In this document: one piece after another, positions 1-64,000 of the stretch
How the letters are laid out: the number at the start of each line of letters is the position of its first letter
Position numbering within the stretch: the first letter of the stretch is position 1
Assembly: GCF_001194135.2 (NCBI RefSeq)
Contig: NC_068983.1
Span: 137,441,317-137,505,316, forward strand
DNA: 64,000 nucleotides
Direction of reading: 5' to 3'
DNA from: Octopus bimaculoides
Taxonomy: Eukaryota
Notes under the pieces: model-generated
The model's database searches: none
The model's input: only the letters and a program-made list of their open reading frames with translations
Told to the model about the DNA's origin: nothing
Position numbers and translations under genes: made by a program

Positions 1-185
1 TATGTGACTTTGTGTCCAGTTTTTCCTTAAATCTATTATGTATAATAAATATTAAAGTATACATGTGTGTGTTTAACTCTTTAGCATTTAAACCAGCCAT
101 ATCCAACCCGAATATTCTACCTGTTTTACGTTCAAACCAGCTAGATCTGGTTTCACACACCTACTCTACAATATCAATCTAAATA

Positions 186-1398
186 CAGGGTGCGAGATGT
201 ATTTGAGGACAGTTGGTATACAATAAAACAACTATATTTCAGCATAAATAAATATGTATTTGAATAAACATTTGTGCAATTAGTCTTGATAATGATTTTT
301 TATGCAAATTATTCTATGAAACCACTTTCGACTTCAATGATTGCTTCAGTGCGGGATCGAAACTGCTAGCATGCTGATATTATATGGTTCTTACTCATTT
401 CGGACATTACCTGGACAATGGCAGCCTATGAAGCTATGGTATTATGGGGATGATAATTAGTATCCTTTCAGCAGTGCTCCACGTGTAGTCCATAGGGTTC
501 AAATCTGGCAGGTTTGGAGGCCACATATTGGGTGTCACATAATTGTAAAGATTGTCTGACAATCATTTTTGGGTGACTAGGACTTTGTGAGAAGGTGCTG
601 AGTCTTGCATACTTCATCAATCCAGAACTTGATAAGTTTCCAGTACCTCAATGTATCCAGCAGCATTAATTCTAAGACCCTGTGGAAAAAAAAGTGGGGA
701 GGCATCTCATGATCTTCACTGCTCACCACTCCTAAAACCAACACAGTTGCTGGAAATTTTGTGTGCATTACTCTGGGTACTTTAGAAGGATCTGCACATA
801 ACCACCTGTCATTTCTTCTGTTAGACTTGATCCTGGTCAAAGTTTTTTTTCTTCATCAGAAAATTCATGAGGGTTTTTCACTTTGTTAAGAAACCATTTT
901 GAACAGATGAGACAGTTTTCTTGTGTCTTCGCAGACACAAATTGGCCTTTCCTCATTGCATAGGACTTGTATTGATTGTCACTATGTACCATAGTTCTTA
1001 TAGTCTACTCTGACACCTCTAATTCTTAAGCAATGGACCTCATTGATCTTCTGGGATTTTCATTGATAATATTTTGAACATGTATAAATTCCAGTGTCCT
1101 TTTAGTGTCTGAGCATTGTGAATGTTTTTTTTCTCTTTGATACAGGTGAAACAATACCATCGCATGCCTTCAATTCCAACCTAACTTTGTGTACAAATGA
1201 TCTTGCAACACTTGCTAGAAAGTTGCTGATTTCTAAATCATTGTGGTTTGCATATATAGCAACTATGACTGCATGTCTTTTCATTTCTTGAGTTAGCATA
1301 TCTTGAAAGGGTTATCTGGGGAAAAAAATTATACATTAAATAATTTGAAGGTGTAATGAGCTAAAAATGAAATGTCCTCAAACAACCCTAGCACCCTG
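186..1398 (-). mobile_element. Decayed full-length Tc1/mariner-superfamily DNA transposon (maT/DD37D-like)
   Basis: Imperfect TIRs: CAGGGTGCGAGATGTATTTGAGGACA at 186 and its reverse complement ending at 1398, both flanked by TA. Broken minus-strand transposase pieces: 1102-1299 (N-terminal HTH) and 577-840 (VLVLGVVSSEDHEMPPHFF catalytic region). Confidence 0.85.
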
Positions 1399-4191
1399 TA
1401 TATGCAATTATATCTTCAAAATCTCAAAACTATGAGATAATTCATGATTGATACAAAGAAATGTAAATAAATACGCATTACATTTGACAATAATTTGGAC
1501 ACTAAAGGGTTAAATCAGTGTATTATGATGTTTGAGGGCTTTCAGAATAACAGCATTGTAATTGGATGTAGTTTAGGGTTTCTGGAATGTAGTTTTAACT
1601 ATATAATACTAATACTTAATTCCTGACATAATACCAATAGTAGGTATGTCTCTGAGGAGTAACATGGATATTGAATCTTAATCTTGGAATCCATCTTTGA
1701 AATTAACCCACAAAACTCAGTCACAAACAACATAGCAATAAACATTTACATGTATGTTCATCTAAGTGCACTAAATATTTTTTATTATATAATACATAAT
1801 GTATAGATTAGATATAAATTGGTCCACATGGCCGATTAAGGACATACACAATATGATCATACATACACACACAACCAAGTGGTATTATGGTTTAGTCCTG
1901 TATTTACATAGCACTTTGAGTGTCTTTGCTATAGCTCCAGACCTTGTGAATGAATTTGAATGAAAAATTGCAGGAAGCCCATAAATGTTTATGACAGTTG
2001 ATATTCTATGCTTGTCACCACATGAATGAAACTGGTGTTTGTATGCCTTGTTGATATTATTGCCTGTCACTGTGCATTTGAAAACCTGAATTTTTTTTTT
2101 TTTTTTAAAAAGAGCCCTTCCTTGAAATAAGTTACAGTTTAGCAAAAAAGAAAAACATCTGGCTATGATATCCTGCCTCAAATAACACCATGTCTAACCA
2201 ATGCTAGCATGGAAAACAGACCTTGAAATGAACAATACACACATGATATACATGTGTATATGTAGGTATACAAGCCTACATACATATATGAAGTCAAAAA
2301 ATAAAATTAACAATAACAAACAAGGACATGCACAAAGAATGTATTAGTTTGATGCTCAGTAAAAAGAGAGAGTTTTTGACGTTTTGGGCATAACTCTTTC
2401 ATCGGAAAGGAGACAGGGAAAGGTCCAAAGAAGGAAAAGAAATTGTCAACAGCATGTGTGTAGTTACATTCACACACAAACACACTTGCATATGATAATT
2501 GCTAGCTGCTTTCCTTCATGAGAAAATGCAAACCCCTCTACCAGCCTACTGTATTTGTCAAAAGGAAAAATTACCTATCTATCTTTATTGTTGCTAGTGA
2601 ACATACGTTGTTAATGAACTTCAAGCCTTTAGCTTCTAATAATGAGATATCCCACCCTAGGTCTCACTGGCCTCCTACCCTGCTCCCTGTAGAGATTGCA
2701 GCCTAATTATGTTGGTCATTTGAATTTATTCATAACCCAACGCCATCAAATTGGTTACTATTGAAACTAAAATACCCTATCCTACAGAATAGTGGACTAA
2801 TTGTCTACACTCTATCTCAAGTACAGTATCCAAGGCAGAGAGCTGATGTCACTGAATTTGTTATCCTGCAGAATGCCTACAAATTTACACCAACATCTTG
2901 TCTGCTCCATCAAGTGAACCTAACAATAAAATAACTGTTACCAGTATGAGAGCAAAACTAACCACATGGTTTAAACTGACCAATAGAATTCTATACACCT
3001 AGAAACCATTGTTTTTCAAATTCTTTCCACTCTTCTTCAAACCGATGAAGTGGGATGTCTTTGCCTATGAAACTTAAATGCAGAACTGAATCAGTTAAGT
3101 AAATATGTCATTTTTTTTGTCCAACTTTTCCATACTTGAATAGGTCAGACAGAATTCATTGAGGTTTATTTTCTGTGACTGGATGCTCTTCCTGTCATCA
3201 CCTTCCTGTTTTACAAGCAAGGTAATATTTTCCCATGGCTAGACATGTTTTCACTAATGTTTAGAAATGAATGGTACCGTTATATGATGGTGTTTCGCGA
3301 TATCAAGACAGAATGAAAACGTACATATTAACAGCCTTCTATCAGTTTCTCTGCCAGATCCACTCATAAGACACAGGACGACACGAAGCTGTAATAGAAG
3401 ACACTTGCCCAAAGCACCATGCAGTGGGACTGAACCCCTAAATTATCTGGTTGGGAAGCAAACTTCTTAATCACATAGTCATACCTAATACAAGTTTATG
3501 TATGGTGTGTGCACTCTACTTTGCACTTTCTCCTCATTAAGCTTTCCTCATTTATCTTAATACCCATCTATCCATTGTGACTTCAAAGTTTTGGTTTCTC
3601 ACCGTCATCTGATGACAATGAGCATGCACTCTACTGGCAGCAACGTGGCTATGTCAACAAGAAGTTTGTTTCACTATCTTCTGCTACGGCCACAGTGTGA
3701 TAAAATTTGGTGAACAGAAACAGGACATTAAATGGTACCAATTTTTCTTTAAGCAATGCCAACTTAAAGACAGACATACTTCACAACACACTTCTGCAGT
3801 TTCCATCTACCATATTCACAAGGTTATCACCTAAACAGATGCATGGTTAAGTAATTGACTATGTATGTATGCATAGAAACGACTGTAAATTCATACAACA
3901 CCCACCTTTCTGTTTTATGCTGTATTTTGTAGACATTCTACATGTGTAGTATGAATATTTTGAGCCAATAAGGGAACCTGTGATAAAACTAATTAGCTGA
4001 TTTAATTACCGTTTTATAGTATATATTTTATAAAAAAAAAAAGTAAGCCGCCATAGTGTTGAACTTTGGAGTTCAACTTTTGTACCTGCTTTTCATCTTT
4101 CTCATATCGGTAAAATATTAATCCACGGCGTTAGATTGGCAGAATCAGAACATTAGACAAAGGTCTGCTTGCACGCACACACCCACTGACC

Positions 4192-4975
4192 TGGGATGGA
4201 GCACGAAAAAGTAGCCCGGATTTTGTAGCGTAGTTTAAATACAAAAATAAATTTACACATGAAAAATATCCAGCTTTTCGTTTGCATGTGCCATTGTGTT
4301 ATTTTGACTGAAAAATTAACCCGAGTTCCGTAGCATAGTGTAAATACAGAAATAAATTTACACAAGCAAAAAACGCACTCAGCCTTTCGTTTGCAAGTGC
4401 CATTGTGTTATTTCGACCGCTTGTAACTGCTGATCAAAGATAGCGTACGGGTCGACTGTTTGCTACGTTATCTCTCATCACATTATTTGATTGTATGGTT
4501 GCGTTGAGTAAATATCTCTGGGGGTTTTCTGCAAAATGACGTACTCAATAGCAGAAAGGATGGAGATTGTGAGAACGGGTTCTGTTAAGCAAACGTGTTA
4601 AATTTTTTGAAGTTAAGTTTCCGGGTAAAGGCTTACCGGCAAAGAGAACGATACAAATGTTGGTTAAGAAGTGGCGCACCACGGGGTCAGTACACAATGC
4701 CCCAAAACCAAGAGACCCTACTGTTCGAACGCCAGAAGTTATTCAGGACGTTCGCCAAAGGATTACTCGAAGTCCAAACAAGTCGACACGTAAATTGGGC
4801 GCAGCAGTCTCACATAAGCAGGAGGACATCCCAGCGGGTGTTGAAAAGTCTAAAGTTGGATCCAACTGATTTCACATGTGTATAGCAATTAAAAGTGGAT
4901 GACAAGAACAAACGAGTAAATTCATTTCTATATATACACTACGCTACGGAACCCAGGCTACTTTCGTGCACCCAC
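4192..4975 (+). mobile_element. Internally deleted mariner-type element retaining only the frameshifted N-terminal HTH (DUF4817-like) coding region
   Basis: GCACGAAAAAGTAGCCCGGATTTTGTAGCGTAGT at 4201 is inverted relative to ACTACGCTACGGAACCCAGGCTACTTTCGTGC at about 4938-4969. There is a ~105-bp direct duplication in the left end. ATG 4536 MTYSIAERMEIV continues via frameshifts into MLVKKWRTTGSV...VRQRITRSPNKSTRKL and ISRRTSQRVLKSLKL. Confidence 0.75.
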
Positions 4976-5196
4976 ACACTAACCTTTTTATATTTCTCCC
5001 TATTTCTGTGTAAACTGTTCTTTAAGAGAATAATGAGGAATAGGATGGAACATTTTTAGATTGTTATTGATATCGATGAAAGTAAAATGATTCCAAATTA
5101 GAATCGAAATCGAGTGCCCAGGCTCGCTTCCCCTTCTCCTTGAACTTTCAATGTTTTCTCAATAGTAGTTTGTTGCTTTGCAACATCTCGGCAAAT

Positions 5197-5206
5197 TCTC
5201 GCGAGA
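5197..5206. promoter_or_regulatory. TCTCGCGAGA palindromic promoter motif upstream of the first variable exon
   Basis: Perfect palindrome ATTCTCGCGAGAAT (5195-5208) in a CpG-retaining stretch. YY1-like AAAATGGCCG at 5421. Confidence 0.55.
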
Positions 5207-5930
5207 ATCTTTAACGTTATTATGGAAGTCTTCTCTGTGGATGACACGGTGGCGGTTGTCTGTGTTTCGTAGTTTTTAATATTTCATTTGCTTTTTTTAT
5301 ATATATTTAGAAGTTGTTGTTTTTTTTTTACGTATATTATTGGATTTGTGAATTAATCTAGAAGAATTCATGTCAGATACTCAGAAGAAACATTACGTTG
5401 TTTATTTAATTGTGATTTACAAAATGGCCGACTGTTTCAGAGAGACACTGAAAATCGACGATTTCACGTAATGTGGGGCTTGTATTTTTATATTGTCAAC
5501 ATATCTATTATATGTTCAGATCTTCTAATATAGCGAAAACTTGACAGTTTTCTGTGCGTATATTGAAGATATGATCCTCTTAAAAGACTGATTGTTAAAA
5601 AAAAGTCGTTATTCGATCACGTCTGACGTGTCGGTAAACAAACGTCAAGGTCCTGCGGAAAAAATAAATAGTTATAGAATTTGCGTTCGTTTTCTTGTAT
5701 TTATTTTTATTAGTATTCCATACTTAGGAGTCGAAGAATGCTTAGTGTAAAAATACTATTGTAAATAGTTTTTACTGCACTTCTTCGTACGAAATCGATT
5801 GCTGTATTAATAAAATTAAATGGAAAGGTAACGAATGCTATTTCTAATTATAGTATGATAAAAAGATTGAGTTGTTCGGTGTAAGTGGCTTACTGAAGAA
5901 ATTTGTTGTTGGAAATTTTGGAAGTCAATT

Positions 5931-6107
5931 ATGGTTCAGTCGTATGTCCGGAAAACAGACAATGGGAAGTGGTCATCTAGCCAGATGGTTTCTGCCGTAT
6001 CAGCAGTACTGTCTGGAAGTCTCAGTATTAGAAAAGCTGCTAAGAAGTTCGCAATCCCTAAAGCCACACTCGCTCGTCATTATAAAAAACCGTGTTATTC
6101 CTTCTTA
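5931..6107 (+). CDS. Variable exon V1: pipsqueak-type HTH DNA-binding domain (59 aa), phase-0 donor
   Basis: MVQSYVRKTDNGKWSSSQMVSAVSAVLSGSLSIRKAAKKFAIPKATLARHYK fits the HTH_psq pattern. Donor TTA|GTAAGT at 6107/6108. Confidence 0.85.
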
Positions 6108-7609
6108 GTAAGTAATTCTCACACGCACACACACATATGTATGTATATATATATTTCTATATATATAAAATATCGTTGTATCAAATTTGTTTATTACATA
6201 CATTACGTCTTTAAAGGCTACTTAATTCTAAATTAACTTAAATTTGTTTAATTTTCTTCATTTGCAATGTATGGACTTTTTTGTTATTTTCTATGAAATA
6301 TTTGAAAAATAATTCGATGGCATGTATTACGTATCTGGTGATAGCTTACTTTAAAAAGGTCTGTCAAAAAGAAAACAGTGAAGGGGAAGGTAGATGTTAT
6401 CCACATCAGAAATCGTTATTCGAACTCTTTACTACTAAAGCATTTTTTCAAGAATTATGTTTCTTGATAAAAATTAAAATTTTTATACTTACCCAGCAAT
6501 GTTGATTAGAATGCATAAATACTTATACACACACTAGCATTGCATTAAATATTAAACTGTCCATGGATTTATTCCAAAATAAGAAGGGTTCCACTTTCTA
6601 TTATCGACTGTTAGAACAGTATATGCACACAAATACATATATTTCATATGTATTTATATATTGTTGTGCATGTGTGTGTACATCTAGACATGTCTTCTGG
6701 CACATAATGACTTAGCAAGACGTTCAAACGTTAACTGAAACAATTCTAAATATATGTAGAGCTTAAAATTTATGCTTACAAAGAAAAGATTGACAGTGAG
6801 ACCTGACTTTGTAGTTACACTTGTGATTAGGTTCATCAACTCTTGGAACCAATCCCCGATGAAATAAAAACACTGACAACCTGTTGTTCATCATTGATCA
6901 ATCCGACCAAGCATAACCTGGGGCTAAACAAAGAGCCCTGTGCAGTTAGTTTCTTGGCCTAACTAAATAGCAGATGTCCTTTCAAATCACACCCTACCAT
7001 TTTAAGAATGTATGAGGGACATGGGACACCCAGTCATGACTTGGGGCTAAACAAACGCATACAATCAGATTAAATGGTTTCTATTAAGGACTGGAGAAAT
7101 ATAAGATTTTCTAAACTCAACTCTTCCTGTTCTCAACCATTACCTGATTTAAATTCAGGCATTTTTATTTTCATTCCAATGATCTTTGAAAACACATGTC
7201 ATATTGTTAACTGGGGATATAAACATCCACACTCACAACTGGCATCCCTATTGTTTCCATTTTCCAATTTCTCTTACAAGGCATTAGTTGACCTCCAGCT
7301 GTAGTACAAGACATTTGCCCAAGTTGCCACTTCGGATAACATGTTATGAAGTTAACTCTGTTCATATGGCCATGTGTCTATTATACAGTAATGCCTTGAT
7401 ATAAAAGTTACTCTTTTCCCAGAGATAGCTTGTAAAACGAAAACACATGAAGCAGAACAATAATTTCCCAGAAAAAATATTTTATCTGTAAAATTTATAA
7501 TACTCATAGATAGATGGCAATAAGACAACAGTAGAATGTAAAGAATATCAAGATCATTTATAATAAAAAAATATTTTTATAATCATTTTCTGAATCAATT
7601 TCACTTACA

Positions 7610-7810
7610 CTAGACTCATGCCACCATCACTTGCAGACACGATTGCCAATTTGCAAACACTTGTAGACGGACTTGTAGATTTCTTTTTACATAACAAGTC
7701 TAGAGTTGTTTGCTTAGAAGCTTTTTTTCACTCTCTAAATTTCTCAGTAATACACAGGAACATTTATGGTAGTAGAAATTTTTGCACTTCATTCAGAATT
7801 TGGATCTTGA
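7610..7810 (-). mobile_element. Fossil Tigger/pogo transposase C-terminus
   Basis: Minus strand reads DPNSE*SAKISTTIN...KKASKQTTLDLLCKKK with stops and frameshifts, resembling pogo/Tigger C-termini. Confidence 0.45.
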
Positions 7811-8249
7811 GTTTGAAAAATAAAACTCGTAATGTGAGGTATTAATGTATGTTAATTGCATCCATACAGCCACATGTAATGATGAACTAAATCTACCAAC
7901 ATTATTATGGATCGCTGAGTCCCCAGAAATAGCTGTTGGACTTATAATAACCCCTTTTTAATTCTCTCTGTTGTTTGTACTCTGTAAGTTGGACCTGTTG
8001 TTATAAATATATATTTATACTTCATCATCTGAAAGTATCCATCTTTTGCTTTCTCTTGTTTTGCATATATACATACTTCATATTTCATTCCCAAACTAAT
8101 ATAGTTGATATATCCAGTTTGTTTATTCACGTGATTGCCTCTATGTGTGTGTATATGTATAAGCAGGTACGTGGACACTACATATCCAGATGCTAGGTTC
8201 TCATGCTCACCTCTCTTATTAATACAACCTTTCTTCTTGATTTTCTTTT

Positions 8250-8626
8250 ATTCTTTCTTTTACTTGTTTCAGTCATTTGACTGCAGCCATGCTGGACCAC
8301 CGCCTTTAGTCGAGCAAATCAACCCCAGGACTTATTCTTTGTAAGCCTGGTACTTATTGTATTGGTCTCTTTTTACCGAACCACTAAGTTACGGGGACGT
8401 AAACACACCAGCATTGGTTGTCGAGCGATGGTGGGGGGACAATCACACATACATACATATATAATATATATATATAATGTGACGGGCTTCTTTCAGTTTC
8501 CATCTACCAAATCCGCTCACAAGCTTTGGTCGGCCCGAAGCTATAGTAGAAGACACTTGCCCAAGGTGCCACGCAGTGGGACTGAACCCAGAACCATGTG
8601 GTTGGTAAACAAGCCACTTACCACAC
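8250..8626 (-). mobile_element. Full-length tRNA-derived SINE; further copies or heads at about 3340-3480(-), 16090-16235(+), 37380-37680, 40920-41050(+), 44740-44890(+), 56420-56555(-), 62230-62380(+)
   Basis: Reverse complement has an A-box/B-box head (GTGTGGTAAG...GGTTCAGTCCC), an internal microsatellite and a conserved body. It recurs many times in the window. Confidence 0.85.
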
Positions 8627-9680
8627 ACACAATATCTGTAAGCATTTCTTTGTAGCTGGGCTGTTTGGGTGAGAGATGTCATTATGCACTCTTAAAATAA
8701 ATTAACAGAAATTACAAAAATAAAAGGCATATAACTTACATGTTATAAATTATGCCTTCTGTATTGACAATAAATGTAGATTGCTTGGAGTATATGTTAA
8801 TGTGTGTGGTAGCCATAGAACAATGAATGTGGAAAAGTTCTGATAGGGTTTGGGGGAATAATATTCTACTTCCATGAAAAGCAGAAGTGCCAATGAACTG
8901 AAAGTGAAGTAGGGCATTTAAAGAGCTGAAATATATGTAAGGGTGGTGATGTGAACAATAGATGCTGGATGAAAATGTGTTGTTTGTTAGATACTTACTT
9001 ACCACAGTAAAATGCAGTAAGAAATATGGTGCAGTTTCAAATAACACCATGTCAATAAATCTTAAAAGAGTAGGGCAATAAGTGATGGTATATAGAATCT
9101 AATGCTAATATCAACAAAAGGGCATTGTAATAATAATCCTTATTTAATTTTATTACTGTATTACTTTCACTATTTGCTTGTCTTAACTAATTAATTACCA
9201 ACAGCACTAATTTATATCTGAGTGTGCTGTACACCAGGAATTAACTGCTAGTGGCACCAGTTCAGTTTTGAAATAGTAAACTTGCATTTGGAAATTTCAA
9301 AAGTTAGGGGGGGGGGTTCTGCAAAGTGACAGCCACAAATGACCTCCAGCGAAACTGATAATCAAATAACTTTATAGTTCCACAGATATTCTTTTAATTT
9401 GAAGGCAACATTGGACGTTGATTTTTCCATGATGAAATTTTAACATGAAGTTTCAGGTAATGGAAGTAGTCAACTCACAGACACATACACAAAACTTAGT
9501 TTGCAAGTAATATGGCACAAATACCCTACATCTAGTAGTGGGTCGGTGTATATGTCAATTGACTACTTACTATTTCCATGATGCTTCATTCTAAAATTTC
9601 TTAATATATTCTGATAAATTTTTGAAACCTAACGTATTACCTTATGTTCTAATACCAAATCTTATTTTCTTCCACTCCAG

Positions 9681-9776
9681 CATTTTGTTGGTGGCAATGG
9701 ACCTACACGAGACCACCCTGATCCTCTACCTGTCAGACCAATGAATGTTCTCCATTCCTCAGCTGGTTACATAGAT
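9681..9776 (+). CDS. Isolated phase-0/phase-0 exon encoding a THAP-domain C-terminal segment (32 aa)
   Basis: Acceptor TTTTCTTCCACTCCAG|; HFVGGNGPTRDHPDPLPVRPMNVLHSSAGYID; donor GAT|GTAAGT. Matches the tail of V8 (HFIGKNGPTPEHPDPIP). Confidence 0.7.
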
Positions 9777-11199
9777 GTAAGTTTCTTTTTATTTAACTTC
9801 ATTTGAACATTGTATGTGTGTATGCACACCCATGCAGAGTATGTACAAATAATAGTAAGAGTACAAGCAAATACTCAGCACATTTAGTCGGGAGTAAGTG
9901 TGTGGTGAGTTGACTGCTTCCGTTATTCTGCAGTTTCATGCCAACGTTTCTTTACTTCTATGTCATCTGGTAAATTCCTCAAGGTACAAAACTTATGGGG
10001 AAAATTAAACACTAATAAATATATGGTAGTAACATTGTGGCAATGCACATAATAATGTTTAATAAGTTACATCTTATTTCTCAACTTAAAATATTGTCCA
10101 CACATCAAGAGAAGTGTAGACATTTGATGCTCTTGACAATAGTTACAGTAATTTTATATTAGGTTTGTATATAGCTTTATTAGGTTTTCCAAAGATTCTT
10201 ATATATTAGTTATATTTTCTATGGCAATTAATCATGTTTTATAGAGTCCTTATTTCTACAATTGAGTTTGTTCCATTTTCAAGCATTTTCTCTCTCCATA
10301 GCATGAGAATTTTTAGATACAAGATTGAAGATGCTTAGTTTTATACATACCCCTTAGCAGGTATGAAATTTTAAGATTAATTTCTTTGCTATTAATTGAG
10401 ACATTTAATATAAAATTTTGGTGAACAATATATTCTGTTTACTTGACCTAATTTTTTACTAAAATCCTCTCAATAGCTTTGAAATCTACTATAACAACTC
10501 CATTGAAGCTGACTTTGGTTTCTTTATATCTCCTAGTCAACTTCAGGGTGTCTTAACTTTCATGCCATGCAGAGGTGATTTCTCCAAAACTTCTTTCAAT
10601 TTTCCTACTGCACTATTTTACTCCTTATCCTATGTTTTGCAAGCATTCAAAATTGGAATTGCCGTGTTTTTTTTACTTAGCTAGAACCTTATCACCACTA
10701 TCTTAACCTTCATTTTTCCATGCTCAGTTAGGTCAGCCATAATTTGTTGAGCTAGATTTTCTATGGCTGGATGCCCTTCCAGTCACCAACCATCACTTTT
10801 TTTTTTTTTCAAAGTAAGATAGCATTTCCCCGTGATCTGATTTGTCTTGGAAGTTACACTCACAACTATCACAATGCCAAGGCTGAAAGACTAACACACA
10901 CACAATGGGTTTCTTTTCAGTTTACACCTACCAAAATCCACTCATTACTTTGGTTGGCTAATAAGTAAAAGACATTTGTAACACAGCATGTGGGAAGCAG
11001 ACTTTTTTTTTGGGCCTCAATCAACTAAAAAAAAAAAAGAAAATCCTGTTTGGTGTTTTTGTGACTAACTTGTCTTTTTGAACACAGTGCATATGTAATG
11101 TTCATTTAATGAAAGTTAATATATTATTCTTAAAGATTTAATATTTAAAAAGAATGCTATTTAAAGTAAACTGAAGAGTAACTTGCAAAGGGGGATACA

Positions 11200-12310
11200 C
11201 CTTGACATTTGACATTGAAAGCATTGCTTCTGTACATTCCCTCCCAAAGAAAGGCATTTCTTCCAACCAAGCCAACTATTGCCCCATTGCTCTCACTTAA
11301 AGCATCTATGTAATAGACATTCGTCACCTTAAGTGTCTTGTCATTCACCTGTTGGGTCTCACTTTAAAGAAGTTTACCAAAATCAGTATCATTTGCTCTA
11401 GACATCAGTAAAGCCTTTGACCATGTCTGGCATGCAAGACTGTCGAAACTTCCCGCCTACAGGCTTCACTCATCTATTGGATCAGTAATTTCATATTCGA
11501 TTGCACCAATACAGCATATATTGACTGTACTTTGTCTCTCTTATTCTCAATCAACTCCAAGTTCCACATATTCTTTATATCAATGCCACACCATTCAGCC
11601 ATGCCCAGATGACATGACCCTTCATTCTTTCCTAACCTTTCATAATAACACATCATCTACATGCAACCTAGACACCACATACCAAACCTGCATTGGCTCC
11701 ACTTTCAGGGCATCCTCTAGTGAGACCATGCCAACCTTTTCTGTTTTAACAACAGAAAACTCAAGCACTATGCATATTAAAAAAACACCATTGAACTCTT
11801 GCTAATCACTCAGCTACAGCTCCTCACTGTGCCACTGTCATCTGGCAAGAGTATATCTCTGGTATGGCTAGAATCACATCCCAAAAATGAGTCCTCTTTA
11901 GGGCTAGAAAATATTTCATTCCTTAAAAGCTGCCAACATTCTACAAGCTCAAGTTAGGCTCACAATGGAGTACTATGTCCCCATTTGGGACAAAACAGCA
12001 ACTGTGCACACTGGCGCCCTGAGCCACAGCCACAAAAGAGCTATTCAACACTAATAGGTACATTACAGCCTCTAGCACACAAGTAGACTGTCTTTCTATT
12101 GCTATTGTAATGGTCTCTGCTTCTGAGAGCCAGCTGGTCTCATACCCCACTAGTTAGGTGCTCCTGACCCACTTGTGTTTCCATCCTTGTCACTAACCAT
12201 AAATCTGAATCATTCCGTTGAACATTGGCTCTCTGGGATCCTCTCCCTGCTCACATCTTTCTTGTAAGTATTGACTTGCAACAGTTTAAACAGAACATTA
12301 ACAATCAATT
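11200..12310 (+). mobile_element. Degraded non-LTR retrotransposon reverse transcriptase fragment (CR1/L2/Jockey-like)
   Basis: Frameshifted motifs NYCPIALT, ALDISKAFDHVWH and a YADD-like PDDMTL. Confidence 0.7.
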
Positions 12311-14046
12311 TCACCAATCTCAAAAGGCCTGTGAGAGACTGAGGCTCTGCCCCATTCTCCAGACTCTGCAAGTTAGAAGAAAATTACTTTCAATTTTTGC
12401 TAGAAGGATTTTTTTTTTTTTTTGTATAAGATAATGGCAAACTAATACACTTTTATCCCTTGTGTGCTCAAAATACTTATTTTGAGTATTTTAAAAATTG
12501 GAGATAAGTTTGTTGTATTATGGGATTTAATTTTCATAAAACAAGCTATGAAACCTTTGTATGTCTGAGGTATTACGGTGCAAAATTAAAACATTACTAC
12601 TATTCTCATATTGAGTCACAGTACCCTGCGAAATTAATAAACCTTTTCCATAACCTTTTTTGGGCTGTAACCTAGTTTCATATAAACATTTCTAATATTA
12701 GCAAGGATAACAGTCACTTAGAAGAAACATAGCAAAAATATATAATTTTGATTGAAGTTTAATCCCAAATTAGACTGATTGAGCAGACATATAATCAATG
12801 AATGACATTGACTCATAGCCATCTTAAATTCTGTAAGGTAGTGAATATGGTTTGAAGGAAATAGGACTGCTTTTTCTAGCAAGTTAGCAATCTCTTAGAT
12901 CTTGTTTCATCTCTTTGTATTTTATTAGAACTATTTTACATGTTGATTGAAAGGAATCTTTTTAACACAATCCCCTGATCTGTAGTCATATGAGAAAACT
13001 ATGATGCGTGTAAAATATCTTGCAGAAAGAAAAAAAAAGGGTTAGGATCACCAACAAGATTATTGATATATCTGGCTATTTACTGAATATCTAAGTACTT
13101 TGCATGAGCATCTCAAATTACTAGCTATCAGCTGAGTCTTGGGCATTTAATTTCCTATTGAGCCATTTCATCTAACTTCTTCCATGTGCCTGCATTTTTC
13201 AGTTGTAATCAATAGATGAAGGAACCATATCTTAGAGCCTTGTGTCAAGCTATTTATGGAGCTTGCTGTTAAATTTTGTCTTTGGGATATATAGAATTAG
13301 CATGTAGAATTGTTGGCAACAGTTTTATTCTATGAAAGTTATTACAAGATTCTAGCTTGTGCAAAAGTAAATGTTATCTTTAAGTGATTGAAGAGCTTGT
13401 TGAATCAATCACTCTGTTAGATGTGAAGTATTTAATGTTTATTTCTGTATAAAGGATATAGTTATCTAGCAAATTTGGATGAAAATTAACTGTAGATTTT
13501 AACTATATCTGGTATTAAATTTTGTTGTCCAGAGAATTGCACTGAGAATTACCTCCCTTCAATTAGTTACATATTGACTATACTCACATTTTGAATATGA
13601 GTGATTTTTATCTGGTTATAGAGTAAAAATTAATTTCATTCATGAAGTTTATTTGTACTAGTTGGAACATAAGCTTCTATATTTGCTTTGTAACTGAATC
13701 ATGTTTTAACCCATTAGCATATGGATTACTTCTATCAAATGCAATGCTTATTTGTTTACATTGTTTTAAATTAATCATGCATTATGTCATATTGTCTACA
13801 TTTTGCTGGTGTGAATACTTATTTTTAGAATGACATTGTATGGCAGGTGTGAGAGGTCAGATCTGTCAAATCTGAACATAAAACAGGATATTTGGGCCAG
13901 ATAAGGCCAGGTTAGATGGCATAACTCTTTTAAATGTATATTTTTCACACAATATGTACATCTCAGAAGTCATTGTAAGTTTTCAATTTGATCTGAGGTT
14001 ATTTTGTTTTGTTAATTTGACAAATAAAAGTTTGTACAAGATTATA

Positions 14047-14250
14047 CAGCGTTGGCCAAAAGTCACCTGATAGTAAGTCAAAACCATTTAATTCTAAGAT
14101 TTGAATTTAATAACAGCATCTAAATATGAAACATGAAAATTGTTCAAACTGAAGTCCTTCTTGAGTAACACATTTTTGTATTCAATACAGAATTACAGAT
14201 AGTATTTCTGGAATTTTGATTTGCTATCAGGTGACTTTTGGCCAACCTTG
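14047..14250. mobile_element. Tc1/mariner-type MITE
   Basis: ~27-bp TIRs (CAGCGTTGGCCAAAAGTCACCTGATAG and inverse CTATCAGGTGACTTTTGGCCAACCTTG) flanked by TA. Confidence 0.75.
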
Positions 14251-15027
14251 TATATACATACAATAAGATCAAAAGATCCTCTCTGAGCCTTAGGCTCAAG
14301 GCTGATTTCCTTGATTCTAATCACCCCCTGAGCAGGACACCTGTCCGCTGCAGGATTGCTCACTTTTGCCAGTTGAATGGACTGGAGCAACATAAAAATT
14401 AAGTGTTTTGCTCATTAACACAGCACATTGCCTAGTCCAGGGTTATCTTACCATGGGTGCAACACACTAACCACTAAACCACATTCACACACACTCTGAC
14501 TCTCTTCCCAGCTTGAAGTTTGAGCTACATAATTTATAGAAGCTCTCTCAGTGCTAGAATGAGTTTTCTGATTGCTCTTGTTTTCTAGTTGCTTCAGGTG
14601 AAAAGAATTCAGCTTTGCAAATTTAGTTGAGGGTCATTCTATTACTTTTGCTGAGTTGTTCCAATAGGCCAACATATTGATAACTTGCTGTGGAAAAAAA
14701 ATATGAAACATTATGTGGGAGACTTATTATATTGGTGATTTCTGAATCTGTTGAACTGTGATAGCCATTTAACATACAAAACTGGCATCCAGTTATACCA
14801 TTATTCACCTTGATTTCTGTGGCAGACATTCTGTATTGATCATGACTTGACCTGGTGATGTGTATCTAGTAAATACATTCAATTCCATTCTGCCATAATT
14901 TTTTTCATTGACTTTTGTAAATTGAGGTGGCCCTTTTTTTATATTTAAGGTAACTGATCTTCGTGACTCATTGTGGCATTGTATTACTTACTGAAAGTGG
15001 AGGGTGTGAATGTAATTATGTGTTCTA

Positions 15028-15077
<50 letters not shown>

Positions 15078-17031
15078 GGAATTTCATCTTCTAGATGCTA
15101 TTAAGGAATTTTCTTATCAAATACTCAAATACTCTCTTATATATGGCTACGATGCATCAATTTTTAGAATTTTTTTGATCAGACTATGTAAATTTAAAGT
15201 TTCATCATACACTCATACATGCAGTATCCTATCTGTAATACAGTTGCATTAGATTGTGCAGCAGTTTTTTTTTTTTTTGTTACATTCAGGAATAAAAATG
15301 TGCATTTCTGGCATATATGATATTCATGTATATACCTACAGTTACTCTTTTTCCACCTCCCTAATATCCATTTCTGATTTTTCTGTCATCATTGTCCTCT
15401 TTCCAAATTCAGATATCTTGATTTTTGTGTTCTCAATACCCAAAGGTTTTGGTCTCTACTCTGCAATAAATTATCTCCTTTGCATTGCTTAGCAATTGTG
15501 TGGTTCTAAATAGCAATGTTCATGTAATTGGAAAAAGTATTTGGTGTTCTATTTTCCTCATCAGAGCTTTCCGTTTTACAAGAAGATGAATGTCCAGTTT
15601 GACAGTGAATCATCATCTTCATCATCATTTAATTTCCGTTTTCCATGATGGCATGGGTTGGACAGTTTTACTCAAAACTGGTAAGCCAGGGAGCTGCACC
15701 AGGTTCCGATCTGAATTGGCAAAATTTATACAGCTAAATGCCCTTCCAAATGCCATTGTTTTGTTTTTTGTCTGAGATTCCAAGGGCTTGGCACCTTTAT
15801 AATAGGAAGATCATTTTACAACATACATTTAAATATAATGAAAGTCTTTCCAGAGATGTAACTCCACATAAAAATTCTTGAGATTAAGTTTGTGGACACA
15901 TTTTATTTTAGAGCATGGAAGACAGTGATTCGGAATCACATAAACCGTTAACTTCACTTAATCATTTATTAGTTTCAACAGTCTTCATTTGATATCCAGT
16001 TGCAACACTGAATTACAATGGAATTTTGTCAGTGACTAGGTTGCAGATGATGAGATGAAAATTTTGATACCAAATAAGTGATGAAGTATGTAGTTAAGAA
16101 GCTTGCTTCCCAACCATTCAGTATTGGGTTCTGTCCCACTACTCTACACCATGGGCAAGTGTCTTCTACTTTCGCCTTGGGTCGACCAACGTCGCTTGTG
16201 GGTTTGGTAGGTGGAAACTGAAAGAAGTGCATCGTGTGTGTACCATTGTCTAGACCTCACATGATGGTTGTACATAAGCATCATCGTCACCTATGAAAAA
16301 CATGTCTGGCTATGAGAACATATTTCCTTGCTTGGAAACATGAAGAATGGCGACAAGAAGGGTATTTGGCCACAGAAAAATCTACCTCAACAAATTCCCT
16401 CTGACTCATACTAACATGGCAAAGCAGACGTTAAATTATACACACATTGTTATATTATCACGGAATTGTTTGGGATTGTATAACGTTTATTTTGTGTATC
16501 ATGGGGTACAAAAATAAATTTTAATGTTACCAGATATAACATATTTGATCTCTATACAATTAAACACATTTTAAAGTTGACTGAGCCAAGATGAATTACC
16601 TGTGGTACCTTTCGTTGTCAACGTGGAAGTGACATTTTATTGAGTAATGTCTCCGCAGTTATTATTGGCTAGTGTAGGTTTGAAGGACAACAGGTACAAA
16701 ATTGCAACTATCAGGGAATATGGACGTTGTAGATCTTTTATTCCATAATGGATACAAAAATAACTTCATTATCTCAGCACATCCGATGTGCTGGTCTGAA
16801 TAGGTTTTGTGTAATGTGATAAAGATAAGGGACTTTTTTTGTCTACTCAATATTTATAATGACGGGTTGTTAATCGTCTTACAGAGTAATTTGCCTCTGA
16901 ATCAAGGCAACAACAATAAATTCTGTAGCGATTTTAGTTGTGGTTATTTATATCAGTTTTCATTTCATCACCGCCTCTCACCTGTGTGTTCTACGTGAAG
17001 TTCTGTTAGTGTATGTGCCCAAACTTCACAC

Positions 17032-17041
17032 GTCACGTGAC
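17032..17041. promoter_or_regulatory. GTCACGTGAC E-box (USF/MiT-type) in the CpG-rich region upstream of V2
   Basis: Perfect 10-bp palindrome, with a second CACGTG and GCCGCCAT within 80 bp. Confidence 0.5.
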
Positions 17042-17488
17042 AGACTAGTTGCCTCATTTTGAACTAATACTGGAGCGGAGATCATATCACGTGGCTATTG
17101 CCGCCATGTCGCTTTGTTCACGACGGAGCCCCGCCACGACTAATTACTTACTACCGTTAGTAACACTAGCACCCTTACTTCCAATACCTGCTATGTTCTA
17201 ACTGCCGGGATTGGACAACTTTCACTCAGTTCAGTACGAACGTACTTTACCGAATTAGCATAGTAATGCTGTAATGAAATGAATGTGTATGTGCCCGAAA
17301 CGCACACTGCAGCTGTCAATCTATGAAATTGTAAAATTTAATAAACAAATTAACAATTCTATTTTCTGACTAAATTAAACGGTCAATATCAAAGCTAACT
17401 GTCAACTTGTGACTTTCTTAATCTCCTTTAAAAAAACCTTTTGTCAAACGGGAAGTTTTTAATTCTCCTCCGCCGTGTACTTCAACTA

Positions 17489-17665
17489 ATGGGAAGGCCA
17501 AAGAAATATGCCACCGACGAGGAGCGTCGTGCTGCAAAAGCCTTGAGAGAGAGGGATCGGAGAGAGAGAGAAACTGCAGAAAAAAGGAGCAGACGTTTGG
17601 AAAAAATGAGAACGTCTGCACTAAGGAGAAGACAGAAACGTGCTAGTGCTGGCAATGTTGCTAAG
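17489..17665 (+). CDS. Variable exon V2: AT-hook-like GRPKK plus STPR-like charged helix (59 aa), phase-0 donor
   Basis: MGRPKKYATDEERRAAKALRERDRRERETAEKRSRRLEKMRTSALRRRQKRASAGNVAK. Donor AAG|GTAAAG at 17665/17666. Confidence 0.7.
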
Positions 17666-18485
17666 GTAAAGTATTTCTTAACGTGTGTGAATGAGAGATA
17701 GGTGGAGGGGTGCGAAAGTAGTGGGTAAACCCACGGTCGTTTCCTTGGTTACTAACATGTCGAAACGGCGGAACATAGTTTATACGCTACAAGAACATGT
17801 TCAAAATTTTCTTTCAGTTACTGCTGTTTTTAGGTATTAACCTAAAGCGTTGTAGCCGTACTATCCAATCAATATATCGTTTAATAGACGTTAGAATTAT
17901 CTAATAAAATAAAAGGAAATACTTTTCATATAAATTATATATTACGATATGTTGACTGGTGTGTCGCGGTTAGATTGCCTTTGTTCAATTTCCTATTTTA
18001 GCGTTTATTGAAAATCAAGAAAAATTTTACGAAGTGTGTGTTCTTGTTAGCAGCGTTTAAGCAAACTATACATTTCATTATTTCCGTTTCGGCTTTACGC
18101 GTTACTTCTGAATAGTTTTAACGAGTTAGTAAGATAAGAAACAACCATTCTCTGAAGCAAGTTAAGATTTGTGGGGAGTATAATTCTGGTTCTTTGTCTC
18201 AGTAAGATAATTTGATAGTTGGTGGTGATGTTATATCGAATACGCCGTTTTTTCCCCTCTTTTGTGTGTTTATCTGAAGCGATCACAACTACTTTGAAAT
18301 GGAATTTGGATTCCAAATAATATAGATTTTTAAACAGATTTTTCATTGTAGATTTTGAAAAATAAAATACGGCACAACTGAACCATAAGATTATATGAGG
18401 TAGGGTAATTAGTTTCTTCACTTGTATCTCACTTTTTGCGTCTTTCACCTCCTCTTACCCTTACGTAAATCGTATTTGTAAGTCT

Positions 18486-18560
18486 AAGTGAGCACACGTG
18501 ACTTTCAAAGTGAGCGCACGTGACTTTCAAAGTGAGAATAGAGACTTCAAAGTGAGGACA
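18486..18560 (+). repeat. 22-bp tandem repeat (2 near-perfect units plus degenerate ones) carrying CACGTGAC, directly upstream of V3
   Basis: AAGTGAGCACACGTGACTTTCA / AAGTGAGCGCACGTGACTTTCA / AAGTGAGAATAGAGACTTCA / AAGTGAGGACAC. Confidence 0.85.
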
Positions 18561-18609
18561 CATTTCATTTGCGTGACTTAAACAGCTTCGATAAAGTGAT
18601 TTTTTTGCA

Positions 18610-19002
18610 ATGCCTCGGCAAGCCGCATCCAGTGGACGTGGAACAAAAAAGCCGCCTGTGTCCAACGCCGCACGCAATCAACTCATAGATTGTTATGATC
18701 GTGGATCGAACTACAAGGACTTTGCTAAATCCATGGGAATTAATTTAAAGACTGCAAGCAGAATAATTTTAGACTATATAAAAACGGGCAAACGAGAAGC
18801 ATTACTCAAAGGCGGTAGATGCAATGTGAAAGTTGATGATGAGATGCGTGCCTACTTGTACGAAGCAATAAATAACAATCCATCTATCACCTTGCGGAAG
18901 ATAAATGAGGGTATGAGATTGAATTTGCCACAAAAACCACTTGTAAGCGATGGATGCATTTCACGAACTCTTGATCGCATGCTGCTAACAAGAAAAAAAT
19001 TG
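18610..19002 (+). CDS. Variable exon V3: Tc1/IS630-type transposase N-terminal bipartite HTH (131 aa), phase-0 donor
   Basis: RNQLIDCYDRGSNYKDFAKSMGINLKTASRIIL...KGGR...NPSITLRKI...VSDGCISRTLDRMLLTRKKL stops where the DDE domain would begin. Donor TTG|GTGTGT at 19002/19003 is weaker than the others. Confidence 0.75.
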
Positions 19003-20119
19003 GTGTGTAATATAAGTATTGAATTTTGTCGTAATTGTTTTTAAATGATTCTGTATAAATAGAACGAAGAAGTATCGTTATTTTCTCATTTATCAAAAAT
19101 GAATCCAAGAAATGTGGAGGGAGGGGTCGAAAAGCTTCCAAATATTTTACAAAGAAAACAGTTGGATGTTCAGTTTAATTTTTCATTTCCTTAAGAAGTT
19201 TAAAAAAAAAAAAAGAAACTAGCAACAAGCTAGTTATAACTATACTGTGGACGGCTAATTGTAGTATTTTATATATATAAATAAGGTACATAATAATCAT
19301 AGATACGAACATTCACATACTTATACATGCACACACATACTCAGAGGTTCACCGTCCCATTTCCATTGCACACACATTCACATACCTCCCTTTTACATAC
19401 ACACATACAGAGTTGAAACGCTGATTTTTTTTCTCTCACCCCTTCCTTTGTTATTCATTTATCACCCCTTACTTTCTCATATGTTGTGACGGAGAAAGAC
19501 GGAAGATACACGACGCGCTCTTTGCTACTTCCTTTCTCTCGCTCAGTCAGCGCTATTACTCTTACTTCACTGAATTACTATTTTCCCTCCTCTCCCTTCA
19601 CTTATACTACTTTTTCTCCTACTTTGTGGACAAATATATATAAAAACACTGCGGTCATTATATTAGGAGATAAATCGAAATCAGCTACATCACTGGTTCA
19701 CTCTTGCGGTATAGTTTCACATTGCAGTTTAAATTAGTTCACTTCTGTCTCTGGTGCTCATGAGACAGGCATGAACGTCATGCATACTCTTCCTGTACAC
19801 GTGCACAACTGATTATCGGCTCCGTTGTCAGTTGCTTGTTTATGATGCTAGGAAGCATCATGTATATTCCTGAATTTATGAACCTGGTCTCAGATCTTTA
19901 TTCCTTTTCTATTTTCAATCTCCAAATGGTGTGAATATTGAAATTAAAAACTAAAATAATTATCGATTTATGTAAACTAATTCAAATGCCTTTTTTTTTT
20001 TTTTTAGCTCAATTTTTGTTTGAATTCCATAGGTAAACGTATTTTGTGTTTCGAGAGTAGTTGGAAGTTTGTGCCAAATAAGCAAGAGAGCACATTATAA
20101 AAAGCAGGAGTGGGAGTTG

Positions 20120-20128
20120 GCGCATGCG
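20120..20128. promoter_or_regulatory. NRF1-like GCGCATGCG motif upstream of V4
   Basis: About 100 bp upstream of the V4 ATG, with TATAAAA about 25 bp further upstream. Confidence 0.45.
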
Positions 20129-20229
20129 TATCGTTTATTTGGCCGACATATCTCTATTCTTCGCTGGAATATTTTTCTATCTTAATACTTCTTTCTTTAT
20201 TATTATTCATATTATTTCATACTGTAGTC

Positions 20230-20565
20230 ATGCCAGCTTGTGTTGTGGTAGGTTGTAAAGTAAGGGCTACCAAAGAAAATTCTGCGCTCGGCTTGCGGTT
20301 GCATAGATTCCCGCGAAACCCTCATCGGCGTCAGTTGTGGGTAAATGCTATAAACAGGCCAGACTGGATTGCTAGCGACAACGACCGTATCTGTGGCTTG
20401 CATTTCCACAGCCGATACCCCGTTCGTAATACAGCCAGTATTGATTATGTCCCTACAATATTTTCATCAAGGCCACAGGATGAATCTAACTTTGTTACCG
20501 AACAAAGACTGAAATGTTTCAACACTGTAAACAACAGTGCCACGAGATATCCTGATAATGTGATT
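20230..20565 (+). CDS. Variable exon V4: THAP domain (112 aa), phase-0 donor
   Basis: MPACVVVGC...HRFP...LWVNAI...ICGLHF...VPTIF has a complete C2CH signature. Acceptor CTGTAG|TCATG; donor ATT|GTAAGT at 20565/20566. Confidence 0.9.
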
Positions 20566-21557
20566 GTAAGTTTGTTGGGTTCCATGTTATACGATCATGT
20601 AATGTCATTTTTAAGTCAGGGATTTCATTTGGAAAGTTCTTTTTTTTATCAGTTACGCAACTTTATTTTTGTCATGTACTTTTCTATACCCTTGTTTAAT
20701 GTAAAGGGCTTATCTAGTTTTATAATTAAATAATATGCCGCTCACATCACTAACTTTAATAGGCAGTATAGTGACATCCACCAACTTACAATAAAGTATA
20801 AAATTTACTAATTGCTGCACATAATTAGAGAAATAAGTTGGTTAGATTGCATTAGCCTATGGATGTGACTGCTATTTCACACACAAGCTCCTTCAATTGA
20901 CTCGATCCACTTTGCAGTTTCCTCTTAAAATCTTTTGCAAGGGATGTGCCATACCTCATAAAGTTTCCTTATCTGTTTAAATTCTTGGATTTAATTACTT
21001 GTCCTATAAAGTTGATCTATGTCTTGTATATCCTATAATTGTCGGTTACTTTTGCAGAATACCCTAACACAATAGTTATCTGATTTAACATAAACCCAGC
21101 AAATATGAGGGGAGTGGTTTAGTCGATACCATTGACAGTATGAATGAAAATGTAATATGTATTCTATAAATATATTACTATTCTTCTTCCTTTCTTACAA
21201 TTTAAATACTGCTGTTTGAATTTAAGATTTTAAATACAAACGAAATATACATTCATACACTTAATATTTATATGTACATTGCCACAAGTTAAGTTGAAAA
21301 TATGTAGGAAAGTAATACAATATTAAACTTTACAACTCACATCATTCTGTTATTGAAAGCGAACGAGTATACTATATTAAAGCTTTCGTTGTAGTTTATC
21401 TATCCGGGTATGTTTGTTTTTTGTTTTTCTGTTGTTTTTTTTAGAATTTTAGTTCATTTACGAAGCTAAAATATTGGTTGATCTTTTCAAATTACAAGTT
21501 ACATTTTTAGACGATTTAATAAATCGTCTGTTGTGGCCTTAAAGCAAATCCATTACT

Positions 21558-21700
21558 ATGGGTTGCTCTGTTTTCCTAGGGTGACTGACTAATCGCTTTC
21601 TTGGAATTTCTGTTCTGGTACAATCTTGATTGACTAGTTTTTCAAATGAGTGTCTTCATGATATTCATTCTGCTTTGTGCTCGCCACAAATCGAAATTTG
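21558..21700 (+). pseudogene. Possible strongly decayed THAP pseudo-exon
   Basis: MGCSVFLG*LTNRFLGIS...HSALCS in one frame with stops. The conserved W is missing and the spacing is short. Confidence 0.3.
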
Positions 21701-21840
21701 ATTTTTATTTTCTTTCGAAGCAGTTCTCCTTCAGCTCGGAAATAATCTAACAAAGCATGAAATATTTGATTTAGTCTTTGCTTAATTTCATTGAATATTG
21801 CACGCTGAAGGCTTTTTTATTTCCTCTTCTAAATGACGTT

Positions 21841-21861
21841 TTGCGCAAATTAGTGACGTCA
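21841..21861. promoter_or_regulatory. Adjacent C/EBP-type (TTGCGCAA) and CRE (TGACGTCA) palindromes
   Basis: TTGCGCAA at 21841-21848 and TGACGTCA at 21854-21861, upstream of the decayed THAP at 22027. Confidence 0.5.
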
Positions 21862-22026
21862 TTATGACGCCCTTACATCTATGACAAAGTAGTCTAGAAA
21901 TGGCATTTGGGACCTCGTGTTTGTGTTGTTCTTTGACCTCACCCCCATCGGGTTTTTTTCTTTTCTTTAGAAACTACACATTTGTAGAAAATAGGTTGGC
22001 AAAAGAAAAACAAGCTCCTTGTTACC

Positions 22027-22220
22027 ATGGTTACCTGCTGTGTTCTCTGTGGCTGTTAAGGGACGATGGCGTTTACCATAAGTTTCCGCGTTTTTTTAAT
22101 AAATTTGAGGTCTACATTGAATTTGTCCGTACTTTCAAAATATCGTCTATCTTCAATCTATCTAGCTTGATCCGTATTAAATTAGGTCTATGCATAGATT
22201 CCATACCAACTATACTTTAG
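22027..22220 (+). pseudogene. Decayed THAP variable exon (pseudo-exon)
   Basis: MVTCCVLCGC* then, after a frameshift, RDDGVYHKFPRFF...EFVR...DSIPTIL*. THAP start, HxFP and PTI motifs are present; W and CSxH are lost. Confidence 0.6.
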
Positions 22221-23517
22221 TCGACGAAGAAACAGCCTCTAGTAAAAGTACAGTTATGTCGCCGTCAGGAAAGAAAAGTTACAGCCGCTCCATGTAGGTG
22301 ATGACCAGTCAACATACTTGTGTTAGGCGCCTACGTTCTACTCCTGTTTTGTAATGACTCATTATTCGTGGACAGAATCATTTTATTTTAGGCTACTTTT
22401 CCAGAATTCCCGTCTTTTCAATCAATTCTAATTTTTTAGATTCCTCTTCAACATCTATCTCATGAGACTGCATTCAGGAGATACTGTAAATTTTTTTAAT
22501 TTGGACGTTCAAATTTTGGCTGCTGTTAAAGCATATAGAGCAGCAAACACTATTAGGATGCTTTTTTTTGGGGGGGGGGTAATAGAAGAAGTGTATTGTA
22601 TTGAACATTAGATGTGTTTATCTAGAGCTTCAAACGGAATTTAAGTGTAAATATATAAATAATTTTAACATTTTTGAAATAGTTTATGCACCCTGAAATT
22701 AATGTGCTAAACCACTACTGTAATAGATGGGATGGTGGGGGGGGGGGGTCAAGCTGTACGTCATAAGTAGTAGAGAGACTGAATTCAAGATCTGCTTAAA
22801 GGTGGTTGCTTTCGTGTATGTATGTGTGTGTGTATATATAAATTTGTATAAACTGTCTGGCGTTGAAGCAGGCTATTTTCTTTTAGTGAGTACTTTACCA
22901 TCGTTGTTAGTCAAGTTATTCTACAAGTCAAATTTTTAAAAAATATGAAATGAAAAATAAACGGAAATGGATATTCATTCGGGGTATAGTTACTGCGTTC
23001 ATTAAGAGTACATTGTTGTATAGATGTATGTTTATGCATACCCAGGTAACGTAAGATACGTCTAGATAGAGTTGTTTTGTTAATGTATCTTTCATTTTTA
23101 TTGAAATTTCAGTTTTTACGGTATTCGGTTTTGTTTAAAAGAAATATATTAGGCAGTAAATATTCGAAGAAGAAAATTAATAACGGGAGACAGCTTTGTA
23201 GGCCACCATCTTTAATGCGAATTTAGATAATGCGATTTAGTGAGTGTATCTGATTTTTCTATCTCCTACTTTTCTCTTAGCTGTAATGTGAAATGTTGGT
23301 TTTATTTCGGGGCGGGAGGTGGGAATGAGTGGAAGAGGAGAGAGAGAGAGATCAGTTGGCGCGTGTGGCCTTGTGGGAAAGAAGTTTAGATTGCTTGGTT
23401 ATCTAGCGTTCCTAGATTTAGAACACCACTGCTAAGTTAGTCTATCCTGCCGGTTACTTGTTAGTGTTTTGCATTTTCCTCGTATTGTCTGTTTTTGCAT
23501 ATGTTTATCATCGCGCC

Positions 23518-23970
23518 ATGTCTTTACGTACAGCTTCTAGTTCTTTTACGAAACGTAAACGAACCTATTTGACATTAGAGACCAAGTTAGAGATTCTTGG
23601 ACGGGCCGAATCTGGAGAAGGTTCATCTGCATTAGGCCGTATGTTCGGTGTTGGAGAGAGCACTATTCGTTCGATAAAAAAAAATGCTGACAAAATAAAG
23701 AATTCCGTGTTATACTCCTCGCCGTTTTCTGGAACGGTAACCAGGATAGGGAATACCGCGTTAAAAAGAACTGAAAAGGTGCTTGGAACTTGGATAACGA
23801 AACAGCTACAAAACAAGAAGTTTAGCCTCAGCACGATATGTATTAGAGACAAAGCACTGGCTATTTACGAGCGTTTTGTTCAAGACCAGGGTGGAAGTTA
23901 CGAACCTTTTGTTGCTAGTAAAGGATGGTTAAACAATTTTCTAAAGCGTACAGGCTTTGATTCGTTAAAG
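23518..23970 (+). CDS. Variable exon V5: CENP-B/pogo (Tigger-type) psq-HTH plus Tc5-HTH (151 aa), phase-0 donor
   Basis: KRKRTYLTLETKLEIL...GVGESTIRSIKKN...IRDKALAIY...FVASKGWLNNFLKR, truncated before the DDE domain. Donor AAG|GTAAAT at 23970/23971. GC-box at 23309. Confidence 0.92.
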
Positions 23971-24234
23971 GTAAATTCCATTAATACTCGTTTAATTGTC
24001 AAATATCGTTGCATGTTTGCATGATAATTTCAACGAATGCCCTTTTTTTTTTCCATAACTATATTTCGTACGTTTCCGGATATTTCCGGAGTAACCTCCC
24101 CACTCGTAATGACATCACTTTAGTGCAACACTGTCGCCATCTTTGTGTGATCTCTGTTAGTTAAGATTTACAGCAGTTCATGTAAAAAGAGAAAAAAGTC
24201 CATACTCTTAGGATTGAAATTTAAATGGTAGCAA

Positions 24235-24546
24235 ATGGTTCACTGTGTTGCTTTCGGTTGCAGTAATCAAACAGGAAGTGGTAGAAGTTTTTTCCGCTTT
24301 CCTGACAGCAACACAAGGCCACATATATACAAGGAATGGTTATCAAGGGTTAATCGGGCAGAATTTATCCCTTCGAAATACTCTAGTTTGTGTTCGGATC
24401 ACTTCGAACGAAACTGCTATGTAAAAGACCCTAATTTACTCAAGCACTGGGGCATCAAAATAAAACAACGACTTAAACCAGACGCGGTACCAACTATCTT
24501 CAACTTCAAACCAATCCGACGACGAGGAGCGAAGAAGCGGTTTGAG
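24235..24546 (+). CDS. Variable exon V6: THAP domain (104 aa), phase-0 donor
   Basis: MVHCVAFGCSN...FFRFP...EWL...LCSDHF...RLKPDAVPTIF followed by basic RRRGAKKR. Donor GAG|GTAGAT at 24546/24547. YY1-like CGCCATCTT at 24135. Confidence 0.9.
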
Positions 24547-24905
24547 GTAGATACAATAAAAATATCACTTGTATCGGTCGTGTGATGTAACCTGGCTTGA
24601 TTACAAATTTAGCGAGCGCATTTAGTTTCGTCATTCCGTACATATTTACATTTCTTAATTAGAAATGTCTTACTTTTTTTCTTTCTCTCCTTTGTTTTTT
24701 TACTTTCGGATTTTTTTTCATATTTTAGCTGCTTACCTTTTTTTTTCATATTTTGTCAACGACTTCTGCAGTTGCATCCCTTGGACGTCACGTGATAGGT
24801 GAAGGCATAGTCATTTCCGTTCAGTTATCATAAATTCTTGTTTGCCTGCCTTTTTGGAGGGTTGCCTAACGAGCTTGGTTCGTGTCGTTTATATATTTTT
24901 TAATA

Positions 24906-25280
24906 ATGGAGCCTACTTGCAAGGCAAAGTGGTGGTGTATTGTACATCAGTGTAGCTCTGATTCGCGCAAGAATGTTAGTCTCTATCCATTCATGCGTGG
25001 TGTTCGCTTTTTCCCCTTTCCTACTGCCAAGAAAGATCCGTACATGCGTCAACTTTGGACGCAGCTAGTAAGACGTGGTGACAACTGGGATGGTCCAAAA
25101 AAACATCATCGCGTTTGCTCTAGACACTTTAAAGATGGAGAGCCTAGCCCTCAAAATCCTGCTCCGACTATTTTCCCATGGACACCTGCTCAAACAATCT
25201 TTCCTAAAATTGATTTTAGAGCTCGGGACAGTAAAAAGCTCTATGGTGGTAAAGCCACTTTGGAGTTTCCTCTTCCTCAA
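24906..25280 (+). CDS. Variable exon V7: THAP domain (125 aa), phase-0 donor
   Basis: WCIVHQC...FFPFP...LWTQLVRR...VCSRHF...PAPTIFPW. Donor CAA|GTAAGT at 25280/25281. GTCACGTGA at 24787. Confidence 0.9.
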
Positions 25281-25454
25281 GTAAGTTTTTCTTTTACCAC
25301 TTGAGTGTCTTAAACTAGGCTTTATTGGATTCTACTAAATATTTCATATCCTGCATATATCAGCGATTCTTATATTTAAGGTATTGCAAGTGTTTACGAA
25401 TGTCCGTTATTTTTCTTTTGATTTATCGATTGTAGGAACTTGGCTTGCCTTCCA

Positions 25455-25466
25455 TGCGCATGCGCA
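25455..25466. promoter_or_regulatory. Perfect NRF1 palindrome TGCGCATGCGCA
   Basis: Exact consensus; the palindrome extends to ATGCGCATGCGCAT. Confidence 0.55.
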
Positions 25467-26147
25467 TTGATTTATTGGCATTCTCCCCTCCCCCTCCCCC
25501 GTTTTATTTACTTCTTGCAAACGTCGGTTTTATTAATGCTCAAACTGTAATACTAATTAATGGTTGGTTCGATAATTGAAAGGCTCCAGAGATTTCATAT
25601 ACTTTCTCACATTCATCATTATCTTTTCGTGGCTGTATTTCGATAATAAAATATGTTAAAACGGTGTAACAGCGATGTCCTGTTTTTTTATATTCATTTA
25701 AATCAAGTGGTAAAGTAATGAAAGCTTCTTTCTCATTATTCATATACCTGTAAATACCTTGAGATAATGGAGCCGGCAGATGAACCGCTACATGGTCTTC
25801 TGAGCAGCTCCTAGCATTCCTCAAATTACATAATGCAGCAATTCTTCCTATTACAGTCATAAACACAAATCAAAATACGGTACAGACACATTTAAATACG
25901 TTTTATATCTCTGAAATAACGCCGTCAACTGTATATAATAGTGATGATTCTGGTTACTTTGTCGGCTTCGAAACAAATTTCGTGTATCATTTAAAAAGAG
26001 TTTGAGTCACTAACTACTATATCGAATCAAACAACAAAATTCAAACTTTTTTTTTCTTTTTGACTAAACATTTATTTTTAAAATATACACATTGGAAATA
26101 TAATCATTTCTTTATGGAGTTTGAATGGTGTATGTATTGTATAAGCT

Positions 26148-26280
26148 ATTCGGTAAATTTTCAGATTAACACCCGCATGATTTTCACTAGGAGGTTAGGG
26201 TTAGGGAATTCCGTCCCTAACGGTAACTCTAACACCCTAGTGAAAGTCGTACGGTTGTTAATCTGAAAATTTACCAGATA
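26148..26280. mobile_element. Small MITE with ~40-bp TIRs and internal TTAGGG units
   Basis: GGTAAATTTTCAGATTAACA...TTTCACTAGG is inverted with CCTAGTGAAA...TGTTAATCTGAAAATTTACC. Confidence 0.7.
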
Positions 26281-27587
26281 TTCTTGTATTCTGTTGAGTG
26301 TGCGGCCTGTAATGTAATCCTAGACTGATAAAAGATGGAGCAGTCATTTTTATTAGCATGGTAATATGTAATCCCGATTTGGATCCTATGTTAAAATGAA
26401 TACATTGAAAAACAATGGAGAAATTTTCAGCTGATTAAGGAGTTTACAATTGCATAAAAGCTACAACTGAAGTGTAACACTTGTATGTGTACACCAAGCT
26501 AAATATTTTACTCGTTGTGGACATTCTTTACCACTCCAAATCATTTTCTTATTACCCTTTTCAAAGTTCATTCACTTGAAATATCTTCCTGGCTTCATTA
26601 TACTTATTTCTTTTACCCTGTGAAGATTAATTTTGCACTTAGACAAATCGGTAAATGTTATTGTATTATAGTATTCTTGTTTAAACATTTGAAATTGACA
26701 GTAGAAATTTTTAAATTGATTAATTATCAGTACTTACTGCCACCACCTCGGGCAAATATTACCTGTATTTATACACATTGTTGAACATGTCTCTTTCGCT
26801 TCACTCCTTTTATTGCTGCTCCTGTTTTGTCGTGTGTGGAGATATGTTGTTCTCACTACAATTTTCGAGCATTCTTGAGCAATTTAACACTACAAAGTGC
26901 CTTGCTGTTTTTTCTACTGCAATTTAGAAACATTTGATAAAAAGGATTTGCGTTTTGTTCAAATTATTCGTTACTATGTGGAGTTGACAGCGAGAAAACA
27001 AGCTACTGACTAATAAAAGCCCGAAAGAAACTGATCGATACTTTCACGTTGCTGAAGCTTGTTATAAATAAACATAACGTAGATGTTGTAAATAAGTGAT
27101 CTGCATATATCTTAAGATAAATACTCTGGGTTTTAGGGTGTAACGGAAGTTGAATCTTTTTCTCTCTCTCATCGGACAACGTGGTCAAATGTGTCTTTAA
27201 AATATGTAACTGCAATGATTACTACAGCAGCTTTCGGCTGTTTTTAATCAACTGCAAAATCAGACAAAACTTTTAAAAAATTAGTTGCGTCTGGTTCGGT
27301 GTGTGTATATATCGACAGTGCCGAGTTGGAAGATGTTTATATATAAATATTTTTTTTCTTGGTGTATGCACTTCAAGTTAAGTGGCATATGTTGTTTTTC
27401 AGTAATCTAAAGAATTGTGAATATTCTTTTAATAATGTACTTCAGCTCCCATCACAAAAACTGCTACCCTTGATATTTTTTCCACTATTCAACATCAAGG
27501 GTGGCAGGATGCAATAGAACAGTAACTGTTGCTACTGACAAGCGTCCACTCAGTCACACTGCAAGCGTGCGGTACAAGCTATCTTGA

Positions 27588-27626
<39 letters not shown>

Positions 27627-29007
27627 ATGGTGTTTCCTCCACCTCGTCCCCTAATTCTTTCTGGCATTGGTCGAATTCCGCATTAAATACACTACTAAAT
27701 TATATTGGCATTTAACCAAAATGCATTGGTGTCTTCACCTTCGGATTTTCCACGATCTCATTCGAGATTCCTCCTCTGTGTGTCCCCGCCGGCTTTTTTT
27801 TTTCTTTTCATCAGTAGATTGCCTGAAGTTTACACTGCTGTATTAGTCAAGTTTATTTTCTTTTTAGGAGTAGAAACCAATAGTGGGGTTGGAGGGGTTT
27901 AACTACTATTTCTAGTGCCGTTAAGTGACTAAGGGCTCCCTCGTCTTTTACGTTAAGTTCAAGGATGCATCGGTTGTTTAAGCATGTTAGTGTGAAAATG
28001 ATTTATAATCCAACTTGAGAAATTGTAATGTTCTTGCAAACGAATGACTGGAGTAAGTTACGCCTCAAAGTTCTGTTTTTGTAAAAGTCTATGCTACTTT
28101 TTTGCAGGTGAGCTAGTTAGTAATCGGTAAACACCAAATTTTGTGACTGATTTATTTCAATATTTAAGAGTGTTAAATTATAAGGCACAAAAAGTGACTC
28201 TCCCCATACACAACAGAATATTTAAGATATTTTCCCTTTGCATTATGTTTATGTTTCTTCGATCTTTATTGTCTAATTTCTATTAATCTGGAGACTCTAC
28301 CCACCCCTCCCAAACTTTCATAAATCATCCGGTACATGTGCCGTGGTTCGATTCTTCTCTGCAACGCCAGTATTGAGAATGGTTCGTTTACTGGCAAGTG
28401 TTTAATTCATTTCCTCTTGTGGATTCAAAAGGAAGCCAATCACTTTTCTATTGTTTTCATTACTTTCTCATCATTTTGTAGTTTAATCAGTCTGCTAAGA
28501 ATGACTCTTGGACAATAGGAAGTCATAGTAACTATTCCTTGAGCCCATAATGCATGTTCGATGGGGGAGGGTAACTTTGTAGTTGCACGATCCAAAAAGT
28601 TTTTTTTTTTTTTTAGTGTGTTCATTGCTAGCATGCTTTCATATTATTTTCTAAATGATCTTGCTGTGTCTATTTTAAAGCGAGGTGGTTACTAGAGCTG
28701 CCTCTTCCGCAAATTCGTTCGGGTATGGGGTCGGAAATAAAAGTTCTGTGTTGTGTCTGAAGAGTACAAGGTGTATGTAAATAGAACTAGAAAAAAGTAC
28801 ACAGATATTTTGCTATTAACGCATTTTAGAAACCTTGTCCTCAAATATTTTATGTGCAATGGAATGCCAGTGGCTTATTTGCTGTCATGATGCCTATTGT
28901 ACGATGGAGACAGAAACAAAAAATAGTAAAATAGCTAACTTGCATAGCCCGCTACCTGAATCTACTACTGTATTTAGGACATGTTAAAGAGAGCTCTTTT
29001 CCTGGCC

Positions 29008-29021
29008 GTTGCCATGGCAAC
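29008..29021. promoter_or_regulatory. Perfect RFX X-box GTTGCCATGGCAAC
   Basis: 14-bp palindrome about 560 bp upstream of the V8 ATG. Confidence 0.55.
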
Positions 29022-29579
29022 ACTACTGCTACTGCTATTACTGACGTGTTGAACTTGTCTGTGTTGGTTTTCCTTATCTGACTTCTTTCCCTCCTTTCAC
29101 TGCTGCTGCTATTTCCCTCCTTCCACTGCTGCTGCTATATCTGAGTTAACAGCAGGTTTTATCATGTGTAGATTACTGTATATTTCATAGGACAAACTGT
29201 TTGTGACTACCATTATTGTCCGCCATACTTAAACAGTTTATCAAAGCGAAGTGCCTGCTTTTTTTCCCTCACTTTTTCTCTGTATATTTACCTTTGTGCT
29301 GAAAATTAAATAGGATTTGGAAAACACTCGCTGTTGTTCAATTTTTCGGGAAGTTACTGTTATCATAAGATGACGGTAATCAATAAATCCTAGTGCTACA
29401 TTTACTTTAGACAGCATAATATTCTATTCAACCTCGTGACCAGCATTTTTCAAACGTGTTTGATGTGTTTAATAGTGAATATAAATGGCTGATCTTTTTT
29501 TTCGCATTGCTGCATGGATTTGTTGAAGTTCTGATGAATATTGTGGAAGGACGAAATTTTTAACGACGTTATATACAAA

Positions 29580-29852
29580 ATGCCGGCCAATCGTCATTGT
29601 AGCTATGGTACCTGTAAAAGTGATAGCCGTTATCCTAACCGACCGCAAATGAAAGGGGTTTGGTGGATTCCATTCCCTAAACCACACAAAGACTTACCGA
29701 AGTGTCAGCGTTGGGTGAAAGCTTGCGGTCGATTATACTTCACTGTTAATAACATCAAACCATGGACATATTTATGTAGCTTGCATTTTATTGGTAAGAA
29801 CGGCCCCACTCCGGAGCACCCTGACCCTATACCGCTATTGGATTCTTACCAG
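29580..29852 (+). CDS. Variable exon V8: THAP domain (91 aa), phase-0 donor
   Basis: MPANRHCSYGTC...IPFPKP...RWVKACGR...LCSLHF...PDPIP. Donor CAG|GTTAAT at 29852/29853. Confidence 0.88.
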
Positions 29853-30363
29853 GTTAATTGATTTTTTTTGTTATATATTTTTCTTCTGTATTGTTTGCCT
29901 TTGTTTTCTAGAGACATTTTAACATCTGGTGCGATTTTATTCGATTGGATGGGTCTGCTATTCAGTAATTGGCTTCTCGAAATATATTGTTTCGCGGTAG
30001 CTTTATTCCCGATCTTCCTCTTGCTATTACCTAGCTATTAGTTGCCATGTAATAGTGTAATAGCTAGAACTATGACTACGGATGTTCTCATTGGCTAGTG
30101 CATCTCACGTGGACTTACTACTGTCGGTCAATAGTCTACTGTTCCCCATGGGAAATAAGTGTGATACAGAAAAATGGCGGTGTGAGAAATATGAGAGTGG
30201 AAGCAGCTTTTGCATCATAGTATCATTAACGTAATTCTTTACACACGTTGCTGCAGCCGATTTTTTTGCACTGTATGGTTCTATATTTAGTCAAAAGCTA
30301 GCAGTTATTGCTGATTGCTCATAGATTTCCTTATATAATTATTTCTTAATTCTGTCACTCAAC

Positions 30364-31365
30364 ATGGCGTCCAACAACCTAGGCGATTCCCAACCAGAAA
30401 CACAAAACCCTAAAGCATGTGTTTCTCCAAACCATATGAACGGTGTGGAGCTTATTGATTTAGATGAATCGTTACGAACTCAAAATATTATTAAAAGTGC
30501 TGTCAAAATTCTAAAGGACTATTGTAGGACTCAACACACAACTTTGTCTTTATTAGAGAAAAAGCCTGCTCAACAATTAAGCCGATTTCTGCAAAAGTTC
30601 TACACAGAGGTGCGCCAGGTTAGTGGTAAACTCTATGCTCGGAAATCGATGATTACGTTGCGTTACGGTTTACAGCGTCACTTCAAGAGAATGTCGCATT
30701 TAGATATTATAACAGATGACGAATTCATCGAAGCCAATGAAGTGTTCAGTGTAATTTTGATGAAATTGAGGGCAATGGGCAAGGATGCTATTAAGCGTAA
30801 GAATCCTATTACAGAGGAAGATATACAGAAAATTATGCTATCGTCAGCTCTGGATCAGGACAAACCACGAGGTTTGCAAAATAAGGTATTCATGGATTTA
30901 ATGTTGCATATGTGTAGCCGCGGGCGCGATAATCTGCGGGAGATTTCGAAACGAGACTTCAGTATTGAATTATCACCTCAGGGTCTGCAATATGTGACCT
31001 TTCGGGTTGGAGCTGAACTGAACAGCAATGGGGATCCTCATGTTAATGAAGTACGCATGTATGAAATACCCGGTAATAAATGGTGCCCGCTGACTTCTTT
31101 CAAAAAATACATTAGCCTCTTAAATCCACTCTGTGATGCTTTTTGGCAAAGAAGCAAGCAGAATGTGAATCCAGATGAAGTTCCATGGTATGATAACATG
31201 CCAATTGGTAAAAACACTCTCGGAACTCGAATGAAAGAGATTTCTCGAGAGGCTGGTTGTTCTCAGATCTACACAAATCATTGTCTGCGAACCACGCAAA
31301 TTTCTACGTTAAGGATTTATAATATGGACTTACCTCAACAATCAGGAATATCATATTTACTGCAG
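30364..31365 (+). CDS. Variable exon V9: Crypton-derived tyrosine-recombinase-fold domain (DUF3504/ZMYM/QRICH1/KIAA1958-like, 334 aa), phase-0 donor
   Basis: LSRFLQKFYTEVR..SGKLY..SMITLRYGLQRHF, LQNKVF..RGRDNLR, CPLTSFKKY, WY..PIGKNTLG, TNHCLR. Donor CAG|GTGGGT at 31365/31366. YY1 motif AAAATGGCGG at 30171. Confidence 0.9.
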
Positions 31366-32321
31366 GTGGGTTGGTAAAAATATTGTCAGTTTCAGGAGTT
31401 TCTCACATTTAGTATCGTTATTAAAGAGTATCACATTCTTGCTTTGTAAATATTTATGACTTAATTTGTTTTTGTATTTTTGTTTTATCATGAAACTTTT
31501 TTTTTCTTTATAATTTTGTTTAATAATTGTGTGTGTGTGTGTGTGTGTATATAATTACATACAGAATAACGTGCTCACAAATTAAAGAAGAGTTGTTTTA
31601 TTATATTCGGGAGCGGCAGAGCTATTCTATTTCGATCGGTGGTGGGTTTGTTCACAACTTGGTTGGAAATAAAATCACTAATTAAATTATATAGTGCGAC
31701 GTTGTCAAAGCTTTTCTCTGGTCCCTTGCAGCTTCGTGCACTTGCCAGTTGGCGTAGGATTACATGTTGTTTTCTGTGTTGTTCGGTTGTGCGTAAGATT
31801 GTTAAAGGAGTTTCACCTTCTAGGGCTGAAAGGACTTTTCTTCGCTATTGTGGTTGACGACTGACCTGTCTCGGTGTTAGGTTTGTCACAATGAAGAGAC
31901 GTAGGTAGCATATCCTTTCTAATATCTTTCTGTTGGTCGGTCGTCAGTAGCTGATCTCTTATCGTATTGGTTGTTCAGACTGCTTTCTTTGCCAGTGGAC
32001 AAGTCACAGCAGCAGTCTTCCTACTAGAGAACTAGTCTTCCTTTCTATCTAATAGCATACCCACTCACTAATTCATGAACACGAGGTTCACAACCTGCCG
32101 CCATTTTAATGTTCTCGTTTTTATGGAATATTTTCAATGTTTATTTTTTTTTTTTCATTCCGCCCGTCCCAGCTTCTACACTTTTTATTTTGATTTCCCT
32201 CCATTCTTCATCAATCTAGTTTTTCACCGTTCAGTTGCAGCTTCCGCCCCACCCCCTTCTCTCCATTCAATAAGTAAAGCTTCAATCGCCCGCTGCAGTA
32301 AAGCAAATTTTGTAATTTGTG

Positions 32322-32774
32322 ATGGTTTTTGTTCGGAAGTTTAAGGGCCCATCTTCTGAGGATAGTGTTCAGTGCCCTGTTCGATCGTGTTCAACTGTAT
32401 TAAGTAAATTTCGCAACCTACCGAAGCATTTACGTTCGAAGCACAGGTTTAATGAGCCTATCGTGAAATCGATTGTAAGTCGAATCAGGAATTGTGTTAA
32501 GGGCATTGAGGATTTTTGTGAAGGAAATCTACCGGAGAAAGTCTGGTCGAATAGTAGCAGCAGTTCTAGTATATTTCATGCCGATGACAAATTTGAACAG
32601 TCTGTCGTCAACAGTGTCAGATTTCAGAATGAGACGAGTGTGACGTCCAGCTCCACCCTCACTACAACCTCGGAATTCCACGGAGATTCTCCGTTCGGGT
32701 TGCTTCGGAATGTTTGTGATAATACGATTCGCCACATACCTTTGCCGCTGATCGATTACATTAAACTGCCCCTG
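32322..32774 (+). CDS. Variable exon V10: single C2H2 zinc finger plus Ser-rich linker (151 aa), phase-0 donor
   Basis: CPVRSC-x12-HLRSKH (C-x4-C-x12-H-x4-H). Donor CTG|GTAAGT at 32774/32775. GC-box CCGCCCC at 32244. Confidence 0.8.
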
Positions 32775-33056
32775 GTAAGTGGTCAAGGATATATATATAA
32801 TATTCATCTGACAGCTTAAATATTGAAATTTAATAATTTCAAAATAATTACTTTACTTCGTAATTCAGATTCTGTTGACACAATCTTCAGTAATATTGCT
32901 GTTGTGTTTATCTATTTTTAAATTTAAATTTTCTATTGTGTAAATCTTTGGGTTGATAAGATGATGGCAGTTACAAATCAACAGACTTCGATTACCTTTT
33001 AACTCCGAAACAATTTTTATATAGGACGCTTGTCTTTGAATTTGAATTTAAGGAAA

Positions 33057-33416
33057 ATGGAGAATACAGAGGGTTTCCTGTTTAATAACAACACGACGTA
33101 TAGCACCGGTGTCCTAGCACAGAAAAGTAGTGTTCATTTCATCCCCAAAAGTGTTAGGTATACGAAATCGTCGCTTAGTTCTTTGAACGAGCTCCAGAGA
33201 ACCTATCCTTGGTTACTGGTACAGTTGCGTCCAAACCAAAATCCGTTAGCTAGCTGTGCTGTCTGCCAGAAGTATTGGTTCTCCAGCACTAGGTCTGCTT
33301 TAAAAAATGCTTGGGTCCAAGGTAGTGTTGACTTGGGATCCAGCCATAGGAAAAGTAAACTTCTTCTGCACGAGAAATCTGAACTACATTCCAAGTGTAT
33401 AGCACGAAGTTTAAAG
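33057..33416 (+). CDS. Variable exon V11: hAT-type TTF-like zinc finger (120 aa), phase-0 donor
   Basis: YPWL...CAVC...W...SKLLLHEKSELHSKC. Acceptor TTTTATATAG| at 33024; donor AAG|GTAAGT at 33416/33417. Confidence 0.8.
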
Positions 33417-34113
33417 GTAAGTAATTTTTGTGGTGAAGTAATTTCAATTAGGATATTAAGAATGGTCGACTTTAGTTTACATTAACATATTTTTATGACA
33501 ACTTACATATATATGTATTTTTATTGCTTAGAGAGCTACCGTTCTCTGCTTTTTCCTCACTATTTCTCTCTACTCTTTTATTAGCTGGTTTGGAACTTAG
33601 ATTTATTCTCCATTGCACTATGGATGTTGACTAATTTATCTCGCTTTTGATTATGATATAAACTTCAGTTTTTCTTTATTCCAACATATTATTTTTATAC
33701 TTATGTTCAACTGTTCACGGAAAGGTGTGTCTTCAGTGAAGTATAGTGAAATAATTTACTGTTTCTACTGAAATAGTTTGTTCAGTGCTAGTTTAATAGA
33801 AATAAGTACCAGTCAGATATTGGGTCAATATCTCTCCAAAAACTTTCAGGTCTTGTGTAAGGAGACTAGCTATGAATTGGGGTGGATGTTGCGTAGCTAT
33901 TCAAAATACAATGATATTTGTATCTTTCAGTAATAGTTTAAACTAATTATTTCTTATTGAATAAGTGGCTACAAGAATATTCTGGGTTTGTTTTGCAAAA
34001 TAAACATATTCATTGAGATAAACAAGGCAGAGCTTAACTTGTTTTGTCATTTTAGTGCACTCTGAAGTTGCAATTATGTTATTTTTCTTCAAATAGTCTC
34101 TTTATGCTTACAG

Positions 34114-34349
34114 GCAGGACCTTCAAATCAAGTATTTTCCGGAAAGCCTGAGAACCCTAGGCGTAAAAAGATTGCTGCTGCCACTGTCTCGTCTGCACCA
34201 GTACTCATTCCAGATGATTCACCTCCTCAACCTTCACCTGCAAAAATTCAGAAAAAGCAAATTGATGATCGACGCTTTGATGAGCAACGCTTCCAGGAGC
34301 AGCGTTTCCAGGAACGGAGGTTTGAAAATCGTCGATTTGATGACCGGCG
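34114..34349 (+). CDS. Constant region 1, exon A (phase 0 in, phase 2 out): basic/Pro-rich linker with pentapeptide repeat
   Basis: Acceptor TTTATGCTTACAG|GCAGGA; AGPSNQVFSGKPENPRRKK...DDRRFDEQRFQEQRFQERRFENRRFDDR; donor CG|GTATGT. No ATG in this reading frame. Confidence 0.88.
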
Positions 34350-34434
34350 GTATGTATGATTAATTGGTTTCTTTCACCTCTTAATTTTGAACATCACTAG
34401 TGATTTTCTTCTAAAATGTAAATTTTCATTTCAG

Positions 34435-34738
34435 ACAAATGGTTAACACTCAGGTATCTCAGATGGCTGCAAAAACACTACAAGCTCAAATGCCAGTCCA
34501 GCAGCATATGAGTGTGGCCCAGGTTTCTCAAAATATTACAAGGCCTGTTCAAGTGTTAGCTCCACCAATTCAAATAAGTGAGCCCAAACCGAAGCCTGTG
34601 GAAAAACCTCGACCACGAGAAAAACGAATATTTGTTGTCGCTGATCATCAGCGTTGTGTCATGTCCAATCTAGCATCTCTGTGGAAAAGTGGAAAGTTGT
34701 GTGATGCTGGTATTGGTAATGGCTCATCTACTGTGATG
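34435..34738 (+). CDS. Constant region 1, exon B: Gln/Pro-rich linker plus N-terminal part of BTB/POZ
   Basis: Acceptor TTTCATTTCAG|A restores the frame; ...ADHQRCVMSNLASLWKSGKLCDAGIGNGSSTVM; donor ATG|GTAGGT (phase 0). Confidence 0.92.
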
Positions 34739-35086
34739 GTAGGTATATTGCTTTTAACATTAATATTCTCTGGCTGCAAATTAATTTACTGACTATTTAA
34801 AGAACATTTCATGAAACAAATGAAGAATGCATGTTTTCTATCAGACTAATCTTCCAGAAATAATAGTATTAGAATATCAAGTTCTTCCTTTGGGACTGGA
34901 CCTGTTTCTTGCAGGAAATCGATATGATTTCTTGAATTAACTTATTTGTAATACTGACACATTATAAAACCTTGTAGAATCTTCAAGGAATGTATTTTTA
35001 TTTCTAAGAGTGGTTTTACTTTTTTATGTTTTGTTTCCCATTCATATATTTCCCTATGTAATTGATTCCTTGTGTTTGTGTTTCAG

Positions 35087-36151
35087 GTGCATAAAGTTGT
35101 CCTGTCTGCTGTGTGTCCAAAACTGTTGTCAGTATTCAGTACAGATATCCTCTCTCACAAGTTTCTCCAAGTAAACTTTCCTGAAGAAGTTAGCACAGAA
35201 GCTTTAAATGCCTTTGCTGAATATATGTACAATGGGCTATTAGATATTGATCCTGATATTTTACATCAGTTAAAAATCATTGCAAAACGTTTGGACATGA
35301 AAGAATTTGAACAACTGTGTGATAGTCGTCTTCCAAGCACAATACCTCAGCAACCAGCTTCAACGGTTACTGTATTTGGTGATCTCAGCCAGATGCAGAC
35401 CATTCTATCAAACCCACCCAGTATTACAGTTCCAACAGTTCAACCATCTCTGCCTTCATCATCCATCACATCAGTTACATCTCAATCTGCTCCATCTGTC
35501 ACTACACAAGTCATTGATGTTAAACAAGAGATATCTGAGGCTGAATTAGCACAAGTTAAGAAAGATACAGCAGCTGTCTTTGGACAGGAATCTGAGGTTG
35601 CTTCACTAGATGCTAGTAAAAGTGGCAATTCCTCTGGTGGTTTTGTCATTGTTCCCAGTGTGAAAACTGAACCTGTAGGGCCTGAAGATGACAGGTATGG
35701 TCAGCTGAATAATCAGTCTTACGCATCTACTCCAGTATCAATCAGTTCTCGGATACCAGGTACCGGTTTGAATTCTACGGTTGTGTCCTCTTCAGAATTT
35801 GTTTTACCATTTTCAGACACCACAGATAGCAACACAACAAATGTATTGCAAGGAACGTCTAAATTAAAATCTAATGTATTTGAAAGCTCTCTAGTTTCTG
35901 ACTTATCCCCTGTATCATGTATTGTAGAAAAAATGTGTTCTCAGTCCAGTCCCATTAGAGAAGACCCTTCCAAACCGCTAAATCGAACTATAACAACTCA
36001 GTCAATTGACAACATTGTGACTTCTGGTAGTAATGAAGGTGTCTATCCTGTAGGACTTTTTACAGCAGGAGGGGACAGTTTACCATTATCATCAACACAA
36101 GTTACCAATGTCAAAAATATAGGTTTATATAAAACAGATGGTCTTACTTGA
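35087..36151 (+). CDS. Constant region 1, exon C: BTB/POZ core plus Ser/Thr-rich tail, stop TGA
   Basis: Acceptor TTTCAG|GTGCAT; VHKVVLSAVCP...AFAEYMYNGLLDI...IAKRLDMKEFEQLC. Constant region 1 totals 534 aa and has no zinc finger or Kelch domain. Confidence 0.93.
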   Translation: MHKVVLSAVCPKLLSVFSTDILSHKFLQVNFPEEVSTEALNAFAEYMYNGLLDIDPDILHQLKIIAKRLDMKEFEQLCDSRLPSTIPQQPASTVTVFGDLSQMQTILSNPPSITVPTVQPSLPSSSITSVTSQSAPSVTTQVIDVKQEISEAELAQVKKDTAAVFGQESEVASLDASKSGNSSGGFVIVPSVKTEPVGPEDDRYGQLNNQSYASTPVSISSRIPGTGLNSTVVSSSEFVLPFSDTTDSNTTNVLQGTSKLKSNVFESSLVSDLSPVSCIVEKMCSQSSPIREDPSKPLNRTITTQSIDNIVTSGSNEGVYPVGLFTAGGDSLPLSSTQVTNVKNIGLYKTDGLT

Positions 36152-38390
36152 TATCATGAAAAAGAGTACATTTTCTTCTGTGTGTATGCGTGTGTGTGTA
36201 TATATATATTTGATGGATCGAGTTGTATTTTTGTATTAAAAGACATTTTCACAAATATCGGTCTTGATTTTATTTTTGAAGAAAAGTAGTGTGCAATGAC
36301 TAGGTAAATTTTTTTTAATCTCACACTTAATATTTTAGGATACTTCACTATTGATATGTTTTTAATTGCATTTGGTTAGCGAGTTAGTTTCCAACAAACC
36401 AGTCACTAGTTCATTGCAAAAGTATCTCCAAAATATTTGACCCTTCACCTCCCTCCCTCCCCCCTCCACTCACTTTATCCAACCCCATATCCCTCTGGCC
36501 TCTATTTCTATAGCTGTGCATCTTTCACTCTCTCTCTCTAGTTCATCCCACCCTGCACATCAACTGCATCTTATTTTCAGTACATTTTACTGCTACTCTC
36601 CTCCCTTACTTTGCTACATACAATGTGTCAATTCTTGAATCACTCCTATTTTTTCACTTCCTTCACTACACCCAGTTCTTTATCCATATTCTCTCTTACA
36701 CTTGTATTTTGAGACTCTGCTCTGTCACTATCATCATTCTATTTTCAGATATCCCACCCACTTTTATATACTGTGAAGTAGCTATTTGTCTCCTTTGTCC
36801 CTCTTTCATACTTTAGCACCTCAGTGCCACCTCCCTCTCTAGTACAACCTTTTATCATCCCTTAGATTCTGTAAAATAATTGGTGTTAGGAAGGGCATCT
36901 AGTTGTTGAAGCCATGCGAAAACATGCATTGGAGCTCAGCACAGTTCTCTGGCTTGTTGAATCCTGTCAAACTATCCACCCCTTGACTTTAAATGGTGTT
37001 CATTTCTATGCTGGATTAGATAGTTGAAAAAGGATCCTGTAAGGACTGCATCTTATTCTGATATTTCAGTCTTGATATGGTTTCCATGGCTGAAAGCCAT
37101 TGAACCACTTAGCAGGTAGCTGGGTGCATTCTTTGATGACACCACTACTATAGAGGTCTTTCCAGGTAAGATTAAAAGGCTATCTCAATCTGTGCTTTGT
37201 TACTGCTCAATTTGATTTACTAACTACATACAGTGTTCCGTGCTAGGGTTTTTTTTGTTCTTTTTTTTTTTTTTATACCTGTACATCACCAACCAATAGT
37301 GCAGGTTACTTTGTAACTCACAATTTGAAAGCAGTAAAAAGATGATGGAGGAAACAAGTTTGTGAGTGTTTGCTAATGGAGTAAATGGGAAGCCCTGCTG
37401 CTGGCACCTTGGGCCAGTGTTTTCTACAGCCCTGGGCCATCCAAAGCCTAGTGATAGGATTTGGTAAATGAAAGCCCATTATGTATCTTTTACTTGTTTA
37501 AGTCATTAGACTGTGTTCAAGTATTGAAAGGTTTGGATGAACAAATCTACTTCAGTGCTTTTTTTTTTTTTCTTAGCCTGGTACTTTATTCTATTGGTCA
37601 CTTTTTGCGGAACTGCTGAGTAATGGGGATGTAAACAAACTAACACTGGTTGTCAAGCTAATGGGGGGGGGGCATAAGTCATACGCTTGCTGTTATTTTT
37701 TGCTAGGTTAAAAAGTAAATAACTGGCTTTAATATTCTGTTTTAAGGTAAAGCTAACCAGATCCAACCTTTCACACCTCCCCATACAATATCATTCTAAA
37801 AATATACTATCACATCAATATCTTGAAGCTGCAAGATGATTATATTTGGCAAAGAAATCTAAATGCTAAAGTATAAGTATGAGCTTTTAAAGGTATTCTG
37901 ATGGGACTAATTACAACATTTGTACATATTCTACATTTTAAGTAACATTTTTCTCTATTAACGGGTGTTTTTCAGATTTGAATATTTTCATGTTGGTTGT
38001 CTGATTTACAACTGTGAAAGTAAATCAGACTAGCAAAAACCATATCACTTGCCTCATTATAATACAGAAACTTAGGGCCACAGCCATAAGATATGTTAAA
38101 CAATTGTGGTACATTGCTATTCTAAAGACAACATTTAACAAGGTTAAAGCAAATGAAAATTTTGCATAAATTATTATTTTTGTCAGTGTAATTCAAAGAC
38201 AATGTTATGTAAAATACAATAAATGTTATATACATTGAAATGGCACCTGATTATGAATGGAGATGACTGTATAACCAGCCAAAATATTCTTTTCTTTTTT
38301 TTGCTCAATACAGCCAGATGTGGCCTCTTGCACCTACCTTACAATGTCATTTGAAAAATAAACTGTCTCATCATTGAAATCTTGGAGAAA

Positions 38391-38855
38391 GAAAAGCAAT
38401 AGAAAACTCCAGCTAAGTCAAAAGTATTTACTCACAATCAACTTTTATTTCCTATTCAATGTGGCCACCACCTGCAGCACGGGCAACATCAGTGTGATAA
38501 GAGAGCTCCTCCCAGACGCATATCAGTGTATCACAATCCACTGAGTACTTTGGTTGTCTGGTTGGATTCTCTATCAAAGTTTTTCCATTTCCTTTCTGTG
38601 TCAATATCTTTTGGAATTGCCTCAGGCAAAGCATATTTATTCTTTAGTTCCATAATGAACTTGCTTTTGATATACTGATACACATCTTGGAGGATTTTGC
38701 CTGTGCTGCAGGTGGTGGCCACATTGAACACTTGTAGGACAGAAAATAAAAGTTGATTGTGAGTAAATACTTGTGACTTAGCTGGAGTTTTCTATTGCTT
38801 CTCCTTATTAAAATATTGCATAATGAAATTAGTTCATTCTTTTTGAATAACCCTG
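38391..38855. mobile_element. Fold-back derivative of a mariner 3' end
   Basis: Arms 38394-38486 and 38697-38800 are near-perfect inverted repeats containing AAGGGHIE(HL*). A mariner-like end TTTTGAATAACCCTG-TA lies at 38855. Confidence 0.75.
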
Positions 38856-41800
38856 TATATTACTAGCTTTGACAACAGATTTACTGCAATCCCAGAGAGC
38901 AAATGAACAAGGAGGAAAGAATGAGCAGTTAGAAGATACTTGTCACAGCTAACTTTGAAAATAGAAAATCTTAACCGAACATAGACTTTTTGCATTAGAA
39001 ACTATTTGCAAATATTACTAGAAAAATTATAAAATTTGAACTGTCTTCACTTATACTCACAGGAGAAAAATAATTGGCCTTCACATTGATCTACATAGGT
39101 TCAATTTTAAAATTTTGGAAACTTGCTCACTAAATTTGATTGCTGTTACATGAAGCAGGTCAGGAAAACAAATTTTTACCAAATCAAACTGTACTACACT
39201 GTTTATAAATTTGAGCAGATCAAGGCAGTATATACACAGCTAAATTTAGTTTTAGAGTTCCTACATATGTCTTGCATAATCTTACTAATAGTTGGATGCT
39301 TTTTTTTTTTTTTATCAGAATAATTTATGGTGTTCATTCTTTTGTTGGCATTGGTGTAGTGACTGACAGATTTCTATATTTCCGTGTGGATATGTGATTA
39401 AATATTTTTGGTTAGTAGGTGGTCTGTGTTACAAAAATTAAACTTTAAAGCTCTTTGTCAAATAAGTTTGTAGACGATAATTCTTTTTGTCTGCTTAATT
39501 GAATCTGTTTATTACTGTTTGCTATGTTTTAAGCAGTACAATAAAAAGTCATCTTTCAGTAAAAGCACTGACTCTAAGGATGAAAATATTTATCTTTTAA
39601 AAAATCAAGACATATCTATATGCCTTTTCTCATTTAGTTTTTTTTTTTTTTTTATGACTGAAATACGAGAGTAATGCTATATCTCTAACAGAATATTTAT
39701 TCTTGTGCTTTTTTTCATCTCATGTTTCTCATTTGAACCTAATAAGTCTAATAATCGTAGGAACAATACTGCCTCTCACTTTCTTAGAACATAAGGACTA
39801 AATTAATTTTGTCACTAATTAAATTGCCATCATCAAATATAATTAGTTTCATTTTACCACATAATGCCAATTGTGTACTTGAAGTATTCAGTATGCTGAC
39901 TATATTTCTTTCTTACATGGTCACAAGGCCTCAAATTGGAGTGGGAGCATACAGATAGTAGTTTCATCTCTGTTGTTAGCTTGGTACTTTATCAACCCCA
40001 GAAGTTATTGTTGGCACCAATGAATTACATGGCTGTAAGAAAAAGAAAAAAAAAAAAACTATAATTTATTCATTGGTGGGGGAACATGAGATTTTGGTTT
40101 AGGGAACTAGCTGGAGGAGAGAAACCATTATTTGGCATGGAGACTATTCATGCAATTCTATCTAAGCACCACCTTCATAATATGATTAATGTTTTCATTA
40201 AATAAGCCACATGTTTAAAATTTAAAATAGAGGTAGTTGAAATGTATCAAAATAATACCCTAAAAATATATTTATCCCATATTGTAAAGGTATATTTTTC
40301 ACAGTACTGATATTTGGATGCAAATTGCACTCATACCAGTGACACATAACAGGTACTCGTGCTAGTATGCATTATGGAGGGCGTCCAGCCATAGAAACCA
40401 AGCTAAAAGAGACTGGAGCCGAGTGCAATTCTCTGGTTTAACAGCTCCAGTCAAACTGTCTTACCCATCCCAGCATGGAAAACAGATTCTAAATGATGGT
40501 GAAAATGACTTGCTAAATGATAATCTCCAATGATTTGATTGAAGTAGAAGTTCCCTCTCACAGCTTCTTCAACTGGATATTAAAGCAGATATTGAAGGGA
40601 AAGGAGTCAAATTATTGCAGCCAGCAATACTCATTTTAGGGAAGAAGAAAAAAAAAAAGCATACTTGCGGTTATAAGAGCATTTACTTTCATGCTATGTT
40701 TAAAATTTTTTAAATGTGATCAAGTCTTGGTTAGAGAAACCTGAAGATCGTATGACTGGTTTCCTGCTTCTGTTGTTTCATAAAGTACTAGAAAGCTTAA
40801 AGTATCAATGCCTTTCACCTTTTCTGTGAAACTCGCATAAAAATGATAATGAAATAAAAGATTTTCCAGATTTCAAAAATAATCAGATAAATTCAAACCA
40901 TCCAGGATGTTGGGACGCATGGTAACCTTATGACTGATTAAGAAGCTTGCTGACTAACCATGTAGGCCAGGATTCAGTCACTGCGTGACATCTTTGATAT
41001 TTCCTGTGGGCCTAGGTCAACCAAAGCTTTGTGAGTGGATTTAGCAGACAGAAATCGAATATAGGAGGTGTCAAAAATAGTGCCCAACTCTTGTTTTAGG
41101 GTTGATATATATGACTTCCCAATTGAGAAATACTTCTCATGCTTAACTATAGTTTTACGGGTTGGAATATCAAAGAGTATTAACATGATACATGATCCAG
41201 ATTTAGTAACTCTTAAAACTGTTAATAATAACCTGCAAAATAACAAAGGCACGACTTTCCAGAAACTGGGTGCTAATTTTGACTCACCCTGTATGTATGT
41301 GTGTGTTTGTGTGTACCCTTGTCTAGACACTACATAATTGTAAATGAGCATCGATGTCATACAAGCTGGGTTCGTTTCCCATTTGGAAAACACGATTAGC
41401 TATGGGAAAATATTACCTTGTTTGGAAATTTGAAGGTTGGTCACAGGAAGGGCATGCAACTATAGAAAATCTACCTGGGCAAATTCTGTCTGACCTATGC
41501 AAGCATGGAAAAGTAGACATTAAATGTTGATGATATATATATATGTATGAGAGATTTCAAAGTAATCTTAGCAAAGACTAAAGCATTAGTCAATAGAAGA
41601 CAGGACTCATCTAAAGATAGCCATGCTTGGTGTTTAAAAAGAATGTCCATGTGGTAACCGAGCATAAGCTATTGACACACAAGGTACGTAGTAAAAACAA
41701 AAGCAAGCTAACTAGAGAAGGTATATACCATGTAATAGAGGTGTGCAGAAGCAATGAATACTAAGAGCATATGTAAGACAGACTCTCCAGTACCCTCTTT

Positions 41801-43459
41801 AGAAACAGCTGATACCTTTTGTTACCTAGAAAACCAAATTAGCAGTAGGAATGGGTATTTAGAATTAGAAGTGATCAGGAAAAGTTCAAGGAGCTATTTC
41901 GCCTGTCTAGAAACAAAGGACTTACTCTTAGAATATGATGATTACACACTGCTGTGCAGCATAGTAGTAAGACATAGACCTTTCAGAGCAGAGAATTTAC
42001 AAAGACTAGGATGAAACGAAGCAAGTATGTTCCACTAAATGTATAATGCTTGTGTGTAAGAATAATAAGGGTCATATGAACTGAGAATAAAACTGAAAAT
42101 AAGAGACAGGTGTAGTGCACAAGAAAGAAGACCTGTCAGTAAGGGCATGTGATACATATGGAAGAGTTGTGTAAAAATGTACAACCTTATGTGAAGACAG
42201 ATCTGAAATTGTTGCTGCTTCTCATAGAGAATATAACAAAGGACTACGTTGATAGACAACATCCTATGTAGGAGGAGACCCACTTTATATATATAGTCAT
42301 TATCATTTTCCATGCTGGCATGGATTGGATAGTTTGACAGGATCAGGTGAACTGCAGGCTCTGTCAGCTGTGGCATAATTTCTACAGCTGGACACCCTTC
42401 CAAACCATTTAACAGAGTGCTCTTTTCAATGCATCAGCACTAGTGAGGTTGCCAAGTAATGTAACAACATGTTACATTTTTTATATCTTTTCCATGACTG
42501 GATGCTCTTTCTATTACAACATGAACTGAGTGCATTTTATCCAGTTTCTTATAGTTGTCCATTGAATCCAATGACAGCTGTCCTCTCTTTTGTCTGTGAC
42601 TCTTTTCATGGAGAGGAGACAAGTGTAAGTCTATGTGTATGCTACTTTTATCATATCACCTGATAGTATTAAATGTGTTTCTCTTTCATAGCTTGAAATC
42701 ACCAAAGTAAGTGGAGAGCATCAGTTTCTTCCACTTTGAAATTGTTACTCCTCTAACAACCCTTTAGCATTCAGTTAACTCTATCAAATGCAATGCTTAT
42801 TTATTCATTTTTCAATTTATCATGCATTGTCTCAAAGCTACTGATTTACAGATGTTTGCATGATTTTTCTATCAGTTTCTTCAGTTATTTTGGAACAATA
42901 AAGTTCCTAAATCCAAATTCAACATTTCCAGACCTTCACAGTCTCATTTCCAAGGGATATGGCAAACTATGGGCTCACTAGAAAAGATGGTCACATGATC
43001 AATCTTTCAGAATTTCAGAACTTGACTATGCTCAAATTTCATCTTCAACATTCAGGCATCTGAGATTCCAACAATCCAAGAAAAATAAATCCAATGCCTT
43101 GGGAAGAATTACACCTGTACCTTGAAGGACAACAGCAATGCCAAAGATATCAAGAACCAAATGAAAAACTAGCTGAGGGCAGCTGATAAAAGCCAGCAAA
43201 GTACAGTGCTTTCCAAATGGCATCATACCTAGATTGCAATGGTCATTTTTATTTTATAATTTTGCCATGACTCAGATGGAGGTAATAAAGAATCGTACAG
43301 TAAATTCACGCAAAGTGGCTGGGTATTTCTTTAACTTTCAGTTCAGTCAACCTGTGGAGCAAGACCTGTAAGTATATGCAGTGTATGTGTGTGTGTAGTT
43401 GTCTAAAAATTGATAAGTTATATGTACTCATAAGTTTATGAATAGAGTTAGTGGACCTA

Positions 43460-43815
43460 AAAAACTCTGGATTCAGTCTCATTGCATGGCACTTTGGGCA
43501 AGTGTCTTCTACTATAGCCTCAGGCTGACCAAAGCCTTGTGAGTGGATCTGGTAGATGGAAACTGGAAGAAGCCTGTCATATATGTACATATATATGTAT
43601 ATCTATGTGTTTGTCCCTCACCACTGCTTGACAACAGATGTTGGTGTGTTTATGCCCCTGTAACTTAGCGGTTCAGCAAAAGTGCTCAATAGAAAAAGTA
43701 CTAGGCTTTAAAAAATAAGTCTTGGGATTGATTTGTTTGACTAAAAATCCCTTCAAGGCAGTGCTCCAACATGGCCATAGTCAAATAATTGAAACCAGTT
43801 ACAGATAAAAGATAA
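43460..43815 (+). mobile_element. Full-length tRNA-derived SINE copy
   Basis: Reverse complement of the 8250-8626 family, with A-rich tail. Confidence 0.75.
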
Positions 43816-44903
43816 AAAATTGCTTCAAGATATGCAGCTTATTTTATAAATATGCCTGTTCAAGTAGCATAAGAGCTTGAAACTGTTAGCATCTCTTTCA
43901 GTGATGTATTCAAATTAATAGTTATCTCTCACTGGATGGAGTACTTTTTGTTGATTCTACCTCTATTGGCTCTTTAAACTATATGTATATATATGTGTTT
44001 GTATTTTATAAATGCAATGAACAATAAAAGAAAGAAAATCACAACTCAAGTGGGACAAGTTTTAATAAATACTGTATTAGCTTGTGCTTAAAAGGAAGGG
44101 AAGGTATTAATGTTTCAAACATCAGTGTTTGAGAGAGAAATGCATTGAAGTAGTTATAAAAAAAGAGGGAAAAATGAATGTTGGTTTAGGAATCAGGTGG
44201 GAATGCTGTTCTCTGGCAGAGTTATGAATGGAGGAGGGCTGGATATGTATGTACACGTATAGGAGTGCATCAAATGAACACATGGGGAAGGAATAGTGTA
44301 AGTCTTTTTTTTTGCAGGTGTGTTCATATGTAGGTATGTTGAAGTGTTAGCATGTGTAATTACATTATGTGTGAGGAAAGTATGGAAGTGAAGAGATGTT
44401 CATGAGTATGAGACAAAAAAAGAAAGTATTTGTGGAGAGTGCAAGGAAAGTGTATGCAAGAATATGGATGTAAGACATTGTAACATAAAGGGAAGCTATA
44501 AGTGAAAGGATTGAAATTGAGAGAAAAAGTGCAAGATTAGGGAGAGAAAAGTGAGAAAGAAAAAAAAATAAGAGGAAAGTTGGAGAAAAATTCTTTCTAA
44601 TTCAACACTGGTAAAAAAAAAGTTGAGATTTTGAGAGGTGAAAATCACAAACACTGGCAAAAAATCAAGAAAGCATGGAAAGGAATTGGTAAAAGGAAGC
44701 AATAGATGCATATGTGTGTGTCAGCATGGAAGGTGGATGTTAAGTGATGATGATGTATACATCACTTCTAAACCACATAGTTTCAGGTTCAGTCTTGCAG
44801 CTGGTTCCTTAGGCAAGTGTCGTCTACGATAGGCTCAGGTCAACCAAATCCATGAGAGTATATTTGGTAGATGGAAATTGGAAAAAAACCTGTTGTATTT
44901 AAA

Positions 44904-44953
<50 letters not shown>

Positions 44954-45857
44954 TATATGTGAGTCATCTAAGAGACAATAAGTTAAGGAAAAAATGCATT
45001 TGTATATCTGTCAGCAGAGTGGGTATATTATTCGAAATGTATTAAATATGTATCACGGCTGATCTTACCAATTGGTTTCGTGTAAAGAATACAATGGAGT
45101 GTTAGGTAACAAACTGATTATATAACTTTATGCTCATCAGAGTTAGCTAATAATAAAGAAGGGAATATGCTGACTGCGCTTTATCGTTGGAGGTGAATTA
45201 GTACAACCGGTCAACGGCTGTTGTGAAAAAGGTGGTGAAATGAAAAAGGGCCAAGGGATTAGTTTAGGAGTTATGTATATCCACCTTCAACGGTTTTTCT
45301 AATAAGATTGACAGTGGAAGTTGAGTTTAACCTTAGGCTGCTGATGAGAATTAAGGTAGTCTACACCAAAATTCGAAATCACGATATGGCTATATATATA
45401 TATGCTAAGGACTTACCTCCCTTCATCAGCCATTAAGTATAGTGCTTTAGTGGGTTTGGAGTTAATTTAACTCTTATTTTAGCATAAGCGGTGCTAATCA
45501 TCACCCTCCGTCACTTTTGTGACCTCTATTAACTTTGCCTTTAGGTTCTAATTACTAATAAGCCACCCTTTTAATTTGTTGTGCACACACTAATGTGTGT
45601 GTGTGTATGTGTTCAACATATGTAGTGTATATAGAGAAACTTCGTACATAGTTCATTTCTTCGTTTCGGTTTCAAGTTTTCATTGTACTTATGTTTTAAA
45701 GCCTTTAGGTTCTTGAACATTGCATGATATTCACAGTAATTTTAAAAAACAGTTGTTTGCAACTGTCTAGTGAATTTAATTTACACACGCAACGTTGGTC
45801 AATACCATACGTTCATCCGAATTATTTTATATAGCGTATTCATCATTTTTTGTGACT

Positions 45858-46232
45858 ATGGAATTCACTGTTACTAAACGTGGCGGCAGGAAATTACTAT
45901 ACAATGGATACGCTTATACTGTCGACAAGAAGAAAAATAATATTACATATTGGAAATGTGAAGAAAGAAGAAAATGCGTTGCAAGACTCAAAACAATTGA
46001 TGATGTTCTTCAGTATGATCCACCACCACATTCTCACCCACAAGATGCCTGTAGAAACGTTGTTCTCAAAACAATACAACAAATTACAGCAGGAGCTAAC
46101 GACACAGAAGTTACGAGTACGATAATTGAGAATTGTACACCGGCTTTACCTCAAGAAACAGCAAGTTCCCTATCCCTAAAGGAAAATCCAAACAGAAAAA
46201 GGAGAAAAATGGAAATATTTCAAACGCACAAA
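45858..46232 (+). CDS. Variable exon V12: FLYWCH zinc finger (Mutator-type, 125 aa), phase-0 donor
   Basis: TKRGGRKLLYNGYAY...YWKC..RKCVARL...HSH followed by basic NRKRRK. Acceptor TTTTATATAG| at 45834; donor AAA|GTAAAC at 46232/46233. Confidence 0.88.
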
Positions 46233-46570
46233 GTAAACATATCTACTTTTTTTTATATTATCATTTGTGTATTTTATCACACACTCAAATTTAATAGGAA
46301 AATTAGTGATATTCTTTAGCATTGGTTTTGAAACGCTAAATGAAAATCCTATTTATTTGATTCAAATTCTTAGAACTTGCTTCACATAATATATACTTTC
46401 ATTATTCAGGGCTTATACGGATTGAGACATCACACACACTCCTGTGTGTGTGTGTGTGTGTGTGCGCACGTATGTATGTCTACAGTACCCAGATATGCAC
46501 CTATACATAACAGGTGGATGTCGGTATGCACATACCTGTACGTATATATGCATATACTCATTTACTCTAT

Positions 46571-46622
<52 letters not shown>

Positions 46623-46746
46623 CCTAACATATATATATGTATCTATAGATACACACACACAACCTATATATCTGCATATAAATGTTCACTTTAGTGTCCC
46701 TGCTAAATTCTGGTGTTAGTGATGCGTCTGTCAGATATATATATAT

Positions 46747-47518
46747 AAACAAAACACAAAGGATTCTGCGGTACACGTGTTTCAAGCTTTATAGTTGTTA
46801 CATCAGTGTATAATTGACAGTATAAAGCTATCTTCAGCCGCAAATGTATTCTCTCCCAAGAATTATATCACATAGAAAGATGAGATATAAGAGGTGAGGT
46901 TCCGTTTGGTATTTTGTGTTGCAATATACCTCGTAGAATTCTTAATTTGATATATTTATACATAATTTCCTCGGTACTCCGGAATCCAACCCGTCTAAAT
47001 GGCTTAGATGTATCTTAATTTACTATCCAAATTTTCTCTTATTGTTTCTTAGATCACCCGCCTCACCGATTTGACTCCTTTTATTTTTATTTTTGTATGA
47101 ATATCTGTGTATTTTTCTTCTTAGTATTTTATATTCCTTATTTTATNNNNNNNNNNNNNNNNNNNNNNNNNNNNNNNCTTTAACACTACCCTTATAACTA
47201 ATATTAAATAGTATTGTTTACTTAGCGTTCACTACACACTGAATTGTGGCAAGGTATGGACGGATTCCGGAGTACCAAGGAAATTATGTATAAATATATC
47301 AAATTAAGAATTCTACGAGGTATATTGCAATACAAAATACCAAACGGAACCTCACCTCTTATATCTCATCTTTCTTCCTCCTTTAACTTCTATGTGATAT
47401 AATTCTTGGGAGAGAATACATTTGCGACTGAAGATAGCTTTATACTGTCTATTATACACTGATGTAACAACTATAAAGCTTGAAACATGTGTACCGCAGA
47501 ATCCTTTGTGTTCTGTTT
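46747..47518. mobile_element. MITE-like element with ~250-bp inverted arms (31-N gap inside)
   Basis: 46747-46995 is the reverse complement of about 47258-47518, with several mismatches and one indel. Confidence 0.7.
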
Positions 47519-47617
47519 TTATTTCTACATTTACAATTTATTCATTCGCCCCGACCACGAGCTGGAATACACAGGTGCTTGCAATTATCAAGTATTACCT
47601 CTAACATTTACTTTACC

Positions 47618-47649
<32 letters not shown>

Positions 47650-47809
47650 GATAAATGTATATATACACGTACAGGTATATATATATATATATATATATGT
47701 ATTATATATATTATATATACATGTATATATATGTTTCTATATGTATGTATATATATATTTATGTGTATATATATATATATATTCTATATATATGTATGTA
47801 TGTATATCC

Positions 47810-50340
47810 CAGGGTCACACAGGCCCACTCCTCCCACACCGTCAGAATTGGCACTCTCAACATCGGCACACTGAAAGGTAGGTCTGGTGAGATTGTTGAG
47901 ATGCTTGAACGGAGACGGGTAGATTTGTGCTGCATCCAAGAAGTAAGTTGGAGAGGAGGTTCTACGAGGTTCCTCACAGGCAAAGAACACAGATACAATA
48001 TTTTCTGGGCAGGGAACACTGACGGAGTCGGGGGCATGGGAATACTCCTAGCAGAGAAATGGGTTGATAAGGTAATTGAGGTAGTCAGAATATGTGACAG
48101 AGTACTTAAGATTAGACTAGTGCTTCATCATAGGTTAGCTACCGTCATCTCGGCCTATGCCCCTCAATCGGGACTACTGGATGGGAAGAAAGACCAATTC
48201 TACTACACCCTTCTGCAAACTACCTCATTGACGAATGACGGGGACCTTCTCTTTGTGGCTGGTGATTTCAATGGTCATGTTGGACGTCATGCAGGGGGCT
48301 TCCATGGCATTCATGGAGGCTATGGCTTCAGTTCCTGCAATGAGGAGGGAACCAGACTGCTGGAGTTCTGTGATGCAAACGATCTTATGGTTTGCCATGC
48401 CAACTTCAGGAAACCTGCCTGTCAACTAGTCACCTACTGTTCTGGTAGACACTCTAGCCAAATTGACTACATCCACGCCAGAAATAGGGAAAGAGGGCGA
48501 CTTATAGAATCCAAAACCTTCCCTGGCGAAGAATGTACCCCTTAACACAGATTAGTAGTTAGTGACTTCGGAATCAAGGCAGAAGTAGACCGGCTTGGAG
48601 GAGAAGGGTTTGGAAGCTTAAAGATCCTGAAAATGGACAGAGATTTAGAGACATACTACTTGAAGCATTTGACGAAATAGAAGGGGATATAGCATCATAC
48701 AACGTGGACGACAACTGGAGGTTTCTACGCGACAACCTGCTGAGAGCCACCGACCAGATCTGTGGCTGATGTAAAGTCCTCTCGCGACCCATAGTAACAT
48801 GGTGGTGGAACAATGTGGTTGACAGGGCTATTAGACAAAAGAAACAGGCTTGAAAGGACTGGAAGAACGGAGGTAGCAGGGAACTGTATCAGACTGCTGG
48901 AAGGGAAGCTAGGAGACAGGTTTACTTAGCCAGAGGGGAAGCAGATAAGAAAAAGTTTGCCAATGTTCTGTGCCGTGAGGACCAAAGACTTGAAGTATTT
49001 CGTGTTGCAAGACAGTGTGTGAGAGAGATGGTACACTTGCACTATATGAGGCTGCAAAGAAAGAGGTTTGGAGATGCCACTATGAAAGGTTGCTCAATAA
49101 AGAGAATGAATGGGAGAAAGAAAGTCTGCTGAATGTCGACCCAACAGAGGGACCAGCTATCCAAACTGACAGTACCATGGTAGATAAAGCAATTAAGACT
49201 ATGAAGACAGGGAAAGCCCCCGGCCCATCAGGAATCACCGCAGAGATGCTCAAAATATCTGGTAGTGTCGGCTATAGCCTAGTCACCCATACTGTTAACC
49301 AGGTGCTACACGAAGGAGTCATACCCAATGACTGATGTAGCAGCACCATAGTCAACTGTTACAAAGGTAATGGTGACACTTTAGATACAAATAATTACAG
49401 AGGTATCAAGTTGTTAGATCAGGTAATGAAAGTCACTGAGAGGGTCATAGCCCGACTAATTAGGGAGCTAGTCAGTTTAGATGAGATGCAGTTTGGGTTC
49501 ATGCCAGGGAAAAGCACCACTGATGCTATATTTCTGGTAAGACAGCTGCAGGAGAAATACCTAGCCAAGGATAAACCTCTGTACTTGGCTTTCGTTGATA
49601 TGGAGAAAGCCTTTGACAGGATCCCCTGATCCCTCATCTGGTGGTCAATGAGGAAACTAGGGATAGAAGAATGGTTAGTGAGAGCTGTGTGAGCCATGTA
49701 CAGGGACGCTGTCAGTAAGGTGAGGGTTGGCAATGAGTACAATGAAGAATTCTGGGTAGAGGTAGGGGTCCACCAAGGTTCTGTCCTCAGCTTCCTCCTA
49801 TTTATCATAGTCCTCCAGGCGATAACAGAGGTATTCAAGACAGGATGCCCCTGGGAGCTGCTCTACGCTGATGACCTTGCACTAATTGCTGAGTCACTAT
49901 CAGAACTAGAGAAGTTTCAGGTGTGGAAGCAGGGACTAGAATTGAAGGGCCTTAGAGTCAACCTAGCTAAAACCAAAGTCCTAATAAGTAGAAAGGTAGA
50001 CAAAACACAAACCCCTTCAGGTAAATGGCCCTGCTCGATCGGTACAAAAGGTGTATGTGGCAGATGTTCAGGTGCAATAAACACTGAAAATGTGCAGAAA
50101 ACAACTTCTGTCACATTCCAGGGAGAAAAACTGGACGTAGTTGATAGCTTCCGATATCTGGGTGACCAAGTTAGTAATGGGGGTGGGTGCGCTGAAAGTG
50201 TAGCTGCTAGAATAAGAATAGCCTGGGCAAAGTTCAGAGAGCTCTTACCTCTGCTGGTCACAAAGGGCCTCTCACTCAGAGTAAAAGGCAGACTGTATGA
50301 CGCATGTGTACGAACAGCCATGCTACATGACAGTGAAACA
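47810..50340 (+). mobile_element. RTE-clade LINE (APE endonuclease plus RT), inactivated by stops, 3' end lost in a gap
   Basis: RIGTLNIGTL, AYAPQ, GDFNGHVG, SQIDYI, KAPGPSGI, QFGF, AFVDMEKAFD, GVHQGSVLS, LLYADDL; several in-frame stops. Confidence 0.95.
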
Positions 50341-50887
50341 NNNNNNNNNNNNNNNNNNNNNNNNNNNNNNNNNNNNNNNNNNNNNNNNNNNNNNNNNNNN
50401 NNNNNNNNNNNNNNNNNNNNNNNNNNNNNNNNNNNNNNNNNNNNNNNNNNNNNNNNNNNNNNNNNNNNNNNNNNNNNNNNNNNNNNNNNNNNNNNNNNNN
50501 NNNNNNNNNNNNNNNNNNNNNNNNNNNNNNNNNNNNNNNNNNNNNNNNNNNNNNNNNNNNNNNNNNNNNNNNNNNNNNNNNNNNNNNNNNNNNNNNNNNN
50601 NNNNNNNNNNNNNNNNNNNNNNNNNNNNNNNNNNNNNNNNNNNNNNNNNNNNNNNNNNNNNNNNNNNNNNNNNNNNNNNNNNNNNNNNNNNNNNNNNNNN
50701 NNNNNNNNNNNNNNNNNNNNNNNNNNNNNNNNNNNNNNNNNNNNNNNNNNNNNNNNNNNNNNNNNNNNNNNNNNNNNNNNNNNNNNNNNNNNNNNNNNNN
50801 NNNNNNNNNNNNNNNNNNNNNNNNNNNNNNNNNNNNNNNNNNNNNNNNNNNNNNNNNNNNNNNNNNNNNNNNNNNNNNNNNNNNNNN
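50341..50887. other. Assembly gap (other gaps at 47147-47177 and 52763-52978)
   Basis: Runs of N. Confidence 1.
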
Positions 50888-51465
50888 GTTTTTTACGTGC
50901 CACCTGCACAGGAGCCAATCCAGCGGCACTGGCAACGACCTCGCTCGAATGATTTTCTAACATGCCACCGGCACAAGTTCCAGTAAGGCGACGCTGGTAA
51001 CGATCACGCTCAAATGGTGCTATTTACGGGCCACAAGCACGGAAGCCAGACAGCTGCTCTAGCAATGATCACACTTGGACAGTGCAGTTAGTGCTCCACT
51101 AGCACAGGTGCCAGTCATCGAATGTGGTTCAATTATGATTTCGATTTTACTTGCCCCAACAGGTATTTATAAGCAAAGTTTAGTGTCCAATGAAGGAGAG
51201 GTTGGCATGGGTGCCAGTTATCGGATTCGGTTTGATTTTGATTTCAGATTTCAAATTCACTTGCCTCAACAGGTCTTCGCAAGCAGAGTCCAATGAAGTA
51301 AAGATACAAATAAATGAGCTGGCTACACTTCTACCAGAGGCCACAGGTTATGCTCTTACTTGGCTTGCAATGGGCGATAGTCTGTTTGTAAACTGTCTAC
51401 CATGTGTAAACTTGTGGAACTTTTTTATGCCGAATATAATTGCCAATGCCTCTTTTTCAATTTGG

Positions 51466-52220
51466 CTATAATTTTTTTCCATTGGCAATAGCGTCCTTGA
51501 CATGAGCTATGGCCTTTTGGCTGCCATCTTCACATTTGTGTAGGAGTACAGCACCTACCCTGTACTCACTAACATCTGTTGCCAGTATCGTTTCCAACAT
51601 TGGATCGAGGTGTGTAAGCAACAAGTCTGAAGTTAACATGCTTTTTAGTTCCTCAAATGCTTTCTGGCATTTTCTGACCAAAACCATTTTGCATCATTTT
51701 TTAACAGCTCATTTAGTGGAACACTTATGTTGTGTATGTTTGGGATATATTCTTGATAGTAGTTTACCAAGCCTAAAAATGTTTGTAACAATTTGACATT
51801 TGTTGTGGGAGGCACATTCCATATTGTCATCATCCTTAATGGGTCTGGCCTTTATCCCCTTTTGTCAATTACTTGACTTACATATTTGATTTTTTTCATC
51901 AAAAATTCAGACTTTTCCTCTGTTGGTCTAAACTCATATTCATTTATTTTTCCAAATACTTTTTTAATATGTTTGAAGTGTTGCTCCACAGACTTGCTCT
52001 TTATCAAAATATCATTAAGATAAGCGATGGTGGTGATCAATGATGTTTGATCAAGCTCAGTAAGTCATTTGTGGAGTCCTACAAGGCACTTTATTGGGTT
52101 CTCTTCTATTCATAATTTACTTTAATGACATCATTGACTTCATCAAACACAACATAAGAATTTATGCAGTTGTCTGAATGCTTCTAAATGTAGGAGACCT
52201 GACAAATCTCCAATTGGATA
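51466..52220 (-). mobile_element. Degraded Ty3/Gypsy RT-RNase H fragment
   Basis: IAYLNDILI, LQTFLGLVNYY, KAFEELKSMLTSDLLLTH...TDVSEYRVGAVL in three frames. Confidence 0.85.
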
Positions 52221-52344
52221 TGATCTGTTATTCAGTAGGTGAAAAAACACAATCTACAGCTAAATAAGGATATGTTCACATGTACCACTCTGCATGTATT
52301 CGTGTAGATGATTCTTTTAAACATCTTGATATTATTGGGTAGAT

Positions 52345-53893
52345 TTTGATCCTTTCACCTGCACGATTTTCATTCAGAAAAAAAAACTCAGAATGTTTGT
52401 ATGGAATTAAGTACCCTGATCTCCTAATTATGCTGCAAACTCCTTATTTTTTTTTTTGGAAAAAAGGGAGGAGGTCTGGTCACCACCCATCCCCCATATT
52501 CTGGAATCATTGGAATTTTTTTTTTTTCGTTGAATGAATTCTGGTGACTTCCTAATATGCTACAGAACCGTTTTTGGATCCGGAAAATGGGGTGGGGTGA
52601 AGTGAAAGCCTTGGAAATTTCACCTCCCACCTCCATTGATCTTGCATGATTTTCACTAAGAAAAAAATACTCGGATTTTTTGCATGGAATCAAGTAACCT
52701 GACCTCCTAATATGCTGTAAACCACTTATTTTTGTTCGGAAAAAAAGGGTGTGTGGGAAACCNNNNNNNNNNNNNNNNNNNNNNNNNNNNNNNNNNNNNN
52801 NNNNNNNNNNNNNNNNNNNNNNNNNNNNNNNNNNNNNNNNNNNNNNNNNNNNNNNNNNNNNNNNNNNNNNNNNNNNNNNNNNNNNNNNNNNNNNNNNNNN
52901 NNNNNNNNNNNNNNNNNNNNNNNNNNNNNNNNNNNNNNNNNNNNNNNNNNNNNNNNNNNNNNNNNNNNNNNNNNNNNNAAACGGGGTGGGGTGAAACCCT
53001 CGGAAATTTCACCCACACTCCCATTTTCAAATAATTTTTGCTATTTCTTTCTTTATCCATAATTTTAGATAACATTTTGCAGAAATATGTTTTCTCCACA
53101 CACAAAACTGAAACGCATTTCGGCACTAGAAATAGATTTTCTCTTTGCAATTTTTGGCGTCGAAATTTGTTTCATTTTGTGGGGGGAGTTGAGTGGGTGA
53201 CGAAGTTTACCGAAACATTGAATGGATAACAATCTATCGTAATTATATATATCATTATACATCATCATCACCATCATCATTTAACGTCTGCTTTTTATGC
53301 TGGCATGGGTTGAACGGTTTGACAGGACCGGCAAGCCAGGAAAATCTATTCGGGATTATTATATATATTATATCCAGTGATTTTAAGAGGTAGGGAAAAG
53401 ATATTTTGTTAATATTACACTTTTGCTCCGTTTCACTCATACATGCAAAAACTCTAACGTGTTTTTCTTAAGATGAATTCATCGTTTATCTCTCCGCACT
53501 TCGTTACCCCTAACTTCTATAACCTCTGCATTTTCACTTATTTATTTCAAACTTCTTTGAATTTTCAATCTAATGTAATCTACACTCTCTCGAAATCCTA
53601 TTTCTGCAAAATCTTATCTAAAATGATGGGTAAAGAAAGAAATAGCAAAACATATTTGAAAATGGAGGTGGGGGGTGAAATTTCCGCGGGTTCCACACCA
53701 CCCCGTTTTCCTGACCCCCAAAAAGGTTTAGTAGCATATTAGGTCACCAGAATTCACTCAAGGAAAAAAAAAATTCCAATGATTCGGGGATGTGGGGGGG
53801 GGGTCCGATTTACCCCCTTCCTTTTTTTCCGAACAAAAATAAGGAGTTTGCAGCATAGGAGGTCAGGACACTTGATTCCACGCAAAAAATTCG

Positions 53894-53930
<37 letters not shown>

Positions 53931-53955
53931 CTTAGTGAAAATCGTGCGGGTGAAA
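52345..53955. mobile_element. Large non-autonomous inverted-repeat element with ~290-bp arms and internal partial copies
   Basis: 52345-52635 is inverted relative to about 53660-53955. Termini are only loosely piggyBac-like. Confidence 0.55.
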
Positions 53956-54496
53956 AATTCAAATAGTACCTATTATTGTTTATGCAATGCTTGTATTTTA
54001 GGACATGGAGACAGTATTTTATTTTTATAAATCGTTTTGAGTTGTGGTTTAATTCGTGATCATGTATATAGCTTGTAATGGAGACACAATTTTGACACAA
54101 AAAATATAATTGTTGACTTGTTTACGAAGTGTCAAACACACCCATATTTTCACGACAAAAGTTAGAGACGAAACTCCTCTTACATAAGGTTTATTTATGC
54201 GAATAAGAATAGCGACATTTACTATCCATCTCTTTTAACGGTTTTCTCAGAATGTTCATGTATATGTGATTGTTTCTTTCCTACTTCGGTTAACAAGTTC
54301 TTTATGACGCGACAATTCGCTTAACGTTCATCACTTCATTGTACATTAACGAGAGCCGTACGAGATCACGTTTTTACTTGAATGTTAACTTCACGTAACT
54401 GGAGTTAAAATTAAGGATCCCCCCCCCCCCGACACACTTAACTCTCATTGGAGATTTGTCTCTGTTCTGTTTTGCAAAATAAATTTTCGAATAGTC

Positions 54497-54934
54497 ATGT
54501 CATCTAAACCCAAAACAAAGAGAAAGCGCAAAGTCATAACGATCCAACAAAAACAGGAAATTATCAACAAATTCGAACAAGGCTTTAAAAGAAGTGTTCT
54601 TTGTACTGAATACGGGCTCCCCCCTTCGACTGTTGCAACCATATGTGCTCAAAAAGAAAGACTAAAATCTGTGAAGGTAATTGATAAATCAACCAGAGTC
54701 TTTAAAAACAGGTCTTTCATAGTCGAAGTAGAGAAGCGTTTGTTAATGTGGATAAAGGAAAAACAAAAGACGGGGGACCAAGTAAATATGGAAGTTATTC
54801 GTGAAAAAGCCTTAGAGATTTATGAACATGTGAAGAACAGCTTCCCCCGTAGTTCAGATTACGAAATTCGTCCATTTAAGGCTAGTCAAGGTTGGTTTCA
54901 TAAATTTAAAAAGAGAGCAGAAATTGCGAACTTG
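54497..54934 (+). CDS. Variable exon V13: CENP-B/pogo psq-HTH plus Tc5-HTH (146 aa), phase-0 donor
   Basis: KRKRKVITIQQKQEII...YGLPPSTVATI...VEKRLLMWI...IREKALEIY...FKASQGWFHKFKKR. Acceptor AATAG|TCATG; donor TTG|GTAAGT at 54934/54935. Confidence 0.92.
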
Positions 54935-55904
54935 GTAAGTACTTATCACCATATTTGTCAATAAATGCTACGTTGCATCGATTTGAGACACGTCAATATC
55001 TAACAGGTCTGATTGTAATCGATCAACACGCGTGTTGATCTAATTCAGACATTCATTTTAGGATAGTTTTCATTTTACGAGGCTGTTCTAAAACCCAAAT
55101 ATACTAGTTAACTAGTGTCTGTTTATACAAACACACAAGAATAGTTTATATAGACACACTCTTTGTACGTGTGGGTGTGATGTTATTATTATTATTATAT
55201 ATATATATGCACACGTGTATGTGTGTATTATATATATAATATTTTTATTTATTAATATTAATCGGCATGAGTTACAGTGACTCAAGGCTCGAGAGATTCG
55301 TGCATGCTACTTATCAAACTGTCAGTTTGGTAAATGGCATCATGAAACTCTCGGCCCTTGAGTCACATTGTAACTTCTGTCGATTAATAATAATAATAAT
55401 AATATATATGAATGTGTATGTGTGTGCATGCATACACGCGCACATTATCATCATCGTTTAACGTCCGGTTTCCATACTGCCGTGATCTGTGCCGTTAGCT
55501 AACAAGCCAGAGGACTGTGCTAAGCTCTGTTGTCTGCTTTGGTCGGATGTTCCTCCTAACGCCAACCACTTTACAAAGTGTATTAGGTGCTTTATCGTTA
55601 GTTCGAAAAATATATTTTGTCGGACTAACAATTATGGATTTATTCACTCACACTTATCGTTGATTTCTTTATTCTAAGTGGCCACACAACTTCTTTCGAA
55701 CTTATCACTCTCTGGAAGGAATGTGTGTGCGTGCGTGCGGGTGTGACTCTTGTTAAGTAGTTTGCTTCACAACCATGTGAATTTGAGTTCAGTCCCACTG
55801 TGTGACACCTTGTGCAAGTATCTTCTAGAATAGACTCAGACTGGACAAAACTTTGTTGGTCGATTTGATAGAAGGAAATTGAATGTTTGTTTATGTGTAT
55901 TCTA

Positions 55905-56245
55905 TTACTTGTTTCAGTTATTAGACTGCAGCCATACTGTGGCACTGCCCTGAAAAATTTTTAGTCGAATCAACCCCAGAAATTGTTTTGTTAAGTCTGG
56001 TACATATTCTATCAGTCTCTTTTGCCAAACTGCTAAGTTACAGGGACATAAACACATCAACACTGGTCGTCAAGCAGTGGTGGGGGACGAACACAAACAC
56101 ACACCCTCACAATGGGCTTCCTTCAGTTTCTGTCTACCAAATCCACTCACAAGGCTTTGGTTGGCTTGAAGCTATAGTAGAAGACACTTGCCCTAGGTGC
56201 CATGCCATGGGACCGAAGCTGGAACCATGTGGTTACAAAGCAAGC
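55905..56245 (-). mobile_element. Full-length tRNA-derived SINE copy
   Basis: Same family as 8250-8626. Confidence 0.75.
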
Positions 56246-57601
56246 TGTCGGATCCTGTTGAACCACCCAGCCCATGTGTGCATAGAGTATGTGCACACAC
56301 ATACTTATATGTGCATGTATACATATGTAACAAGCTTCCATGCAGTTTCCATCAACCAAATTCACTCACAAGGTATTGGTAAACCCACAATATCCAAAAC
56401 ATGACTCAAACTCATACACATACAATGGGCTTCTTTCAGTTCCCATCTACCAAATCCACTCACAAAGGTTTGTTTGGCTATATAGAAAGACACTTGCCCA
56501 GTCCATGCGGTTGGATTGAACTCCAAGCCATGGAAGTGAAGTTCTTAACCACACAGCTTTGTTTGCACTTTTCTCTCTCTGTAGAATCATGTGTTTCATG
56601 TTCATAACATCAATATACTTAAAACCATTTAGTCTTTTTGTAACAAAATAAATCTTGCAATTATAATTCTAAATATGTTTGTCAAACCATTGGATAATAA
56701 ATCTGGGGCAGGACTGGTTGAAAGAGATGTTAAGCTGCTACAAATAAACAAACCATATTGTACAGTTGCAGGTGTAGTTATGACAAATTTTAACTTGATG
56801 AAAATTACCTATAGAAAAAGTCATGTGGCAATTGAAACCATGCCTTGTTGATGATGAAATATATTATGTTTCTGTAACTGATTGTTCATGAATTCAAGTA
56901 AACTGATCACTGGTAGGTCTGTAGAGTCAGATTATGCTCGGTGTTTTACAAGCTGTACTACTCTTTAGCTATAAATAAGGATTTCTTACTTGAGTATATG
57001 GCTTCAGATTTGTATGACTATGAGAAAGAAATTTTATGATGTTCATGCCTTTTTTCAGAAACTTTAAAATGTTGAAGAAGTGAAATAGCTACAACAAAAT
57101 TAAGCAAAGTCATGGACAATCCTTCCTAGCTACTAACTGTTATTCTACAGTATCCAGCAAAGTGATAAAATACTGGAATTTGTTGAGTAGTAGGAAAGGA
57201 ATTGTATGATACCCATGCCATTTGCAAGAGTATTAATAATGTAATTGATGTAAAATATTTACAGTTGAGAGTCAGACTCAAGCTGTTTCACTTGAGTCTG
57301 ACTATTAGTAATCAAAATATAATTTAAGACTTGAACTCTTCTCTAAAAACAATTATTATCTTTTATAACAAAGTGCAAGCCTGTGTGGCTAAGGTTTCGA
57401 TTCATAATTGATCAGTGGTACATTGCTGTACTCTGAGTAAGACGCTAGTTTGTACCAGATTCATGAACTTATCTAAGGTCATATTCTCTCGCTTCTTTAG
57501 AAATTAATAAAACTTCACATTTTCTGCATAATGTAGGGATATTTTTCTACATAAAAGTTCAAACTTGTTTTCTGTTCTTGAATCTATTTTATTATTTGTA
57601 G

Positions 57602-57801
57602 GCAGGCTCATCAAATAAAAACTTATATTTAAACAAAAAAAAGCAGCCTCCTAGCTCTCCTGCTACAGTTCTTATCTCAGACAGTAACCATCCTCCATCT
57701 CCACCTGCCAAAATTCCTAAGAGGCAGGCTTTTCTCAAAGAATTTCAGGAAGAAAATTTGAAAATAAAGAAAAATTGTCAAGAAAATGATTTTACTGACA
57801 G
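57602..57801 (+). CDS. Constant region 2 (paralog), exon A (phase 0 in, phase 2 out)
   Basis: TTTGTAG|GCAGGC; AGSSN...VLISDSNHPPSPPAKIPKRQ aligns with AGPSN...VLIPDDSPPQPSPAKIQKKQ; donor AG|GTAACT. Confidence 0.85.
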
Positions 57802-57894
57802 GTAACTAAATGACTTTTTGACAGCTTCTTACTATGCAAGTATTTTCTGATGAGTTCATGCATTTATCATAATTTTTATCTCAATAAATTTCAG

Positions 57895-58189
57895 GCAAAA
57901 TATTGGTCATATCTCTAAGATAGCTGAGAATTCTCAGGAACCTTCAATCAAAAACCTTATCTGTGTGGTTGAGGAGTCTGAAAATATGCCAGATCCAGTT
58001 CGATTCTCTACTTTTCAAGTTCCAATACCTACTACGCAACCACAGGCCATTGAAATACCACAGCCTCAAGGGAAGAAAATATTTATTCTTGCTGATCATC
58101 AGAAAAATGTAATGTCCAGCCTAGCATTGCTATGGAAGAGTGGAAAATTATGTGATGCTAGTATTGACAATGGTTCATCTACAGTGATG
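57895..58189 (+). CDS. Constant region 2, exon B: N-terminal part of BTB/POZ
   Basis: TTTCAG|G; ...ILADHQKNVMSSLALLWKSGKLCDASIDNGSSTVM; donor ATG|GTAAGT. Confidence 0.9.
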
Positions 58190-58512
58190 GTAAGTTTAAT
58201 TAAAGACTTTATTATGTTAATTTTTTAATCTTTTCCTATATTTGTTTTTCTTTGAGCTTAATAATCCTGAAAAAATTCAAATAATTGCAAGGATTGTTGG
58301 AACAGAAGATTTTAAGCATAGATACTATGATACCTATGTTTGGTGTAGTGTGGAGCATGTTCTGTGTGAACATATTAACTCTGCGAAAGGTTCTTCTAGA
58401 TAACCACATCCAAATATTTATTTGGGTTATACTACTCCTACACCTTTGTGCACACCCAGTGTTGTGATAACATTATTGGCAATGAGATATTCAAACCCCT
58501 GAAGACATAACA

Positions 58513-59257
58513 ATTGGCAATGAGGATATTCGAACTCAAGCTGGATAGATTGTTGTTTGGAACATGGAAGAATCACTAGCTTCAGTAATTGAATTACAGA
58601 AACAACAACAGCAGCAGCAGTTGGTGGAATTGCAGAAGCAACAGCAATTGTTAATACAGCTGTTACTCAACAAAACACCTCTGATACGGTCGCAAACTTC
58701 ATCAGTGAAGAAATTTTCAATCACAAACTGATCATTGTCTTATCTATATATATATGGGTTGAGGAAAGGAATCCTTGCCCATACTGTTGATTACAATGCT
58801 GTGGTACTATATTGCTAAACTGCTTTTAAGATGAAGTTTATACCAGCTAAGAAATTAGAACACTCTCATTGTTTATCAAGACTGATTTTGAAAAATATTG
58901 AACCGTTTGAGGATACTGTGATTGCAGCATTACAAGCAGAAAATGAAATTTAAAATGTTTTATGTAATATCATATGTGAACTACCAGTTACATTACAAGA
59001 CATAAAATTAAAAGTGGGAAACAATCAATTCATTAAAAAAAATGTAAGAAATGCTGAGGGTTAAAAGAGATAAAAATATGCGTTTTACTGAACGCAACAC
59101 AATTTCGAACCTATTTTCAATGTGTGACAGGGTGTTAATGCATGCACAAAGAATCATAGTGCCAGCTACACTACATAAGCGATTACTAAAGGAATTTCAC
59201 ATTGGTCACCCTGGGATTTCGAGAATGAAATCATTAATAAGAAGTTATGCGTATTAA
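58513..59257 (+). mobile_element. Internally deleted Gypsy remnant in intron 2 of constant region 2
   Basis: PBS-like TTGGCAATGAGGAT, gag-like start MEESLASVIELQKQQQ, and integrase zinc-binding region RIIVPATLHKRLLKEFHIGHPGISRMKSL. Confidence 0.7.
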
Positions 59258-60279
59258 ATCTACCCAGCTATTAAATCTACCCAGCCTATGTGGGTTATAT
59301 TTAGCCCATGTCAGCATGGAAATTCGGATGTAAAATGTTGATGATGAACATTTCTGAATACTCTGGGGCGAAGTTTTCATAAAATATTCAGTTGTAGTTG
59401 GTGGAAATGGCGATATATATATATATATATATACCTAATTTCTATCTAAGTTTGAATTTAAAGGGAAGTAACACGTATTTTCTGTATGGCTACTACTGGT
59501 AGTTTTCATATCTAATCCTTAGTTGGTAAGTGATTTTCAAAAAACATAATTATTTTCCCAAAAGGCTCAATAAACCTGCAAAAGGATATGGACAGGTAGT
59601 GCATGTGTTCAAATTGACCGTACTATTTCATCATCATCATCATATGTCCGTTTTCCATGCTGCTGTTTTTAAAATCATTCCTTATTTTCTTTGACTTAAA
59701 AAACACTGATATAACCTGATCTGTATTACTTTAAAAGTATGTTATATGCCTATAGCTTTGAGGCAAATGCACTCAACTATTGGCCTGGTAATGATATAAT
59801 GAAAAACATTTTAATATTGGGATGGTGGGAAAAAAGTAAAAAAGTTTAAGAAAGTATTTCAGTTGAGATAAAAATATTCTTATATTATGTATTGTGTTTC
59901 ATACTTCATGAAGACATGCAAACATTAAAGTTGCTATGTCACCTAATTTGTATTAGTGCTGTATTAAAAATTTTTGATCCCTTAAAATTTTTCAGACTAT
60001 TTGTAACACAGCTCTGGCAAAATATAAACTACAGAATTCATAGAGAGAATTGTCATTTCATTTTTGAAACTAGGCCAATTCGTTATCCTTTTAGATATGC
60101 TCTATAGAATTTAATTACAACACCAAAATTAAAGGCATCTATGCATGAAAGTATTTACTTATAACTATACTCCGATTAAAGAAAAGATTTATAGTTAAAA
60201 GTGAAAAATGTTTTAAGAGATTTTCCCTGGTATTAATTATTTTATAAATCTCAAGATCTTTTTTTTTTATATATTTCAG

Positions 60280-61287
60280 GTACATAAAGTTGTCTTATTT
60301 GCTGTATGTCCTAAACTGTTGTCAGTATTTGGTGCAGAGATGCTCTCTCAGAACTTTCTCCACATTAACTTACCACAGGAAGTTAGCACAAAAGCCTTAG
60401 ATGCTTTTGCTGATTATATGTATAATGGAATTCTAGATCTTGATCCAAATATTTTACATCAGTTAAAAATCATTGCAAAACGTTTGGAAATGAAAGATTT
60501 TGAACAACTGTGTGATAGTCAACTGCCTAATACAACACATCAGCAACCTATTACAACTACTAATGCATTTGTTGCTTCCAACCCAATGACAGGTAATGTA
60601 TCTGTGTCACAAAATGTTACAACACCGAATCAGCTTTCTCCATGTTTCTCTTCAATATCATCTAACTTTCTTTCAACTAACACTACACTATCCAGTGGTA
60701 TTAATGACAAGATTTCAAGAGCTGAATTATTACCCAAAGAAAATAGAGTTACATTGTTTGGAAACAACTCTAAGGTTGCCTTATTAGATACTATAGATAT
60801 CAATTCCTCTGGTAATTTTGTCATGGCTCCCACGGTGAAGAATGAACCCATGGAACCTGAAGAAAGCAGATATGAGCATAGTAAGTTCTATTCATCCATT
60901 CCAATTTCAAACGGTTCTCGGACACGAAGCACCATGCTGAATTGTAAGGATGCATCCACTTCAGAATTTGTTTTACCATTGTTAGATACCACACATAGCA
61001 AAGCAATAACAAATGTGATGCGTGGAACATCATCTAAATTAAAATCTAATACATTTGAAAGCTCTTTACATTCTAACTTAGAATTTGCATTGCGTACTGA
61101 AAAGAACATGTGTTTCCAATCTAACCCCATAAGAGAAAACCCTTCTAAACCACAAAATCAAACTATAACAATTCAGTCATTTGATAACATGGTGACATCT
61201 AGTGGCAATAAAAGTGTGTATCCTGCAGGACATTTTACAGTAGGAAGGAACAGAAAACAATTATCATCAGTGCAACTGCCAGTATGA
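60280..61287 (+). CDS. Constant region 2, exon C: BTB/POZ core plus Ser/Thr/Asn-rich tail, stop TGA
   Basis: TTTCAG|GTACAT; VHKVVLFAVCP...AFADYMYNGILDL...IAKRLEMKDFEQLC. Constant region 2 totals 500 aa. Confidence 0.92.
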   Translation, partial: VHKVVLFAVCPKLLSVFGAEMLSQNFLHINLPQEVSTKALDAFADYMYNGILDLDPNILHQLKIIAKRLEMKDFEQLCDSQLPNTTHQQPITTTNAFVASNPMTGNVSVSQNVTTPNQLSPCFSSISSNFLSTNTTLSSGINDKISRAELLPKENRVTLFGNNSKVALLDTIDINSSGNFVMAPTVKNEPMEPEESRYEHSKFYSSIPISNGSRTRSTMLNCKDASTSEFVLPLLDTTHSKAITNVMRGTSSKLKSNTFESSLHSNLEFALRTEKNMCFQSNPIRENPSKPQNQTITIQSFDNMVTSSGNKSVYPAGHFTVGRNRKQLSSVQLPV

Positions 61288-62456
61288 AGATGCTGGTTTC
61301 TATAGAACAGATTACCTTACTCGAAATCATGAAAAAGAGAATGGATTGTGTTGAGTTTTTTTAAGTGTTTGTGCTATTTTGTATGTGTATCATGATTTTA
61401 TGTTCATGGGCTGGATGGTTCAGTGGGATCTAACAGGTTGGAAAACCACATCTTGCTATTGTGGCTCGACTTTTGGCATGGTTTCTATGACTGGCTGCCC
61501 TTCCAATCATGAACCACACGGCGCCAGCACTAGTGAAACTAAAGACCCCCAGCCTTCCATGACTTAAGAGGGAGAATAGGAGAGAGGGTGGAGACTGGAG
61601 ACTTTAGGTAAAGTGTTGAGTGAGTTACAGTGTGAGGATTGGAACAGATTTGATGTCAGAGGATGGTAGTGGGGACAATAACAGAGACTGTTCAAGAAAG
61701 GAGTAATAAAAGTAAACGATAAAAGACATCATGGAAAAGCCTTTATACCCATCAAAAAGTATGTAAAAACTGCAAAATTCATTTTTCATTTAATTTATGA
61801 GGATGTCAGAATTTACTGTGCATCACTGTGACCTGGTTCTAATGTAACTATGAGGCTGTGGTCTATCAATGTATAAAATTTTGAAATAAATGAAAGGTGG
61901 ATTTGACAGTTTTTTTATCTTTTTAGATAGCCATAATGGCTCTTTCACAACATGATAGTTTTAGTTTCAACATGGTCTCAGTTCAAATCACTTGCAAGAA
62001 AGGTACAACTCTGAAATGTACTTGTGGGTTAATTTAACATTTTATATATGCATATGAATATCATCATCATTGTTTTACATTCTGCTTTCCATGCTAGCAT
62101 GGGTTTATGCATATATATATATCTATATATTGGATGATCCAGTGGACTGTTACTCTGGAATTTCCTTGATATGTAGCCTGTTCTTGGGTAAGAATAAGCT
62201 GGATAGGTATATGTGCATAGACACACGTGTAGACTGCAGGCTGGGCTGTGTGATTAACAAGTGTGCTTTCCAACCATGTGGTTTTGGGTTCGGTTCTATT
62301 ATGCAGCACCTTAAGCAAGTGTCTACTATTATGGCCTTTATGAATGGGTTTGTTACACAGAAACTTAAAGTCACTTGTATGTGTATGTACATATATGTTA
62401 CTGTGTGTTCGTGTATATTTGCACTTCTTCAATAATTACCAGTAGGTAATGACACA

Positions 62457-62519
<63 letters not shown>

Positions 62520-62900
62520 TATCATCATCATTTAATGTCCATTTCCCATGCTGGAATGAGATGGACAGTTTGACTGAGGACTGGCAAGCCAGTAGGCTGC
62601 ACCAGGCTCCAGTCTGATCTGGTAAAGTTTCTACAGCTAGATGCCCTTCCTAACACCAACCACTTTGAGAGTGTAATGGGTGCTTTTTATGTGCCACTGG
62701 TATGGTAGCCAGTCAGGTGGCACTGGTATCAACCATGTTTGGATGGTGCTTTTTACATGCCACCAGCACAGAGCAACTCAGGTTGCTCTGGCATCAACCC
62801 ACACTTGAATGGTGCTTATTACATGCCACCAGCACCGGTGGCAGTCAGGCGGCACTGGCTCAAGCTACAACTATGATTTCACTTGTCTCAACAGGTTTTC
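62520..62900 (-). repeat. RTE-tail-type interspersed repeat with (CAT)n tail; copies also near 15605, 42300, 53260, 55445 and 63680-64000
   Basis: Recurrent (CAT)n-TTTAACGTCCGCTTTCCATGCT...CTGGATGCCCTTCC followed by ~50-bp internal GCCACC.GCAC units. Confidence 0.7.
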
Positions 62901-63219
62901 TCAAATAGTGTATTGCCCAACAATTCAAGGGTACTTTTAAATGGGCTGGTTATACAACACTAGTATTGGCCATGGCTGCAATCTCATGTCTAAGGAATTC
63001 TACACATTTGTGAAACTCCAGCATAACAGGCCACTAGATCAGCTTAAATAAACAATATATACATGTACATACATGTATATACATACACATGCATATAGTA
63101 TATATAAAATCTGGAATTAACAAACAAATTTAATTTTATAACATATTGATAAATAGTTATATTTTTGTATTAAACATTTTCACAAAAAGTTTGTTTTGTT
63201 TGTTTTTTATATATATATG

Positions 63220-63264
<45 letters not shown>

Positions 63265-64000
63265 TGAGAGTGTGTACTTATTTATCATGCAATTGTCTTA
63301 TGTAACAATAGTTACAGAACTTCCACTTCTGCCTGTGATTAATATATGTTAACCAGGTAAGACTAGTTATAGGCCACTCGACAGCAACAGTTACTTCTGC
63401 ATACACCCCACAGTCAGAATTGTCCAAAGAACAGAATGACTGGTGAGAAGTGTGCATAGAATGATTGAAGTATATTCACCATTGATATGGAAAACAAAAA
63501 AAGTGTAGTTACAAGAGGCTGCTGACTGTTCAGTGTGGGATAAAAAGCTTCCTCATGCTGACTCTTCAGGGATACTAGCAATTCGAGATGATTACAGTAT
63601 GTTAAATAAAGTGATCAAGGACATGAAGAGAAGGAACGCCGTAGTGGAATTACAAGTAGACTAACAATGTAAGGTTTGTATCATCATCATCATCATCATC
63701 ATCGTTTAACGTCCGCTTTCCATGCTAGCATGGGTTGGACGATTTGACTGAGGACTGGTGAAACCGGATGGCAACACCAGGCTCCAGTCTAATTTGCCAG
63801 AGTTTCTACAGCTGGATGCCCTTCCTAACGCCAACCACTCAGAGAGTGTAGTGGGTGCTTTTACGTGTCACCCGCACGAAAACGGCCACGCTCGAAATGG
63901 TGCATCTCATGTGCCACCCGCACAAGAACCAGTCCAGGGGCACTGGCAACGATCTTACTTGGCTTGCCGGGTATTCTCACGCACAGCACATTTCCAAAGG

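Follow-up and report, generated by a model that had tools for sequence, protein, structure and literature searches.

Alternative first exons encoding predicted DNA-binding domains are joined to constant BTB exons at an octopus locus

The window, a stretch of 64,000 nucleotides of Octopus bimaculoides chromosome CM046603.1, contains the 3' third of LOC106877732 (~177 kb; gene A) and the whole of LOC106877745 (gene B), a small tandem paralogue (Table 1). Both genes consist of an array of alternative first coding exons (V1–V11 and V12–V13 in the window) followed by three constant exons (constant regions A and B, respectively), so that any one of many first exons with predicted DNA-binding domains is joined to the same BTB body. 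The orthologue of gene A in O. vulgaris spans ~177 kb. The preliminary description of this DNA had estimated at least 11 + 2 factors. The figure underestimates the size of the set, because RefSeq lists at least 36 isoforms of gene A (two of gene B) and most first exons of gene A are upstream of the window, with the array extending far 5' of base 1. A single locus thus encodes dozens of predicted transcription factors. The preliminary description did not recognize a described gene here; RefSeq models do exist, labelled 'uncharacterized', and we found no paper describing this BTB gene with swappable first exons.

Table 1 Features of the window, with RefSeq isoforms identical to the predicted products (X numbers of LOC106877732 for V1–V11 and of LOC106877745 for V12 and V13)
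Feature	Position	Strand	Description	RefSeq isoform
V1	5931-6107	+	HTH_psq, 59 aa, phase-0 donor; Pfam HTH_psq E 2.4e-11	X33 (XP_014782223.1), through the shared exon
Shared intermediate exon (HFVGGNGPTRDHPDPLPVRPMNVLHSSAGYID)	9681-9776	+	phase 0 at both ends; THAP C-terminal half	
V2	17489-17665	+	candidate variable first exon, STPR-like basic repeat, 59 aa; absent from RefSeq	
V3	18610-19002	+	paired-like, Tc1/mariner-type bipartite HTH, 131 aa; sub-threshold Pfam HTH_29, HTH_28, HTH_32, PAX	X18
V4	20230-20565	+	THAP, 112 aa; Pfam E 4e-15	X26
V5	23518-23970	+	CENP-B_N + HTH_Tnp_Tc5 (pogo-type DNA-binding domain), 151 aa; Pfam E ~8e-13 each	X14
V6	24235-24546	+	THAP, 104 aa; Pfam E 6e-16	X28
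V7	24906-25280	+	THAP, 125 aa; Pfam E 1e-12	X24
V8	29580-29852	+	THAP, 91 aa; Pfam E 1e-7	X34 (XP_052822534.1)
V9	30364-31365	+	QRICH1 + DUF3504 (Crypton tyrosine-recombinase-derived) module, 334 aa; sub-threshold Pfam	X3
V10	32322-32774	+	single C2H2 (GAGA-like) finger, 151 aa; C-x4-C-x12-H-x4-H	X15
V11	33057-33416	+	C17orf113-type zinc finger, 120 aa; Pfam zf-C17orf113 E 7e-4, below cut-off	X25
Constant A exon 1	34114-34349	+	phase-0 acceptor, no Met, basic NLS-like linker, ends in phase 2	
Constant A exon 2	34435-34738	+	linker + N-terminal BTB half	
Constant A exon 3	35087-36151	+	C-terminal BTB half + 270-aa tail, to stop codon	
V12	45858-46232	+	FLYWCH, gene B first exon, 125 aa; Pfam E 4e-13	X2 (XP_014782241.1)
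V12-isoform intron	46233-54496		three assembly gaps + retroelement debris	
Frameshifted LINE	47823-50340	+	endonuclease + reverse transcriptase	
LTR-element fragment	51469-51687	-	RNase H	
V13	54497-54934	+	CENP-B_N + HTH_Tnp_Tc5, gene B first exon, 146 aa; Pfam E 1e-14 and 5e-10	X1 (XP_014782240.1)
Constant B exon 1	57602-57801	+	phase-0 acceptor, no Met, ends in phase 2	
Constant B exon 2	57895-58189	+	linker + N-terminal BTB half	
Constant B exon 3	60280-61287	+	C-terminal BTB half + tail, to stop codon	

All 13 variable exons had been proposed beforehand, and all were verified by frame, length, and GT: each runs from its own ATG to the donor last base that ends it in Table 1, has a length divisible by three, and is followed by GT in phase 0. 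Intronic stop codons occur soon after the donors. The window was also scanned for additional open frames that begin with ATG and reach a good donor in phase 0, and none was convincing as a further variable exon. All three assembly gaps (47147-47177, 50341-50887, and 52763-52978) fall in the interval from the V12 donor to the V13 ATG; they touch no exon, no reading frame of a model crosses one, and their only effect is that the length of the intron from V12 to 57602 is uncertain.

Each variable exon encodes one predicted DNA-binding module, as had been suggested. The modules are of THAP, pogo/CENP-B, psq, Brinker, paired-like HTH, FLYWCH, STPR, C2H2, C17orf113 finger, and Crypton recombinase-like kinds, which are typical of transposases. 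Pfam matches are above the cut-off for eight of the 13 exons (V1, V4–V8, V12, and V13) and below it but coherent for V3, V9, V10, and V11; DNA binding by these four and by V2 is predicted from sub-threshold matches. A single-sequence AlphaFold2 model of V3 has two three-helix bundles, at low confidence. In V9, the sub-threshold QRICH1 and DUF3504 matches stand in the right order, and a low-confidence model has Cre recombinase as each of its 18 best fold matches; with constant region A attached, the V9 product shares 98% identity with O. sinensis X3. The V10 finger pattern was read from the sequence itself, the Pfam zf-C2H2_aberr and GAGA matches being weak. V2 has no match in Pfam; from its first Met, its first 50 residues are 48% identical to the STPR domain of family member P0146 (pairwise E 2e-7), and it has a phase-0 donor (AAG|GTAAAG) and an upstream CpG observed/expected ratio (o/e) of 1.24.

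The constant regions are two paralogous three-exon BTB regions, in agreement with the preliminary description, and share 48% identity. A pyrimidine-rich tract ending in AG is located just 5' of the first exon of each, and the Pfam BTB matches in both bodies have E values of ~1e-10 to 1e-11. The best solved relatives of the BTB are IVNS1ABP, ZBTB17, ZBTB18, and BCL6, with the N-terminal extension within the alignment. The TTK motif is absent from the constant BTB, which is of the ordinary ZBTB/KLHL kind. Constant region A starts with AGPSNQ... and is 100% identical among the LOC106877732 isoforms retrieved. Its tail carries a VKTEP SUMO-type motif and a terminal YPVGLF (PYPVGLF) motif, both of which recur across family members.

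To connect the two parts, we assembled the predicted proteins, each a variable exon followed by its constant body, and searched for them by exact sequence. Products of 12 of the 13 variable exons are identical to RefSeq isoforms (Gnomon predictions), in support of the proposed architecture of a variable N-terminal DNA-binding domain and a constant C-terminal BTB. For V2, the exon and its donor stand, and the lookup found no annotated product with constant region A. V1 had been proposed to join directly to 34114; that product was not found in the lookup, and X33 instead joins V1 through the 9681-9776 exon. Among other representative proteins, P0152 and P0153 differ in their N-terminal domains and have an almost identical constant body; P0141 and P0142, whose N-terminal domains also differ, match exactly as far as the first residues of the last constant exon and are ~80% identical beyond that point.

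V1 and every first exon that lies upstream of the window use the 9681-9776 exon, which is 100% identical in at least 17 RefSeq isoform N-termini. This exon provides the zinc-ligand His of the C-x2-H motif to the split THAP exons of X29, X30, and X32, for which a Pfam THAP score appears only after both parts are joined. V8 is 45–51% identical to these three (shared-exon part included) and, judged by this similarity, represents an unsplit paralogue of them. V3–V11, which are 3' of the shared exon, are spliced straight to 34114 in the RefSeq products. The splice pattern follows a nearest-downstream-acceptor rule.

The CpG o/e in the 400 nt upstream of the 13 variable exons is 0.77–1.90, compared with a background of 0.38. 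For the constant and intermediate acceptors the upstream value is 0.00–0.35, except at constant A exon 2 (0.78), whose upstream 400 nt take in exon 1. The CpG-undepleted region upstream of each variable exon suggests that each has its own promoter. A k-mer scan found no promoter element common to all 13; ACGTGA-type E-box half-sites are enriched upstream of five of them.

In the model that very probably explains these data best, a promoter is chosen for each exon, splicing to the constant BTB exons occurs in cis, and the outcome is a combinatorial set of regulators. Transcription would most likely start at the promoter directly 5' of the chosen variable exon, whose donor would be spliced to the next downstream acceptor: 34114 for V2–V11 and 57602 for V12 and V13, whereas V1 and everything upstream would be spliced first to the 9681-9776 exon and from there to 34114. 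Variable exons in between would be removed with the intron, since they do not serve as internal exons, and would generally have no usable acceptors. The product would contain a DNA-binding domain, a basic linker, a dimerizing ZBTB/KLHL-type BTB, and a low-complexity tail with the SUMO-consensus and PYPVGLF motifs. Because one BTB is common to all isoforms, they should form both homodimers and mixed dimers, as expected from the behavior of the BTB family. If dimers mix, the locus would supply sequence-specific regulators of chromatin or transcription in a combinatorial set; by analogy with family members, these are probably repressors.

Alternatively, one upstream promoter and leader could serve the whole array, with splicing picking among mutually exclusive internal exons as in Dscam. 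This is unlikely, even though in some upstream isoforms another variable exon is preceded by a THAP exon or by a short leader (MKNVINEDDF...), and some variable exons therefore have usable acceptors. In particular, a psq exon follows a THAP exon as an internal exon in the upstream RefSeq isoforms X4 and X7, so the variable exons are not without exception first exons. However, every variable exon has its own ATG and CpG-undepleted upstream sequence, whereas the acceptors of the constant exons lie in CpG-depleted sequence. First-exon use is consistent with all exons having phase-0 donors and not being spliced to one another, and a search for docking/selector-type intron complementarity found none beyond chance. 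In addition, RNA-seq contigs of a cuttlefish-type species (its cluster mates are Acanthosepion pharaonis proteins) argue against a common leader. Contigs L001 (THAP) and L007 (FLYWCH), which come from different runs, have 2162 nt of 3' sequence in common at 99.9% identity, indicating one gene; on the 5' side of the junction they have nothing in common, and this extends to their 5' UTRs of 37 and 222 nt. A third form joins an internal THAP donor to the same acceptor.

Considerably less probable is that the variable exons are decaying, exonized transposon fragments, spliced opportunistically into isoforms that are mostly non-functional noise. Every module type is transposase-associated, the locus is full of transposable-element remnants, and the relative P0145 contains a complete Tc1-like DDE transposase between its THAP and BTB domains. 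However, all 13 reading frames are intact, and no catalytic-domain remnant like that of P0145 was detected in the window. Between Octopus and Argonauta, the THAP exon is 94% identical, whereas its adjoining linker is 54% identical (BTB, 98%). Identity among variable exons of one class at the locus is only 25–50%, indicating that the array is old and has been maintained, and the same design is present in the cuttlefish-type transcripts.

It is highly improbable that the isoforms are an annotation artefact, with independent small genes chained by Gnomon to the nearest BTB exons. The first octopus annotation did split variable exons into separate THAP or QRICH1-like proteins (UniProt A0A0L8G... 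entries) and chained V5 to V10 in one 1402-aa model. Against this, every variable exon ends at a phase-0 GT with intronic stops soon after, and the constant first exons have no start codon. Moreover, the same isoform families are annotated independently, and in agreement, in O. sinensis, O. vulgaris, and Argonauta hians, and assembled RNA-seq contigs of another cephalopod carry the DNA-binding and BTB domains on one uninterrupted ORF. Trans-splicing of separately transcribed constant and variable parts, as in mod(mdg4) and lola, can hardly be credited despite the analogy of the fly BTB loci and a read-through-like O. sinensis isoform (P0010) linking two tandem paralogues, since the exons follow one another collinearly on a single strand, in the order that cis-splicing needs, use of the 9681 exon matches genomic order exactly, and no observation requires it.

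With cis-splicing from alternative first exons as the favored reading, the locus resembles the vertebrate protocadherin (alpha, gamma) and UGT1A clusters, a likeness drawn in the preliminary description that holds in that here too the choice of the variable part is made at the 5' end. In these clusters, every first exon of a tandem array has a start codon and a 5' splice site of its own and is cis-spliced to constant 3' exons; specificity comes from the variable part and a shared effector from the constant part. Given the CpG regions, individual promoters are also likely in octopus. Unlike membrane receptors or enzymes, the octopus products are predicted to be nuclear DNA-binding BTB proteins. 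Their variable exons come from ~10 unrelated fold families rather than one paralogous family, and there is a hierarchy of shared intermediate exons, including the shared THAP C-terminal half. A conserved promoter element of the protocadherin kind was not found in the octopus locus.

The locus also resembles Drosophila lola, mod(mdg4), fru, broad, and ttk in combining one BTB with many alternative DNA-binding exons, giving dozens of isoforms able to mix through the BTB, as in the Tramtrack group. FLYWCH modules are shared with mod(mdg4), and psq-type HTH modules with pipsqueak. Unlike in these fly genes, the DNA-binding domain is N-terminal with the BTB downstream, the choice is made 5' by first exon rather than 3', and trans-splicing is not needed. 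The TTK BTB group is reported to be arthropod-specific (PMC11426971), and the octopus BTB is ZBTB/KLHL-like without the TTK motif; the resemblance is therefore convergent, not homologous. Accordingly, 'reversed lola/mod(mdg4)', as the system had been called, is apt as a functional analogy and not as a statement of homology.

ZBTB factors such as BCL6 and ZBTB17 likewise combine a long-form, dimer-type BTB with a sequence-specific DNA-binding domain. In ZBTB proteins, a fixed N-terminal BTB is followed by C-terminal C2H2 fingers, whereas the octopus BTB is in the middle or C-terminal; in a library-wide profile search, proteins with an internal BTB rank above those with an N-terminal BTB. Finally, 'transposase capture', reportedly described for vertebrates, refers to host–transposase fusion genes. 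In a similar manner, THAP, pogo/CENP-B, Tc1-like HTH, and Crypton-like domains are spliced to a host regulatory domain in octopus, and the relative P0145 retains a whole Tc1-like transposase. Whereas each transposase capture forms a separate gene, the octopus locus stacks many captures in one place and serves them with one host body through alternative first exons.

The spliced body of constant A, the three-exon BTB region downstream of V1–V11, is 100% identical to the retrieved isoforms of the RefSeq 'uncharacterized protein LOC106877732' of Octopus bimaculoides. This gene has at least 36 isoforms in RefSeq (X2 to X36 seen), which have a 534-aa body in common. The body of constant B corresponds to the paralogue LOC106877745. 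The window is located at about 137,441,317-137,505,316 of CM046603.1 (GCA_001194135.2). To follow the splicing, each variable exon (V1–V13, numbered 5' to 3') was joined to its constant body as protein, and the product was looked up as an exact sequence. Twelve of the 13 variable-to-constant joins predicted in the preliminary description are present among the RefSeq models. V1 reaches constant A by a corrected path through the 9681-9776 exon, and its direct product with A gives no exact match in the look-up. The V2 + A product gives no exact match either, and V2 is unannotated. The RefSeq isoforms of this locus are Gnomon models; the NCBI pipeline retains alternative variants only with transcript or RNA-seq support. 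The splicing interpretation is supported, with three corrections: the path of V1, the unannotated V2, and a locus much larger than the one first described.

Exons and other features of the locus. Positions are those of the window; each variable exon is given by its donor, and its module is classed by the Pfam curated cut-off.
Feature	Position	Strand	Module or content	RefSeq product
V1	6107		HTH_psq, above cut-off	X33 (V1 + 9681-9776 exon + A)
V2	17665		STPR-like, without Pfam match
V3	19002		paired-like HTH, sub-cut-off but coherent	X18 (with A)
V4	20565		THAP, above cut-off	X26 (with A)
V5	23970		CENP-B_N + HTH_Tnp_Tc5, above cut-off	X14 (with A)
V6	24546		THAP, above cut-off	X28 (with A)
V7	25280		THAP, above cut-off	X24 (with A)
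V8	29852		THAP, above cut-off	X34 (with A)
V9	31365		QRICH1 + DUF3504, order as in Crypton-derived proteins, sub-cut-off but coherent	X3 (with A)
V10	32774		one C2H2 pattern, sub-cut-off but coherent	X15 (with A)
V11	33416		zf-C17orf113, sub-cut-off but coherent	X25 (with A)
V12	46232		FLYWCH, above cut-off	LOC106877745 X2 (with B)
V13	54934		CENP-B_N + HTH_Tnp_Tc5, above cut-off	LOC106877745 X1 (with B)
Shared intermediate exon	9681-9776		THAP C-terminal half
Shared intermediate exon	outside the window		LKTQNQINEEYDV
Shared intermediate exon	outside the window		GDTQNVQISKQTHRFST
Constant A exons	34114-34349, 34435-34738, 35087-36151		BTB body A
Constant B exons	57602-57801, 57895-58189, 60280-61287		BTB body B
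Assembly gaps	47147-47177, 50341-50887, 52763-52978		runs of N
Retroelement debris	47823-50340	+	gene B intron
Retroelement debris	51469-51687	-	gene B intron
Retroelement debris	59051-59254	+	gene B intron
Transposon remnant (?)	577-1299	-	ORFs mariner-transposase-like by eye
Transposon remnant-like	4595-4885	+	frameshifted HTH ORFs
Tandem duplication	18490-18520		22-nt unit with CACGTGAC
CpG-undepleted stretches	21601-22500, 25251-26250, 26751-27850		away from recognised variable exons

The anatomy of the exons is as it had been described. All 13 variable exons start with ATG, stop at the last base claimed for them, have a length divisible by three, and are followed by GT. The two paralogous BTB regions each comprise three exons and begin at a phase-0 acceptor with a first exon lacking Met. 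Both first exons are preceded by a pyrimidine-rich tract and AG, start in phase 0, and end in phase 2. Each spliced body contains one Pfam BTB domain (E 9e-11 and 6e-11). All three assembly gaps fall in the stretch from the V12 donor to the V13 start codon and are crossed by no exon or frame of the gene model; the uncertainty that they introduce is confined to the length of the V12-to-57602 intron. Long 'ORFs' spanning the gaps are artefacts of translating N. The debris in the gene B introns comprises LINE endonuclease and reverse-transcriptase sequence, frameshifted and broken by the 547-N gap, together with fragments of an LTR-element RNase H and of an integrase zinc finger. No additional family exons are found in the 10 kb past gene B, and Rfam, tRNA, and tandem-repeat scans return nothing relevant.

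The locus extends far beyond the window. At least 17 more N-termini are encoded by exons upstream of it, of the THAP, FLYWCH, CENP-B/Tc5, Brinker, and THAP + psq types and with a second DUF3504 module, and the longest O. bimaculoides product has 952 aa. The O. vulgaris orthologue spans 177.5 kb; for gene B, no O. vulgaris orthologue is on record. The upstream first exons reach 34114 through shared intermediate exons, one of which lies inside the window. In isoforms X29, X30, and X32 (retrieved proteins P0052, P0048, and P0049, respectively), the THAP domain is split: the first exons end in '...CSK', and the shared 9681-9776 exon supplies as its first residue the zinc-ligand His of C-x2-H, as well as the C-terminal box. 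Proteins of this type score as THAP in Pfam only when both parts are joined. Therefore, one C-terminal half serves several N-terminal halves. V8 is an unsplit paralogue of this subtype, with 45-51% identity.

The 9681 exon is present only in isoforms whose first exon is upstream of 9681, as predicted by cis-splicing to the nearest downstream acceptor. Trans-splicing is unnecessary, because the exons are collinear and on the same strand. Docking or selector pairing of the Dscam type is not detectable: the longest complementarity between the post-donor introns and the intron before 34114 is 9-12 nt, equal to random expectation. None of V2–V13 serves as an internal exon among the isoforms found; upstream psq and THAP exons are used internally in X4, X7, and the old X4 model. 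P0010 (isoform X2 of O. sinensis LOC115209901) has the second constant exon of one paralogue ('...GSSAVM') spliced onto another paralogue's first constant exon ('AELSNQ...'), phase 0 to phase 0, in what looks like read-through between tandem paralogues. The equivalent 34738-to-57602 join would be in frame in the window but is absent among the isoforms found.

The choice of exon would probably be made at the promoter. Across the 13 variable exons, the CpG observed/expected ratio of the preceding 400 nt is 0.77-1.90, compared with a window background of 0.38 and with 0.00-0.35 upstream of the constant and intermediate acceptors (0.78 for constant A exon 2, for which the 400 nt contains exon 1). 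The CpG-undepleted islands of the window largely coincide with the variable exons. A high ratio in a CpG-depleted genome has the look of an unmethylated promoter and suggests that each variable exon has a promoter of its own, on the pattern of the protocadherin and UGT1A clusters. No k-mer common to all 13 of these upstream regions stands above background. E-box half-sites of the ACGTGA type are observed eight times against 1.3 expected, but they are limited to five of these 13 regions. The tandemly duplicated unit upstream of V3, which carries an E-box, is positioned about 95-115 nt before the V3 ATG. The CpG-undepleted stretches away from recognised variable exons may mark promoters of transcripts that are not annotated, untranslated leader exons, or variable exons that have since decayed. 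The remnant-like ORFs at 4595-4885, which resemble Tc1/mariner and match HTH_32 weakly, sit within a 2.2-kb CpG-undepleted island that also contains V1; the ORFs at 577-1299, possibly of Tc1/mariner origin as well, have no Pfam match.

The proposal that each variable exon encodes one DNA-binding module holds firmly for eight exons and is plausible for the other five (V2, V3, V9, V10, and V11). From its first Met onwards, V2 can be aligned over 50 aa to the STPR domain of the family member P0146, with 48% identity and a pairwise E of 2e-7. A single-sequence AlphaFold2 model of V3 has a mean pLDDT of 53.7. For a low-confidence model of V9 built from six sequences (mean pLDDT 50.8), all 18 of the best fold matches are to Cre recombinase, weakly (TM-scores about 0.25), in agreement with the Pfam matches of this exon. 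Transposase-family modules, with families taken from Pfam, are spliced to a host BTB domain without a catalytic domain, and no remnant of a Tc1-type DDE catalytic domain like that of P0145 (below) is found in the window. The family of each module suggests a transposon origin for individual exons, at the level of the family rather than of a traced source element. Variable exons of the same class within the locus are only 25-50% identical.

The same isoform types are annotated in O. sinensis (LOC115209932), O. vulgaris, and Argonauta hians. Logan RNA-seq contigs of 2.4-4.6 kb, called cuttlefish-type because their protein clusters include Acanthosepion pharaonis proteins, carry uninterrupted ORFs that link THAP, FLYWCH, DUF3504, or Brinker/Tc5 to BTB. 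Two such contigs from different runs, L001 (THAP) and L007 (FLYWCH), share a 2162-nt stretch with 99.9% identity, upstream of which, 5' UTRs included, they are unrelated. A third cuttlefish-type form, P0099, reaches the same acceptor from an internal THAP donor. In the A. pharaonis genome model P0090, a THAP exon is wrongly chained with part of a FLYWCH exon, indicating that the two exons are collinear in this species too. Among other retrieved pairs, P0152 and P0153 differ at the N-terminus and are almost identical in the constant body. P0141 and P0142, a Tc5-type and an STPR-type isoform, do not differ up to residue 15 of the last constant exon, linker included, whereas beyond it their identity falls to about 80%, possibly owing to gene conversion between paralogues, chimeric assembly, or different species.

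Of 1.84 billion representative proteins searched with a profile, 26 match at E < 1e-30. The BTB domain is in the middle or C-terminal part in 22 of the 22 that have it whole; of the remaining four, one has repeated BTB domains and the others are fragments. Matches to ordinary proteins with an N-terminal BTB start at about E 1e-22, and below about 1e-18 they are dominant. Eight newly found representatives have a recognisable N-terminus (THAP, CG-1, CENP-B/Tc5, STPR, or THAP with a complete Tc1-like DDE transposase), and weaker profile matches add FLYWCH and DUF3504. In a word-indexed database, the profile search with the BTB alignment yields four fragments only. The BTB and tail of P0166, a divergent member of the family, match Logan and ENA sequences only. 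In one family member, P0145, THAP is followed by a complete Tc1-like transposase (HTH + DDE_3) and then by the BTB body. P0143 shares this THAP and this BTB body, and the two proteins hardly differ apart from the transposase insertion; P0145 may represent a capture recent enough for the catalytic domain to be still present.

When Octopus is compared with Argonauta, identity in one variable exon is 94% for the THAP domain and 54% for the adjoining linker; the shared exon, BTB domain, and tail are 97%, 98%, and 80% identical, respectively. Low identity within the locus, combined with constraint across species, indicates that the array is old and maintained. The design is conserved between an octopod and a cuttlefish-type species, and therefore probably predates the coleoid cephalopod split.

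The best solved relatives of the BTB domain are IVNS1ABP/KLHL, ZBTB17, ZBTB18, and BCL6, and the alignment covers the N-terminal extension of the dimer-forming class. CG6765, a fly BTB protein of the TTK group, matches at E 4e-4 only, and constant A has no LRWN (TTK) motif. The tail of constant A contains VKTEP at residues about 372-376, which fits the SUMO consensus psi-K-x-E-P, and terminates in YPVGLF (PYPVGLF/PYPISLF-like in the family). Both motifs recur in constant B, in the cuttlefish-type proteins, and in the family members read, in an otherwise fast-evolving tail, and are candidate effector-binding sites. The products would be dimeric, probably repressive, sequence-specific chromatin factors whose isoforms could mix through the shared BTB domain.

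Two larger readings are improbable, even taken jointly. The locus might act as a cephalopod equivalent of the KRAB zinc-finger system, in which captured transposase domains would keep the specificity of their source families (P-element/THAP, pogo, Tc1/mariner, Crypton, and others), with repressors recruited to matching transposon families by the shared BTB domain. Or it might encode a combinatorial identity, in which stochastic or cell-type-specific promoter choice over the ~177-kb array and mixed BTB dimers would set transcription-factor identity, e.g. in neurons, as an analogue of the protocadherin code.

In the preliminary description, the gene was not recognised as a described one. Its models are already in RefSeq, public and apparently unrecognised; the keyword search, in an incomplete library, finds no paper that describes the locus or gives its LOC identifiers, so that one may exist. 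Octopus THAP and CENP-B factors have been reported to carry BTB in most cases, with the BTB read as transposon-derived and isoforms unmentioned (PMC10027918). In the first genome annotation, the variable exons are split into separate small proteins, and V5–V10 are chained as a 1402-aa model. A single gene with about ten unrelated DNA-binding folds, mostly of transposase-derived families, bears on the counting of cephalopod transcription factors. Repeated transposase capture at one site offers a natural system in which to study capture, and the locus would be a tractable case of transcription-factor specificity set by promoter choice. The design may have contributed to coleoid regulatory novelty.

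Like lola and mod(mdg4), the octopus locus combines one BTB body with many DNA-binding modules, FLYWCH and psq included. However, the topology is opposite: the BTB exons of the fly loci are N-terminal and constant with variable exons 3', whereas the octopus locus has a 5' array of first exons, as in protocadherins and UGT1A, and a 3' BTB. In addition, the fly BTB domains are of the TTK type (FxLRWN-type N-terminal motif, hexamer interface), unlike that of octopus. Trans-splicing of separately transcribed 3' exons, as in the fly loci, is unnecessary here, as cis-splicing suffices. The octopus locus is convergent with lola and mod(mdg4), not a member of their family. It resembles the protocadherin and UGT1A clusters in having variable exons in tandem that all start with an ATG of their own and are spliced from their 5' splice site to the first constant acceptor, but protocadherins have a conserved promoter element and none is found across the octopus variable exons. 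As in host-transposase fusion genes, a transposase DNA-binding domain is spliced to a host domain, but here many captures share one host body. The architecture combines known kinds in a new way, and the multiplexed BTB arose independently in cephalopods.

Follow-up and report, generated by a model that had tools for sequence, protein, structure and literature searches.

Two adjacent Octopus bimaculoides genes in which alternative DNA-binding first exons are very probably joined in frame to a shared BTB module

How could thirteen intact reading frames with mostly unrelated DNA-binding domains serve a common downstream coding module? This question is raised by the window, the whole 64,000-nucleotide stretch of Octopus bimaculoides DNA analysed here. 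A first-pass annotation had placed a phase-0 splice donor just after the DNA-binding domain of each frame, and had taken the shared phase as convergence on one constant exon and as a sign of selection. The window was found to hold two tandem BTB genes, and there is every likelihood, judged from sequence, that alternative DNA-binding first exons are joined in frame to the shared BTB module in each.

Gene layout and feature content

LOC106877732 (at least 36 isoforms), which continues 5′ beyond the window and has its 3′ two-thirds within it, is followed by its paralogue LOC106877745, for which the window covers every coding exon of the two RefSeq isoforms retrieved; such genes form a tandem family of at least seven members. 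V1–V11 were assigned to LOC106877732, and V12 and V13 to LOC106877745; all variable exons lie on the same strand and 5′ of their own constant exons (Table 1).

The DNA-binding modules of the variable exons fall into about nine unrelated domain classes. The predicted modules are HTH_psq, Tc1-like HTH, pogo CENP-B/Tc5 HTH, THAP, FLYWCH, Crypton-derived DUF3504, odd zinc fingers and a basic AT-hook-like peptide. Kinship is seen among the THAP exons V4, V6, V7 and V8, which are paralogues, and between V5 and V13, paralogous pogo DNA-binding domains (DBDs) whose ends lie no more than one residue apart. The QRICH1/DUF3504 domain of V9 is predicted, from a weak Pfam match under the gathering score, to be a domesticated Crypton tyrosine-recombinase fold. 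V2 gave no Pfam match; the basic N terminus of its class is fused to BTB in paralogues and in one mRNA-like contig (P0015, P0022, P0028, P0044, P0039).

The internal exon I3 is used by V1 and by variable exons 5′ of the window, and is present in isoforms X4–X13, X16, X19–21 and X29–36. It is 67% identical to the tail of V8 and matches Argonauta hians at 31 of 32 residues (P0009); it looks like a C-terminal piece of a THAP domain, given its similarity to the end of V8 and the ...HF/VGGNGPT junction that is shared. C1 was found in every isoform, and the acceptor and donor phases of C1′ are the same as those of C1.

A frameshifted Tc1/mariner-type relic lies within a CpG-rich island upstream of V1. 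It is without an intact ATG-initiated ORF, none of the RefSeq isoforms maps there, and it represents either a variable exon that has decayed or simply a fragment of a transposable element. Three assembly gaps are all located within the V12-to-C1′ intron, upstream of V13, in a context of intron and LINE sequence, with the nearest exons 915 nt and 1519 nt away; gap 2 sits inside the LINE, which is outside the gene product. The gaps touch no exon, donor or frame, and affect only intron length and a possible hidden further exon.

Table 1. Features of the window. A slash marks the exon boundary; all variable-exon donors are phase 0. The isoform column gives identical RefSeq proteins; the last column gives dN/dS or changes against a second Octopus species.
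Feature	Position	Strand	Description	Splice sites	Match	RefSeq isoform	Second species
Relic	4560..4850	+	Tc1/mariner-type HTH relic, frameshifted		Pfam DUF4817 E=2e-5, HTH_32 E=1.5e-3		
V1	5931..6107	+	HTH_psq first coding exon	TTA/GTAAGT	Pfam HTH_psq E=2.4e-11		
I3	9681..9776	+	Shared internal exon, 32 codons, encodes HFVGGNGPTRDHPDPLPV...GYID	Acceptor and donor phase 0			
V2	17489..17665	+	Candidate first exon, basic AT-hook-like peptide MGRPKKY...	AAG/GTAAAG			0.18, ORF and donor kept
V3	18610..19002	+	Tc1/mariner-like paired HTH first exon	TTG/GTGTGT	Pfam HTH_29, HTH_32 (weak)	X18 (P0001)	0.27, donor kept as GTATGT
V4	20230..20565	+	THAP first exon	ATT/GTAAGT	THAP E=4e-15	X26	0.32, one 3-nt indel
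V5	23518..23970	+	Pogo-type DNA-binding domain first exon	AAG/GTAAAT	CENP-B_N + HTH_Tnp_Tc5	X14 (P0002)	0.05
V6	24235..24546	+	THAP first exon	GAG/GTAGAT	THAP E=6e-16	X28 (P0054)	0 nonsynonymous, 6 synonymous
V7	24906..25280	+	THAP first exon	CAA/GTAAGT	THAP E=1e-12	X24	0.13
V8	29580..29852	+	THAP first exon, tail homologous to I3	CAG/GTTAAT	THAP E=1e-7		0.10
V9	30364..31365	+	QRICH1/DUF3504 first exon	CAG/GTGGGT	Pfam, under gathering score	X3	0.09
V10	32322..32774	+	Single C2H2/GAGA-like finger and long Ser/Thr-rich tail	CTG/GTAAGT	Pfam (weak)	X15 (P0003)	0.51, not significantly <1 (P=0.06), one 9-nt indel
V11	33057..33416	+	zf-C17orf113-like finger first exon	AAG/GTAAGT	Pfam E=7e-4	X25	0.05
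C1	34114..34349	+	First constant exon of LOC106877732 (AGPSNQ...)	Acceptor cag/GCA phase 0, donor phase 2			0 nonsynonymous
C2	34435..34738	+	Constant; linker and N-terminal BTB part				
C3	35087..36151	+	Last coding exon; rest of BTB, long C-terminal tail, stop codon		Pfam BTB E=2.4e-8		
V12	45858..46232	+	FLYWCH first exon of LOC106877745	AAA/GTAAAC (weak)	FLYWCH E=3.6e-13	X2 (P0029)	
LINE	47600..50960	+	LINE insertion (APE endonuclease and reverse transcriptase), V12-to-C1′ intron		Pfam Exo_endo_phos, RVT_1		
V13	54497..54934	+	Pogo-type DNA-binding first exon of LOC106877745	TTG/GTAAGT	HTH_Tnp_Tc5	X1 (P0061)	0.27, donor kept
C1′	57602..57801	+	First constant exon of LOC106877745 (AGSSNK...)	Acceptor tag/GCA phase 0, donor phase 2			
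C2′	57895..58189	+	Constant exon of LOC106877745				
C3′	60280..61287	+	BTB and tail exon of LOC106877745, with stop codon				

Donor sites, phase and RefSeq junctions

All 13 donor nine-mers were recovered at the expected ORF ends, each GT following a complete codon, and the ATG-started frames run on into intron sequence for 2–55 further codons before a stop. The phase-0 acceptor proposed for the constant exon is that of C1, and the three partner acceptors (34114, 57602 and 9681) are all phase 0. In-frame phase-0 splicing was thus borne out; the single constant exon was not, two paralogous genes being present instead. The joining of V12 and V13 to the BTB exons at 34–36 kb was accordingly rejected, both feeding C1′ of LOC106877745. 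A direct V1-to-C1 join was also rejected: V1 to I3 to C1 is annotated, and a V1–C1 product is absent from the RefSeq collection.

Scoring of all GT sites with a generic donor matrix, from the ATG to 100 nt past the stop, placed the chosen donor on top in 10 of the 13 exons and third in V4, V8 and V12; the donors of V8 and V12 are weak and outscored by other nearby GTs. The top site was phase 0 in 11/13 exons, against 32% of all GTs in the same range (P about 1.5e-4).

How closely the donor follows the DNA-binding domain differs from exon to exon, V2 being without a recognised domain. The donor lies at most 10 residues past the domain in V1, V3, V5, V8, V11 and V13 (two residues past the end of the domain match in both V5 and V13), 15–40 residues past it in V4, V6, V7 and V9, and 65–84 residues past it in V10 and V12. 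For V3, V5 and V13 the donor had been said to fall where a DDE catalytic domain would start, which is approximate: the pogo donor marks the DBD end, about 65–75 residues before Pfam DDE_1. Homologues of V13 form the N-terminal, DNA-binding part of DDE_1 pogo transposases, and in 8 of the 10 long pogo-type relatives scanned (524–591 aa) HTH_Tnp_Tc5 ends at 142–150 and DDE_1 starts at 211–224.

The exons are thus not all unrelated, although roughly nine unrelated classes remain; because of the kinship within V4/V6/V7/V8, V5/V13 and I3/V8 tail, some phases were probably inherited and not convergent. Nor does the phase match itself attest to selection, since every alternative first exon that works must have it in order to survive; it is the cross-species data that speak for selection.

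Of the 13 junctions, 12 reproduce O. bimaculoides RefSeq proteins residue for residue; these XP models are computational predictions. The V8 (P0065) and V1+I3 fusions correspond to two 625-aa isoforms, X33 and X34, and a fusion of V2 to the constant exons was absent among the RefSeq isoforms retrieved. The listed RefSeq proteins recur in an older EukProt copy with isoform numbers off by one or two, which suggests that they came out of several annotation runs and not a single one.

Conservation, promoters and alternative explanations

A second Octopus species, represented by Logan contigs L001–L009, is collinear in the orthologous region, and V2–V11 and V13 could be compared. ORFs were intact and donors conserved in 11/11 exons, with a pooled dN/dS of 0.17 (11 exons; per-exon range 0 to 0.51). 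Indels within exons were of 3, 9 and 3 nt only, all multiples of three, and frameshifting indels start 6–28 nt past the donors; coding constraint ends at the donor. The donors being kept throughout and pooled dN/dS being low, the fusions are maintained by selection, with V10 only weakly constrained. Annotated models P0008 and P0070, of O. sinensis and O. vulgaris, carry the V9 junction as well, and the V12 junction recurs in P0030, the orthologue from O. vulgaris/O. sinensis; further conserved junctions are I3/AGPSNQ in Argonauta and …HQ/GPSNQ in cuttlefish. Exon–intron structure, phase, conservation and purifying selection can be regarded as established.

These data bear directly on the suggestion that each variable ORF is either a single-exon gene of its own or a transposon fragment in decay, and that the predictor made RefSeq isoforms by chaining such ORFs to the closest BTB exons. 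Some of them do stand as separate small proteins in the original annotation (one is UniProt A0A0L8GD14, a THAP protein of 198 aa that reads through a donor), the XP models are predictions and the domains are of transposon type. Constraint nevertheless stops exactly at the donors, read-through tails change from one species to the other (V13: 9 versus 34 codons), and the window is without catalytic remnants, no DDE remnant being found in it, including downstream of V5 and V13. Annotations of four other species show the same junction, and intronless mRNA-like contigs of other cephalopods (P0034, P0039, P0045, P0046) encode fused proteins in which an HTH, a THAP domain or a basic N terminus is combined with BTB. 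Chaining of separate genes is therefore considered highly improbable.

The joins could also be real and the variable exons be mutually exclusive internal exons, perhaps behind a shared non-coding leader exon, with transcription driven from far upstream by a single promoter or a few, much as in Dscam. The gene does reach 5′ of the window, upstream isoforms X4 and X7 chain two variable exons with I1–I3, and moderately good AG sites lie 150–250 nt upstream of V4, V5 and V10 in a crude acceptor scan, which showed no discrimination upstream of variable exons. Against this, the RefSeq proteins of V1 and V3–V13 all start from the first ATG within the variable exon itself, which follows an in-frame stop by a few codons, and CpG observed/expected is 0.8–1.4 at every variable exon, compared with 0.20, typical of a gene body, at the true internal exon I3. 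Ratios of 0.05–0.3 were found over I3, C2–C3, C1′–C3′ and the long introns; C1 (0.91) lies at the edge of the V2–V11 island. Moreover, blocks of 100–300 bp immediately upstream of V5–V10 are conserved like exons despite many stop codons. An internal-exon arrangement is unlikely. The CpG-rich islands that mark every variable exon instead suggest that each has its own promoter, although the islands could in part be something other than promoters.

In Drosophila mod(mdg4) and lola, separate transcripts are joined by trans-splicing. The analogy to such a BTB constant part with many variable DNA-binding parts, FLYWCH included, is all that speaks for trans-splicing here; nothing in the sequence demands it, and ordinary cis-splicing suffices because the variable exons are on the same strand as, and upstream of, the constant exons. 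Of the three alternatives trans-splicing is the least probable, at the very edge of plausibility.

Known systems and possible origin

Drosophila lola and mod(mdg4) are BTB transcription-factor genes with 20–31 isoform-specific DNA-binding ends. As at the octopus locus, many isoforms have one BTB module in common and differ in the DNA-binding exon that they carry, the variable domains include FLYWCH, and isoform number is similar. The layout, however, is a mirror image, the octopus BTB lying in 3′ constant exons and the variable exons coming first at the 5′ end; the octopus variable domains belong to about nine unrelated families, compared with one family in Drosophila, trans-splicing is neither indicated nor needed, and no specific match of the octopus BTB to the arthropod TTK type was found, its closest solved structures being IVNS1ABP, ZBTB/BCL6 and SLX4.

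Clustered protocadherin and UGT1A loci splice variable first exons to constant exons. Each octopus gene has a comparable layout: alternative 5′ coding exons in a tandem same-strand array, each with its own ATG, one donor and an apparent CpG-rich promoter region, joined to the first of three shared exons. The variable exons of the protocadherin and UGT1A loci are paralogues of one another, whereas those of the octopus are mostly unrelated domains from different transposon superfamilies, and the predicted octopus product is a nuclear DBD-BTB protein and not a membrane receptor or enzyme.

Host-transposase fusion genes in general offer a further parallel. In vertebrate KCTD1 isoform b, a Crypton that had landed ahead of a BTB gene gave rise to an alternative first exon, with N-terminal DUF3504 and C-terminal BTB (Kojima and Jurka 2011, PMC3212892). 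V9 has the same domain order, a weak QRICH1/DUF3504 match under the Pfam gathering score preceding BTB; KCTD1 is a single capture, in contrast to dozens at the octopus locus, from many superfamilies and in a tandem family. Mukherjee and Moroz (2023, PMC10027918) list THAP, CENPB and HTH-psq transcription factors with BTB/POZ in Octopus, and note that this domain is present in most of the THAP and CENPB factors; judging from the domain combinations described there, these proteins are probably the same as, or close kin of, those reported here. Their paper counts separate expanded genes and labels BTB a transposon component; the term "isoform" is absent from the main text, and shared constant exons, alternative first exons and splice phase are not described in 12 of the 14 matching passages, those covered here. 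No published description of this architecture was found in the literature; the gene models themselves are public.

The most likely origin of the variable exons would be repeated transposon insertion, or variable-exon duplication, upstream of a BTB gene, with retention only of copies having an in-phase donor past the DNA-binding domain and with loss of the catalytic parts. Transcription from one promoter would give a pre-mRNA in which the variable-exon donor joins the first available phase-0 acceptor: I3 in the case of V1 and of the exons lying 5′ of the window, and otherwise C1 or C1′. The resulting DBD-linker-BTB-tail proteins would be expected to dimerise through BTB and may act as sequence-specific transcription regulators.

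Donor sites and gene models

The first-pass annotation had proposed 13 variable first coding exons (V1–V13) with phase-0 donors picked by eye. All 13 donors were found to be real and in phase 0. Each quoted donor string was located at the end of an ORF; reading back in phase 0 from each GT gave an open ORF starting at ATG, and the forward frame was stopped within 2–55 codons. The predicted products of 12 of the 13 were matched exactly by gene models. Joined to the first shared exon (C1), V3, V5, V6 and V10 were identical to RefSeq isoforms X18, X14, X28 and X15, respectively, of LOC106877732, and exact look-up of the predicted constructs identified V4 as X26, V7 as X24, V9 as X3 and V11 as X25. 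V8, and V1 joined to the constant region through the small internal exon I3, corresponded to the two 625-aa isoforms X33 and X34 (exact look-up). Constructs joining V1 directly to C1 and V2 to C1 were both absent from the protein collection by exact look-up.

All GTs from the ATG to 100 nt beyond the ORF stop were scored with a generic metazoan donor matrix (not species-trained). The chosen donor had the top score in 10 exons; in V4, V8 and V12 it ranked third. On the proposed check of whether the top-scoring GT is in phase 0, the answer with this generic, not species-trained matrix was yes in 11 of the 13 exons; the phase-0 share of all GTs in the same intervals was 32% (P ~1.5e-4). A chance origin of the phase-0 donors was rejected on the donor ranks and this P value. 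Weak donors were seen in V12 (AAA/GTAAAC; the slash marks the exon boundary) and V8 (CAG/GTTAAT). The V12 junction (...QTNK/AGSSNK) was also present, at the protein level, in the O. vulgaris/O. sinensis orthologue P0030.

Searching with the BTB constant region returned 100% identical O. bimaculoides RefSeq proteins labelled as isoforms of 'uncharacterized protein LOC106877732' (isoform labels up to at least X36), orthologues from O. sinensis, O. vulgaris, Argonauta hians and the cuttlefish Acanthosepion pharaonis, and the tandemly numbered paralogues LOC106877737, -38, -41, -43, -44 and -45. The exons form a tandem array on the + strand, in which V1–V11 lie 5' of C1–C3, the shared exons of LOC106877732, and V12 and V13 lie 5' of C1'–C3', those of the paralogue LOC106877745. 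V12 and V13 are the first exons of isoforms X2 and X1 of this separate gene, and the phases of C1'–C3' are identical to those of C1–C3. The BTB domain is encoded within C2–C3, downstream of every variable exon of LOC106877732. The proposed single constant exon was thus upheld in its phase-0 acceptor and corrected in two respects: the exons serve two genes, and V1 reaches C1 through I3. No additional variable exons were detected when the N-termini of all isoforms were compared with the window by tblastn. When the BTB domain was compared with solved structures for likeness to the arthropod TTK type, the closest were IVNS1ABP (E=1.3e-10), ZBTB17/BCL6 and SLX4, with one Drosophila BTB (CG6765) at E=5e-4. 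At the C terminus, the motif ...EGVYPVGLFTAGGD.LPLSSTQVTNVKNIGLYKTDGLT is nearly invariant in the tandem paralogues P0011–P0028 and recognisable in distant relatives (P0130: PYPISLFSV...).

Many other isoforms also carry I3; their variable exons and two further small shared exons are located 5' of the window. Among these upstream exons, several THAP exons end in ...HF and give the junction ...CSKHF/VGGNGPTRDHPDP... with I3. I3 shares 67% identity with the V8 C-terminal tail; I3 alone had no Pfam match. Because of these junction sequences and the match to the V8 tail, several isoforms appear to have a THAP domain divided between a variable exon and the shared I3, which would supply its C-terminal part.

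Coordinates of shared exons, conserved blocks, gaps and repeats (positions in the window)
Feature	Position	Strand	Remarks
Tc1/mariner fragment	464-607	-	tblastn match to DDE_3 part
HTH relic	4560-4850	+	Pfam DUF4817, HTH_32; frameshifted
I3	9681-9776		96 nt; acceptor phase 0, donor phase 0
Region collinear with L001–L004	19477-34948		contigs of a second Octopus species
Block upstream of V5	23377-23476
Block upstream of V6	24077-24176
Block upstream of V7	24777-24876
Block upstream of V8	28977-29576
V8 C-terminal tail	29784-29837
Block upstream of V10	31677-31976
C1	34114-34349	+	acceptor cag/GCA, phase 0; donor phase 2
C2	34435-34738	+	shared exon, LOC106877732
C3	35087-36151	+	BTB and stop codon
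C-terminal motif	35900-36148
TA and CA/TG microsatellites	46377-46719, 47480-47881
Gap 1	47147-47177		N run
LINE	47600-50960	+	intron of the second gene
Long TA microsatellite	47618-47807
Gap 2	50341-50887		547 N
Gap 3	52763-52978		N run
C1'	57602-57801	+	acceptor tag/GCA, phase 0; LOC106877745
C2'	57895-58189	+	LOC106877745
C3'	60280-61287	+	LOC106877745

Domains of the variable exons

Pfam assigned the variable exons to different families, and the only related ones are the THAP set (V4, V6, V7, V8) and the pogo pair (V5, V13); the others showed no similarity to one another. The claim that unrelated sequences had converged on one phase is corrected by this partial paralogy. Between the Pfam domain end and the donor there are at most 10 residues in V1, V3, V5, V8, V11 and V13, 15–40 in V4, V6, V7 and V9, and 65–84 in V10 and V12, so the proposed placement just after the DNA-binding domain holds more closely for some exons than for others.

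Pfam matches, donor distance past the Pfam domain end and dN/dS between two Octopus species
Exon	Pfam match	Distance (residues)	dN/dS
V1	HTH_psq	<=10
V2	none		0.18
V3	weak Tc1/mariner-type paired HTH	<=10	0.27
V4	THAP	15-40	0.32
V5	CENP-B_N + HTH_Tnp_Tc5, pogo type	<=10	0.05
V6	THAP	15-40	0
V7	THAP	15-40	0.13
V8	THAP	<=10	0.10
V9	QRICH1/DUF3504 (Crypton YR); DUF3504 below Pfam gathering score	15-40	0.09
V10	weak C2H2/GAGA-like finger	65-84	0.51
V11	zf-C17orf113	<=10	0.05
V12	FLYWCH	65-84
V13	CENP-B_N + HTH_Tnp_Tc5, pogo type	<=10	0.27
Pooled			0.17

V13 was searched against 1.84 billion representative sequences. The matches ended at query residues 141–146 and covered the N-terminal 140–150 residues of the relatives. 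DDE_1 was found in eight of the ten long relatives scanned (524–591 aa), in which HTH_Tnp_Tc5 ended at residues 142–150 and DDE_1 started at residues 211–224. Set against these pogo relatives, the donor of the exon thus coincides with the end of the DNA-binding domain, as had been claimed, but not with the first catalytic residue, since a linker of ~70 residues precedes the DDE domain. A tblastn search with 45 long pogo-type proteins matched only the V5 and V13 exons themselves, and no DDE segment was found 3' of either. V5 and V13 are 31% identical and their ends differ by at most one residue; for these reasons their donors may have been inherited from a common exon or been set by the domain boundary. 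In V9 the recombinase-like fold itself is kept. The transposon origin of THAP and FLYWCH is taken from the literature (PMC10027918).

Two remnants of Tc1/mariner type were noted outside the exons. A frameshifted Tc1/mariner-type HTH relic that lacks an intact ORF lies in the CpG island upstream of V1, and may be a dead variable exon. A fragment near the start of the window (tblastn, weak match, E=0.007) is probably an old transposon insertion unrelated to the variable exons.

The V2 class, which has a basic N-terminus, recurs in the paralogues P0015, P0022, P0028 and P0044. Because of this recurrence and its conservation, V2 is likely to be a real but unannotated exon. Contigs scarcely longer than their coding sequence were recovered for HTH+BTB (P0034), a V2-like basic N-terminus+BTB (P0039), THAP+BTB (P0045) and psq/Tc5+BTB (P0046), and by virtue of this length they behave as spliced mRNAs. 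In the cuttlefish protein P0024 an HTH N-terminus is joined at ...HQ/GPSNQGYSGK; on the strength of this junction, the C1 junction is probably older than the octopod–decapod split.

Selection, CpG profile and assembly gaps

DNA of a second Octopus species was obtained from Logan contigs by using three database relatives: P0071, which clusters with the V9 ORF (contigs L001–L004); P0072, a 91% identical V13 ORF (L005–L007); and P0222, a 94% identical V2 ORF (L008–L009, V3 included). The contigs derive from runs SRR11869384-94, from a species other than O. bimaculoides, O. sinensis and O. vulgaris (dS ~0.16). V2–V11 and V13 (n=11) were tested. All 11 ORFs were intact and the GT position was kept in all 11. 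Taken singly, dN/dS was below 1 at P<0.02 in ten exons; V10 was the exception (P=0.06). Under stricter gap penalties the indels within exons measured 3, 9 and 3 nt. Realignment with looser penalties gave a compensating -2/+2 pair in V3, which was read as an alignment artefact because the stricter alignment had no V3 indel. Frameshifting indels start 6–28 nt past the donor in V3, V5, V6, V7, V8, V9 and V13, so coding constraint ends at the donor. Neither dN/dS near 1 nor loss of donors was found for V2–V11 and V13, and the conserved donors and the pooled dN/dS agree with the proposal that the fusion is under selection.

The window is AT-rich (G+C 36%), and its CpG profile in 1-kb bins is sharply bimodal. 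Observed/expected CpG was ~0.8–1.4 at 4–6 kb (V1), 16–34 kb (V2–V11), 45–47 kb (V12) and 53–55 kb (V13), and 0.05–0.3 nearly everywhere else, including I3 (0.20), C3 (0.25), C1'–C3' and the long introns. Methylation is linked to CpG loss. Given this link and the profile, each variable exon looks as if it is fronted by a promoter island that would be unmethylated in the germline, within a methylated gene body. The 100–300 bp upstream of V5–V10 had identities of 0.90–0.97 between the two Octopus species; the remaining spacers had identities of 0.4–0.8 and many indels. The tabulated blocks upstream of V5, V6, V7, V8 and V10 (0.87–0.97) matched the exons in conservation. Translation of the conserved blocks upstream of V8 and V10 (28.9–29.6 and 31.6–32.3 kb) gave stops throughout and no ORFs. 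On their conservation, the blocks are candidate promoters or 5' UTRs. A crude acceptor matrix did not tell true acceptors apart from sites that precede the variable exons.

All three assembly gaps lie in the intron removed from V12 transcripts, upstream of V13. Gap 1 is in AT-rich non-coding DNA ~440 nt upstream of the long TA microsatellite; gap 2 falls within a LINE whose ORFs encode an APE endonuclease and a reverse transcriptase (G+C 0.45–0.48 versus 0.32–0.40 in most other 1-kb bins); the flanks of gap 3 are non-coding. The closest exon edges lie at distances of 915 nt and 1519 nt, and no donor or reading frame depends on a gap. A further variable exon of LOC106877745 could be hidden in the gaps. 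The long TA and CA/TG microsatellites of this region give spurious ORFs with many Y, I, H, T and C residues.

Relation to known systems and biological meaning

The donor observation is real, and both annotation and tests of selection between species back it. The earlier interpretation is right in substance, with corrections for the two genes, I3, the partial paralogy of the exons and the linker ahead of the DDE domain.

As in the protocadherin and UGT1A loci, a one-strand tandem array of variable exons lies 5' of shared constant exons, and each variable exon provides a start codon and a single donor to the constant exon (V1 via I3). The variable exons of those loci are mutually paralogous, whereas the octopus ones mostly are not. 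A constant BTB domain combined with variable DNA-binding exons is shared with lola and mod(mdg4), in which the order is reversed (BTB in 5' constant exons, variable exons 3'); trans-splicing or variable exons on both strands are a feature there, whereas in the DNA the octopus exons all lie on one strand in cis order. Like domesticated transposase fusions, V13 and its paralogue V5 share homology with the DNA-binding portion of a transposase and the DDE part is absent; collinear orthologous positions and purifying selection across two Octopus species are further points of likeness. A single-exon precedent is the Crypton inserted upstream of KCTD1, which gives an isoform with DUF3504 N-terminal and BTB C-terminal (Kojima and Jurka 2011, PMC3212892); the domains of V9 and its BTB follow this order, with the DUF3504 match below the Pfam gathering score. 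Mukherjee and Moroz 2023 (PMC10027918) describe Octopus THAP/CENPB factors as occurring mostly with BTB/POZ, as separate genes, and the BTB as a transposon component. LOC106877732 was unnamed in the literature searched, where no description of the locus was found. RefSeq already contains the exon–intron facts implicitly; what appears to be undescribed is the overall architecture, in which dozens of unrelated DNA-binding first exons, mostly of transposon origin, are spliced to one BTB scaffold and the arrangement recurs across a tandem family.

Two functions can be envisaged for this architecture. The locus and its tandem paralogues would, on a reading that we consider rather unlikely, form a cephalopod-specific generator of transcription factor diversity, in which cell-specific promoter choice, transposon-derived DNA-binding heads and BTB dimers yield a combinatorial code. 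The choice could fall among dozens of promoters, possibly stochastically, isoforms could form homo- and heterodimers, and the system could, by analogy, parallel in the nucleus the expanded protocadherins of octopus. Alternatively, the locus could act in surveillance in the manner of KRAB-ZNF proteins, with each captured transposase DNA-binding domain directed at the termini of the transposon family from which it came, while repressors would be recruited by the BTB domain.

With at least 36 isoforms in one gene and a tandem family of at least seven such genes, the octopus locus would exceed every other known case in which a single host domain has time and again acquired unrelated DNA-binding domains of transposons for use as alternative first exons. 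The arrangement appears to be conserved in octopods and cuttlefish. It offers a natural series for transposase capture, covering donor origin, loss of catalytic parts and the order of captures, and a lophotrochozoan counterpart of lola and mod(mdg4) with opposite polarity. It also means that the 'expanded' THAP, CENPB and psq gene counts of Octopus are inflated, many of these being isoforms of few genes.

What the first reader, a model, noticed from the sequence alone, without database searches (positions are those of the whole stretch)
16600..33500. Variable exons sit in CpG-retaining sequence with their own promoter-type motifs, suggesting promoter choice
Seen: CpG is visibly frequent around 4.0-6.4, 16.6-33.5, 45-46 and 54-55.5 kb and scarce in 6.5-16.5 and 36-44 kb (judged by eye, not counted). 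Motifs lie upstream of individual exons: TCTCGCGAGA 5197, GTCACGTGAC 17032, CACGTGAC x2 about 18495-18522, GCGCATGCG 20120, TGACGTCA 21854, GC-box 23309, CGCCATCTT 24135, GTCACGTGA 24787, X-box 29008, AAAATGGCGG 30171 and GC-box 32244. Known: molluscs methylate gene bodies and leave promoters unmethylated. Inference: isoforms are chosen by alternative promoters with different inputs.
Basis: partly seen in the sequence, partly recalled or inferred. Interest (0 to 1): 0.7.

Follow-up and report, generated by a model that had tools for sequence, protein, structure and literature searches.

The report
Unmethylated promoter array inside octopus BTB gene
Inside a 195-kb Octopus bimaculoides transcription-factor gene, a 17-kb stretch that has escaped germline DNA methylation holds nine alternative first exons, each encoding a different DNA-binding domain and most preceded by a conserved promoter-type motif, so isoforms are most likely chosen by where transcription starts; no start site was seen directly.

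Summary
The window is Octopus bimaculoides. Gene 1 is LOC106877732, with at least 36 RefSeq isoforms and a 195-kb CDS span. CpG o/e is 0.89 in 16.6-33.5 kb but 0.15-0.22 in the flanking blocks. Against the O. sinensis orthologue, 85% of cluster CpGs are conserved (GpC 89%). Only 11-43% are conserved in the poor blocks, with 39-64% changed to TpG/CpA, which is the signature of germline methylation.

The CpG-retaining block holds nine ATG-initiated exons (THAP x4, CENP-B/Tc5, HTH, QRICH1/DUF3504-like, two unclassified). All end in phase-0 donors. Five are confirmed by exact RefSeq proteins to splice directly to constant BTB exons at 34114. At least 15 upstream-initiated isoforms skip the whole block.

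All 12 variable exons in the window lie in CpG-retaining DNA, and all 7 shared or constant exons lie in depleted DNA. Classical TSS-proximal motifs occur 12 times against 1.06 expected. Seven of 10 independent sites lie 50-250 bp upstream of an ATG (P about 1e-4), and most are conserved.

An array of alternative promoters is well supported indirectly. No TSS data could be obtained. "Different inputs" is weak because the motifs are generic housekeeping types. One exon (zf) also has a used acceptor.

The parts
4000..6400 (.). CpG-retaining island (o/e 1.18) around the HTH_psq first exon
   Evidence: conserved in O. sinensis
5197..5206 (+). TCTCGCGAGA palindrome, 734 bp upstream of the psq ATG; identical in O. 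sinensis
5931..6107 (+). Variable first exon, HTH_psq; donor GTAAGT; splices to the shared exon at 9681, not directly to constant exon A
   Evidence: Pfam; P0066 mapping; conservation
6500..16500 (.). CpG-depleted intron block (o/e 0.22; TpG/CpA 1.31/1.37; 39% of CpGs conserved, 39% changed to TG/CA)
9681..9776 (+). Shared linker exon (HFVGGNGPTRDHPDP...) used by at least 15 upstream-initiated isoforms; its first codon supplies the His of the THAP C2CH finger for split-THAP first exons
16600..33500 (.). 17-kb CpG-retaining block (o/e 0.89; 85% of CpGs conserved against 89% of GpCs) holding nine variable first exons
17032..17041 (.). GTCACGTGAC E-box palindrome in a block 99% identical to O. 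sinensis; no exon found downstream (orphan)
18495..18524 (+). Two CACGTGAC E-boxes in a 22-bp tandem duplication, 115 and 93 bp upstream of the HTH exon ATG; conserved
18610..19002 (+). Variable first exon, HTH (weak HTH_29); RefSeq isoform X18
   Evidence: P0032 exact
20120..20128 (+). NRF1-type GCGCATGCG, 110 bp upstream of the THAP-A ATG; in O. sinensis the core is shifted by one base (ACGCATGCGC)
20230..20565 (+). Variable first exon THAP-A (predicted; ATG, ORF and GTAAGT donor conserved)
21854..21861 (.). CRE TGACGTCA, conserved; orphan (1664 bp from the next known ATG)
23309..23316 (+). GC-box GGGGCGGG, 209 bp upstream of the CENP-B exon ATG; conserved
23518..23970 (+). Variable first exon, CENP-B_N + Tc5 HTH; RefSeq isoform X14
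   Evidence: (P0030 exact)
24135..24143 (-). YY1-type CGCCATCTT, 100 bp upstream of the THAP-B ATG; conserved
24235..24546 (+). Variable first exon THAP-B; RefSeq isoform X28
   Evidence: P0056 exact
24787..24795 (.). E-box GTCACGTGA, 119 bp upstream of the THAP-C ATG; conserved
24906..25280 (+). Variable first exon THAP-C; the predicted donor is the one used in the O. sinensis 129-aa model
25456..25465 (.). NRF1 palindrome GCGCATGCGC, conserved; orphan
29008..29021 (.). X-box-like palindrome GTTGCCATGGCAAC, 572 bp upstream of THAP-D; one half-site differs in O. sinensis
29580..29852 (+). Variable first exon THAP-D (predicted; ATG and donor conserved)
30171..30180 (+). YY1-type AAAATGGCGG, 193 bp upstream of the QRICH1/DUF3504 exon ATG; conserved
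30364..31365 (+). Variable first exon, QRICH1/DUF3504-like; RefSeq isoform X3
   Evidence: P0064 exact
32098..32107 (-). YY1-type CCGCCATTTT, 224 bp upstream of the ATG at 32322; conserved. The GC-boxes at 32160 and 32244 are not conserved
32322..32774 (+). Variable first exon with no Pfam domain; RefSeq isoform X15
   Evidence: P0035 exact
33023..33024 (+). AG acceptor 32 nt upstream of the zf ATG; its orthologue is used in an O. sinensis gene model that joins the THAP-C donor to it
33057..33416 (+). Variable exon, weak zf-C17orf113 match (predicted; ATG and ORF conserved in O. sinensis; the window donor is GTAAGT, but the O. sinensis alignment is gapped after the GT, so donor conservation is not shown); last exon before the CpG boundary
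34114..34349 (+). Constant exon A (common acceptor for all isoforms)
34435..34738 (+). Constant exon B (N-terminal part of the BTB domain)
35087..36151 (+). Constant exon C (rest of BTB, C-terminal tail, stop); CpG o/e 0.25
36200..45000 (.). CpG-depleted block downstream of the gene-1 stop codon (o/e 0.15; 11% of CpGs conserved, 64% changed to TG/CA)
45858..46232 (+). Gene 2 (LOC106877745) variable first exon, FLYWCH; isoform X2; local CpG o/e 0.79
54497..54934 (+). Gene 2 variable first exon, CENP-B_N + Tc5; isoform X1; local CpG o/e 1.11
   Evidence: (P0076 exact)
57602..61287 (+). Gene 2 constant exons A (57602-57801), B (57895-58189) and C (60280-61287); CpG o/e 0.16-0.26

Best explanation
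The interval 16.6-33.5 kb is an internal array of alternative promoters and first exons of one very large O. bimaculoides gene, LOC106877732. Each variable exon starts with its own ATG, encodes a different, mostly transposase-derived, DNA-binding module, and ends in a phase-0 splice donor. Transcription that starts just upstream of one exon yields a pre-mRNA whose first donor joins the first downstream acceptor, constant exon A at 34114. The chosen DNA-binding domain is thereby fused to the common BTB-containing C-terminus. Mutual exclusivity follows because first exons need no acceptor. This is the logic of the clustered protocadherin and UGT1A loci. The promoters carry CpG-type proximal elements (E-box, NRF1, YY1, GC-box). 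They are active, or at least protected, in the germline, so the whole closely spaced array (about one exon per 1.5-2 kb) has stayed free of the gene-body methylation that has eroded CpGs in the flanking introns, the shared exon and the constant exons. Shown here: exon structure, splicing to the constant exons, the methylation-type mutational signature and its boundaries, and motif enrichment, position and conservation. Inferred: that transcription starts at each exon, that H3K4me3 or factor binding is what excludes methylation, and any isoform-specific regulation.
For: Identity and structure: P0021, P0030, P0032, P0035, P0056, P0064 and P0076 are reproduced residue for residue by variable exon + A + B + C. 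There are at least 36 isoforms. The gene CDS range is 195 kb, with no other protein-coding gene called inside the window part. At least 15 upstream isoforms splice 9776 to 34114 and skip all nine cluster exons. All nine exons keep their ORF and ATG in O. sinensis, eight keep the donor (the zf donor alignment is gapped after the GT), and in most of them synonymous changes outnumber non-synonymous ones. Methylation signature: cluster CpG o/e 0.89, with CpG conservation 85%, close to GpC at 89%; poor blocks o/e 0.15-0.22, CpG conservation 11-43%, 39-64% changed to TG/CA, TpG/CpA o/e 1.3-1.47. The landscape is the same in O. sinensis. The right boundary falls at 33.4-33.6 kb, just after the last variable donor at 33416. 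All 12 variable first exons have local CpG o/e 0.74-1.23 and all 7 shared or constant exons 0.16-0.52 (complete separation, Mann-Whitney P = 2e-5). Eight further first-exon candidates in the O. sinensis upstream cluster have 0.74-1.12. Paralogue LOC106877743, for which only one protein model was retrieved, has its CpG-retaining block at the first coding exon and a depleted body. Motifs: 12 panel sites against 1.06 expected; 7 of 10 lie within 50-250 bp upstream of ATGs, P = 1.1e-4; proximal 250 bp are 95.7% identical against 93.4% for other non-exonic cluster DNA; 11 of 15 motifs are identical in O. sinensis. Background: in O. bimaculoides, 5mC is concentrated on the bodies of a subset of genes, extends past the TTS, and is absent from promoters, transposons and most intergenic DNA (PMC9476566).
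Against: No direct TSS evidence: no transcript contigs were found for three isoforms, and the gene ranges on record are CDS-based. CpG retention is continuous rather than peaked at each exon, so it cannot by itself assign one promoter per exon. THAP-D and zf have no conserved panel motif nearby. The zf exon has an acceptor that is used in an O. sinensis model. Panel motifs are not enriched in the O. sinensis upstream cluster (2 sites) or upstream of the gene-2 exons. No shared promoter element exists. Three or four conserved motifs are orphans with no exon downstream. Pyrimidine-rich AG sites exist upstream of several exons, so absence of acceptors could not be shown.
Confidence: 0.75

Rival explanations
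1. One or a few TSSs far upstream (the gene starts about 159 kb before the window) feed all exons. The cluster exons would then be mutually exclusive internal cassette exons chosen by alternative splicing, and CpG retention would reflect something other than promoters.
For: Upstream-initiated transcripts do traverse the block. The zf exon has an acceptor used in an O. sinensis model. Pyrimidine-rich AGs occur upstream of several exons. No TSS data were obtained.
Against: Every RefSeq protein containing a cluster exon starts at that exon's own ATG. The upstream isoforms skip all nine exons. Promoter-type motifs are concentrated 50-250 bp upstream of the ATGs and are conserved. A 17-kb methylation-free hole inside a methylated gene body is unexplained under this model. 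There is no docking-site or selector-type repeat or shared element.
Confidence: 0.1
2. The block is simply in the default unmethylated state, for example Polycomb-type silent chromatin or because upstream transcripts mostly terminate before it. The motifs would then be enhancers or chance survivors in CpG-rich DNA, and only a few real promoters would serve the array.
For: Most of the octopus genome is unmethylated by default (PMC9476566). CpG retention is flat, not peaked at the exons. Orphan motifs exist. There is no motif enrichment in the other clusters.
Against: The flanking introns on both sides carry the methylation-decay signature, and RefSeq models splice across the block, so it lies within the transcribed unit. 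Motif excess was measured against the block's own CpG content. There is a positional bias towards the ATGs. The boundary coincides with the last variable donor.
Confidence: 0.1
3. Each variable exon is transcribed from its own promoter as a separate short pre-mRNA and is joined to the constant exons by trans-splicing, as in Drosophila mod(mdg4).
For: It shares the own-promoter requirement with the best explanation. The family logic (BTB plus exchangeable FLYWCH or other DNA-binding domains) resembles mod(mdg4).
Against: All variable exons lie on the same strand and upstream of the constant exons. No domain ORF is found on the minus strand. Cis-splicing is therefore sufficient and more parsimonious.
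Confidence: 0.04
4. The ORFs are relics or independent genes of DNA transposons (THAP/P-element, pogo, and so on) that inserted into an intron, and their CpG richness reflects young age.
For: The domains are transposase-derived types. A degenerate HTH ORF in two frames lies at 4573-4882.
Against: Exact RefSeq proteins join five of them to the BTB exons. None carries a transposase catalytic domain. All are intact, syntenic and under constraint in O. sinensis, and the architecture is present in Argonauta (P0039). Non-coding DNA between them retains CpG as well.
Confidence: 0.01

Closest known systems
Clustered protocadherin (Pcdh alpha/gamma) and UGT1A loci of vertebrates (variable first exons, each with its own promoter, spliced to shared constant exons)
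   Same: A tandem array of ATG-initiated variable exons that have donors but are not used as internal exons. A common downstream acceptor. Upstream-initiated transcripts skip downstream variable exons. The variable exons and promoters are CpG-rich, and their methylation state is set apart from the rest of the gene.
   Different: The product is a nuclear BTB factor whose DNA-binding domain, not an ectodomain or substrate-binding domain, is exchanged. There is no shared promoter element like the Pcdh CSE. The variable exons are not paralogues of one another but at least six unrelated domain types. The array is two-tiered, with a shared linker exon (9681-9776). The setting is a mosaic invertebrate methylome where unmethylated is the default. 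Promoter use is not demonstrated.
Drosophila lola, mod(mdg4), fruitless, tramtrack and broad (BTB factors with exchangeable DNA-binding exons)
   Same: One BTB module is combined with dozens of alternative DNA-binding modules, including FLYWCH. The isoform number (at least 36) is of the same order as lola (about 20) and mod(mdg4) (about 31).
   Different: The orientation is inverted. Here the DNA-binding domain is N-terminal and encoded by alternative first exons, so choice would be made at transcription initiation rather than by 3' alternative splicing, polyadenylation or trans-splicing. TTK-type BTB is reported to be arthropod-specific (PMC11426971). The domains are THAP, CENP-B/Tc5, psq, BrkDBD and DUF3504 rather than C2H2.
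Octopus gene-body methylation patterns MP2/MP3 of Macchi et al. 2022 (PMC9476566)
   Same: Body and post-TTS region methylated, TSS and the first part of the gene unmethylated. The CpG-depletion map of this locus reproduces that pattern, and the paralogue LOC106877743 shows the simple version.
   Different: Here the unmethylated parts are multi-kilobase holes lying up to about 190 kb inside the gene, one for each first-exon cluster.
Host-transposase fusion transcription factors; 'TE-derived TFs' counted in Octopus by Mukherjee and Moroz 2023 (PMC10027918)
   Same: THAP, CENP-B, psq and FLYWCH domains of transposase origin are attached to a host protein-interaction domain. That paper noted that octopus THAP and CENPB proteins carry BTB/POZ.
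   Different: That paper treats them as separate genes, calls BTB transposon-derived, and does not mention isoforms. Here many of them are isoforms of one locus produced from alternative first exons.

Membership tests
Variable-first-exon multi-promoter cluster (Pcdh/UGT1A type) | Tandem variable exons, each with its own start codon and a 5' splice donor | tested here: met
   Nine cluster exons, plus psq and two in gene 2, have an ATG and a phase-0 donor. ATGs are conserved in all and donors in all but zf, whose O. sinensis alignment is gapped after the GT.
Variable-first-exon multi-promoter cluster (Pcdh/UGT1A type) | Each variable exon is spliced directly to the same constant exons | tested here: met
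   Exact RefSeq matches for 5 of 9 cluster exons and 2 of 2 gene-2 exons. The other four are predicted from phase and conservation only.
Variable-first-exon multi-promoter cluster (Pcdh/UGT1A type) | Variable exons are never internal: no functional acceptor, and they are skipped by upstream-initiated transcripts | tested here: inconclusive
   They are skipped by at least 15 upstream isoforms. However, the zf exon has an acceptor used in an O. sinensis model, and acceptor scoring does not discriminate.
Variable-first-exon multi-promoter cluster (Pcdh/UGT1A type) | A separate promoter/TSS immediately upstream of each variable exon | not testable with these tools
   Only indirect evidence: motif enrichment, position and conservation and germline hypomethylation. 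No transcripts were retrievable.
Variable-first-exon multi-promoter cluster (Pcdh/UGT1A type) | A conserved sequence element shared by the variable-exon promoters (Pcdh only) | tested here: not met
   No k-mer is shared beyond chance among 20 upstream regions. Paralogous split-THAP exons show no upstream homology.
lola/mod(mdg4)-type BTB loci | A constant BTB combined with many alternative DNA-binding modules from one locus | tested here: met
   BTB lies in the constant exons; THAP, CENP-B/Tc5, psq, FLYWCH, BrkDBD and DUF3504 lie in the variable exons.
lola/mod(mdg4)-type BTB loci | N-terminal BTB encoded by common 5' exons, with variable 3' exons | tested here: not met
   BTB is at residues about 250-500, downstream of the variable N-terminus, and the variable exons are 5'.
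lola/mod(mdg4)-type BTB loci | TTK-type (hexamerising) BTB | not tested
   Reported absent outside arthropods (PMC11426971). No structural test was run here.
Mosaic invertebrate methylome: methylated gene body with unmethylated TSS | CpG depletion with TpG/CpA excess and CpG-specific decay in the body | tested here: met
Mosaic invertebrate methylome: methylated gene body with unmethylated TSS | Measured 5mC absent at the first exons and present in the flanks | not testable with these tools
Only the evolutionary footprint was measured.

The most novel reading that the evidence does not exclude
Octopods have evolved a 'reverse lola': a roughly 195-kb locus, with tandem paralogues, in which several dozen domesticated transposase DNA-binding modules are each driven by a private promoter and fused to one BTB scaffold. 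The promoter arrays would be kept as germline methylation-free holes inside a methylated gene body. If promoter choice were cell-type-specific or stochastic, as for clustered protocadherins, this would be a transcription-factor diversity generator, selected at initiation rather than at splicing, that may be relevant to the cephalopod nervous system.
Probability: 0.15. Interest if true: 0.85.

Novelty: new variant of a known kind. Interest (0 to 1): 0.55.

Why it matters
If each exon has its own promoter, this locus joins two textbook designs that were known only separately. One is the variable-first-exon promoter array (protocadherins, UGT1A). The other is the BTB factor with exchangeable DNA-binding domains (lola, mod(mdg4)). 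The decision about which DNA sequences the factor binds would then move from splicing to transcription initiation. It would also mean that part of the reported 'expansion' of THAP, CENP-B and psq transcription factors in Octopus (PMC10027918) is isoform diversity of a few loci rather than separate genes. The locus also gives a clean natural case, conserved between two species, for asking how internal promoters exclude gene-body methylation in an invertebrate methylome. The isoforms already exist in RefSeq, so the architecture is new to the literature I could search, not to the databases.

Tried and rejected
(1) A concatenated query of all variable exons against the protein collection saturated the 8000-candidate limit and returned nothing. 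This wasted one search, probably because of low-complexity words.
(2) The first search with constant exon C did not return the gene's own proteins. They appeared only in the third search, and I have no explanation for that.
Look-ups of P0021, P0030, P0032 and P0035 found no contigs, so no transcript 5' ends were obtained.
(4) The Argonauta and O. bimaculoides loci were too long to return DNA.
(5) A search for an upstream element shared by the variable exons found nothing beyond chance, either by k-mer enrichment over 20 upstream regions or by alignment of paralogous split-THAP upstream regions.
(6) Acceptor-strength scoring upstream of the ATGs did not separate real from pseudo acceptors.
(7) A search for extra coding first exons downstream of the orphan motifs at 17032, 21854 and 25456 found none with a strong conserved donor.
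(8) Minus-strand ORFs in the cluster have no Pfam domains, and there are no Rfam families or tRNAs in the window. Embedded RNA genes therefore do not explain the motifs.
(9) Aggregate CpG density around the ATGs is flat, so the idea of a discrete CpG island per exon was rejected in favour of one continuous unmethylated block.
(10) The hypothesis that CpG richness reflects young transposon insertions was rejected, because the exons are syntenic and constrained in O. sinensis and CpG is retained in the non-coding DNA between them.

Full report
WHAT THE SEQUENCE IS. The window is from Octopus bimaculoides. Stop-to-stop ORFs on the + strand give a series of DNA-binding domains in Pfam:
- HTH_psq (5871-6233)
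- a weak HTH_29 (18595-19041)
- THAP (20101-20730, 24232-24582, 24870-25301, 29538-29858)
- CENP-B_N + Tc5 HTH (23422-24021)
- QRICH1/DUF3504-like (30325-31374)
- a weak zf-C17orf113 (33003-33482)

These are followed by BTB ORFs at 34.4-36.1 kb. A second copy of the design has FLYWCH at 45.8 kb, CENP-B/Tc5 at 54.4 kb and BTB at 57.8-61.3 kb.

Database proteins identify gene 2 as LOC106877745 and gene 1 as LOC106877732. A splice model of variable exon + A (34114-34349) + B (34435-34738) + C (35087-36151) reproduces RefSeq proteins residue for residue for five cluster exons:
- 18610-19002 (isoform X18)
- 23518-23970 (X14)
- 24235-24546 (X28)
- 30364-31365 (X3)
- 32322-32774 (X15)

It also reproduces both gene-2 isoforms. 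The remaining four cluster exons (20230-20565, 24906-25280, 29580-29852, 33057-33416) are predicted. Each has an ATG and a phase-0 donor. In O. sinensis all four keep the ATG and ORF, three keep the donor (the zf donor alignment is gapped after the GT), and they are 92-97% identical at the protein level. The THAP-C donor is the one used by an O. sinensis gene model.

LOC106877732 has at least 36 isoforms and a CDS range of 195 kb, and the window begins about 159 kb into it. At least 15 isoforms start upstream of the window, pass through a shared exon at 9681-9776 and then join exon A, skipping the whole 16.6-33.5 kb block. The psq exon at 5931-6107 also goes through 9681-9776 (P0066).

THE OBSERVATION. 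CpG o/e is sharply bimodal. By block:
- 4.0-6.4 kb: 1.18
- 6.5-16.5 kb: 0.22
- 16.6-33.5 kb: 0.89
- constant exons: 0.38
- 36.2-45 kb: 0.15

GpC o/e is about 1 and G+C is 0.35-0.38 throughout. TpG and CpA are in excess (1.29-1.47) exactly where CpG is scarce.

I obtained the orthologous O. sinensis locus (L001). It is collinear with the window and has the same landscape. Aligned CpGs of the cluster are conserved as often as GpCs (85% against 89%). In the poor blocks only 11-43% are conserved and 39-64% have become TG/CA, while GpC conservation stays at 82-85%. This is the mutational footprint of germline cytosine methylation, present in the flanks and absent from the cluster.

At 300-bp resolution the retention is continuous across exons and inter-exon DNA. 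It ends at 33.4-33.6 kb, just after the last variable donor at 33416. All 12 variable first exons in the window have local CpG o/e of 0.74-1.23, and all 7 shared or constant exons have 0.16-0.52 (complete separation, P = 2e-5). Eight further first-exon candidates in the O. sinensis upstream cluster have 0.74-1.12. In the paralogue LOC106877743, for which a single protein model was retrieved, the CpG-retaining block sits at the first coding exon and the body is depleted.

This matches the published methylome. In O. bimaculoides, 5mC lies on the bodies of a subset of genes and past the TTS, and is lacking at TSSs, promoters, transposons and most intergenic DNA (PMC9476566).

THE MOTIFS. Distances to the next variable-exon ATG:

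| Exon | Motif | Distance upstream of ATG |
|---|---|---|
| HTH | two E-boxes | 115 and 93 bp |
| THAP-A | NRF1 | 110 bp |
| CENP-B | GC-box | 209 bp |
| THAP-B | YY1 | 100 bp |
| THAP-C | E-box | 119 bp |
| QRICH1/DUF3504 | YY1 | 193 bp |
| 32322 exon | YY1 | 224 bp |

Eleven of the 15 motifs are identical in O. sinensis. The exceptions are the NRF1 site at 20120 (core shifted by one base), the X-box, and the two GC-boxes at 32160 and 32244.

A fixed panel of seven classical TSS-proximal motifs has 12 sites in the cluster against 1.06 expected under a model that keeps the cluster's own dinucleotide content; none of 1000 simulations reached 12. Seven of 10 independent sites fall 50-250 bp upstream of an ATG against 1.4 expected (P = 1.1e-4). 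These proximal 250 bp are somewhat better conserved than other non-exonic cluster DNA, 95.7% against 93.4%.

The limits of this evidence:
- THAP-D and zf lack a conserved motif.
- The sites at 17032, 21854 and 25456 are conserved but have no exon downstream.
- The enrichment is not seen in the O. sinensis upstream cluster or upstream of the gene-2 exons.
- No element is common to the upstream regions.

HOW IT MOST LIKELY WORKS. The block is an internal promoter and first-exon array. Initiation at one exon gives a transcript whose only donor joins the first acceptor downstream, exon A. First exons need no acceptor, so one DNA-binding domain per mRNA follows automatically, and upstream-initiated transcripts skip the array. 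Both outcomes are seen in the RefSeq models.

The array lies deep in a gene whose introns and constant exons carry the methylation footprint, yet the array itself does not. With about one exon per 1.5-2 kb, promoter-associated protection would merge into one continuous hole, which is what is observed. The protective mechanism (H3K4me3 or bound factors excluding DNMT3) is inferred from general knowledge and was not tested here. I put this at 0.75.

The motifs are the ubiquitous housekeeping set, and evolutionary CpG retention implies germline protection. Both fit broad, constitutive promoter activity at least as well as selective choice.

RIVALS. The main rival is a single upstream TSS with mutually exclusive splicing (0.10). 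The second is default or silent unmethylated chromatin with few real promoters (0.10). Trans-splicing (0.04) and transposon relics (0.01) are unlikely.

The main caveat to a pure first-exon model is the zf exon. An O. sinensis model joins the THAP-C donor to an AG 32 nt upstream of the zf ATG, giving a 129-aa THAP-only ORF.

COMPARISON WITH WHAT IS KNOWN. The locus works like the clustered protocadherin and UGT1A variable-first-exon loci. In protein logic it resembles lola and mod(mdg4), but inverted, with the DNA-binding domain N-terminal and the BTB downstream. It fails the defining N-terminal-BTB/3'-variable feature of the lola class and lacks a Pcdh-type shared promoter element, so I do not file it as a member of either.

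No paper in the searchable library names the locus. Mukherjee and Moroz 2023 noticed that octopus THAP and CENPB proteins carry BTB, but treated them as separate genes and did not discuss isoforms. RefSeq already lists the isoforms.

VERDICT. This is a new variant of known kinds. Interest is 0.55.

Noticed in passing
window 9681-9776 (+): The shared linker exon begins with the His codon that completes the C2CH zinc finger of 'split-THAP' first exons lying upstream of the window (...VCSK|HFVGGNGPTRDHPDP). The Pfam THAP match of P0050 and P0054 runs across the junction. The same exon is also joined to non-THAP first exons (psq, CENP-B, FLYWCH, BrkDBD, DUF3504), where it is just a linker. THAP-D (29580) is the unsplit version of the same domain.
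   Followed up: partly
window 33023-33057; L001 59074-67198: An O. sinensis annotated 'gene' of 129 aa joins the THAP-C exon donor to an AG 32 nt upstream of the zf exon ATG and stops after 4 codons. This could be a THAP-only truncated isoform or an NMD substrate. It shows that at least one variable exon can be internal.
   Followed up: partly
window 23518-36148 (P0073, UniProt A0A0L8GDU7, 1402 aa): The original 2015 gene model strings six variable exons (CENP-B, THAP-B, THAP-C, THAP-D, QRICH1-like, 32322 exon) into one protein. This is very likely an ab initio artefact, and it inflates or distorts domain counts in UniProt-based surveys.
   Followed up: partly
window 17000-17100, 21854-21861, 25456-25465: Conserved promoter-type motifs (E-box palindrome in a 100-bp block 99% identical to O. 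sinensis; CRE; NRF1 palindrome) with no recognisable coding first exon or strong conserved donor downstream. They could be non-coding first exons, divergent promoters or enhancers.
   Followed up: partly
window 18487-18530: A 22-bp tandem duplication (agtgagc[a/g]CACGTGACtttcaaag) doubles the E-box upstream of the HTH exon. Both copies are conserved in O. sinensis.
   Followed up: no
window 4573-4882 (+): Two overlapping ORFs in different frames, with a DUF4817/HTH_32 match, lie inside the 4.0-6.4 kb CpG island. They look like a frameshifted Tc1/mariner-type HTH relic or a decayed variable exon.
   Followed up: no
window 47655-50949 and 11368-11802: A LINE-type reverse-transcriptase ORF is interrupted by an assembly gap (N runs at 47147-47177, 50341-50887 and 52763-52978) between the two gene-2 first exons; G+C is 0.46 and CpG o/e 0.2-0.4. 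A short RT fragment lies in the CpG-poor intron of gene 1.
   Followed up: no
window 35850-36148 vs P0002 (LOC106877741): The last roughly 97 residues of gene 1 are about 90% identical to the tandem paralogue LOC106877741, although the proteins are only 66% identical overall. This suggests gene conversion or strong constraint on the C-terminal tail (...VYPVGLFTAGGD.LPL...).
   Followed up: no
P0008 (O. sinensis LOC115209901 isoform X2): This RefSeq model fuses the N-terminal and first BTB exons of one tandem paralogue to the full next paralogue. It is either read-through transcription between neighbouring BTB genes or an annotation artefact. It bears on why the 36-45 kb region downstream of gene 1 is CpG-depleted.
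   Followed up: no
window-wide vs L001: CpG-poor (methylated) blocks are less alignable and more divergent between the two Octopus species (HSP identity 81-86%) than the CpG-retaining clusters (88-94%). The variable-exon arrays are therefore the better conserved part of the locus even outside exons.
   Followed up: partly
A search with constant exon C did not return LOC106877732 proteins that contain that exon at 100% identity; they surfaced only with a gene-2 query. This is a database or tool behaviour to keep in mind when 'no close hit' is reported.
   Followed up: no

Follow-up and report, generated by a model that had tools for sequence, protein, structure and literature searches.

The octopus exon described here resembles the WOC/ZMYM2-4/QRICH1 and KIAA1958 families, which are domesticated Crypton recombinases with an incomplete catalytic set, found in nuclear regulators (PMC3212892). 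A related gene, KCTD1b, dates from early vertebrates, where a Crypton insertion gave rise to it (Kojima and Jurka 2011, PMC3212892); it is highly conserved and combines DUF3504 with a BTB domain, the recombinase ORF lying in a single upstream exon. Neither the catalytic Tyr nor the second Arg survives in any vertebrate DUF3504 gene, and DUF3504 domains are without demonstrated function, protein-protein interaction being one of the two proposed by Kojima and Jurka; the BTB of KCTD1 works through protein binding to AP-2alpha, and two human DUF3504 carriers, ZMYM2 and ZMYM3, are linked to disease (PMC3212892). Host-transposase fusions, in which a domain encoded by a transposon becomes an exon and, through splicing to exons of the host, yields a new putative transcription factor, have been surveyed by Cosby et al. 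(bioRxiv 10.1101/2020.05.07.082677). The octopus X3 models likewise join a transposon-derived domain to host exons, but that survey covers vertebrate DNA transposons and makes no mention of Crypton, tyrosine recombinases, KCTD1 or BTB. We found no description of an octopus Crypton-BTB isoform in the literature.

In Drosophila, mod(mdg4) and lola are single BTB genes whose many isoforms differ only in their DNA-binding module (FLYWCH or zinc fingers), with the constant BTB N-terminal and the variable exons 3' and partly trans-spliced. The octopus BTB gene also swaps modules between isoforms, but here the variable exons are 5', the BTB lies downstream and a recombinase fold is among the modules. 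At least nine variable 5' exons, among them the Crypton exon, lead into a single constant BTB/POZ region within the window, by which we mean the whole 64-kb stretch of Octopus bimaculoides DNA that was analysed (features are collected in Table 1). The Crypton exon forms most of a plus-strand ORF of 337 aa (30364..31377) and, in the gene model, is joined in phase 0 to the acceptor ttacag^GCAGGA at 34114, the start of a constant exon (34114-34349) common to all listed isoforms. The spliced coding sequence (30364-31365 + 34114-34349 + 34435-34738 + 35087-36151) comprises 2607 nt, or 868 codons, and ends with TGA at 36149-36151 on the plus strand; all introns are GT-AG with compatible phases. Its product is identical to RefSeq XP_014782192.1, isoform X3 of O. 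bimaculoides LOC106877732, and the same model is present in O. sinensis (RefSeq isoform X3) and in the O. vulgaris annotation. The isoform is thus already annotated in RefSeq, where it is unnamed and labelled "uncharacterized protein".

Table 1. Features of the Crypton-BTB isoform X3 in window coordinates.
Feature	Position	Strand	Remarks
Candidate promoter / 5' UTR of Crypton exon	30000..30363	+	ATTGG, CACGTG, AAAATGGCGG around 30090-30180, read from sequence
Crypton variable first exon	30364..31365	+	334 codons, ends at donor CAG^GTGGGT
Arg186 (CGC), equivalent of Arg-I, Cre R173	30919..30921	+	kept; column nearly invariant in both A1 and A2
Ser221 (AGC) at beta-hairpin Lys site, Cre K201	31024..31026	+	Lys lost
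His306-Cys-Leu-Arg309 (CAT TGT CTG CGA), box II HxxR	31279..31290	+	kept
Tail YNMDLPQQSGISYLLQ in place of GHxSxxSxxxY box	31318..31365	+	no canonical Tyr; pLDDT <50 for aa 317-334
X3 intron	31366..34113	+	donor GTGGGT, acceptor ttacag
Constant exon 1	34114..34349	+	AGPSNQ start; PRRKK basic patch, RRF repeats
Constant exon 2	34435..34738	+	BTB start ~34643
Constant exon 3	35087..36151	+	remaining BTB/POZ to ~35326, long Ser/Thr-rich tail

Phmmer comparison of the Crypton exon with Crypton-like proteins gives E-values of 1e-158 to 1e-60, too low for a chance resemblance, and as a query the exon recovers 373 homologous clusters at E<=1e-30. The closest sequence relatives, animal CryptonA-type transposons, share the two-domain fold and reach 50% identity across about 290 aa; free Cryptons with full catalytic motifs are 40-50% identical over this length and carry the R...TKN...HxxR...GHxSxxSxxxY motifs together with Pfam Phage_integrase matches. 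Among the homologues found, orthologues aside, there are no relatives more than 50% identical. Pfam scores lie below the gathering cut-offs for both DUF3504 (PF12012, 23.7 bits against 29.7) and QRICH1 (PF25561, 25 bits against 30.8), and the domain assignment therefore rests on Crypton homology and fold; the free Crypton P0003 is likewise under both cut-offs, and the paralogous exons P0030 and P0064 pass PF12012. The AlphaFold2 model (pLDDT 80.6) consists of a disordered segment (aa 1-33), a helical N-terminal domain (aa ~37-137), a catalytic-fold domain (aa ~151-318) and an unstructured tail (319-334). When it was compared with the PDB using Foldseek, the top 14 matches, which span both domains, were all chains of Cre, with E-values from 6e-6 (about 310 columns) to 1.6e-4, a probability of 1.0 and alignments of some 305-340 columns; they are followed by XerA, XerH, IntI/IntI4 and Flp. 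The exon is accordingly modelled as a two-domain tyrosine recombinase fold of the Cre/lambda-Int type.

Three residues of the catalytic set of an active tyrosine recombinase or autonomous Crypton are kept. Arg186 lies in the motif S-R186-G-R-D-N-L-R, and His306 and Arg309 in Y-T-N-H306-C-L-R309, where both are invariant in alignment A1 and the family profile lines up the HxxR with H-V-L-R of XerA. The beta-hairpin Lys, which acts as general acid, is essential in characterised tyrosine recombinases (Cre, Flp); at its site, which falls in a loop with pLDDT below 50, the window has LNSN and the L001 lineage GSEA/GSET, as against LTKN in free Cryptons. The similarity of 150 representatives ends at aa ~316-317, and the exon terminates in ...DLPQQSGISYLLQ where free Cryptons have ...SGHKSESSIKHY. 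It stops 25 aa past Arg309, such that His/Trp-III and Tyr are absent; Tyr331 is only 22 residues beyond Arg309 (the catalytic Tyr of free Cryptons is at about 33) and lies off-register in the disordered tail. Cre of phage P1 (PDB 1pvr, 4crx, 1crx) is the best structural match, with core-binding and catalytic domains, and its Arg-I and HxxR are in place in the octopus exon, but identity is 12-14% and the exon lacks equivalents of Lys201, Trp315 and Tyr324 and the helix M-N region. Free Cryptons P0003-P0014 share the RGREN and YTNHCLR motifs with the exon but keep LTKN, GHxSxxSxxxY and mostly a C-terminal FxxCxV tail, all three of which it lacks. The correspondence of Arg186 to Cre R173 follows the alignment given in Additional file 4 of PMC3212892. 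An earlier note on this DNA had described an intact 334-aa recombinase-fold exon that retains the R(G) and HxxR motifs, has its terminal box replaced at the donor and is probably catalytically dead, and each of these statements holds; the loss of the beta-hairpin Lys is an addition to it. We infer that the X3 isoform would be unable to cut or rejoin DNA.

Both X3 and KCTD1b have a single upstream Crypton exon that gives rise to a long alternative isoform with N-terminal DUF3504 and C-terminal BTB, and both have lost the catalytic Tyr while keeping the box II His. Their shared source is the animal CryptonA-like group (YTNHC motif), and they are 37% identical over 153 aa. The octopus exon, however, keeps Arg-II where KCTD1 has HCIG, is 49% identical to free Cryptons as against 37% to the KCTD1 fragment, and is one among many variable exons in a gene family that took Cryptons at least twice more. 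The BTB domains differ too, that of KCTD proteins being tetramerisation-type and that of the octopus host classic PF00651 (the exon-4 part by itself scores 34.6 bits, the cut-off being 20.5, and full-length P0030 scores 41.6 bits). No other BTB-type family is reported by Pfam at E<=0.1 in the BTB-containing ORF, and KCTD chains are absent from its 28 PDB matches at E<=0.01, among which are IVNS1ABP, ZBTB17/BCL6, SLX4 and ZBTB18. These comparisons indicate that the octopus fusion is independent of KCTD1b and convergent with it, as the earlier note had proposed, and X3 is a further such case of the known DUF3504 genes. The WOC/ZMYM2-4/QRICH1 and KIAA1958 domains are far more diverged, having lost the His and both late residues, and are C-terminal, with MYM zinc fingers; although Pfam QRICH1 and DUF3504 match the octopus exon weakly, it scores below their cut-offs and clusters with free Cryptons.

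Two more Crypton exons are found on the same BTB family, one in octopus isoform X2 and one in a spliced cuttlefish mRNA, and these were captured independently of the X3 exon, giving at least two or three captures in cephalopods. The spliced-mRNA contigs for a Crypton-BTB fusion come from the cuttlefish paralogue only: several runs yield contigs of 4.1-4.6 kb with a single 926-aa ORF that has DUF3504 and BTB, and in the genome the ORFs for this exon part from the mRNA at ...SSDM^VNIN, the donor. In 3/3 cephalopod Crypton-BTB exons the beta-hairpin Lys is lost (S, E, N or G there), and cuttlefish P0064 keeps a Tyr at the canonical position (GQKSALYLSGY). Neither these further captures (at least two), nor the variable 5' exon array, nor the existing RefSeq annotation was mentioned in the earlier note.

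Compared with another Octopus species the X3 exon has 95.3% nucleotide identity and 0 indels, whereas identity in the flanks is 78-86% and indels are frequent there; dN/dS is 0.086 (34.5 synonymous and 12.5 non-synonymous differences). Against the distant octopodiform locus L001, pN is 0.17 and pS 0.87. The window contains one copy of the exon, and L001 and L006-L009 each have it at the matching syntenic position. In L001 the order is four THAP exons, then the Crypton exon, then two ORFs at the positions of the window's two zinc-finger exons (the first 67% identical to the X15 exon), constant exons and BTB, and the THAP and Crypton part of this order is present in L006-L009. The phase-0 donor is kept as CAG^GTGGGT in L007 and CAG^GTTGGT in L001. 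These substitution patterns show strong purifying selection, and the exon encodes a Crypton-derived recombinase domain, devoid of the catalytic Tyr, within a conserved host gene under such selection.

In the window, RefSeq supports four variable exons that are each joined to 34114 in phase 0, five further ORFs have good phase-0 donors, and two variable exons (32322-32774 and about 33153-33416) lie inside the X3 intron. All sibling exons with any domain match show known DNA-binding domains, some only under Pfam cut-offs: THAP, CENP-B_N/Tc5 HTH, winged HTH and zinc fingers. We propose that an ancestral octopodiform BTB gene received a Crypton DNA transposon in its 5' region and that the transposon's intronless tyrosine-recombinase ORF became an additional variable first exon, whose GT donor would allow a phase-0 join to a basic linker, the classic BTB/POZ and a disordered tail. 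The catalytically dead fold would be used for DNA recognition, with the BTB supplying dimerisation or oligomerisation and partner recruitment; THAP, CENP-B/Tc5 HTH, winged-HTH and zinc-finger first exons would follow the same scheme in other isoforms. As the Crypton exon sits among variable exons with DNA-binding domains, DNA targeting for a BTB regulator is its most likely role, and we consider it probable that a captured Crypton exon, having lost catalysis, serves in this way.

It is possible, though unlikely, that the Crypton-derived domain has a role other than DNA binding. Tyrosine recombinases form tetramers, and both the protein-interaction function proposed for DUF3504 and the binding of AP-2alpha by the KCTD1 BTB (PMC3212892) could be read in this way, as could the best solved match of the octopus BTB, the KLHL-family protein IVNS1ABP (E 1.3e-10). 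On account of this last match the BTB may, by analogy, act as a CUL3 adaptor, but no BACK, 3-box or any domain besides BTB is detected by Pfam in the constant region. The DNA-binding types of the sibling exons argue that the variable position supplies DNA targeting, and the phosphate-contacting Arg186, His306 and Arg309 are kept under purifying selection despite the loss of catalysis.

A broader version of the DNA-targeting role, which we regard as speculative and rather improbable, is that the cluster is a "DNA-binding-domain capture array" in which transposon-derived exons and the BTB repress or regulate the sites of the source transposons. Whichever transposons invade would supply such recruits again and again (P-element THAP, pogo/Tc5 CENP-B HTH and FLYWCH, plus no fewer than three separate Crypton recombinases), all spliced to one repressive or oligomerising BTB, and the dead Crypton domain would still read Crypton-end-like DNA through its Arg-His-Arg pocket. 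If true, this would be a protocadherin-style, transposon-derived analogue of the vertebrate KRAB zinc-finger system.

It is very unlikely that the ORF lies outside the BTB gene, as a decaying Crypton copy or a nested single-exon gene, with the RefSeq isoform a prediction artefact. Cryptons are intronless single-ORF elements, and metagenome and Logan gene callers do give a stand-alone ORF running into the intron (P0072, P0001, P0002), but this gains only 3 residues (VGW) and no conserved C-terminus. A dN/dS of 0.086 without indels argues against decay, and the truncation falls exactly at a consensus donor, in a phase shared with the other variable exons, that is kept in L007 and L001 despite a difference of 14 codons immediately upstream. 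The junction 31365^34114, defined by computational RefSeq/Gnomon models, conservation and phase, is used by independent Gnomon models in two Octopus species (O. bimaculoides and O. sinensis) and gives the same protein in the annotation of O. vulgaris, and for the analogous cuttlefish fusion there is a spliced mRNA. Unlike free Cryptons, the exon is single-copy in the 64-kb window, syntenic between species and joined to host exons in RefSeq models. The splice junction anticipated by the earlier note therefore agrees with these models, and its view that this is not a multi-copy element fits the single copy, its synteny in four other assemblies and the purifying selection.

Flp donates its Tyr in trans, and a nucleophile acquired in this way, or non-covalent hydrolysis or holding of DNA, would be in keeping with Arg186, His306 and Arg309 being kept across X3 orthologues, with the Tyr of P0064 and with the gathering of subunits through BTB oligomerisation, but continued DNA processing is highly improbable given the missing His/Trp-III, the loss of the essential Lys from all three cephalopod exons and the parallel losses in vertebrate DUF3504 genes noted above (PMC3212892). 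We know of no partner that carries the missing helix.

X3 would be the second independent instance of a Crypton recombinase becoming an alternative N-terminal exon of a BTB gene, in another BTB subfamily and another phylum. Its recurrence, at least two or three times in cephalopods, suggests that the combination of recombinase fold and BTB is functionally favoured rather than an accident of KCTD1. The octopus domain is young enough to have retained the Arg-His-Arg residues and about 50% identity to free Cryptons, and for this reason it is more tractable than ZMYM, QRICH1 or KCTD1b for the study of DUF3504 function. In a lineage noted for novelty in regulation, the array of variable first exons offers a compact example of how transposon capture diversifies transcription factors. 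The variable exons probably have a promoter each, like those of the protocadherin or UGT1A clusters; a search upstream of the variable exons found no shared promoter motif. A leader exon upstream of the Crypton exon is possible, judging by an AG at about 30322, and the segment 29857-30363 is 86% identical to that of another Octopus species, compared with about 78-79% for the other non-coding flanks.

The variable first exon of isoform X3 of the BTB gene LOC106877732 (30364-31365, 334 codons) gives only sub-threshold Pfam matches, to QRICH1 and DUF3504. Over ~290 residues, relatives retrieved with phmmer are 40-50% identical to it (E 1e-89 to 1e-60). Sea urchins are the source of several of them, and many have a Phage_integrase match together with the full Crypton signature (NRGRENLR, LTKN, YTNHCLR and SGHKSESSIKHY). 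An exhaustive search of representative sequences returned 4536 clusters at E<=1e-3, and for almost every one of the best 150 the homology ends at query residue ~316-317. Searched against PDB sequences, the family profile gave no more than box II matches to XerA and a staphylococcal integrase (E ~6e-3 to 7.5e-3) and fell short of Cre, so that a fold search was needed. The AlphaFold2 model of the exon (pLDDT 80.6, with 192 residues at 90 or above) comprises a helical N-terminal domain followed by an alpha/beta domain of the catalytic type, and the first 14 Foldseek matches in the PDB are Cre chains, aligned over ~310 columns, followed by XerA, XerH, IntI4 and Flp. These matches establish the recombinase fold proposed in the earlier note. 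Ten long relatives (690-1144 aa) were scanned for further BTB fusions and none was found, their other partner domains being C2H2, MYM-type zinc finger, MIEAP and zf-Tnp_2.

By its predicted isoforms LOC106877732 (9681-36151) has the plan of a protocadherin or UGT1A cluster, with at least nine variable 5' exons that each end in a phase-0 donor. The RefSeq-supported variable exons of X3, X14, X15 and X18 share one acceptor, 34114, before the constant BTB exons; in the predicted isoform models this acceptor takes the other first exons in phase 0, and good phase-0 donors are present on five more ORFs, four encoding THAP domains and one zf-C17orf113-like. This last ORF is not among the isoforms returned but is probably another variable exon. 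It shows 95% nucleotide identity to another Octopus species, and its flanks 60-80%. Since acceptor 34114 receives the sibling HTH, CENP-B/Tc5 and zinc-finger-like exons, the Crypton exon sits in the slot where domain-matching sibling isoforms carry a transposon-type DNA-binding domain.

Features of the two BTB genes and residues of the Crypton exon (window positions; A1 and A2 are alignments of the exon and its relatives; Cre numbers are the equivalent residues)
Feature	Position	Strand	Remarks
Mini-exon	9681-9776	+	serves first exons upstream of window (isoforms X2, X5, X6, X9)
HTH first exon, X18	18610-19002	+	RefSeq-supported, phase-0 join to 34114
THAP ORF	20110-20733	+	phase-0 donor
CENP-B_N + Tc5 HTH first exon, X14	23518-23970	+	RefSeq-supported, phase-0 join to 34114
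THAP ORF	24235-24546	+	phase-0 donor
THAP ORF	~24933-25280	+	phase-0 donor
THAP ORF	29580-29852	+	phase-0 donor
ATG-initiated ORF	30364-31377	+	read from sequence
Arg-I (Cre R173), Arg186	30919-30921	+	kept (A1, A2)
Beta-hairpin Lys (Cre K201; LTKN in free Cryptons), Ser221	31024-31026	+	lost (A1, A2)
His-II, Arg-II (Cre H289, R292), His306-x-x-Arg309	31279-31290	+	kept (A1, A2)
His/Trp-III and Tyr (GHxSxxSxxxY box)			absent from Crypton exon (A1, A2)
Predicted donor CAG/GTGGGT	31365	+	consensus; ends Crypton exon
Zinc-finger-like first exon, X15	32322-32774	+	RefSeq-supported, phase-0 join to 34114
zf-C17orf113-like ORF	~33153-33416	+	phase-0 donor AAG/GTAAGT
Predicted acceptor ttacag/G	34114	+	joins Crypton exon to constant exons
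Further exons	34435-34738, 35087-36151	+	GT-AG, phases compatible
FLYWCH first exon, LOC106877745	45858-46244	+	
CENP-B/Tc5 ORF, LOC106877745	from 54497	+	
Constant exons, LOC106877745	~57578-58192, 60280-61287 (BTB)	+	

The constant region consists of a basic patch (PRRKK), RRF repeats, a classic BTB/POZ domain (PF00651; closest to IVNS1ABP, ZBTB17/BCL6, SLX4 and ZBTB18) and a long Ser/Thr-rich tail. The recombinase fold, which retains the phosphate-binding Arg-His-Arg residues, probably serves as a non-catalytic DNA-recognition module, and the BTB domain would dimerise or oligomerise and bring in partners; the X3 isoform would then belong to a family of BTB regulators whose targeting heads are interchangeable. 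That the Crypton-BTB isoform acts in protein interaction or as a CUL3 adaptor is considered improbable. Over 18 aa the tail of a THAP exon (29784-29837, HFIGKNGPTPEHPDPIPLL) is 67% identical to the mini-exon (HFVGGNGPTRDHPDPLPVRP), which may be what is left of a THAP exon. At 30090-30180 (+), 180-270 bp before the ATG of the Crypton exon, ATTGG (inverted CCAAT), CACGTG and AAAATGGCGG (YY1-like) motifs lie in a block that is ~90% conserved between Octopus species and may be a private promoter of this exon; a 9-mer comparison of the regions upstream of ten variable exons revealed no common promoter motif, only T-runs.

Six listed isoforms of LOC106877732 match the constant exons of the window at 100% identity. 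The predicted spliced CDS is 2607 nt long with GT-AG introns throughout, and its 868-aa product matches XP_014782192.1 (“uncharacterized protein LOC106877732 isoform X3”) at every residue; RefSeq already holds the X3 model, without name or interpretation. Because of this match, and because the same junction (GISYLLQ/AGPSNQ) occurs in database proteins of O. sinensis (XP_029634400.1) and O. vulgaris (CAI9720179.1), and is thus common to the models of three Octopus species, the coordinates, junction and motifs of the earlier note are correct. The Crypton reading frame does extend beyond the donor, but set against these models an unspliced nested ORF is most improbable. A 202-aa peptide spanning the junction had no match in a word-indexed protein search, the index of which is incomplete for the X3 protein; with Crypton-exon queries the search missed 98-100% identical RefSeq X3 isoforms that exact look-up found in the collection, and its negatives therefore mean little.

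The Crypton exon is most probably a maintained host exon and not a copy of a multi-copy transposon, as argued by its single occurrence in the 64-kb window, its conserved surroundings and its mode of divergence. Comparison DNA came from a third Octopus species (contigs L006-L008). The exon and its counterpart in genomic contigs of this species (L007) share 95.3% identity without indels, with a dN/dS of 0.086 and an identical donor, whereas the non-coding flanks are 78-86% identical and rich in indels. Against a more distant octopodiform (L001, ENA ERZ21867824) pN is 0.17 and pS 0.87, the latter being saturated. Contig L001 keeps the order of the window (four THAP exons, Crypton exon, two ORFs, constant exons, BTB), its two ORFs occupying the place of the two zinc-finger exons, and the first of these is 67% identical to the X15 exon; the THAP and Crypton part of the order is also kept in L006-L009.

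The catalytic columns of the Crypton exon are equivalent to Cre R173, K201, H289 and R292. The family profile aligned the XerA motif HVLR...GH...Y to box II and the Tyr box, and the alignment of Kojima and Jurka (PMC3212892) ties these columns to the Cre residues. The exon ends with YNMDLPQQSGISYLLQ, 25 residues past Arg309. Tyr331 was considered as a displaced catalytic Tyr and rejected, as it lies 22 rather than ~33 residues past Arg-II, in a tail with pLDDT <50, and the L001 lineage does not conserve it. The L001 orthologue has 14 extra codons before the conserved Q/GT donor (SRQRSSFDIHKWYDYKKKKNVQ; L001 10973-11035, compared with 31345-31365 in the window), in which the G, H and Y of the GHxSxxSxxxY box are replaced by R, Q and W. 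These codons are apparently a degenerate relic of the box that was deleted in the Octopus lineage. With the Tyr box absent, no correctly placed Tyr and the beta-hairpin Lys also lost, the suspected catalytic inactivity is supported, and recombination catalysis by the X3 protein is very unlikely. Residual DNA-processing activity completed in trans, to which the kept Arg and His residues might lend themselves, is scarcely credible beside these losses.

DUF3504 represents the domesticated Crypton recombinase in KCTD1, KIAA1958, ZMYM2-4, QRICH1 and WOC (Kojima and Jurka, PMC3212892). Isoform b of KCTD1, in which DUF3504 lies in one exon before the BTB domain, originated by insertion of a Crypton upstream of KCTD1 in early vertebrates (PMC3212892). 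The architecture of octopus X3 is alike, but the BTB domains are of different types, and the Crypton exon is 37% identical to the KCTD1 fragment as against up to 49% for free Cryptons; on both counts the octopus fusion is independent of the KCTD1 case, as had been claimed. Both Arg-II and His-II are kept in the octopus exon, which is the case in none of the vertebrate DUF3504 genes. The evidence supports interpretation of the octopus gene as a convergent case of Crypton domestication, to be added to the DUF3504 genes already known. Full-text searches of the literature turned up no account of a cephalopod Crypton-BTB gene; one preprint mentions BTB domains on octopus THAP and CENP-B proteins but describes neither the exon array nor Cryptons. 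The Crypton fusion itself is of moderate interest, and of more for its variable-exon capture array.

Further Crypton domains are found in related cephalopod proteins. The Crypton domain of octopus isoform X2 (XP_014782191.1), whose first exon is upstream of the window, is a different one, in which Asn replaces Arg-I and Gln replaces His-II. A third is present in cuttlefish transcripts from several runs (contigs L002-L005; protein P0064, 926 aa) and has lost the Lys and His-III but kept the Tyr; the 926-aa ORF comes from spliced RNA, since genomic ORFs of this exon part from it at a GT donor. In a distance-based (NJ) tree of sampled representatives the X3 pair (100/100) is nested among Tyr-bearing free Cryptons, a phylogeny consistent with the X2 and cuttlefish first exons being independent captures. 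A single ancestral capture for all cephalopod Crypton-BTB exons is rejected on present evidence, as X3 grouped with the X2 or cuttlefish type in 0/100 bootstraps and the mutual identity of the three domains is 30-32%, compared with 49% to a free Crypton.

A tandem paralogous BTB gene of the same plan, LOC106877745, is located at 45858-61287 (+), and database matches point to a whole cluster of genes of this kind in Octopus (LOC106877737, -738, -741, -743, -744 and -745). Between the two BTB genes of the window lies a LINE-like retrotransposon fragment (47655-50340, +) encoding an Exo_endo_phos endonuclease and an RVT_1 reverse transcriptase, in a GC-richer stretch broken by assembly gaps (N runs at 47147-47177, 50341-50887 and 52763-52978).
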